From Chiloscyllium plagiosum (taxonomy: Eukaryota): DNA of 35,636 nt. Within the stretch, counting starts at the first letter, position 1, and each line of letters begins with the position of its first letter. The stretch lies in assembly GCF_004010195.1 (NCBI RefSeq), contig NC_057711.1:3616460-3652095 (forward strand). The letters are read 5' to 3'. The position numbers were made by a program, and so were the translations under genes. Positions 1 through 35,636 of this stretch are shown one piece after another. Below the pieces are notes generated by a model. The model was not told the origin of the DNA. It made no database searches and was given only the letters and a program-made list of their open reading frames with translations.

Positions 1-1112
1 CAGGACTTATACACTTAATGGTAAGGTCCTAGGGAGTGTTGCTGAACAAAGAGACCTTGGAGGACAGGTTCATAGCTCCTTGAAAGTGGAGTCGCAGGTA
101 GATAGGATAGTGAAGAAGGCATTTGGTATGCTTTCCTTTATTGGTCAGAGTATTGAGTATAGGAGTTGGGAGGTCATGTTGTGGCTGCACAGTACATTGG
201 TCAGGCCACTGTTGGAATATTGCGTGCAATTCTGGTCTCCTTCCGAACGGAAGGATGTTGTGAAACTTGAAAGGGTTCATAAAAGATTTACAAGGATGTT
301 GCCAGGGTTGGAGGATCTGAGCTACAGGGACAGACTGTACAGGCTGGGGCTGTTTTTCTGGAGCGCCGGAGGCTGAGGGGTGACCTTATCTCGGTTTACA
401 AAATTAGATTAGATTAGATTAGATTACTTACAGTGTGGAAACAGGTCCTCCGGCCCAACAAGTCCACACCGACCCGCCGAAGCGCAACCCACCCATACCC
501 CTACATTTACCCCTTTAACCTAACACTACGGGCAATTTAGTATGGCCAATTCACCTGACCCTGCACATCTTTGGACTGTGGGAGGAAACCGGAGCACCCG
601 GAGGAAACCCACGCAGACACGGGGAGAACGTGCAAACTCCACACAGTCAGTCGCCTGAGTCGGGAATTGAACCCGGGTCTCTGGCGCTGCGAGGCAGCAG
701 TGCTAACCACTGTGCCATCGTGCCGCCCCCACTGTGCCATCGTGCCGCCCTTTATGAGGGGCATGGATAGGATAAATAGATAAAGTCTTTTCCCTGGGAT
801 TGGAGAGTCCAGAACTAGAGGGCATAGGTTTAGGGTGAGAGGGGAAAAATATAAAAGAGACCTAAGGGGCAACTCTTTCACGCAGAGGGTGGTATGTGTA
901 TGGAATGAGCTGCCAGAGGATATGGTGGAGGCTGGTACAATTGCAACATTTAAGAGGCATTTGGATGGATAAATGAATAGGAATGGTTTGGAGGGATATG
1001 GGCCAGGTGCTGGCAAGTGGGACTAGATTGGGTTGGGATATCTGGTCGGCATGGACGGGTTGGACCGAAGGGTCTGTTTCCATGCTGTACATCGTTATGA
1101 CTCTATGACTCT
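1..1112 (+). mobile_element. CR1-clade LINE 3' fragment (ORF2 C-terminus and 3' UTR), split by a SINE insertion at about 405-750
   Basis: ORF 80..376 reads LVRPLLEYCVQFWSP...LERVHKRFTRMLPGLEDLSY, typical of CR1 ORF2. The sequence resumes after the SINE (ATGAGGGGCATGGATAGG = MRGMDR) and ends in a (ctatgact)-type tail near 1100. Confidence 0.9.
405..750 (-). mobile_element. HE1-type tRNA-derived V-SINE
   Basis: The minus strand has an A box (TGGCACAGTGG), a B box (GGTTCAATTCC), the V-domain GGAGTTTGCACGTTCTCCCCGTGTCTGCGTGGGTTTCCTCCGGGTGCTCCGGTTTCCTCCCACA and an (AATCT)n tail. Confidence 0.85.
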
Positions 1113-1731
1113 GTTGGCACTGATCAATGACTGATGAACAAAATTATATTAGGAACGGAGGGAAATAAATTTACAGGGTTTTGGGGATAGAGTGGTGAAT
1201 AAGACACATGGGATTGTGCGTCAGATAGTCAGCTTGGACTTGATGGGTCAAATGTCATTTGTACTTGTTTTGTACTTGTTTAACCTGTTCTGATCATTTA
1301 ACCAATGGAGTCAAACTATAATTTAGGCAAATCTGCTCTGTTCTCCTATTCGGCTCACTACAGGATGTCCTTCCATAAAGTGGGGTTAGGATTAGGGTGA
1401 GGTTCCTATTTCAGCTCTGATGTCTTGTGGTCTTCTTCCTTAATGACCTATTTAACTCCATCATGGGTACATTTCAGGAGCCAGGCTGGAGTGAAAAAAA
1501 AACAAAATTAAAAAGATCTGTTATAGACTTTACCACAGAAAAAACAAACACTTTCATTCAGGAAAGTCACAAGACATGTAAATCACATCAAGTACTTAAA
1601 ACTGAATAAAAACAAACATTTGTATTTAGCATAACACATTAAAACAGCTAATCCATCAATAACCTCTTGGAACTGTTAGTCCTCTATGAACATGCTGTTT
1701 ACTACAAGGGGAGGTGGATATGAATTGGAAC

Positions 1732-2045
1732 TTAGATTAGATTCCCTACAGTATGGAAATAGGCCATTTGGCCCAACAAGTCCACACTGACCCTATGAAG
1801 AATAACCCACCCAGACCCATTCTCTTACCCTATATTTACCCCTGACTAATGCACTAACACTCTGGACAATTTAGCATGGTCAATTCAACTAACTTGCACA
1901 TCTTTGGATTGTGGGAGGAAATGGGAACACCTGGTTGAAACCCATGCAGACACGGGGGGAATGTGCAAACTCCACACAGACAGTTGCTTGAGGTGGGAAT
2001 CAAACCCGGGTCTCTGGCACTGTGAGACAGCAGTGCTAATAACTG
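1732..2045 (-). mobile_element. HE1-type V-SINE, more diverged copy
   Basis: Clearly homologous to 405-750 (TTAGATTAGATT tail, V-domain, tRNA-like head). Confidence 0.85.
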
Positions 2046-3859
2046 TTTTGTTGCAGCGTTACAAGGCATTGGAGAGACCACATATAGAGTACTGTGAACA
2101 ATTTTGGTCTCCTTCTTCGAAAAAGCATACAATTACTTTGGAAATGTCAAATCAAATTGAAGCTACGGGAATCAAAGTTAATGGCTGTGTGGTTTTGAAA
2201 TTAGCTTTGGACCAGAAAGCAGAGACCTTGTGGTGAGTCACGAGTCTGGCAACATCTGTGAAGAGAAAGGAAAATTGAAGTTTCAGGTCCAGTCCAGTCA
2301 TGCCTGCTGAAGAATAATCTAACAGCAGAGAGAGAGAGCTGTATTTAGCAGCTTCAATTCCAAACCGCAAGTTCAATAACTGAAAGGAAAACTAAAACAC
2401 TAGGTCTGTGTGAGCCTGACTGACTCACTCATACTTGTTTCATCTAATTAAACAAAACCCAAAGCTATTTACTCTGCTTTCCATGGAGCAGACATCTTGC
2501 CACCAGGTTAACAACACATATCTTCAAGAGAAACAGGACAACACAGATCTCCCTTAAAGGCACATATCGTCACAGCAGTGAAGAGTGAGGATGGTATTAA
2601 CAGACTCTGAGGCATATAGGCTGGTGAAATGGCTAGAGAAGTAAAAATTAACATTGGGAAAGGTGAAGCATAATGATAGGAAGATGTTAGGCCACAGATC
2701 ACCCCACATCTCATTGTATGCCAGAACAGTCTTCAAAGGTTGAATGTCCTACTCCTGTTCCTATGTTCTGAAGAATGAACAGAGGTGATATAACTGAAAT
2801 GGTATAATTTTACAGTAATAAAACCATGGTGGAAGTGCACGTTGAAACTTGGGGTTTAGTTGTAATGGATTTAAAATGGCAAAAGGAATGCTTGTTTTCA
2901 CTGACTAGAGCAGAGAGTAGAAAAGCAAGGATGAACATTTCCAAAACGTCAGTTCAAGCCCAGCTGGAGAAACATGACCAATTCTCTGCACTCTGCTTCA
3001 GGGAGGATGTTTTTGTGCAGAAAAGATAAAGTTGAATGGTCCCACAGAAGAGATTTCAGTTCTTTGAAGGAAGTAGTGTTGCTTTTCTTAGAGAAGAGCA
3101 GATTAGAGTGAGATTAGATTGAGCTGTCCTTCATCAGGGAGGGTCTTTCTAAAGTAAGTAATGAGAAACTGTTTCCAGTGGCAGGATGGCCAGTTAGTAA
3201 ATGGATACAGGTAAAGGCGTTGATGAAAGAACCAAACTTCACATGACGGAGTCAATGCACAGACTCGGAAAAGGACACGGGGAGTGTGACTAATTTAGAT
3301 AGATGTTTCAAAGGGCTGGCACAGGCACAGTAGGCTGTGTGGCTTCATCCTGGCCTGTATGATACTATCAAACAGGAAGCAGGTACTACTTATTTTGCTG
3401 CCACACTGGAGTGACATTCCATAGGAGACATGTGTGATAAAAGAGAGTTAACCATGACCTGTACCCATCAGACAGTGGTACAGATTATTGTGAGTTCTGA
3501 GCCTCAGAATCATCTGTGTTTAACAAGGTGTTTGCTCATTGAAACATTATAAAGCATACTGTCAGAGGACCTAAGAATCACAGGCTAATAAAGTTCAACA
3601 ATGATCACCCTGAATGATGGAGCAGGGTTGAGGGCCTGAATGGTCTATGTATGTTCAGATTTCTTATGTTCATATGTTTTATTCTGGGTAGGTCCAGACA
3701 GGCTGTTAGAAACATTCAGGAGAGATGAGATTGGAGCAGGCGGAATATTGGATGCTTAGGGAAAGTCAAAGGGTAGAGAGAGTGAGAGTAAAGCAGGGCT
3801 AAATATTGGGGGGTGCAGGGAGTGATCAGAGAGTGAGAGCAGATTCAGGTATTTTTATT

Positions 3860-4250
3860 TTTCTTACAAGGCATGTGAGTATCACTGGCAAGGCCAGCAT
3901 TTGTTGTCCATCTCTTATTGCCCTTGAACTGAGAGGCTTGCTTGGCCATTTCTGAGGGCAGTTCAGAGTCAGATGCATTGCATTCAATTAGTCCTAAAAG
4001 GACACATTGAAGTTTGAAATGGGGACCTGAAGTCACTTTTAGGGTGGAATTGGTAAAGGTGGTAGATTTGCTTCCTGAAGGATATTAGTGAACCAGATTA
4101 AAAAAAATGATGATAATTGGTCACCATTACAGAGACAAGATTTCAATTCCAGATTTAGTCATTAAATGTAAATTTCACAAGTTACGTGGTGAGAATTGAA
4201 CCCCCCTTCCCAGAGCATAAACTGATCCTCGTGCTCTCCACAGCAGCTAC
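3860..4250. repeat. Old dispersed shark SINE/LINE-tail family; related copies near 6330-6550, 12880-13290, 15710-16050, 18990-19500 and 25930-26100
   Basis: Shared motifs such as GGCCAGCATTT.TTG.CCATC, TTCC.T.AAGGA.ATTAGTGAA.CAGAT and TTTGAACCC recur across these loci. Family name not assigned. Confidence 0.6.
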
Positions 4251-4280
4251 TGGGAGTCATTTGAGATTTGTGACACCCAC

Positions 4281-4325
4281 CTGGACACTTTTCCTTGATC
4301 CATGTAGAAGCAGCATAGAGACTGG
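4281..4325 (-). CDS. Possible further cytoplasmic exon of the V-set receptor (ASLYAASTWIKEKCP)
   Basis: Acceptor ctgtttgcag, 45 nt open in phase 1-1, donor CAG|gtgggt; phase-compatible with the 6231-6170 exon. No homology support. Confidence 0.25.
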
Positions 4326-5344
4326 CTGCAAACAGCTCAATACAACAAGGAGTGTAACCAGTCATTCAGCCAGGTGATTTAGGAAATGGGAAATGATTAT
4401 TGTACAAGGATCCATCCAGAGTCAGTAACTGAGAAGAAGATTTTCAACTCCATTGCTCTCTTAACAATCTAAAGAACCTGATCAGCTTCCTTTTTGGAAT
4501 GGTATGACACAGATACAACACACCAAACCAAACCCACCGAGCTCTGGATTCACAACACAATGAAAAGCAAACATTCATTGATCCTCAGACTTGCTGTATT
4601 GTTGTGATGAGCCATAAAAAAAACAGATTGTGGACACCAAATTTTTAATTGAAATTAACAATTTAATATTGTGAATGTAACCTACCACAGCACAGATAAG
4701 CTATAACGTAATGTAATTAATATGCACCGTGTAGCGCAAGCTGCTTTGATAATAAACATGCAATCAGATATCACATACATAGTCATACAGACTCCCGCAC
4801 AAACGTAAGGGAAAAATTAAAACATAAAAGAATCGCAATTTTGTAGCTCAATAACCATTTTAACAATCAATGCTTCCATGAAACCTTTGGACGACTGGTT
4901 ATATTACAGGCACATAGGACTGCATATCTTTCTTGAATTCCACAGTCACTGGTCAATGCAAGCAGCTTCTGCAGATTTCCAGAGACTTTTCTTTATGTCT
5001 CACAGACTGGGACTCTTTTCACAGGTCTTTCAACAAGTTGATGACTGGAGAATACCTAGGGAAAGAAAAACCAAAAAAAAAAAGCCTTAGTTGGGAAGTT
5101 TCCAGAACAAAATTCCCTCATCCTGCAAACCATTAACTCGCACTCCCATCCCAACCGTGCAACGATTCCAATCAGGGCCACTTGGTTATGTTTTTCACTT
5201 CTATTCTCAACATATGGCCAGCACCGATTCTGACTTGATTAACCAAGCCAACACCCAAACAGTGGCCAGTACCTAAGCTTAGCAACAACTCAGTTCATCT
5301 ACAGTGTCCTTCGAGCAGTAATTAACCAGTTATTAGCTGCTCCA

Positions 5345-5770
5345 AGGAAGCTGATGCCTCTCCTCCTGGCTGATGCAGAGTGTCCTGCCTCAGTGCTGAT
5401 GGTACTTATCAAGGATCAAAGGACAAGGGAAGCAGCTCAAAATCTCCAGGAAGATTTCCCTGAAGAAATAGATGTCAATGCATGGGAACCTCTCATTCAA
5501 AAGAAACTGATTTGGAGAAAACTCCTCTATGAATTTGTTGAGAACACCCATCAGCAAGGGAAGTATGGAGAATGAATTGGAGAAAGGAATGTCAATGGGA
5601 TCAAGGCCAAGGACCTCCTGGAAACACCTGTCAAATGTACAATTGGAGAAGCGGCTCTCGGATAAGGCTTATCAGCCACACAATGACTCACATAACCCAT
5701 GACCAGTGACACAGGATTTCCTTAGTAGATGACCATACTCATTAGCTAGTCATTGCTGATGATAACAAAT
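5345..5770 (+). mobile_element. Degenerate RTE-clade LINE 3' end
   Basis: Translation includes QRTR...IDVNAWEPLIQKKLIWR, followed by an SRIRLISHT.TH segment resembling the RTE ORF C-terminal zinc-finger end. Confidence 0.6.
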
Positions 5771-6169
5771 TGATATGCACTATCCTTCCAGGCCAGATTC
5801 CAGCAGCAAACATCTCCCATTTGTTCTCTCCTCTTTTGTGAAACAAGCTGATGTTCAAAGTGAATATTCAATTCTCAACTTTAACTCACTTCCATAACTG
5901 AGGAACAATGAGGAAACTCAAAGAAAAGTAGAGACGGTCTCAACAGGAAACACATTGCTTTTCACTCGGTTACATTGAATGGTCAGTAAGTTAGAAAGTT
6001 CGTCAATCAAGGGAGTCAACCCTTGCAGTCAGTATATAACCTGGAGAGTGAGGGTGACACTCTGCCACTACATGTCTGTCCAGGATTCCCATTGTATTTA
6101 TGCTTCACATTCTCTCTGTTACAGTGTCTAAAATGGACATTGATCGGTCAGTTAGAGTACATCTAGTAC

Positions 6170-6231
6170 CTGGATCAGATGGCTGTTGGGCCTGAGCAGT
6201 CTCAGGAGTGCTGGATGAACCTGGATCATTT
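6170..6231 (-). CDS. Probable cytoplasmic exon of the V-set receptor ((R)NDPGSSSTPETAQAQQPSDP)
   Basis: Strong acceptor ccttgtgtgtttttcag; 62 nt open in phase 2-1; donor CAG|gtacta; Ser/Pro/Gln-rich and in phase with exon 7213-7169. Read-through of the donor gives GTRCTLTDRSMSILDTVTERM*. Confidence 0.5.
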
Positions 6232-7168
6232 CTGAAAAACACACAAGGATCATGAATATACCAAGGAAGCAAATGGTAAAAACCCAGGACGCAGCAAAAA
6301 GCATCATGTGTTTTTTGATAATTCAGATCATGGGGGTCACTGACTGGTCCTGGTTACCCTTGAGAAGGTGATAGTGAAATGTTCACTGGGTCAAAGTTCT
6401 GGAATTCCCTCCTTAAGGGCACTGTGGCTCTACCAACAGCACGTGGACTGCAGCAGTTCAAGAGGGCGACTCACCATCACCTTCTCAAGGGCAACTAGGG
6501 ATGGGCAATAAATGCTGGCCCAGCTAGAGATGCCCATGTCTCTCTGTGAATAAAAATGATGTTCAGACTTAGACACAAATCTCCCATCTCACCCTTGAAT
6601 AATCCATCACCGGAAACAGTCTTAATTTGGTACCAGAATGTGACTGGCACCCATGGAATCCATGGTTTAGTCAGCAGCTGTAACACAGGGAGGGCTTCAG
6701 AAACTGTCAGGAATCACAGTGATAAACAAATGATTCCAGGCAACTCTAGGTCAGCTTTGTTCAGCTAGTCACGGGACAGGGAGGGAGAGTATTGGAGATG
6801 AGAGGTAAATTCCTGCAGGGGCTTCTCATCTGCTGTAACTTTGGAGCTGTTACAGGGCTTGGAAATATTGGAAAAAGAAGAATGATTCAGAAATTACATC
6901 CCCATCCTGTGGAAATACATCTGCTTGGAGAAAATAGTAAATTTCACAAAAACTGCAAGTGACAACATTTCATTCTTTTCCTCCATAAAACATTCATTAA
7001 AACTCAAAGTATCTGCTGTGATGAAAATGAGCAACATTTTAATTTTACATGAGGGTGAATTGCAGGTTAATTTGGGAAAAGGGTAATCACAGGTGAATCT
7101 GGAGGTGGAGATTTGCAAACAGCTGGAAATTGACAGATTCTGATCAAAATGAGGAACCTGTCATTTAC

Positions 7169-7213
7169 CTCAGTCTGTTGAGATCACTCTCCCACTGAGT
7201 TTTTGAGCAGCTT
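7169..7213 (-). CDS. Probable cytoplasmic exon of the V-set receptor (SCSKTQWESDLNRL(R))
   Basis: Branch-like CTAAT, then tgctttgtccttttaag (NAGNAG); 45 nt open in phase 2-2; donor GAG|gtaaat. Confidence 0.45.
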
Positions 7214-8466
7214 CTTAAAAGGACAAAGCATATTAGCAGCTCATCAGCAATGGGCTGCATTCTGTCTGTGAGCAAGAGTATTCAATTCAACCCTGAAACA
7301 GAACATTTCTGCCATCAATCTTGCATCATTCATTAATTATCCTACCTCCTTGAAAATGTGATCAGCTCGATTTGCTGTGAAAACCCTAAAGAGACAAAAG
7401 TGATTGTTAAATGTTTGTTGTGTTATGAACAAATTTGCTGCTTTGTCTCCACAGTTGGAAGTGTTTCAAGCAAAACCATGACTTCTCAACAACCTACACA
7501 AAATGCACAGTTTGCACAGAACTCAGAATGTTTTGTGACACTTACACCCTTTATTCAAGTGTGTCTGACATAGCCCAGTCCAAGATCTGTAATTGACCAA
7601 GTCGGGTTAGAGTGTTTTAAGATGATCAGTGGGAACAAAGGATCAGATGTAGGAAGGTGTGTTGCCTCAAAGAGCAGAGACAAGGTAAGAGAGAATATTG
7701 TTGTAATCCCAGTTATTACTGGACAAGTCACACCCAGACACACAACCTGGCTTGCTAGATGATATTTAGATATTTGTTGGCTTATAATGAAATTTTCTTT
7801 CTGTGAAAGATAAGTACACAACAGTACACATATTGCTTTAATGTAAACCAGAAGTTTATTCAGAAAAAAATGAAGATGCAATAGAATAAACCAAACTACC
7901 TACATCTGACAAAAATTCAAAGATTTTAAAGAAGAAAGCATGATCCAAATAGTGCAAAACACTGTAAATTATAAAACAATAAAAGCTTTTTCATTGTACC
8001 CAAATATTTTCACTGGTACAGTGATCAAAAACACAAATTGCATAGTACCCACAAATACTACTCATGCTACACGCTCACCACAATACTTGTTTATATCACT
8101 TTGGTAGATTTAAGCCATTGCAATTTAAACTTGTCAGTTGAAAATGCACATAGTTCTTCCTGGAACTAGATACAGCTGAGTTTAAATGCACTCAGTTTTA
8201 AGTAACCTCTTCAGGGTTTGGTCTTAACATTTGTAGTCTGTTACTAACACTAACTCTTCACTTTAAAGTAAAATAGTTCAGTATACCCTTCCATTCTCAG
8301 GAATGAAGGTAAATACTGCCATATTCATCAAAAGATTTCACAGGGCTACTCAAACAGAGCAAAGCTAAAAATAAAACTTCCTCCAAACTATGGGGATATC
8401 CTTGAAGCTTTCAAAAAAAGTTCCAGAAATTTCTAAAAAAAGCCTTGATGGGCCTTTATCTATTTC

Positions 8467-8822
8467 ACTGTCAACAGGGGTGGTACCAGGGGACTGGAGA
8501 GTGGCGAATGTTGTGCCCCTGTTCAAAAAAGGGAATAGGGATAACCCCGGGAATTACAGGCCAGTTCGTCTTACTTCGGTGGTAGGCAAAGTAATGGAAA
8601 GGGTACTGAGGGATAGGATTTTTGAGTATCTGGAAAGACACTGCTTGATTAGGGACAGCCAGCACGGATTTGTGAAGGGTAGGTCTTGCCTTACAAGTCT
8701 TATTGAATTCTTTGAGGAGGTGACCAAGCATGTGGATGAGGGTAGAGCAGTGGATGTAGTATACATGGATTTTAATGACTTGGATGAGGGAGTCAAAGGG
8801 TGGGTCAGTAAATTTGCAGAAT
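8467..8822 (+). mobile_element. CR1 LINE reverse-transcriptase fragment with an internal deletion
   Basis: VPGDWRVANVVPLFKKG...NYRPVRLTSVVGK...QHGFVKGRSCLTSL...VDVVYMDF is joined directly to NDLDEG...SKFA. Confidence 0.9.
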
Positions 8823-9167
8823 AGTTTGATATATTTGAGTGCCTTTCTTGACCGTTTTCGAGATCATTGAAGAGTTTATCACATGTCTGTGCATCTCGAG
8901 TCAGTTTTAGGACAGACCAGGAAACCACGGGAGATTCACTTCCTGAAAGTATATTGGGGAAGGAAATTGATATTTACAAGCAACGTTGACATCAATGTGA
9001 ATATTACTGGCATCAGATTTCACAGCTCGATATTTAAAAATGTATTTTTAACTTCTACCAGCTGCCAGTGCATTAACCTGGTCTGGATTAATAACCCAGT
9101 GCCATTTACACAACAGCGCCATCTCCACATGGGGACCTATCGGAAACCACACTGAGCAGTTTAGTTC

Positions 9168-9675
9168 TGTGTTGGTGTACTGTGTGCAGTTCTGGTCGCC
9201 TCACTTTAGGAGAGATGTGGAAGCTTTGGAGAGGGTGCAGAGAAGATTTACCAGGATGTTGCCTGGAATGGAGAGGGAGTCGTACGAGGATAGGTTGAGA
9301 GTTCTCGGCCTTTTCTCGTTGGAACGGCGAAGGATGAGGGGTGACTTGATCGAGGTTTATAAGATGATCAGAGGAATAGATAGAGTTAGACAGTCAGAAA
9401 CTTTTTCCCCGGGTACAACAGAGTGTTACAAGGGGACATAAATTTAAGGTGAAGGGTGGAAGGTATAGGGGAGATGTCAGGGGTGGGTTCTTTACCCAGA
9501 GAGTGGTGGGGGCATGGAATGCGCTGCCTGTGGGAGTGGTAGAGTCAGAATCTTTGGTGACCTTTAAGCGGCAATTGGATAGGTACATGGATGGGTGCTT
9601 AAGCTAGGACAAAATGTTCGGCACAACATCGTGGGCCGAAGGGCCTGTTCTGTGCTATATTGTTCTATGTTCTAT
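9168..9675 (+). mobile_element. CR1 LINE 3' end
   Basis: YCVQFWSPHFRRDVEALERVQRRFTRMLPG...RGDLIEVYK, followed by a TGTTCTATGTTCTA tail. Confidence 0.9.
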
Positions 9676-9869
9676 CTTGCTGGGCCATAAAACAATTTAA
9701 GATAAACAAAAATCCATCAATTCTAAAGTTAGGCCTCAAATCTGTTCTTAGAAGAAATCACCAAAACTACAACAGTACTCACAAGCCAGTTATTAATCTT
9801 AGACATGCAGAAAATCAACATGCCACTGACTTTAAAAACAAAAAAAAACAAACTTAGAACAAATACTAA

Positions 9870-10900
9870 TAAATACTGCAAGCTGGTTGGGAGGGTGAAC
9901 TGTGAAGAGGATACAGAGATACTTCAGTACAATTTGGACAAGCTCAGTACAAATTCATTGCAGTTGAAGTATAATGTGTTAAGTATGAGGTTATCCACTT
10001 TGGTAGCAAAAAACAGGAACAAGACAATTTGCTAGAATTCCCTAGATCCAGGGAAGGACCATTCCATTCAAAAATTATGAATGCAACTCCTTTATTCAAA
10101 AAGAGGAGGAGGCAGAGAGCAGGAAATGACAGGACAGTCTGCTTATCCTACAGAGTGAAAATTTTAGAAGCTAATATTGAACATATTATAGCAGGTTACA
10201 TCGTTGCAATAAAAGATGCTGCAGAGAAAAGACAACATTAGGACACACCGTGCTTATAAGTCCAGAAGGCTGTTGATAACGTAGAAAATAGGAACAGGAG
10301 TAGGCCATTCAGCCCTTTGTGTATGCTTTAATATTCAATATGATCATGATTGATCATTCATTTCATGACTTTGTTCCTGATTTCTCTTCATACCATTTGA
10401 TTAATTTAGCCTGAAGAACTATATCTAACTCCTTCTTAAACATACTCAATATTTTGGACTCATTTGCTTTCTGTGGCAGAGAATTCCATAGGTTCACCAC
10501 TTTCTGGATGAAGGAATTTCTCCTCATCTCAATCCTGAATGGCCTACCCCATATTCTTAGACAGTGACCTTTGGTTCATGACTCCCCAGTTGTTGGGAAA
10601 ATCCTTCCTGCACTACCGTGTCTAGTCTTATTAAAATTTCACACGTTTCCCTGAGGTCCCCACCCTCATTCTTCTAAATCACAGTGAATATCATTCTAAC
10701 CGATCCAATCTCTTGTCATATATCAATCCTGCAACCCCAGGAATCCGTTTGAGAAACCTGCATTGCATTCCCCCGCTCGCCATAAAATCCTTCCTCAAAT
10801 AAGGATACCAAAACCTCACACAATACTCCAGATGTGGTCTTACCAAAGCCCTAAACAATTGCTGAAAAACATTCCTGCTGCTGCACTTAAACCTCTCAGT
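9870..10900. mobile_element. Patchwork of degenerate CR1 fragments (plus strand to about 10270, minus-strand 3' end about 10280-10900)
   Basis: ORF 10691..10987 contains RALVRPHLEYCVRFWYPYLRKD; plus-strand remnants include KLVGRVNCEEDTEILQ and NATPLFKK. Confidence 0.75.
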
Positions 10901-11682
10901 CTGAAGCCAAATTGCAACTGACAGAGATGGGGAGGGAGAGGCCATAAAGATAAAGATAACAATTTGAACTTCGCAAGATGACATCATAGAACTCAGGAGT
11001 CTGAGGTCTACAACATGGCTGAGATGTCCTGGATGTTCAATTTGATCAGCCAGTGCAAAGATAGATCATGAGGTCAGCCCCAAAACAGATCAGTGCCTGA
11101 ACATTGCACCCACTGCACAGGCCCGAAGAGGAGTCCATGTTACCATTCCACCCCTAGATATAGCTCTGTTACTCAGACTATCTGACTTCATGCAGCAAAC
11201 TCTCCAAATTTATTTTAACACTAAAAACACATAGGGGAATTGTTTTGATTTGCAGCTTCCTTTCTGTTTAACTGAGATTCTGTGCTGAGTGGAAATGAAT
11301 GGAAAAGATGTGGTCTGTTGGGATTTTGTCAAATGGGATTGAATGAAAAGATATTTTGGTGCATTGAGTTTTGACAGTAATAGGGAGTAGAATGGGGATT
11401 GATCCAGAGTTCAATAGAATGGGTTTGAATGACTTTGCTTGTGAAACAGCCTCAGTGTTCAATCACTCATGAGAAAGCTCAAACAGGAGACAGATACCAG
11501 AGAGTGGCTGATACTATCAAACAGGCCGCCTATACCCATCCTCCACCATGACTAAAAAAAAAGCCAACGTTTTCAGAGAATGTATTGAAGAGGACAGAGT
11601 TGGTGAGGGAAAATTAATGTAGGGTCATCATTTGTTGCAGAACCATATTGTTTTATTTTACCTCATGCTCTACAGAACCCAC

Positions 11683-11793
11683 CTCCTTTCTTCCTGAAGG
11701 CAATGAAGATGATGACAATGATGATGATGATGAGGAGGAGGATGAGCAATGAAATCATCAGTGGATTTACAGTGGTGGGCTCAGTCTTCTTCA
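11683..11793 (-). CDS. Transmembrane exon of the V-set receptor: (V)KKTEPTTVNP-LMISLLILLLIIIIIVIIFIAF-RKKG
   Basis: Acceptor ttcttgctgtattacag; 111 nt in phase 1-1, in frame with V3; 22 uncharged hydrophobic residues followed by an RKK stop-transfer; donor GAG|gtgggt. Read-through gives GGFCRA* (stop at 11665-11663). Confidence 0.85.
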
Positions 11794-12279
11794 CTGTAAT
11801 ACAGCAAGAATGACATTGGTCAGTAATATCTCAGTTAATATCTCAGAGCAGTGAAACCTAAAGCAGGGTTACAGAGCATAAGATTAAATGTACAAACTGG
11901 CCGTTCTCTGATGGAGCAATCCAGTTAGTCCCTCTTCCCAGTCCTTCCCTATAATCCTCTCACTTGCTCCTTTCCAAATACTTCCCAATTTGTCTTCTAA
12001 AAGATCCCCCAATGAATCTGTTTCCACCGTCCTTTTAGGCAGTGCATTACAGATCAGAGCAATTCCTGAAGGAGGTGGCTGCTTAATTCTGTGACACAGA
12101 ATATCGTGTTAGGTGGATATTTTAAATCATTCCTAGATATTGTGCTGACTCATCCGGCGCTAGCTGGGCAAATGGTAAAGGCTGCATTTAACTCCAGCTC
12201 CCCTCGGATTGAGCGAGTGAAGAATTGGCAATAGTGTCCCCTCCTTGGTGTTCCTGCACCCCAGATGTTGTTATGAAGG

Positions 12280-12730
12280 AAACAAAAACAGAAATTGCTG
12301 GAGAAACTCAGCATCTGTGGATAGAAAGTAGAATTAAGGTTTTGAGTCCAGTGACTCTTCCATAGAACTAACAGTTGCTAAGAAAAGGTGCTGTTGACAG
12401 GGCATGGGGGGGAATGAATGAGAGGATAGGAGGAGACAGAGCCCAGAAGGTGAGAAAGACAGTTAGGCAGAAAAGGAATGGATAATGGTTTGCCAGGGAG
12501 AAAGACAATCTGATAATGGGAACCAAAACTAGATAAAACAGCCCATGGCATGATCGCGCCTGGGGTGTGGAGTTGGGGTAAGGACATAGAAGGGGGTGTT
12601 CAGGTTCTAAAGTTACTGAACTCGATATTGAGTCCTGAAGGCTGCAGGGTCCCCAAGCAGGAATGAGATGCTGTTGTCCCAGCTTGCGCTGAGCCTCGCT
12701 GGAGCACTGTAACGAGTCTGAGACAGAGAC
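12280..12730 (-). mobile_element. Penelope-like retroelement 3' fragment (GIY-YIG endonuclease C-terminus, pyrimidine-rich UTR, decayed hammerhead)
   Basis: The minus strand reads LQCSSEAQRKLGQQHLI / frameshift / LGTLQPSGLNIEFSNFRT*, the typical PLE ORF end, then a hairpin GAGTC-ACTG-GACTC-AAAAC at about 12355-12337. Confidence 0.7.
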
Positions 12731-15248
12731 AATAGGGTGACTTTTCCTGATGCTATTTCTGGTGTATCGGTCAGTATCAGATGGTCTGTCCAGTTTCATT
12801 TTTTACCTTTGACATTTTGCAGCTTGAGTATCACTGAGTTGTTTGCTTGGCTATTACAGAATGCAATTAATAGTCCATCAGCTTGCTGTAGGTGTGGAGT
12901 CATTTGTAGGCAGGGCAAGGGACAGAAATCATGGACCTGGTGCTGTTCCTTGCCCAGGTTCGAACCCAACCTAGAGAGCTCTCACCCATTGCCCTGACCT
13001 GACACAATAAACTCAGTTATTGAACACTGATGTACCATCCACCCCTGTCTTGTGCCCGACATTTAGGGCAGGCCATGTGAGAATGGAGATTTGATTCCTT
13101 AAAGGGCATGACTGAATCAGAAATGTTTTTCCAAGTATCAGCAATGGTCAAATGCACCCATTAGATTAGCTTTTCATTTAAATTCCAGATGTTTAAAATT
13201 TTACATTCTGCTGTGGTGGGATTTGAACCCATGGCTCCAACTTGGGTTTGTGGTTTAGTCGCCCAGTGACAGGAGCAGTATACTACCACTTCCCTTTATA
13301 CACCATGTGTGAATGTAAAGCTAGGATAGGTTCCACATGGCTGTGATGCCTCACATCAAATGGACACTGGGGGAGTGTATTTGCACTGATGGACCTATTC
13401 CTGATGAAGGTGTGTATAATTTAATTGTCACCAAGAGGGACACATTAGACTGTTGCACCTTCCTGCTTGAGAAGATGAACTCAATGTCAGTATAATTTGG
13501 GGTTGTTTGGAAATTGAGCTGAATGTTCTGACATCAGAATGCACCTTAAAGGATCAGCACGTCAAATTATTTTAAATATTTTCAAAGTCAAATTTGAAAA
13601 CAAAAATACTGCAGATTCTGGAAATTTGAAATAAACATCAAAATACTGCAAACACTCAGCAGGCTAGACAATATCTGTAGAGAGAAACAGGATTATCATT
13701 TTAATTAGAGTGTCATATAGTCATAGAGATGTAAAGCACGGAAACAGAACCTCTCAGTCCAACCTGTCCATGCCATCCAGATATCCTACATTAATCTCGT
13801 CCCATTTGCCAGCATTTGGGCCATACCCCTGTAAACCCTTCCTAGTCATAGAGTCATGAGATGTACAGCACAGAAACAGACCCTTCAGTCCAACTCATCC
13901 ATGCTGACCAGATATCTCAACTCAATCTAGTCCCACCTGTCAGCACCCGGCCAATATCTCTCCAAACCCTTCCTATTCATATACCCATCCAGATTCCTCT
14001 CAAATGTTGCAATTGTACCAGATTCCACTACATTCTCTGGCAGCTCATTCCATACATGTACCACCCTCTGAGTGAAAAAGTTGCCCCTTAGGTCTCATTT
14101 ACATCTTTCCCCTCTCACTCTAAACCTATGCCCTCCAGTTCTGGACTCCCCCACCCCAGGGAAAAGACTTTGTCTATTTATCCTATCCATGCCCCTCATG
14201 ATTTTATAAACCTCTGTAAGGTCACCCGTCAACCTCCGACACTCTAGGGAAAACTGCCCTGGCCTATTCAACCTTTCCCTATGGCTCAGATCCTCCAACC
14301 CTGGCAACGTCCTTGTAAATCTTTTACAAACCCTTTCAAGTTTCACAACATCTTTCCAATAGGAAGGAGACCAAAATTGTACGCAATATTCCAACATTGG
14401 CCTAACCAATGTCCAGCCTATGATGCTCCAGGGAAGGTAATATGACCTCCCAACTCCTGTACTCAATACTCTGACCAATAAAGGAAAGCATACCAAACAC
14501 CTTCTTCACTATCCTATCTACCTGCGACTTCACTTTCAAGGAGCTATGAACCTGCACTCCAAGGTCTCTTTGTTCAGCAACACTCCCTCAGACCTTACCA
14601 TTAAGTGTATAAGTCTGCTAAGATTTGCTTTCCCAAAATGCAGCACCTCACATTTATCTAAAATAAACTCCATCTGCCACTTCTCAGCCCATTGGCCCAT
14701 CTGGTCAAGATCCCGTTGTAATCTGAGGTAACCTTCTTCCTGTAATCTGAGGTAACCGCTACACCTCCAATTTTGGTGTCATCAGCAAACTTCATGTATC
14801 CATCCAGATGCCTTTTAAATGTTGTAATTGTACCATTCTCCATCACTTCTTCTGGCAGCTATTTCCATGTATGCACTACTCTCTGCAAGAAAAAGTTGTC
14901 CCTTATATCCCTTTTAAATCTTTCCTGTCTCACCTCAAGCCCTCTAGTTCTGGACTCCCCTACACTGGGGAAAAAGACCTTGATTATTCACCCTATCCAT
15001 GACCCTCATGATTTTATAAACTTCTATGAGGTTTCCCCTCAGCCTATGATGCTCCAGGGAAAGTAACCCCAGCCCATTCAGCCTCTCCCTGTAGCTCAAA
15101 CCCTCCAACCCTGGCAAAACCCTGTAAATCTTTTTCGAACTCTTCAAGTTTAACATCGTTCTTACAGCAGGAAGACCGGAATTGAATGCAGTATTCCAAA
15201 AGTGGCCTAACCAAAGTCCTGTACAGCCACAGCTATAATACTCAGTGA

Positions 15249-15460
15249 GGTAAAAACAATGACTGCAGATGCTGGAAACCAGATTCTGGATCAATGGTGC
15301 TGGAAGAGCACAGCAATTCAGGCAACATCGAGGAGCTTCAGCAAAATCGACGTTTCGGGCAAAAGCCCTTCATCAGGAAGGGCTTTTGCCCGAAACATCG
15401 ATTTTGCTGAAGCTCCTCGATGCTGCCTGAATTGCTGTGCTCTTCCAGCACCATTGATCC
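15249..15460. mobile_element. Non-autonomous Penelope-like terminal element arranged as an inverted repeat, with a target-site duplication
   Basis: Arms of about 85 bp are inverted around 15375; the element is flanked by the direct repeat CTATAATACTCAGTG (15233-15247 and 15460-15474); same family as 24466 and 31709. Confidence 0.75.
15343..15379 (-). ncRNA. Minimal hammerhead ribozyme motif
   Basis: Minus strand UUC-CUGAUGA-A-GGGC-UUUU-GCCC-GAAA-C-GUC-GAUUUU: intact core, 4-bp stem II, loopless palindromic stem III (ACGU), GUC cleavage triplet. Stem I is weak in this copy. Confidence 0.65.
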
Positions 15461-16070
15461 TATAATACTCAGTGCTCTGACCAATAAAGGCAAGTGTATC
15501 ACTACTTTATCTATCTGCGACTCCACTTTCAAGGAACTAAGAACCTGCACTCCAATGTCTCTTTGTTCATAAACACTTCCCAGGACCTTACCATTAAGTG
15601 TATAAGTCCTGTCCTGATTTGCCCGACCAATAGTTCAATGACCTTTCACCAGAAAACCAAATCTGTTACACTCTCACTGTACACCGTCTCTAGACTAAGG
15701 ACTTTTTAATCTTCATTCAGTTACAAGGCCAGGGTATCATTGGCTGGGCCAGCATTTATTGCCCATCCCTACTAGTTAAGAGTCAGCCACATTGCAATGG
15801 GTCTTGAGTCACATGTAGGCTGGACCAGGCTAGAAGGGCAGTTTCCTTCCCTAAAGGACATTAGTGAATCAGATGGGCTCTTACAAAAATATGTAGTGGT
15901 CACATAGTCATCTTTCGATTCTTACTGTGAGAATTTTATTGATTTCAAATTTCACCATCTGCCAAGGTAGGATTTGAACCCTGGTCTCCAGAACATTATC
16001 TGGGTCTTTGGATTAACAGTCCAACGATAATATCACGAGTCATTGCCTCCAATGTAGAAGAATTTCTTAC

Positions 16071-16418
16071 CATGTACCTGCAGCCGAGTGTCTTTCTGGA
16101 TCAGATACTGAGAGTTGAGTCTTGACCTGTATTCTACATGACACAGGTAAGTGTGATTGTCTCTCACACTCAGCTGGTTTATCCTGGTCGAGGCGTTTCC
16201 CTCCTCTGGGTTCCCGATGAGCTCGTACCGATTTCCACTGTGTACAGTTGTCCAATTTCCCTGGGATTGGGCTTTAAATATAACAATGTGTTGGTAGGGC
16301 TCCTTCCTCATCCAGGTAACAGTGGTCAGAGTGTGGGAGTCCCAGCTCCTGAAGATACAGGGTAAAGTAACTGAATCTCCCTCAGTCCCACTCACCACTG
16401 AGACATTTCCCTGAGCAG
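16071..16418 (-). CDS. Ig V-set exon 3 of the Siglec-15-like receptor
   Basis: Acceptor ttcctttcctcag; 348 nt in phase 1-1; donor G|gtaaga; motifs GDSVTLPC, VTWMRKEPY, RYELIGNP, DNHTYLCHVEY and TRLQVH. Confidence 0.92.
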
Positions 16419-17479
16419 CTGAGGAAAGGAAAAACATCAGAATGGATGAGGTCAGTGTGCAGAATTTCTAGTTTAAGTTTCTTACAATTCTTTCAACTTC
16501 ACAATGAAATAAGTAATTAAATATCCCACACATGTTTCTTGCAGGTCTGAACCAGGTTTTATAGACTCCTAAAAAACTCACCCTGATGAAAATCTCTCAT
16601 TCTCGATCCCCTCATTTTGAGTCTCCTATTCTTGAAATTCTTCCAGATTGGAAAATGCACTGAGCCCACCTAAATTCATTTGTCCAGGACACAACATCCC
16701 TCCCACCTCCACAAAATATGTGGATTATTGTTCCCCAGTCTTATACTCCACCTGTGTGCCTTCACTCTGTCCAGAAATCCCATAACAATGATTGAACACA
16801 TGTCTGTGTGAAGGGGAAGATTTCTGATATTAACCTGAACGTAACCTTTTCCTAACTCCAAACCATGACCTGTACCATGAACATAGTTTGATTGAATTCT
16901 ATTCAAGATTAAGATTTCCTACAATACCCACTACCTTATCATGTGGTGGGGGAGAGGAATTAGCCCCATGCTGGACCACCTGTATAAATTAATCATCCTC
17001 TGAAAGAGGGAATCTCTCCCCATCTCCATCCTAATGTGAAATGAGTTTCAGATTCCACCCACATCCTCTCAGGGTCTACTCTCCCAAGACCCCTCAGGAT
17101 CTTGCAAGTTTCAATAAAGTCACTTCTCAATCTTCAGCAACAAGTTGACCCTATCTGACTCTGAACCAATCAGGATGGGCAGGTAACAACGCTCTGAAAT
17201 TCTCAACCAATAGGAGTCAGAGAGGTGGCTCTTCACTTATTTTCGGCCAAGGAGACCTTATGTTTCACAATGTGTTTACCCAATGAGGGATTGGGATTGG
17301 CCTATCTTGTCCTCAACCAATGCCAATTGACAAAAAAGGAGGTAATTCTGCCCACTAGGTCCTTGCTAGCTCCACATAGAAAAATCACTCAATTCCACTA
17401 GGCCCTGCCAGTTTATTCCCTTCAAGTGTCTGCCTGTTTTTTTTTTAAATCAATGACTGCTTCCACACGTACCTCCTTT

Positions 17480-18470
17480 GATGTTGGTGACTGTCAGTCA
17501 TCAGCATTCACTGTGTAAACATTTCTCTCTCACATTCCCTCTGCACCTCTGGCCCAAAATCTAAGATCTGCATCCTAGTCCCAAATGCTTATGAATAGAC
17601 CTTTCGCTTCTCTATTTTCTCTTTGACTGCTATTATCTTCTAACACTTCAGTCAAAACACCCATCAATTTCCTTAGCTCCAAGGAGAACAATACTTGCTT
17701 CTCAAACCTTGTAACTAAAACCAGTCTCTGACCCCCACCTGAAACTCTCCCAGGCCATTCCTGTTATAAATCTGGTAAATCTCTGCACTCTCTCAAGTAC
17801 TTTCAGGTTCTTCCTAATGAGTGGTGACAGACCTGGACACAATACTCGAGTTGAGGCATAACTGAAGCAATACTAATGTTTATAGTTGTGCAGCCCCTTA
17901 ACTGAAATATCGAGATGATGGGGCATAAGTTTAACATCAAAGCCAGTGGGATTAGAAGGGATTTGAGGAGACCATTCTTTCACAGAGAAGATGGTTGAAA
18001 TTTGGAATGCACTGCCTAGGTGGGTCGTAGAGGTGGAAAATCTGACAACATTTAAAAAGTACTTGGATCAGCAGCTGCAACTTCATAACATTGAAGGCAC
18101 AGCCCGACTGCTGGAAAGTGGGATACGTGTAGATTTAGGGATTTTTTTCTTGGTTGGGGCCCAGCAGCTAAAGGGCCTCTCCTGTTCTGTTTGATTCTAT
18201 GATTCTATGGATCGGCACACAATATGTCGAGAGTGTGGTGCTGGAAAAACACAGCAGATCAGGTCAGCACATCATATGAATGGAGATAAGAAACAAAAAT
18301 GGCAAGAAGATGCTGTAGGAGTAATCCAAAAGCTCCATAACAGGAGCTATATGGTGGGAAATGGAGTAAGTAGGAGATAGTAAGAGCATGTAACAAAGGT
18401 TGTACATTAATCATGCACATTGGGATAATCAGATTAGCAGAGGAAGCCAGAAAGAAGAATTCATAGAACA
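17480..18470. mobile_element. Degenerate CR1 fragments on both strands
   Basis: Plus-strand VEIWNALPRWVVEVENLTTFKKYLD with a TGATTCTATGATTCTATG tail; minus-strand remnant CTGGACACAATACTC. Confidence 0.7.
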
Positions 18471-18472
18471 TA

Positions 18473-18972
18473 NNNNNNNNNNNNNNNNNNNNNNNNNNNN
18501 NNNNNNNNNNNNNNNNNNNNNNNNNNNNNNNNNNNNNNNNNNNNNNNNNNNNNNNNNNNNNNNNNNNNNNNNNNNNNNNNNNNNNNNNNNNNNNNNNNNN
18601 NNNNNNNNNNNNNNNNNNNNNNNNNNNNNNNNNNNNNNNNNNNNNNNNNNNNNNNNNNNNNNNNNNNNNNNNNNNNNNNNNNNNNNNNNNNNNNNNNNNN
18701 NNNNNNNNNNNNNNNNNNNNNNNNNNNNNNNNNNNNNNNNNNNNNNNNNNNNNNNNNNNNNNNNNNNNNNNNNNNNNNNNNNNNNNNNNNNNNNNNNNNN
18801 NNNNNNNNNNNNNNNNNNNNNNNNNNNNNNNNNNNNNNNNNNNNNNNNNNNNNNNNNNNNNNNNNNNNNNNNNNNNNNNNNNNNNNNNNNNNNNNNNNNN
18901 NNNNNNNNNNNNNNNNNNNNNNNNNNNNNNNNNNNNNNNNNNNNNNNNNNNNNNNNNNNNNNNNNNNNNNNN
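18473..18972. other. Assembly gap (500 N)
   Basis: Run of N. Confidence 1.
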
Positions 18973-19061
18973 AATGAGAGGCAGTTGTAATGTCTATTCA
19001 TAAGCAATCCAGGATACTGGGACAGAGTTTCAGTACCCACCATGGCAGCTGCTGGAATTTC

Positions 19062-19448
19062 AATTCAGTTATTTCATTTGGAATTAAATGGTAACCATGA
19101 AACCATTATCAATTTTTGGAAAAAATCCATCTGGTCGACTGATAATTTTTAGAGAAGAAAAATGCCTTCTCTAAAAGGCATGTGGTCTGGCCTACTGGTG
19201 ACTCCAGTCCCACAGCAACAGATGTGACCCTAAAATGTCCTCAGAAATGCCCAAGGGAAATTCAGTTATTTCATTTGGAATTAAATGGTAACCATGAAAC
19301 CATTATCAATTTTTGGAAAAAATCCATCTGGTCGACTGATAATTTTTAGAGAAGAGAAATGCCATTCTTATGTGGTCTGGCCTACTTGTGACTCCAGTCC
19401 CACAGCAACAGATTTGACCCTAAAATGTCCTCAGAAATGCCCAAGGGA
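19062..19448 (+). repeat. Direct tandem duplication, unit about 197 bp, inside an old dispersed repeat
   Basis: AATTCAGTTATTTCATTTGGAATTAAATGG...CCAAGGGA begins at 19062 and again at 19259; the copies differ by a few substitutions and a small indel. Confidence 0.9.
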
Positions 19449-19949
19449 GACACTCAGTTGCACAAAACCAGGACAATGAATGTCATGACTAAACAGGGAA
19501 TAGTGTGTCAATAACCGTGTCCTGCTCTTCCACTCATTGTCAGTAACTGTACAAATGTACTAGAATCCCAATGAAGTCACCAACACCCAAACTGCCTGAC
19601 AGGTCGCTACACAGAACAGTAGGGAACCATATCAGCAATCTTCAGTTAAAATAATTCCATCAATTAATTTACAGTCATAACTGCAGTGACCCCTGACCCC
19701 CACCCCACCAACAAACACAGACTCATCACAATTAAGACAGAGAAAAGATAAACAGTTTATATTTCTACCAAGAATGAAAAAAAATAATATAGGCAGGGTA
19801 AATAAAATTCTGAAAATCAAAGAACTGACCACAAGATGGAAAAATCTTTCTCTGTCACTGTCCGTGTGGTTTTTTGCCATGATGCAATGCTGCTCTCTGT
19901 GCTGTGACAGTTGTCCTTGAAATTCAATGAGTAATCAGGTGAACTATCT

Positions 19950-22370
19950 TTGCTTATCTTTTTTTTCAGCTCTCTCAGTTTTTTCCATCCTTATCTCCAT
20001 GGTGATGCGGGAGTGGGAGAGATGGCTGCTTTCTGTCTGTAGGCTCTAGATGTTTTCCCCATTCAGCAACTGTGTTTACAGAGTTTTTGGAGAAGCTGAC
20101 AGGTAAGATTTTTTCATCAGAAGATTGAAAGCTATCTGCTGGGCGGTTTGAGCAGGAGTCATTATTCATTTGTTCAGCTAAGTGGGTGAATTTATTGAAG
20201 GTTTATACATTTGATTTTTATTCAGATTTATATGCTCTTATTTTTTGCATGCTTAGTCTAATTTATATATAAGCTATTGTAAGTTGCCTCTTTTTCAGCT
20301 TCATGACATTGAGGGCATACAAGAGACACAGAGTTAGGTGGCTTGTAGATTGAGAGAAGTCATAACACATCAGGATCAGTCAGATGGATGACTGTCAGGA
20401 AAGGCAAAAGGGTAGTTCAGAAGTCTTCCGTTGGTATATCTCTCCCAAAGAGATATTGAGTTTTGGGATCTATTGAAAGGATAGTCTTCTAGAGGAATAT
20501 AGAAGAGACAGTCAGATCTTGGGCACTAAGAATGAATTTTATGTTTGGTGGGTTTGATAAAATTTAAAAGAATATTTGTTAAAGGGGACTGTCCTGTCAA
20601 GGGCACAGACAGGAGGTTCTGAAGCAGTGAACATGAATCTAGGATAGAATGTTGCTTTCCCGATATCAAGAAAGGGGGGAATGTAAAAGCGGAAGTTATT
20701 GTGTACATTGATAGGAAAGGCGCAGTTAGGAAAAAATTAAGGCTTTACAGAGTGAATATAAGAGGTTAGGTAGAAGATTATAAAAACAGATCCTCAAAAG
20801 TAGAATCTTTGGTTTACTCCCAGTGCTAAGCTCAAGTGAGGGAAAAAAGGATAAAGGAGAAAAGACTGAAGAAATGGTGTAATGTTCAGGGAATCAGATT
20901 CTTGGATTACTGGGATTTTGTTTCTAGGTGGAGGGATCCGAAGCAGCAGAGTAAATAGAAAGAAAGATGAGAATGGTTTTGAATCTGCAAACAAAAACCA
21001 AATTAATTTGAAAAGACAGACTAGAGCAAGTCAGAGAACAAAGTAAGTCTGAAGAATTAAACTAAATTTACTTCAATGCAAGGGATCTTACAGGTAAGAC
21101 TGATGAACTCGGGGCATGTATGAGAACATGGGATTGGGATGATATATGTATTACAGAAACTTGGCTAAGGGATGGACAGGACTCGCTGCTCAATGTTCTG
21201 GGTTTTAGATACTATCAGAAGTATAGAAAAAGAAGCAAAAGAGGAGGAGGAATTTGGTTTAGCTTGATGAAAATATTACTGTTTTAAGTAGAGAAGATAT
21301 TTCTGAAAACCTCAGTAAGTGCAAAACTTGACCTTCTCTTGAGTAATAAGACAGAGAAGTAATTGAAATGATAGCAGGGGGACACTTAGGCTAAAGTGAT
21401 CATAATTCTATTGGTTTTAACATAGTTATGGAAAAGGCTAAGCCTTCTTTAAAAATTAAAGTTTTTCATTGGAGTAAGGAAAATTTTAAGGCAAGCAAAG
21501 GCAACACTTAGACAATTAAAAGTAGGGCCTTTAGTAGTGTTGCAGAACAGAGAGAGACCTTGGCTTTCATGTTCATAATTCTGTGAAGTTTGCATCACAT
21601 ATGGATAGGATGGTTAAAAAGGTATTTAGCATGCTTGTCTTCATTGTTCAGATATTTGAGTATAGGAGTTGGGACGTTATGCTGAGGTTGAACAGAATGT
21701 CGGTGAAGCCTCTTCATGAGTACTGTCGAGTTCTGGTTACCCAATCATAGGACGGATATTATTAAGCTGGAGAATGTTTTGTAGAGATTTACCAGGATGT
21801 TGCTGGGAATGGAGTGTTTCAGCAATAAAGAGAGGCTGACTACATTGGGACTTTTTTCACTGGAGCATAGGATGTTACAGAGGTTTATAAAATTATGAGG
21901 GATATAGATAAGGTGAATGGCAGGTGTTCTTTCCCTAGGGTGGGGCATTTCAAGACTTTCAGGTGAGAGAAGAAAAATTTTAAAAAGACATGAGGGGCAA
22001 ACTTTTTTTATATACGCATTGGCTCATGTGTGGAACTAATTTCCTGAGGAATTGATGGATGTGGGTACAGTTACAACATTTAAAAGCCATTTATATAAGT
22101 ACACGAAGAAGAAATGTTTGGAAGGATATGGCCAGTTGTATGCAGATGAGACTAGTTTGGATTGGAGGCCTGTGACCAGTAGTGTTCCACAGGGATCGAT
22201 GCTGGGTCCACATTTGCTTGACATTTATATAAATGATGTGAATGAGAATAGACAAAGCATGGTTTGTAAATTTTGAATGATATCAAATTTGGTGGAATAA
22301 ATTGGAGGGAAATGGCTAATTACAGGCAGATGGAACTAGTTTGGTTTGCAATTATGGTTGGCATAGACTT
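19950..22370 (+). mobile_element. Decayed CR1 LINE retaining 5' region, ORF1 (SGNH/esterase-like) and endonuclease remnants, with a large internal deletion and 3' end
   Basis: KGDCPVKGTDRRF...SRIECCFP (compare CR1 ORF1 GDSIVRGTDRRF...CCLPGA) at about 20580; YFNARDL...DICITETWL (APE domain) at about 21070-21170; ORF2 3' remnants at 21500-22370. Confidence 0.8.
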
Positions 22371-22879
22371 TGTTTGGCAGTAAAATAGCTTTTATTGTCA
22401 TGTGGAGTCAATGAGTGCAGTGAAAAACTTGCATTGAAGGAACTATTCCAGATGAAGGTGTTAACACTTTCATTGTAACCAAGAGGGACACATTAGACCA
22501 TTGCAACCTCCTGCTTGAGGAGATGATCTCAATATCAGTATAACCTTAGGTGGATTGGAGATTGAATTGAATGTTCTGAGTGTGTCAAAGTCTTTCCATA
22601 CTGATATCAGAGTGCACCATAAAAGATCAGCACATTAAAATACATTAAACATTTTAAAAATCAAATGCAAAACACAAAAGCAAGATGCTGGAAGTTTGGA
22701 AAAACGAATCAAAATGCTGTAAATACTCAGCAGGCCAGATAACACCTGTCGAGAGAAAAGGTTAACATCTTAGTTCAATGACCTTTCATCAGAAAATCAA
22801 ATCACAAGAAAGTTCACAGAATCTTTTACATTCTTATCACGCCCTGTACAGATGGAACAATGTGTGAATGGCTTCTTAC

Positions 22880-23233
22880 CGGGTATGACATGCACCCGAC
22901 TCTCTTTCTGGATCAGACACTGAATATCCTCTTGTAATGATATGTATTCCACCACACACAGATAAGTATGATTGTCCCTCACATTCAGCTGGTTTATCCT
23001 GGTCGAGGCGTTTCCCTCGTTTGGATTCCCGATGAGCTCATACCGATTTCCACCATTTACAGTTATCCAATTTCTTTGTGGTTGGACTATAAATGTAACA
23101 ATGCGTTGATAGGGCTCCTTCCTCATCCAGGTAACAGTACTCAGGTTGAGATGTCCCATGATCCTGAAGGAACAGGGTAAAGTAACTGAATCTCCCACTG
23201 TCCCATTCACCACTGGGACATCTCCCTGAGATG
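22880..23233 (-). CDS. Ig V-set exon 2 of the Siglec-15-like receptor
   Basis: Acceptor ttgttctatcctcag; 354 nt in phase 1-1; donor G|gtaaga; motifs GDSVTLPCSF, VTWMRKEPY, RYELIGNP and DNHTYLCVVEY. Confidence 0.92.
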
Positions 23234-23999
23234 CTGAGGATAGAACAAACATCAGAATGGATGAAGTCAGAGATTATATTTATTACATTCCCTTCAACTT
23301 CACAATAAAATGAACAATTCAAACTCCACTCATATCTCTAACAGGTCTATCCAAGACATTCCCCTCCAATAGTCATCCTGATCAAAATGTCTCCCCACTT
23401 CTCAATTTAAGGATCTTGAACAGGAAATCCATTGAACCCTCCCAAATTCATTCCTTCATTCATCCATTGCCCAAAGTTAATATTCTTTAAATAAGGTCAA
23501 CTATTTTATAGGAGAAAGTGAGGTCTGCAGATGCTGGAGATCAGAGCTGAAAATGTGTTGCTGGAAAAACGCGTAGTCCAAACTTTCTAAACTTGTCTCA
23601 GTATTTTGGGTGCAGGTGGAGGAATAATTGAACCATGTGACTCTTCGCTGCTTGAACTTTAAAGGTGAGTTGAGAGATGGACTGCTTCCTCATTCCCTAC
23701 TTTAAACAGGTAACCCTTATTTTCAAACCAGTTCATCTTTTGCTCACATATCCCCTCAAAATCTGTCTGGTCAAGTCTCCTCAGACCCTTCTTTCTTTCA
23801 GTAATGTCTCCTTTAATATGTTTTATTTGGTCATGGTTGTCGCTGACTCGGATTATGTGTATTTATTGTCCATCTTGAGTGTCAAGGAGAAACTGTCTTC
23901 TTGAAATGCTGCGGCCCTGAGGTATAGGGGTTACCTGCAGTAATTTTAGAGATGGAGCTCCAGGATTTTGACCAAACAATACTGAAGGAATGGCAATAT

Positions 24000-25770
24000 G
24001 GTAAGAATGGAACCAGACTACTCTGTATTGAGTGAGGCAGCAAAAACAATGAGAGCAGTCACAGCCGTGTCAATCCTGTAAAATCCTTTTCATTAACATC
24101 CTCCTCATTAACATCTGGAAGCCAGTGCAAAAAGTGGATGAGTTGTCTCACAGACTGGTCAACTAACAGTTTCACGGAGACAAACTCATGGAATCATAAC
24201 TCACAATGTCTCAGGCATTCCTATTGTCATTCCTGGATATATCCTGTCCCATTGGCAGGACACACCTGGAAGAAATTGAGGCACTGTGATATACATTTGG
24301 GAGGGGATTGCACTGGGAGTCCCCAACATGAAGTCCCCAACTTAAAGATAACATTGTTAGCCCATGGAACCACAAACTGTAACCTCGTGATCCATGTTAA
24401 CTCCCCACACCACCATTCCCATCAGTGAAGAGTCCAGGTGAGTATGCTGTGAGCAATATCATGGTGGTAAAAACAATGACTGCAGATGCTGGAAACCAGA
24501 TCCTGGATTAGTGATGCTGAAGTCAACAGCAGTTCAGGCAGCATCCGAAGACAGGCAAAATCCGAGGACAGGCAAAATCGACGTTTCGGGCAAAAGCCCT
24601 TCACCTTTTGCCCGAAACGTCGATTTTGCCTGTCTTCGGATGCTGCCTGAACTGCTGTGCTCTTCCAGCACCACTAATCCAGAATGTGAGCAACATCAGG
24701 CAAACCTAAAAATGTGTGGCCCCACGCTGAAACTAGAACCTTCAGGACTTCTTGCTTGTCATACAGCCAGAAACACCACACAACAGAGTCATCATATAAC
24801 CAATGGATCATATGGCTCAGCTGTCCTGAATGGACCATTACTGGTGGTGGACAATTGCTGTACTAGCTGGTTCAGTACAGTTACAACACTGGGATTTCCC
24901 CAACAATTTGTAAAGTTGCCTGGGTATGTCCTGTACACAAAAAGTGAAGTGAGTCTGATTAGGCCAATTACTGCTCTTTCAGTGCACTCTTGATCATCAA
25001 TAAAGTGATGGAAAATGTGAGTGACTGCCCTTAACATCAAGGCCACAGTCAAATGTGTGTAGCATCAAGGAAGCTGAGCAAAACTGAACTCAATGGGAAT
25101 TGGGGAAGAATCTTCCACTGGTTTGAGTCATACCTGGCACACAGGAAGATGGTTTTGGTTTTTGGAGGTCGGTCATCTCAGCTCCAGGATCTATCTGCAG
25201 AAGTTCTTCAGGGTAGTATCCTAGGCCCAACCATCTTCAACTGCTTCACCAATGACTTTCCCGTCATCAAAAGTTCAGAAGTGAGGATGGATGTTCACTG
25301 ATCAACATGGGATGAAGAACATCACCACCTACAAGCTTTCCTCCAAGATGTGCACCATCCTGATTTGGAGATATTTCACCATTCTGTCAGTATCACTGGG
25401 GCAAAATCCTGGAACTCCTTTAACAAGTACATCATGATGGAGTACAGCAGTTCAAGAAGGCAGCTCATCATTCCCTTCTCCAGGGCAATTAGGGATGGCG
25501 AATGAAGGCTGACTGAGCATGTGGTGCTCACATCCCTTTGAACAATTGCAAGATAAATATAGTTCCAAGCCAGGGTGGTGGTGGAGGCAGGTACAACAGG
25601 CATTTAAGGGACTTTTACGTAAGTACGTGAATACACAAGAAATTGAGGGTATGAACCAATAGCAGGCTGAAAGGATTAGTTTCATTTTGTGTCATGTTTG
25701 GCACAATAATGTGGGCCGAAGGGCCCATTCCTGTTTTGTACAGTTCTATCTTCTATGTTCTGAACCCTCA
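24000..25770 (+). mobile_element. Highly degenerate CR1/L2-type LINE remnants
   Basis: WFESYLAHRKMV...QGSILGPTIFNCFTND (ORF 25053..25301), RPITAL, and a CR1 tail near 25750. Confidence 0.7.
24466..24684. mobile_element. Penelope-like palindromic terminal element with a target-site duplication; hammerhead 5' core truncated at the symmetry centre
   Basis: Same GGTAAAAACAATGACTGCAGATGCTGGAAACCAGAT start as 15249; inverted arms around 24605; flanking TGTGAGCAA(T/C)ATCA at 24448-24461 and 24685-24698. Confidence 0.75.
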
Positions 25771-26419
25771 TTGGATGAGCATGTCTCAGGGTGAAGGAAC
25801 CTTCAGCTCACCTTGGCTGAGAGTCTCAGTGTTGCTATCTTCTCTATCTAGTGGCTGAGGTGAAAATGAGGGGAGCTGCCATCTCCCGAATTATTCCAAT
25901 CCTCAGCAGATTGTGAAATTTGAATTGAAAATGTCTGGGACTAAAAACTAATTGCATAATGAACATGTTTCCATCATCATAAAAGAAAACCCATCTGGGC
26001 CATGCATGTCTTTTAGGGAGGGAGATCTGCTATCATTCCCACAGTAATGTGGTTGACTCTTAACTGCCCCATGAATGGCTCACTCAGTTCTGGACAAGGA
26101 GTGAACCCAGCAATGTGAATGAAACTGTGGCTACAAGAACAGGTCAGAGACTAGGTATCCTGTAAATTAACATATTAAGGCCTATTGATCAGTCAGGAGT
26201 ATGATGGAATACTCCCCACTTGCCTGGAAGAATGCAAGAAAATATATTGCTGCTCTGTTATGGTCACGGGGTCAAAATTCTGGAACTCTGATCCTAACAC
26301 CATTGTGGGAATAAAAGTTACTACAAAATACATTGCAGTAAGGCACCAACACTTCCTCCATCAACACTTTCTAAACTAATGACCTCTACCATCATGGTGA
26401 AAATCAGCAGCAAATACAC

Positions 26420-28480
26420 ATCATCTGCACCCTCTCCAAAGCCTCCACATCCTTCCTGTAACCTGGCAACAGAACTGAAAGCAATACTCTAAGTGTGGCC
26501 TAGCTCTAAGTGGGTGGCACGGTGCCACAGTGGTTAGCACTGCTGCCTCACATTGCCAGAGACCCGGGTTCAATTCCCACCTCAGGCAGACTGTCTGCGT
26601 GGGTTTGCTACAGTACAAAAATTTGCAGGTTAGGTGAATTGGCCATACTAAATTGCCTGTAGTGTTAGGTGTGGGTGGATGGTGGGTCAGGTTGGGCTGA
26701 AGGGCCTGTTTCCACACTGTAAGTAATCTAAAATCAAAGTCTTATAAAGCTGCAGCATGACATTCTGACTCTTGTACTCAGAGGATCCTATCCCATAAAG
26801 GAAAGCATGCCATATGTCTTTTTTACCAACCGATCAACTTGTATGGCTATTTTCAGGGAGCTATGGACTTCACAATCACAACATCCTTCTGTACATTTAC
26901 ATTTGATTTCCCAAAGTGTAGTCACACCTACCTGGATTAAATTCCATCTGCCATTTCTCTGCCCATATCTGCAACTGATCTACATCCTACTGTATCCTTT
27001 GACAACATTCTACACTATCCATAACTCCACCAACCTTTGTATCATCTGCAAACTTGTTAAACCACCCATCTACATTTTCTTCAAAGCCATTTGTATATGT
27101 ATCACAAACAGCAGAAGTCCTAAAATGGATCTCTTTGTTACAGACATTCAGCCTGAAAAACAACCTTCTACCACTACCCTCTGTCTTCATTTGACAAGCC
27201 AATTCTGAATCCACATGGCCAGGTCACCGTGAATCCCATGCATCTTAATTCATGTAAACAACATCCACTACTCTACCCTCATCAATCACCTTCATTACCT
27301 CTTCAAAAAACGCAATCAAGTTAGTAAAACATGACCTGATTTTTCATAAATAGGCCATACCTTTCCAAATATGCATCAATCCTATCTCTAAGAATTCTCT
27401 CCAATAGCTTCCCAACAAATGATTTGAGATTCATTGGTCTGTAGTTTCCTATATTATTCCTATTTCCCTTCTTGAACAGAGGAACATCTTTTGCGACCTG
27501 TCAGTCCTCCAGGAACTATTCAGTGGCTAGCAAGGATATAAAGATCTCGGTCAAGGTCCCAGCAATCTTCTCTCTTGCCTCTCTCAATAACCTTGGGTAG
27601 ATACCATCAGGCTTTGGAGAGTTATCCACCTTAATGTTCTTCAAGAGATGTTCTTCTTTCTAGATTTCAAAATGCTCTAGCATATTAGCACTCTCTACAC
27701 AAATCTCACCATCCTCCATATCCCTTTCCTGGGTGAATACTGATGCAACATACTTATTTAGAGTCTCATCACATTCTCTGCTTTCAAGCACAAGTCCCCT
27801 CCTTTACCTTTGGTCCTACCTTCCCCATTGTTATCCTTTTGTTTTTAATGTAGCTATAAAATGCCTTGGGATTCTCTTTAACCCTACTTACCAAAGTAAT
27901 TTCTTGGCCCCTTTTGCTCTCCTAATTTCTTGCTTTCCTTATATTCCTCATGGGTTCTGTCCGATTTTAGCTTCCTAAACCTTAATATGTTTCTTTTTTC
28001 CTTTTTGACTAAATTCACAGCTTCTCTTGTTATCCAATGGTCTCTTTTCTTGCTATCCTTATCCTTCCTCCTTACTGGAATATGCTGGTCTTCAACTCTC
28101 CCCAGAAGGTCTTTAAACAGGTTCCCATGTGTGAAAAAGTAGACATGCCTGAAAACAGCTCCTGCCAATTAACACTCCCTAGCTCCTGCTTAATACTGAT
28201 GTAATTTGCCCTCCCTCAATTTAGTACCTTTTCACAAGGTCCTGACTTATCATTGTTCATAGCTATCTTAAATCACAAGGAGTTGTAACCACTGTTACCA
28301 AAATGCTCTCCCGATGAATAGTCAGTCACCTGGCCAGGCTCATTAGCCAAAACAAGGTCCAGTATGGCCCCTTCTCAAGCTGGACTATCAATATACTGTT
28401 CAATAAACCCTCTTGAATGCACTTAACAAATTCTGCCCTGTCTAAGTCTCTTCCTCTAAGGGAGTCCCAGTCAATACTGG
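26420..28480 (-). mobile_element. Fragmented CR1 ORF2, interrupted by a SINE
   Basis: ARPHLEYCFQFC, NKFADDTKVGGV, DQHIPVRRKDKDSKKRDHWITRE and DWDSLRGRDLDRAEFVKCIQEG occur in collinear order. Confidence 0.85.
26512..26735 (+). mobile_element. HE1-type V-SINE, internally deleted
   Basis: GGCACGGTGCCACAGTGGTTAGCACTGCTGCCTCAC...GGTTCAATTCCC head and TTTCCACACTGTAAGTAATCTA tail. Confidence 0.85.
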
Positions 28481-28800
28481 TTCTTCTTTTCCTCAACCAA
28501 TGCTGATAGAGCAGGGTTCTCATTGGTAGGGATGTTGGAGTTTGAATCCTCAGTGATGTTTTCTCTCTTATCTATTCCTAGTTTGAACACGGCAAATGAC
28601 TGAGTGTGTTAGAGACTGTGGGACGTTGCAGAAATGATGATGGAATGGTCTATAAATTCTAGCTTCATATTACTGCCTTCTGCCTCAGACCTACTGAAAA
28701 AGCCCTGGATAAAGAGCCAAGCTGAGAGCTCCTGGACCAGGTAGAGCCTATTCCCAATGAATTATCAGGTCAGTGACACCATTTGAACATCGATCCTTAC

Positions 28801-29184
28801 CTGTCACTTCCAGATATGTTCCTGTCTGAATTCCAAAACTGCCGATATTGAGCATCACAAAACACAAGTAAGAACCGGCATCATCCCATCTCACTCTCTC
28901 TATCATTAATGAGACATCGTTGTTGGTAAGGTTTCCCACGAATCTGAATCGTTTCCCACCGTCCTGCTGTATCACATTCTCACACAGCTCACCCTGGGAA
29001 TGGTCTGGCCCAGGATATATACAATTAAAGATAACATGCGTGCTAGATTTCATCCATATAATGGAGCCAGTGAGTGTGAGATGAGTGTCAGGGTGGGTGA
29101 AGCTGCAGGGTAAGACAGCGGTTCTTCCTTCTTCAGCCCTCACGTCGTCCGCAACTGTCATTGACCAACCTTTGTCAGAATACG
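28801..29184 (-). CDS. Ig V-set exon 1, Siglec-15-like (sialic-acid-binding Arg replaced by Phe)
   Basis: Long polypyrimidine acceptor ...ccctcacag; 384 nt in phase 1-1; donor CAG|gtaagg. WSMTVADDVRAEEGRTAVLPCSFTHP...IFNC...ELC...RFRFVGNLTNNDVSLMIERV...YLCFV matches my recollection of human SIGLEC15 WSMQVPPEVSAEAGDAAVLPCTFTHP...VFRC...ELC...RFRLLGNPRRNDLSLRVERL...YFCRV. Confidence 0.92.
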
Positions 29185-30317
29185 CTGTGAGGGTGGGGGA
29201 GAGAGAGGGAGAGAGACAGAATATGAACACAGGACAGACATCAAACAGTGAAGTAAAGCACTGAATCTGTTATTATGGATATAACATCGTACAGTTGTTG
29301 TATCTGAAAGGACTGTTGACAGTGTTGAATAAGCTACAGACTGGAGTACAACATGGGCTTCAGGTGGTTTGTAAACATCCTGAGATTAGATTGTGAGTGT
29401 TTGTTGCTGTTGGTTGATGAGAGGGTTTAGTGTCTGAGAGTTGTTTGAACTTTTCATTGTTCGAGGACACCAAGGGTGATCTTAAGAGCAGATTTCAGGG
29501 CATTCCCTACAGAACCTTTTCTGTTTCTCATCACTTTCTACTCTATTACTGAGCCAGCTTTTAGCAACCTGGCTCATTCATCAGTAGTAGCAGGGGGATG
29601 CAGTATGCAGCGGAGGTAAAGCAGAGGGAAAGACAGATAGAAATAAAGAAGGAGAACTGAAGTAAAAAAGTAAATTCACCAGAAAACTGCTGTCTTATTA
29701 GAGAAACATGATTGGTAATGATTTAAGCTGAGGGTCGCTATGCCTCAGGCAAGGGGCACGGTTGAGAAGGTGGGACCTTCATAGTCCCCTCAGACAGAAT
29801 GGGAATTAAACCTGCATTGTTGGCATCACTCTACATCACAAACTAACTATCCAGCCAACTGAGCTAACTGATTGCAGATTAGATGTGTAAGGGTGGTGGA
29901 ATGAAGAAGAAGAGGTGATGTTGCAACATTATTCAAAGAGTCCATTGCTGTAATGAGATGGATGATATCTTGAAATCATTCTCAAGTGAGGCTACATGGT
30001 ACATTGTAAAAACAAACTCCTCCAACACCACCCCTGTCTCCAACCGTCAAGTCAATTTTGTATCCAATTGGCATTCCTTCCCTGAATCCCACATGATCTA
30101 ACTTTATTCATTGGTCCACCATATGGAACCTTGGACAATGGCTTTACTAAAATCCATGTAAACAATATCTCCCCCTCTGCCTTCATTGGTCTTTTTGGTT
30201 ATATCCTCAAAAACCTCAATCAAGTTTTGATTTGGAGATGCCGGTGTTGGACTGGGGTGTACAAAGTTAAAAATCACACAACACCAGGTTATAGTCCAAC
30301 AGGTTTAATTGGAAGCA

Positions 30318-30352
30318 CACTAGCTTTCGGAGTGACGCTCCTTCATCAGGTA
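30318..30352 (-). ncRNA. Minimal hammerhead ribozyme motif (left arm)
   Basis: Minus strand UAC-CUGAUGA-A-GGAG-CGUCA-CUCC-GAAA-G-CUA-GUG. Confidence 0.65.
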
Positions 30353-30427
30353 ATTGTCGAGGGCTCAATTGTAACACAGCAAAAATTTTTGCTATAAATT
30401 CTGTGTTACGATCGAGCCCTCCACAAT

Positions 30428-30462
30428 CACCTGATGAAGGAGCGTCGCTCCGAAAGCTAGTG
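30428..30462 (+). ncRNA. Minimal hammerhead ribozyme motif (right arm)
   Basis: CAC-CUGAUGA-A-GGAGC-GUC-GCUCC-GAAA-G-CUA-GUG: stem I CAC/GUG, 5-bp stem II, palindromic stem III AGCU, NUH triplet CUA. Confidence 0.7.
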
Positions 30463-30892
30463 TGCTTCCAATTAAACCTGTTGGACTATAACCTGGTGCT
30501 GTGTGATATTTAACTATGTACACCCCAGTCCAACACCGGCATCTCCAAATAATTTGTTAACAGAGAGACAATCCGTGGCACAGTTACAGACTGCTCCAAG
30601 CTTTCCTCCCGAGCAGATGCACAGCGCGTTGTTATTTCGTGTTGAGTGCAGTGACCCCCTTCTCGAAACTCTCCACAGATCCTGCTCCCTTTCTCCAGCA
30701 ATTACTGTCCCCTTCTGCTACAGCCTTGCAGTAGCCCAGGTTCTGTTGTTCTGTTTTGCTCACAGCTCCTGAAAAGTTTCCCCAACGAGTTACCGCGACA
30801 GATGTCAAGGGAACTGGAAACATGAGAGATGTTCCAGTCTGCCCACCGCTCTCAGCGCTGGGAGGCTGAGCAAGGTTGGAACCCTGTACCTC

Positions 30893-30919
30893 CCTCCTCC
30901 TCCTCCTCCTCCTCCTCCT
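30893..30919. repeat. (CCT)n microsatellite about 60 nt into the TTPA intron
   Basis: About nine CCT units are visible. Confidence 0.9.
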
Positions 30920-30979
30920 GCGGCTGCTGGGAATTGTGTGTCTTTGTTGCTAACCCTGTCCTCCTGCCTTTGAGCTCAC

Positions 30980-31189
30980 CTTCAGTGCCTGTTCGATGTT
31001 GAAGTCCCGGGCTCTCAGGAACCTGAGCAGGAATTCATTCCGCAGACCGAGCGGCCAGTGCGCGCTCTCGCCCAGCGCCCGCTCCCGGAGCTCCGCGATA
31101 CAGCGCACCGCTGCCTCCGAGTACAGGCGCTGCTGCGGCGGATCCTCGGCGCAGGAGCTGCCCAGCTGCGGACACCCCTCTGCTGACAT
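30980..31189 (-). CDS. TTPA: Alpha-tocopherol transfer protein, coding exon 1 (CRAL-TRIO N domain)
   Basis: 70 codons ending IAELRERA...WPLGLRNEFLLRFLRARDFNIEQALK, then a phase-0 donor AAG|gtgagc. The RARDF motif (rather than RARKF) and the intron position agree with vertebrate TTPA exon 1. Confidence 0.8.
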
Positions 31190-31574
31190 AGCACCCCCCT
31201 CCTCCTCCTCCCTGTCTCTCTCCGAGCCCTCAGTAACCGCTCGGCCTCTCCCCTCTAAGATCCCACTTTCAGCACCATTCCACCTCCAAGTTACTCCGGA
31301 ACTTTACTTGTAGGCGGCACCCAGGCGCCATCCAATCGCATGTTGGTCTTTCACTCCCCCCCCCCCCCTCCTGTTGATTTGGACACTGCAGGGTGGCAGT
31401 AACTATCTGACTGGGAGCTGATAGCAGAAATAAAGTTTATTTTCAACTGAAACTCTGAAATCTCAGTCTGCACTGGGGAATGCAACAGGCAGTGTTGTTG
31501 TTGTATTCTTTCTCCAACTGCTTCATAGCACCTGCTTCTCTCCACAATTATCCAGTTCATTTTAATCCTACAGT

Positions 31575-31817
31575 CTGGGAGCAGACCATTTGGTCCATCG
31601 AGACCACACTGACACTCCCACCCAGACCCCCCCCCCCATTCCTGTAACCCTGTGTTTCCCATGGCTCATCCACCTAGCCTGCACATCCCTGGGCACCATG
31701 GGCATTTAGGTAAAAACAATGACTGCAGATGCTGGAAACCAGATTCTGGATCAATGGTGCTGGAAGAGCACAGCAGTTCAGGCAGCATCCGAGGAGCTTC
31801 AGCAAAATCGACGTTTC
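31575..31817. mobile_element. HE1-like SINE 3' part interrupted by a Penelope-like terminal element (from 31709) running into a gap
   Basis: SINE tail-like sequence, then GGTAAAAACAATGACTGCAGATGCTGGAAACCAG...AAAATCGACGTTTC, near-identical to the 15249 element. Confidence 0.75.
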
Positions 31818-32128
31818 NNNNNNNNNNNNNNNNNNNNNNNNNNNNNNNNNNNNNNNNNNNNNNNNNNNNNNNNNNNNNNNNNNNNNNNNNNNNNNNNNNN
31901 NNNNNNNNNNNNNNNNNNNNNNNNNNNNNNNNNNNNNNNNNNNNNNNNNNNNNNNNNNNNNNNNNNNNNNNNNNNNNNNNNNNNNNNNNNNNNNNNNNNN
32001 NNNNNNNNNNNNNNNNNNNNNNNNNNNNNNNNNNNNNNNNNNNNNNNNNNNNNNNNNNNNNNNNNNNNNNNNNNNNNNNNNNNNNNNNNNNNNNNNNNNN
32101 NNNNNNNNNNNNNNNNNNNNNNNNNNNN
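31818..32128. other. Assembly gap
   Basis: Run of N. Confidence 1.
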
Positions 32129-32725
32129 GTTGGAATATAAAAGCACCGTTGTGCTACTGAGATTTTATAAAGCTCTGGTTAGGCCCCATTTGGAGTACTC
32201 TGTCCAGTTTTGCTCCCCACACCTCAGTAAGGACATACTGGCACTGGAGCGTGTCCAGCTGAGATTCACACGGATGATCCCTGGAATGGTAGGTCTAACA
32301 TACGAGGAATGGCTGAGGATTCTGGGATTGTATTCATTGGAGTTTAAAAGTTTAAGGGGAGATCTAATAGAAACTTACAAGATAATACATGGCTTGGAAA
32401 TTGTTTCCGTTAGGTGAGGAGTCTAGGACCCGTGGACACAGCCTTAGAATTAGAGGGGGTAAATTCAGAACAGAAATGCGGAGACATTTCTTCAGCCAGA
32501 GAGTGGTGGACCTGTGGAATTCATTGCCACAGAGTGCAGTGGAGGCTGGGATGCTAAATGTCTTCAAGGCAGAAATTGATAAATTCTTGATGTCACAAGG
32601 AATTAAGGGCTATGGGGAGAATGCGGGTAAGTGGAGTTGAAATGCCCATCAGCCATGATTGAATGGCGGAGTGGACTCGATGGGCCAAATGGCCTTACTT
32701 CCGCTCCTATGTCTTATGGTCTTAT
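32129..32725 (+). mobile_element. CR1 LINE 3' end
   Basis: YKALVRPHLEYSVQFCSP...RGHSLRIRGGKFRTEMRRHFFSQRVVDLWNSLP and a TCTTATGGTCTTAT tail. Confidence 0.9.
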
Positions 32726-33064
32726 CCTTTTCCATAACTGTTTAAAAAGTAATAGAATTATGGTCACTGGCCCCAAAGTGCTCCTCTATTAACACTTCAG
32801 TCATTTGCCCTGCCTTATTTCCCAAGAGAAAGTCATGTTTATTTCTTCTCCAGTAGTTACCTCTATGTATTGAAAATACAAATTTCTCATTATCCAAATG
32901 TATAATATTTTGGCAGTCCCAGTCTATGTTTGGAAAGTTTAAATCTCCTGATATTAGAACTCTATAGTTCCTACATTTATCTGTGATCTCTCTGCAAATT
33001 TGCTCCTCAATTTCCCTCTAACTTTTGGGAGGGTCTATAGTATATTCCCATCAAGGTGATCGTT

Positions 33065-34750
33065 CACGAGGTTTATACCATCATGAGGGGTATAGATAAA
33101 GAGAATAGTAAAGGTCTTTTCCTTTGGGAGTGGGAGTTCCAAAGTAGGATGTATATTTTTTAGGCAAGAGGAAAAAGATTTAGAAGAGATCTAGGTGGAA
33201 ATATTTTCACACAGAGGGTGGTTTGTATGTGGAATGAACTGCCCAAGGAAGTGCTGGATGCAGGTATAGTTACAAGGTTTAAAAGACATTTGGATGTGTA
33301 CAGGAATAGGAAGAGTTTGGAAGGATATGGGGCAAATGCACCCAAATGGGAATAGTTCTATTTGGGAATTTTGGTCAGCGTGGACAGGATGGACCAAAAG
33401 CTGTTTCGCGCTGTATGACTCTATGTCACTATACCTATAAAACAGGGACAATCCATTTGCTGCGGATGTATTATAGACTCCTAAACAGTCAGGGAAAGGT
33501 AGAAAGATAGATATGTTGGCAAATCCTGGAGAACTATAAAAGTAACAAGGTAATAACAGATATCATCTTCCCCCACATTCAATTGGATTGACAAAGAGTG
33601 AAAGCTTAGAGCAGCCAGAATTCTTAAAATATGTCCATGAGAGATTTTGAGCGGAAATTTCAACATGATAGGGGTGATGCTGGATTGAATTCTAGCCTGA
33701 GGATCATTGATGTGTCACTGAAGAGCATTTCAATGACAGTGACTATGATTTAGGTAGATTTCAGGTAATTAGTGATCAGGACAAAGTTCTGATTGAGGAG
33801 AAGGCTGATTTTAATAAGACAGGATCTCGCTGAGATAGATTGGAAGCAGCTATCTGCAGGAAAATCCATGTCAGAGCAGAGAGAGACATTCATAAGGTGA
33901 GTCTAGGGCCAACATGTCTCTTTAAGGTGAAGATGATGGGTAGGACCAACAAGTCAAGAGATTCTGGATGCACAGGATTGGAAAAATGAAAAGAAGGAAG
34001 CTATTGGGAGGGACTGAGCTCTGAAAACACCGGATGGCCTCAGGTTATAGAAAGTACAGAAGGTCGCTTACAGAAAAATTTAGGAGAGCAAATTGGGACA
34101 GGATAAAACACTGTTTGATAATATTAAGGAAAATCAGAGGGAATATTATAGGTATATTGGGGCAAGAGAATAATCAGGGAAAGAATAGCCACATGAGGAT
34201 CAAATAGGCAGTCCATGGATGGAGATAAAATTGTCGACAATGTCTCAAATGGATATTTTACATCTGTATTCACTATAGAGAGAAGCACAATGCAGGTACA
34301 AAAATCAGGGAAGGGTCTGTGGTAAATATGAACAATATAGCCTGTAGAAGGTGCAAAAAGTAGCAGTTTTATCAGTCTTGAAAGGGGCTAATACCCAGGC
34401 TCAGGTGAGATGTATCCCAGGCTGTGCCTGGGGCAAGGGAAGAGAATGCAATGGCTCTGATATTAATTTTCAAATCCTCTCTGGCCACAGGAGGGGTGCC
34501 AGAGCACTGAAGGCAGCTAAGGTGGTACCATTATTCAGGAAAGGTGGTAGTCATAAACCAGAAATTATTGGGAACTAATCTGAGGGACAGAATGAATCAC
34601 TGCTTGGAGAAGCAAGGATTAATCCACGATAATTAGCATGGCTTGGTAAAGGAATTGGATTGAATTGGACTCAATTGAATTTTCAGAGAGGTGACTATCT
34701 ACATGGATGAAGGTAATACAGATGATGAGGACTACAGTATGCTTCACTTA
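33065..34750 (+). mobile_element. Degenerate CR1 fragments (3' end 33065-33430, older ORF2 remnant after it)
   Basis: FTQRVVCMWNELP and a CTGTATGACTCTATG tail; AKVVPLFRKG at about 34520. Confidence 0.75.
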
Positions 34751-35293
34751 AGGATGGCTTACTCAATTCACATTCTGTACATTCACCAGATAGGATTATC
34801 TCTGTCACTCTGTGAAACATGTTAACATAAATTAATTCGGTGACTCTTTCTAGCCTTTCTCCTTGGAGTACTGAAATTGCTTCAGACTAATTTTCAGCTC
34901 TGATGGTCTGGAGATTGCTTTCCAACTATAAACCTGGATACTTCTACAAGTTCTTTTAAAAAATGTACTTCTGCTGGTTTGACTTCTATTCTTCTGAACT
35001 CAATCTACTAGTGGTACTTAATGATCTGTTCCGACAGACCATAAAACTCAAATTTGTAAATACTCATCAATTAACTCCCCAGATCACTTAGCTACATGGA
35101 CATACTTCCTCAGGAAGGTTGTCTTTACTTCACTGTTCCAGATCACTTTCTGACCTCTTCTTTAAAAAAACAATCACTTTCACAGAACTGAAAATTAAAG
35201 TCTATTTTCCCTCCACATTTGAATCCAAGTTCTGAATGAATAATAGTGTTTTATAAACTGCCATCACACTATGCCCTCTGATTCTTGATCTCC

Positions 35294-35430
35294 TCATGAG
35301 TGGGTACAGTCTCTCTCTATCTACACTATCCTGACCCTTCATGAGTGGGTACGGCCTCTCTCTATCTATACTATCCTGATCTTTCATGAGTGGGTATGGT
35401 CTCTATCTACACAATTCTGATCATTCATGA
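35294..35430. repeat. Three about 45-bp tandem copies within a minus-strand CR1 remnant
   Basis: CATGAGTGGGTAC...CTCTCTATCTA.ACTATCCTGA... is repeated three times; it translates as (MKGQDSVDRERLYPL)n. Confidence 0.85.
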
Positions 35431-35636
35431 TTTTAAAAATCTCAATAAAATCTTCTCTCAGCCTTCCTTTAGGCCAGATCCATTCTGAACCCCATGATTT
35501 AATGACCTCTCATTATTTTGATTTCTCCAGTTGTGCATTTCACCACAAGAGGAAATATTGTGTGTGTCCACTCTAGCAAAAGATTGCACCTTTGAAATAT
35601 CTCTGTCAGATTATCCCTTTGTTATGTTCTTCTCTT

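What the first reader, a model, noticed from the sequence alone, without database searches (positions are those of the whole stretch)
6170..29184. Triple-V-domain Siglec-15-like receptor lacking the Siglec-15 functional hallmarks
Seen: three phase-1 V-set exons splice in frame to a TM exon (V1-V2-V3-TM). V1 keeps the Siglec-15 signature, including the extra C'/C'' cysteine pair (IFNC...ELC). However, the residue after the F-strand Cys, which is the essential sialic-acid-binding Arg in Siglecs (YFCRVE), is Phe, Val and His in V1, V2 and V3 (YLCFV, YLCVVE, YLCHVE). No C2-set exon was seen and the TM has no Lys. Established: Siglec-15 is V-C2-TM with a TM Lys that recruits DAP12, and Siglecs have a single V domain. 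Inference: this belongs to a shark-lineage multi-V receptor family derived from or related to Siglec-15 that binds something other than sialic acid and is DAP12-independent.
Basis: partly seen in the sequence, partly recalled or inferred. Interest (0 to 1): 0.82.

Follow-up and report, generated by a model that had tools for sequence, protein, structure and literature searches.

The report
Shark Siglec-15-like multi-V receptor gene
This is a real, expressed bamboo-shark immune-receptor gene from a large shark and ray family related to Siglec-15, but the "three V domains" count is probably an effect of an assembly gap.

Summary
The three V-set exons are real: minus strand, phase 1/1, Pfam V-set E 1e-11 to 3e-18. 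RNA-type contigs from two runs join V1 directly to V2. V1 is a Siglec-15-type V domain by sequence and by fold. It keeps the extra Cys pair but has Phe where Siglecs have the essential Arg. The window matches Chiloscyllium plagiosum, where NCBI models of this gene cover only part of V3 plus the tail.

The gene belongs to a large shark and ray family that normally reads V1-type, V2-type, TM. In that family 87 of 104 V1 domains keep the Arg. Of 71 proteins with a TM, 24 have a TM Lys and 37 have ITIM-like tails. It fits only this gene, which has an uncharged TM and a 46-residue tail without Tyr.

Orthologue models in two related sharks place a second, Arg-bearing V1-type exon between the counterparts of V2 and V3. 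That is where this window has its N gap. A four-domain (V1-V2)x2 receptor is therefore more likely than a triple-V one. The V2-to-V3 junction and the leader exon were not seen. First readers noted similar genes elsewhere in this genome; those notes are unchecked.

The parts
28801..29184 (-). V1 exon (V1a). It is a Siglec-15-type V-set domain of 127 full codons. It keeps the extra C'-C'' Cys pair and has Phe in place of the essential Arg (motif CFVM).
   Evidence: Pfam V-set E 1.3e-11. Best PDB sequence match is Siglec-15 7ZOZ at E 2.4e-14. The AF2 model has pLDDT 85.3, and its top Foldseek hit is 7ZOZ at E 4.2e-10, TM 0.80. Contigs X8 rec19 and X9 rec27 join its donor to V2.
22880..23233 (-). 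V2 exon (V2a type). It is a generic V-set domain of 117 full codons with motif CVVE.
   Evidence: The contigs that join 28801 to 23233, and the contigs that stop fitting exactly at 22880 with 90 more letters, are. It matches residues 1-93 of C. punctatum P0176 at 90 of 93. It groups with Stegostoma P0166 V2a at 99/90.
18473..18972 (.). Assembly gap (500 N) inside the V2-V3 interval. Orthologue models have a second V1-type exon (V1b, motif CRVE) in the corresponding interval.
   Evidence: Searches give the gap. P0176, P0257 and P0166 show the domain order V2a-V1b-V2b. No second V1-type hit is visible in the window. The gap was not filled or looked up.
16071..16418 (-). V3 exon (V2b type). It is a generic V-set domain of 115 full codons with motif CHVE.
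   Evidence: It is 100% identical, from an internal Met, to NCBI C. plagiosum P0153 and P0154. It matches the P0176 V2b domain at 108 of 115. The AF2 model has pLDDT 89.6, its top fold match is VSIG4/CRIg, and Siglec-15 is at rank 10.
11683..11793 (-). Stalk and transmembrane exon, phase 1/1. The hydrophobic core is uncharged and is followed by RKKG.
   Evidence: It is 85% identical to the P0176 TM segment. Both NCBI C. plagiosum isoforms skip it.
7346..7385 (-). 40-nt juxtamembrane mini-exon, phase 1 in and phase 2 out.
   Evidence: It matches P0154 (15 of 16, the one mismatch where the alignment runs past the donor) and P0176.
6170..6231 (-). 62-nt cytoplasmic exon. The finding's start coordinate is its donor.
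   Evidence: It is a 100% match to P0154. Reading through the donor gives an ORF that ends at 6105. That ORF aligns to the ITIM-like CTYAD of relatives but has Leu in place of Tyr.
5030..5055 (-). Last coding piece, seven residues plus the stop. The tail after the TM is 46 residues and has no Tyr.
   Evidence: It matches the C-terminus of P0154 and P0176.

Best explanation
[quoted passage not shown] It is a member of a large shark and ray multigene family.

The family's ectodomain unit is a Siglec-15-type V domain (V1 type) followed by a generic V domain (V2 type). The family comes in two signalling forms. Inhibitory forms have an uncharged TM and an ITIM-like tail. Activating-type forms have a Lys in the TM and a short tail.

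This gene is a derived member:
- V1a has the sialic-acid Arg replaced by Phe and is spliced to V2a. This junction is shown.
- A V2b exon, an uncharged TM exon and a 46-residue tail without Tyr follow. This part rests on identity to NCBI and orthologue models.
- A second, Arg-bearing V1-type exon probably lies in the assembly gap between V2 and V3. That would make the receptor (V1-V2)x2 rather than triple-V. This is inferred from orthologue models.

As for function, all inferred: the outer head is unlikely to bind sialic acid in the canonical way. With neither a TM charge nor tyrosine motifs, the protein cannot use the usual DAP12 or SHP routes. It most likely acts as a non-signalling binder, decoy or co-receptor. 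TM-skipping isoforms may give soluble forms.
For: Exon anatomy:
- Searches give exons, splice sites and phases.

V1 is Siglec-15-like:
- It is Siglec-15-like by sequence and by fold. The extra Cys pair is kept in 102 and 99 of 104 family V1 domains.

RNA evidence:
- X8 rec19 (449 nt) and X9 rec27 (257 nt) run from 28801 straight to 23233 with 0-1 mismatches.
- X9 rec24 and X10 rec1 stop fitting exactly at the V2 donor, 22880, with 90 further letters.
- X8 and X9 have depth on the exons and zero depth in unique intron bins.

Species and annotation:
- P0153 and P0154 (C. plagiosum) are 100% identical to V3, the cytoplasmic exon and the last exon; P0154 also carries the mini-exon.

Family:
- 86 proteins at E<=1e-10.
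- 70 of 98 proteins are V1-V2.
- Of 71 with a TM, 24 have Lys in it and none of those has an ITIM-like motif, 37 are uncharged with an ITIM-like motif, and 10 are uncharged without one.
- Arg follows the F-strand Cys in 87 of 104 V1 domains and in 0 of 92 V2-type domains.

Orthologues:
- P0176 (C. punctatum) and P0257 (H. ocellatum) read V2a-V1b-V2b-TM-mini-cytoplasmic-same C-terminus.
- P0176 matches window V2 at 90 of 93 and V3 at 108 of 115, but its V1b matches window V1 at only 89 of 125.
- Stegostoma P0166 reads leader-V1a-V2a-V1b-V2b.
- Trees: V2 groups with P0166 V2a at 99/90, V3 with P0176 V2b at 89/96, and V1 falls in a 6-row clade at 97/93.
Against: - No read or contig was seen across V2->V3 or V2->V1b. 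The loose-end letters at 22880 were not among those listed.
- No V1b is visible, and the gap flanks show no similarity to the V1 flanks.
- Both NCBI C. plagiosum isoforms start inside V3 and skip the TM exon. So V3->TM is not shown in this species, and V3 may also have its own transcripts.
- No leader exon was found in 6.4 kb upstream.
- The orthologue proteins are automatic predictions, and four-V models elsewhere in the family could be read-through of neighbouring genes.
- The function rests on motif logic only.
Confidence: 0.68

Rival explanations
1. In C. plagiosum the V1b exon has been lost, and the mature mRNA reads V1-V2-V3-TM, a true triple-V receptor.
For: All three exons are intact and phase-compatible. 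The V2 donor is used. No V1b-type sequence is visible anywhere else in the window. Heptranchias P0164 reads V1-V2-V2-V2-TM, so V2-to-V2 joins are predicted elsewhere in the family.
Against: Two close relatives, with 94-97% identity in the flanking V exons, have V1b in this interval. The interval holds an unread gap. None of the 98 family proteins examined is V1-V2-V2.
Confidence: 0.27
2. There are two overlapping transcription units, or V2 and V3 are alternative exons. One transcript carries V1-V2 and another starts at or near V3 and carries the tail. No single protein would then hold all the V domains.
For: NCBI models P0153 and P0154 begin at an internal Met of V3 and lack V1 and V2. The orthologue models P0176 and P0257 begin at an internal Met of V2a and lack V1a. 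H. ocellatum P0190 joins a V2a-type domain directly to a TM exon of this type.
Against: The V2 donor is spliced onward, so V1-V2 does not end there. V3 has a good acceptor and no leader of its own. A start at an internal Met is what 5'-incomplete automatic models typically show.
Confidence: 0.2
3. The locus is decaying. It is transcribed, but the family member is on its way to becoming a pseudogene.
For: Among 104 family V1 rows, this V1 is the only one with Phe at the Arg position, and it sits on a long branch of 0.45. The ITIM-like Tyr is replaced and the tail has no Tyr. Annotated isoforms skip the TM exon, and one reads the cytoplasmic exon in another frame. No leader was found.
Against: All seven visible coding exons have open frames and canonical splice sites. 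The framework Cys and Trp and the extra Cys pair are intact. The same Tyr-less tail is kept in two other species. Stegostoma V1a (His) and an H. ocellatum V1 of the same clade (Cys) also lack Arg while staying open.
Confidence: 0.15

Closest known systems
Siglec-15 (human, mouse, bird, teleost)
   Same: The V1 domain matches it best by sequence (E 2.4e-14) and by fold (TM 0.80). V1 carries the C'-C'' Cys pair, which the passages read in PMC10264397 call a unique feature of Siglec-15. Fox, golden-mole and bird Siglec-15 are hits at about 1e-11 to 1e-10.
   Different: Per passages read in PMC10264397 and PMC7226832, Siglec-15 is V-C2-TM with the essential R143 and a TM Lys for DAP10/12. Here there is Phe in place of Arg, extra V2-type domains, no visible C2 exon, no TM Lys, and a multigene family in place of a single conserved gene.
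CD33-related Siglecs of mammals
   Same: As recalled, they are a fast-evolving clustered family with paired inhibitory (ITIM) and activating (charged TM) members and repeated loss of the essential Arg. The shark family shows the same pattern. Siglec-8, CD33 and Siglec-7 are among the top fold matches of V1.
   Different: Their domain plan is V followed by C2 domains. This family has V1-V2 modules and no C2. It descends from a Siglec-15-like head, not a CD33-like one. As recalled, human Siglec-12 has two V-set domains, so 'Siglecs have one V' is not absolute.
Predicted multi-V relatives in other elasmobranchs (P0166 Stegostoma, P0176 C. punctatum, P0257 H. ocellatum, P0164 Heptranchias)
   Same: They use the same exon types in the same order. 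P0176 and P0257 share the TM exon, the mini-exon, the cytoplasmic exon and the C-terminus.
   Different: They carry V1b between V2a and V2b, which is not visible here. They are automatic predictions under unrelated names such as 'polymeric immunoglobulin receptor-like' and 'uncharacterized'.
Skate MDIR, teleost NITR, and PILR/CD300/TREM-type V receptors
   Same: As recalled, not tested here, these are multigene V-domain innate receptors with activating and inhibitory forms. PILR appears at rank 33 among the V1 fold matches.
   Different: No MDIR or NITR sequence was on hand, so no comparison was made. V1's nearest relatives are Siglecs, not CD300/TREM.

Membership tests
Siglec-15 (orthologue) | N-terminal V-set domain of Siglec-15 type | tested here: met
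   Siglec-15 7ZOZ is the best of the PDB by sequence (E 2.4e-14) and by Foldseek (E 4.2e-10, TM 0.80, 35% identity).
Siglec-15 (orthologue) | Extra C'-C'' disulfide pair (C95-C104 in human; passages read in PMC10264397) | tested here: met
   Both Cys align to the human pair. They are kept in 102 and 99 of 104 family V1 rows.
Siglec-15 (orthologue) | Essential Arg after the F-strand Cys (R143) | tested here: not met
   The residue is Phe in V1, Val in V2 and His in V3.
Siglec-15 (orthologue) | One C2-set domain between V and TM | tested here: not met
   Eight C2-bearing relatives gave 44 tblastn hits at E<=1. Of these, 43 lie on the V exons and none comes from a C2 region. Caveat: the two N gaps are unread.
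Siglec-15 (orthologue) | Lys in the transmembrane helix for DAP10/DAP12 (passages read in PMC7226832) | tested here: not met
   The TM exon core has no charged residue.
Elasmobranch Siglec-15-related V1-V2 receptor family | V1-type exon spliced to a V2-type exon | tested here: met
   Contigs in two runs join 28801 to 23233. 70 of 98 family proteins are V1-V2.
Elasmobranch Siglec-15-related V1-V2 receptor family | Family-type TM and juxtamembrane exons | tested here: met
   The TM exon is 85% identical to P0176, the mini-exon 94% and the cytoplasmic exon 91%.
Elasmobranch Siglec-15-related V1-V2 receptor family | Either an ITIM-like tail or a Lys-bearing TM | tested here: not met
   The tail is 46 residues with no Tyr, and the TM is uncharged. 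This matches the 10 of 71 family proteins that have neither feature.
Elasmobranch Siglec-15-related V1-V2 receptor family | Leader (signal peptide) exon before V1 | tested here: inconclusive
   None was found in 29185-35636 by motif search, by tblastn with family N-termini, or by an ATG/hydrophobic/phase-1-donor scan. A 311-N gap lies at 31818-32128.
TIM (HAVCR) family, considered for V2 and V3 | TIM-type IgV with six cysteines (recalled, from no call) | tested here: not met
   Mouse TIM-3 is V2's top PDB sequence hit, but only at E 2e-7, with Siglec-15 next at 7e-7. V2 has 3 Cys and V3 has 2. The V3 model's fold matches put TIM-1 and TIM-3 at ranks 41-42.

The most novel reading that the evidence does not exclude
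Cartilaginous fishes turned the otherwise single, conserved Siglec-15 head into a large clustered family of paired receptors built from V1-V2 modules, with Lys-TM activating forms and ITIM inhibitory forms. This would be an independent counterpart of the mammalian CD33-related Siglec expansion, and I found no description of it in print. Within the family, this orthogroup doubled the module and let the outer head drift. Its F-strand Arg became Phe, His or Cys in three species, while the inner V1b head keeps Arg. The tail lost its tyrosines. This pattern would suit a decoy or a shielded-lectin receptor shaped by pathogen pressure.
Probability: 0.45. Interest if true: 0.7.

Novelty: new variant of a known kind. 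Interest (0 to 1): 0.5.

Why it matters
Siglec-15 is treated as a single gene conserved from fish to mammals. A family of dozens of Siglec-15-headed receptors in sharks and rays, with V-V modules and paired activating and inhibitory forms, would show that sialic-acid-sensing receptor families expanded independently in the oldest jawed vertebrates. It would also give a natural series of Arg-kept and Arg-lost heads to test.

For this gene the practical points are three. The public annotation covers only its 3' third. RNA shows V1-V2 is used. The domain count cannot be settled until the assembly gap is read.

Tried and rejected
That stretch is the polypyrimidine tract before the 6231 exon and has no in-frame acceptor. 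The real TM exon is at 11793-11683.
- A leader exon was sought three ways without success. The in-frame stretch just upstream of V1 resembles family leaders only weakly (E 0.022). It has no ATG and is a splice-site pyrimidine tract.
- A chimeric origin of V1 (V1b-like start, V1a-like end) was considered. Identity by thirds shows only that the last third is more diverged, so I dropped the idea.
- Homology between the gap flanks and the V1 flanks was sought as indirect evidence for a hidden V1b. Only the 180 nt before V3 match the 160 nt before V2, at 69%.
- I considered inferring the partner of the V2 donor from the 90-letter contig overhang and where assembly contigs tend to break. Both V3 and a V1b-type exon would fit, so the overhang decides nothing.
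- P0258 and P0259 are C. plagiosum proteins on small scaffolds that came up with the V1 query. They are other paralogues, not V1b.
- Literature: searches found no description of this family. For some searches I saw only the listings. Passages were read in PMC10264397, PMC7226832 and PMC8455134. Subscription papers and supplements were not seen, so a description could exist. MDIR and NITR were not compared because no sequences were on hand.
- Neither V1 nor V2 is in any protein of the searched size ranges. Longer or shorter models could exist.

Full report
**Observation**

The minus strand carries three V-set exons: V1 29184-28801, V2 23233-22880 and V3 16418-16071. Each has an AG acceptor and a GTAAG donor and is phase 1 at both ends. 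Pfam V-set E-values are 1.3e-11, 1.9e-12 and 3.2e-18, so these are not chance ORFs.

**The gap, tested first**

The 500-N gap at 18473-18972 lies in the interval between V2 and V3. It is 3.9 kb below the V2 donor and 2.05 kb above the V3 acceptor. No visible exon abuts it, so it does not break a visible frame. The open question is whether it hides an exon. A second gap of 311 N lies at 31818-32128, upstream of V1.

**Transcripts**

A search for runs with the V1 exon gave four holders from one study of one organism. Their contigs were laid on 22871-28870.
- X8 record 19 (449 nt) and X9 record 27 (257 nt) pass from 28801 directly to 23233 with 0-1 mismatches. So V1 is spliced to V2 in two runs.
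- X8 and X9 cover V2 fully and have zero depth in unique intron bins, as RNA would.
- X9 record 24 and X10 record 1 stop fitting exactly at the V2 donor, 22880, and carry 90 more letters. So V2 is spliced onward.
- The overhang letters were not among the loose ends listed, so the partner is unknown.
- X10 also has contigs across exon-intron borders, which means unspliced RNA or DNA.

**Rest of the gene**

Proteins returned by the searches, laid on the window by tblastn, and the sequence itself define four more exons:
- a stalk and TM exon at 11793-11683, with an uncharged core followed by RKKG;
- a 40-nt mini-exon at 7385-7346;
- a 62-nt cytoplasmic exon at 6231-6170;
- a last coding piece at 5055-5030.

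The tail after the TM has 46 residues and no Tyr. Reading through the 6170 donor gives an ORF ending at 6105. It aligns to the ITIM-like CTYAD of relatives but has Leu in place of Tyr. The finding's start coordinate, 6170, is therefore an internal exon border.

**Species and annotation**

[quoted passage not shown] They are 100% identical to V3 from an internal Met and to the cytoplasmic and last exons; P0154 also carries the mini-exon. Both skip the TM exon, and both lack V1 and V2.

**The family**

- V1 alone finds 314 proteins at E<=0.001 in the representative library, many of them with several matched stretches.
- A two-V relative from Mustelus (P0006) finds 86 proteins at E<=1e-10 in sharks, skates and rays. 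Their automatic names are unrelated: Siglec-15, Siglec-12, pIgR-like, JAML, uncharacterized.
- I classified domains with phmmer against the three window exons.
- Of 98 family proteins, isoforms not removed, 70 are V1-V2, six are V1-V2-V1-V2, one is V1-V2-V2-V2, and none is V1-V2-V2.
- Of the 71 with a recognisable TM, 24 have a Lys in the core with short tails and no ITIM-like motif. Another 37 are uncharged with at least one ITIM-like motif, and 10 are uncharged without one. These counts rest on a hydropathy window and a regular expression.
- Among 104 V1-type rows, which include seven lungfish repeats, 87 have Arg after the F-strand Cys. This window's V1 is the only one with Phe. Among 92 V2-type rows none has Arg.

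The family is therefore an ordinary-looking paired receptor family with a Siglec-type head. The loss of Arg, ITIM and TM charge is particular to this gene and its orthogroup.

**Orthologues and the domain count**

P0176 (C. punctatum) and P0257 (H. ocellatum, same 90% cluster) read V2a-V1b-V2b-TM-mini-cytoplasmic, with the same C-terminus as the NCBI isoform X1. P0176 matches window V2 at 90 of 93 and V3 at 108 of 115. Its V1b, which keeps CRVE, matches window V1 at only 89 of 125, so it is a different exon. Stegostoma P0166 reads leader-V1a-V2a-V1b-V2b, with His at the Arg position in V1a and Arg in V1b.

Trees agree with this picture:
- window V2 groups with P0166 V2a (99/90);
- window V3 groups with P0176 V2b (89/96, not starred);
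- window V1 falls in a 6-row clade (97/93) with P0166 V1a and V1b, P0176 V1b, P0005 and P0190, on a long branch of 0.45.

By position, window V1 is V1a. The expected V1b would sit where the window has its gap, and none is visible. I take the four-V reading as more likely than triple-V, but it is not shown.

**Nature of the domains**

The AF2 model of V1 (pLDDT 85.3) has Siglec-15 7ZOZ as its top Foldseek hit (E 4.2e-10, TM 0.80). Sialoadhesin, Siglec-8, CD33 and Siglec-7 follow. The V3 model (pLDDT 89.6) matches VSIG4/CRIg, nectin-1 and Nav beta-4 first, with Siglec-15 at rank 10. V2 and V3 are thus generic V domains, not Siglec heads that lost Arg. No C2 exon is visible.

**Function**

This section is inferred. 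R143 makes the salt bridge to sialic acid, and R143A abolishes binding (passages read in PMC10264397). The TM Lys mediates DAP10/12 association (passages read in PMC7226832). With Phe at that position, V1a should not bind sialic acid canonically. A V1b with Arg, if present, might. Without a TM charge or tyrosines, the protein lacks the family's two signalling routes. A decoy, adhesion or co-receptor role is most likely, with soluble forms possible through TM skipping. Decay of the locus remains possible.

**Novelty**

I found no paper describing this family. Subscription journals and supplements were not seen. The proteins are public predictions. First readers of this scan noted similar clusters 90 kb away, and a V-V-C2-TM(Lys) gene 9 Mb away, in the same genome. 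Those notes are unchecked. The spliced model was not joined for any search or fold.

Noticed in passing
window 30980-31189 (-): There is an ATG-initiated 70-codon exon with a CRAL_TRIO_N match (E 1.1e-6) and a phase-0 GTGAGC donor. It lies 1.8 kb upstream of V1 on the same strand and looks like exon 1 of a tocopherol-transfer-protein-like gene. Its phase does not fit V1. No later exons of that gene were looked for, so whether one gene is nested in the other is open.
   Followed up: partly
window 11683-11793 (-) versus P0153/P0154: Both annotated C. plagiosum isoforms skip the TM exon. One also skips the mini-exon and so reads the cytoplasmic exon in another frame. The C. punctatum and H. ocellatum orthologue models include the TM exon.
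   Followed up: partly
window 16419-16598 and 23234-23393: The 180 nt before the V3 acceptor match the 160 nt before the V2 acceptor at 69%. The V2-type exons therefore duplicated together with the end of their upstream intron.
   Followed up: yes
window 23471-23670, 24471-24870, 26471-26870: These intron bins have contig depth in the tens of thousands to over a million in all four runs. They are high-copy repeats, and many joints and loose ends there come from other copies. Reverse-transcriptase-like ORF fragments recur across the window, for example at 80-376, 8390-8824, 9169-9441, 14095-14496 and 32140-32417.
   Followed up: no
window 28801-28930 (last third of V1): The E-F-G part of V1 is more diverged from its relatives (23-26 of 43 identical) than the first two thirds (30-37 of 41-43). 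This is the face that binds ligand in Siglecs.
   Followed up: partly
family proteins P0181, P0204, P0215 and others: A second TM exon type has a conserved Lys and a short tail. It occurs in sharks and rays, sometimes as an isoform of a gene that also has other forms. This is a candidate DAP12-pairing activating arm of the family.
   Followed up: partly
P0001 (Protopterus annectens, 1128 aa): A lungfish protein has seven tandem V1-type domains, all with Arg, followed by a C2 domain and a TM. Multiplying the Siglec-15-type head is therefore not confined to cartilaginous fish.
   Followed up: no

What the first reader, a model, noticed from the sequence alone, without database searches (positions are those of the whole stretch)
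28801..31189. Immune receptor lies same-strand just behind TTPA exon 1: nested gene, or captured promoter
Seen: an intact TTPA exon 1 with a strong donor and CpG-rich promoter lies only 1.8 kb upstream of V1, and I found no TTPA exon 2 (expected LLxNY..W...) in the next 31 kb. Splicing exon 1 (phase 0) to V1 (phase 1) shifts frame: K|RILTKVGQ*. Inference: either the whole receptor gene sits sense-strand within a TTPA intron 1 longer than 30 kb, so strong receptor exons must be skipped in TTPA mRNA, or this is an orphan duplicate of TTPA exon 1 whose promoter drives the receptor.
Basis: partly seen in the sequence, partly recalled or inferred. Interest (0 to 1): 0.7.

Follow-up and report, generated by a model that had tools for sequence, protein, structure and literature searches.

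The report
Likely misassembled TTPA exon beside transposon
The vitamin-E-transfer (TTPA) exon next to this shark immune-receptor gene is one of eight substitution-free copies of a stretch of the real TTPA gene on another chromosome, each attached to the end of a Penelope jumping gene, and because contigs from two other animals show no sign of these copies it is likely an assembly error rather than a nested gene or a captured promoter.

Summary
Neither proposed reading holds. The complete TTPA gene lies on contig C4 (exon 2 is 23.7 kb after exon 1, YTH-domain gene 52 kb away), so nothing is nested. V1 (Siglec-15-like, one of about 20 paralogues) has its own in-frame leader exon 10.4 kb upstream, so the TTPA piece sits in the receptor's intron 1.

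The piece is one of 8 extra copies, all starting at the tail of a Penelope-like element that sits in TTPA intron 1. They total 4,934 nt with 0 substitutions, while the flanking arms are 2.4% diverged. Contigs from two other animals show one unbranched copy, and one animal has two variant bases with no assembly-type base listed at one of them. The window also lacks 975 nt that its paralogues keep here, and ends in an N gap.

Best reading: mis-filled gap at a transposon palindrome (0.80). Rival: real Penelope-linked copying private to the assembled animal (0.15). Earlier scan notes describe similar Penelope-carried exons elsewhere in this genome; those need the same read test.

The parts
30551..31817 (-). 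Copy of the C4 TTPA locus: 429 nt of intron 1, exon 1, promoter region, and a fragment of a second hammerhead-bearing repeat at its far end; likely mis-filled sequence
   Evidence: Identical to G000:C4 source except a C-run 6 nt longer
30980..31189 (-). TTPA exon 1 coding part (70 codons, phase-0 donor GTGAGC)
30383..30550 (+). Penelope-like pLTR arm with hammerhead core (CTGATGA...GAAA) and 33-36 nt tail, running straight into the TTPA copy; same palindrome centre as the C6 copy
   Evidence: 802 nt 99.4% identical to C6 copy
30230..30379 (-). Inverted Penelope-like arm with tail; left end of an insertion that is probably real and polymorphic
   Evidence: Absent from paralogue C101662; X1 contig 30134-30250 matches exactly but reaches only 21 nt into the arm
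31818..32128 (.). 311-N assembly gap ending the TTPA copy; 975 nt of old LINE kept by paralogues between 30229 and 32129 is missing from the window
28801..29184 (-). V1 exon, Siglec-15-like V-set domain, Phe where Siglec-15 has Arg in YFCRV. Its own leader exon lies outside the window at G000:C2:3656002-3656062 (-)
   Evidence: (7zoz, E 2.4e-14)
22880..23233 (-). V2 exon of the receptor, V-set
   Evidence: boundaries read by eye
16071..16418 (-). V3 exon of the receptor, V-set
   Evidence: boundaries read by eye
11683..11793 (-). Probable transmembrane exon, no charged residue in the hydrophobic stretch; link to V1-V3 inferred, not shown by RNA
   Evidence: Read by eye

Best explanation
The TTPA exon 1 in this window is likely not real DNA at this place but sequence of the C4 TTPA locus that was likely written into an assembly gap beside a Penelope-like insertion in intron 1 of a Siglec-15-like receptor gene. 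Shown: the true TTPA gene is on C4 and has a Penelope-like insertion in intron 1; 8 other sites carry arm + tail + TTPA flank cut at different lengths, with no substitution; the receptor has its own leader. Inferred: at each site an assembly step extended from a real transposon arm through the shared tail into the TTPA flank and stopped at a gap or at the next contig, replacing the true middle. In the window the true content would be about 0.9 kb of transposon plus the 975-nt LINE piece.
For: (1) 0 substitutions in 4,934 nt over 8 of 8 copies; 40 arms of the family average 2.4% from consensus; even 0.2% would predict about 10. (2) Copies lack the private variants of the source arm, which differs from consensus at 6 of 166 sites. 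(3) WGS contigs of two other samples (X1, X3) cross all 6 testable truncation points unbroken (30526-30882, 30933-31637), at flat depth 2.7-2.9 and 4.0-4.3. (4) X3 has variant bases at 30590 and 30601, inside all 8 copies; at 30601 the variant contig is the only one laid. (5) Both runs have a shorter C-run than the window. (6) X1 has an exact contig running 21 nt into the window's left arm, yet its TTPA/flank depth ratio (0.48) is like X3's (0.42), which shows no such contig. (7) In 4 of 4 copies with a target-site duplication, the piece after TTPA is the collinear continuation of the left antisense arm; the TTPA end abuts a duplication in 0 of 6 ungapped copies. (8) Size budget: 1,899 nt in the window = 975 nt paralogue LINE + 924 nt, close to the 956-nt source insertion. 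(9) PMC8557442 (passage) states that such structures often break short-read assemblies.
Against: Why one flank is used 8 times is unexplained: of 30 tail+AA sites fetched (of 127), TTPA was the only flank shared beyond 54 nt. Six distal joints are clean, without N and with little or no overlap. Direct arms differ among copies, so they are not one pasted contig. Fill length matches the skipped length in only 1 of 4 cases (C4c 341 vs 338; C6 652 vs 127; C32 780 vs 363; C4b 746 vs about 950). The read test rests on contigs of two animals from one study at low depth; the tool warns that contig depth is no copy number and that contigs drop rare variants. The X1 junction contig is below the 31-nt bridging bar, and X2 (same sample) listed nothing at 30188. 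Only 21 of 105 loose-end rows were shown. No reads of the assembled animal were identified.
Confidence: 0.8

Rival explanations
1. The copies are real and very recent: Penelope machinery copied unspliced TTPA intron, exon and promoter onto new insertions by switching template at the shared tail, in the lineage of the assembled animal only. The window copy would then be a sense-strand exon with a promoter inside the receptor's intron 1.
For: All 8 copies start at the element's tail and end at different points; 4 of 6 ungapped copies lie between 9-14 nt target-site duplications; clean joints; one favoured donor fits a transcribed source, and X13 has a contig on this intron part; intron-retaining mobilisation is described in Adineta (PMC3846280) and reverse transcription starts inside the RNA without homology (PMC11167929); the family is young (97-98% alike).
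Against: None of 6 testable joints appears in two other animals; X1 seems to share the window's left junction without extra TTPA; source-arm variants are not inherited; window and C22 copies run about 545 nt beyond the 5' end of the RNA contig (31272); the window would need a target deletion of at least 660 nt; three or more template switches are needed per event.
Confidence: 0.15
2. An orphan TTPA exon 1 and promoter are fixed in the species and drive the receptor.
For: Intact CpG-rich promoter region and donor, same strand, 1.8 kb from V1.
Against: Native leader exon is intact, in frame and has 16 genome matches; exon 1-V1 stops after 8 codons; X13 exon-1 contig splices to TTPA exon 2; the copy is not seen in two other animals.
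Confidence: 0.02
3. The receptor is nested, sense-strand, in a TTPA intron 1 longer than 30 kb.
For: Only the absence of exon 2 from the window.
Against: The only exons 2-5 found are on C4, 23.7-42 kb behind an exon-1 copy there, near a YTH-domain gene; the spliced RNA end matches C4 exon 2 at 29 of 30 nt.
Confidence: 0.005

Closest known systems
Insertion units of endonuclease-positive Penelope-like elements (PMC8557442 passages; PMC3846280; PMC4209133 passages)
   Same: 5'-truncated copies, inverted pLTR arm, 30-40 nt tail, hammerhead core in the pLTR, 9-14 nt target-site duplications, RT followed by a Cys-rich linker and GIY-YIG-like end; noted as hard to assemble from short reads.
   Different: Here host sequence follows the tail at 8 sites with no divergence, and independent contigs do not carry it.
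[quoted passage not shown]
   Same: Unspliced host DNA next to pLTRs, inside target-site duplications.
   Different: There the gene lies between two direct pLTRs and an allelic empty site was found; here the host piece replaces the middle of an antisense copy, ends at random points and is not seen in other animals.
Mis-filled gaps in draft assemblies (search listing and abstract starts only, e.g. PMC8848313, PMC9575681)
   Same: Exact duplicate of a unique sequence entered through a repeat, next to an N gap, displacing sequence that paralogues keep.
   Different: Repeated use of a single donor flank is not explained by anything I read; the assembler used is unknown to me.
Siglec-15 (PDB 7zoz)
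   Same: Best structural-database match of V1 (E 2.4e-14).
   Different: Arg of YFCRV is Phe; three V exons instead of V + C2; no charged transmembrane residue; about 20 paralogues. That this Arg binds sialic acid and that Siglec-15 has a transmembrane Lys is recalled, not from a call.

Membership tests
TTPA gene (functional locus) | Exon 1 homologous to TTPA N-terminus | tested here: met
TTPA gene (functional locus) | Exons 2-5 downstream on the same contig | tested here: not met
   Only on C4; none within 20 kb either side of the window
TTPA gene (functional locus) | YTHDF3/GGH neighbours (arrangement recalled) | tested here: inconclusive
   YTH domain at C4:134502433, 52 kb from the C4 copy, none near the window; GGH family search found nothing anywhere in the genome
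Nested same-strand gene | Host exons on both sides of the inner gene | tested here: not met
Promoter capture | Captured exon is the first exon; native leader lost or bypassed | tested here: not met
   Native leader intact and in frame, 10.4 kb upstream of V1
Promoter capture | Chimeric transcripts from donor 30980 to V1 | tested here: inconclusive
   X13 contig splices to TTPA exon 2 only, but contigs drop rare forms and X13 has no cover on V1; X21 raw reads gave almost no cover
Penelope-like element (flanking repeat) | RT domain followed by C-terminal GIY-YIG endonuclease | tested here: inconclusive
   RVT_1 E 7.3e-5, below Pfam cut-off; VYLI...WYIG motif seen by eye but no Pfam hit
Penelope-like element (flanking repeat) | Inverted pLTR, 30-40 nt tail, target-site duplication | tested here: met
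   (11-nt duplication at the source; 9-14 nt at four copies)
Penelope-like element (flanking repeat) | Minimal hammerhead motif in the pLTR | tested here: inconclusive
   Core letters and helix II present; Rfam gave no hammerhead hit; cleavage untested
Real retroelement transduction | Cargo joints present in independent DNA | tested here: not met
   0 of 6 testable joints break the contigs of X1 or X3; the assembled animal's own reads were not tested
Real retroelement transduction | Cargo and carrier share age and source variants | tested here: not met
   0 of 4,934 substitutions against 2.4% arm divergence; source-arm variants absent
Assembly mis-fill | Spanning long reads contradict the join | not testable with these tools
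   No long-read run was listed
Siglec (V1) | Conserved sialic-acid-binding Arg on strand F (recalled) | tested here: not met
   YLCFV against YFCRV

The most novel reading that the evidence does not exclude
A Penelope element in TTPA intron 1 seeded a very recent burst, private to one lineage, that carried unspliced intron, exon 1 and the CpG promoter to eight sites by template switching at the tail, one landing sense-strand inside an immune-receptor intron: vertebrate promoter and exon shuffling by Penelope caught in the act.
Probability: 0.15. Interest if true: 0.7.

Novelty: not a real feature. Interest (0 to 1): 0.17.

Why it matters
As biology, probably not at all: TTPA is a normal gene on C4 and the receptor has its own first exon. 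As a warning it matters: exact host copies at Penelope palindromes in this assembly look like exon transduction, even with target-site duplications, and earlier scan notes read several such cases as real. Zero divergence, collinear arms on both sides of the cargo and unbranched contigs in other animals make a cheap test. If the rival is true, it would be a base-level record of Penelope moving a vertebrate promoter and exon.

Tried and rejected
Different CRAL-TRIO gene: rejected, 75% identity to shark TTPA against 36-44% for other family hits. Segmental duplication: rejected, shared sequence starts at the same arm and flanks are unrelated. Simple 3' read-through from the source arm: does not fit, since copies have longer arms than the 165-nt source arm and lack its variants. 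Copy from TTPA mRNA: does not fit intron and upstream sequence. microRNA hits in Rfam: all below gathering score, caused by the palindrome. GGH search: no match in the genome, uninformative. Pfam on the endonuclease pieces: none. The protein atlas gave no result. No RNA holder on record was listed; X13 is RNA by guess only, though it has no cover on 31300-31586. X21 raw reads (2% of run) gave 27 laid reads, nearly all on the repeat: uninformative. X13 has no cover on V1: no conclusion on expression. Search for the missing 975-nt piece on an unplaced contig found only C101662 and an 80% paralogue (40 of 15,141 candidates scored). Literature searches: Penelope-like + transduction + hammerhead (2 papers), Penelope/shark/exon shuffling/transduction, Siglec-15 + cartilaginous fish + shark (1 unrelated paper) showed no report of this locus in listings; the library lacks most subscription papers, and no supplements were read.

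Full report
Observation. The exon at 30980-31189 (-) encodes 70 residues with a CRAL_TRIO_N hit, matches alpha-tocopherol transfer protein in the PDB and is 75% identical to Stegostoma TTPA. V1 is 28801-29184 with phase 1 at both ends; exon 1 joined to it reads K|RILTKVGQ*. No other TTPA exon lies in the window or 20 kb either side.

Where the real gene is. Searching the own genome with full TTPA finds one set of exons 2-5, on C4 at 134,577,919-134,596,696, behind an exon-1 copy at C4:134,554,008. A YTH-domain exon lies 52 kb away on the other strand. In run X13 (RNA by guess) the exon-1 contig covers 30980-31272 and its loose end matches C4 exon 2 at 29 of 30 nt. The nested-gene reading is refuted.

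The receptor. V1's best PDB match is Siglec-15 (E 2.4e-14), with Phe in place of the Arg of YFCRV. About 20 of 37 genome matches are close paralogues at 63-87% identity, clustered on C2 and unplaced contigs. A 61-nt signal-peptide-like exon with a phase-1 donor lies 10.4 kb upstream of V1 (C2:3,656,002-3,656,062), is 92% conserved in a paralogue, joins V1 in frame and has 16 genome matches. No RNA showed this splice; it is inferred. The TTPA piece therefore lies in the receptor's first intron, and promoter capture is not needed.

Nine copies. The exon has 4 full and 2 partial copies; the intron piece has 9 long matches of 11: the C4 source and 8 others on C2, C4 (three), C6, C14, C22 and C32. 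All begin at the tail of a Penelope-like arm. At the source this is a 5'-truncated insertion in intron 1 with an inverted 165-nt arm and an 11-nt target-site duplication. The family is abundant and young (1,848 candidates, 40 scored, 97-98% alike). A longer copy has RT (RVT_1 E 7.3e-5, under the cut-off) and a GIY-YIG-like end seen by eye only. The copies carry 90, 101, 481, 511, 522, 707, 1,261 and 1,261 nt of TTPA flank; the two longest end at N gaps at the same base.

Internal signs of a mis-fill. The 4,934 nt of flank have no substitution; only a C-run is 6 nt longer in the window and C22. Forty arms in the loci I held average 2.4% from their consensus (part of this may be subfamily variation). 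The source arm has private variants that no copy carries. In the four copies with a target-site duplication, the sequence after the TTPA piece is antisense element that continues the left antisense arm further towards the 5' end; removing arm + tail + TTPA leaves an ordinary insertion. The two ungapped copies whose TTPA end meets host DNA directly show no duplication. A 94-98% identical paralogue or allele (C101662) shows the empty site: 975 nt of old LINE between 30229 and 32129, also kept by an 80% paralogue and missing from the window. The window's 1,899 nt leave 924 nt for an insertion if that piece is restored; gap sizes are only estimates.

Independent DNA. I laid 5 of the 24 listed runs. 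X1 and X3 (two samples, one study) each cover the TTPA block with one contig on either side of a skipped CCT repeat, unbroken across the six places where other copies end, at flat depth. X3 differs from all assembly copies at 30590 and 30601, and at 30601 no other contig is laid; fixed extra copies should have supplied the assembly base. Both runs have a shorter C-run than the window. X1 has an exact contig from 30134 to 30250, 21 nt into the left arm, suggesting the transposon itself is real and shared, while its TTPA/flank depth ratio (0.48) resembles X3's (0.42), where only the C101662 type was seen. Limits: contigs drop rare variants, depth is no copy number, 21 nt is under the tool's 31-nt bar, X2 from the same sample listed nothing at 30188, and 84 loose-end rows were not shown. 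These data say the copies are not fixed in the species; they do not directly test the assembled animal.

Against the artefact. Of 127 sites with tail+AA, 30 were fetched; TTPA was the only flank shared over more than 54 nt, so one donor is favoured and I cannot say why. Joints are clean, direct arms fall into several variant groups, and fill length matches skipped length in 1 of 4 cases. Penelope elements can move intron-containing host DNA (PMC3846280, parts 1-3 of 5 read) and start reverse transcription internally without homology (PMC11167929, parts 1-2 of 4 read). A real burst private to one lineage stays possible at about 0.15.

Known context. The arm, tail, duplication and hammerhead core match described Penelope insertions, which PMC8557442 (passages) says often trouble short-read assemblies; PMC4209133 (passages) describes the minimal hammerheads. 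My reading was recorded before I opened earlier scan notes. One of them also suspects a gap-filling error in such an element; three read similar host exons as real captures. I tested none of them.

Verdict. Observation confirmed; nested gene refuted; promoter capture unsupported. Most likely an assembly mis-fill at a real transposon insertion (0.80). Interest 0.17.

Noticed in passing
G000:C2:3.36-3.81 Mb, C2:12.7-13.8 Mb and unplaced contigs; window 28801-29184: An expanded family (about 20 close V exons, 16 leader matches) of Siglec-15-like receptors; the window member has three V exons, no strand-F Arg in V1 and an uncharged transmembrane stretch. One literature search found no description. 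This may deserve its own follow-up.
   Followed up: partly
G000:C4:134554647-134555767: The real TTPA intron 1 holds a Penelope-like insertion 430 nt after exon 1; in X13 the intron part before it has its own contig (depth 13.4 against 56.1 on exon 1), which could be pre-mRNA or early termination at the element.
   Followed up: no
L058 / G000:C101662:28241: The 94-98% identical paralogue or allele lacks 256 nt (window 29120-29375) including the V1 acceptor and first 20 codons; X1 and X3 show mixtures of window-type and C101662-type bases across 29500-30227.
   Followed up: partly
window 31703-31817, 15248-15460, 24466-24688: A second hammerhead-core-bearing palindromic repeat family; one fragment lies upstream of the TTPA promoter at the source, facing the intronic element, and both long copies end inside it at an N gap.
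   Followed up: no
L097 and L098 (C2:94473422, C2:96279312): Two tails share 54 identical flank bases, possibly a small second case of the same duplication.
   Followed up: no
window 19060-19257 and 19260-19440: A local tandem duplication of about 200 nt just after the N gap at 18473-18972, seen by eye.
   Followed up: no
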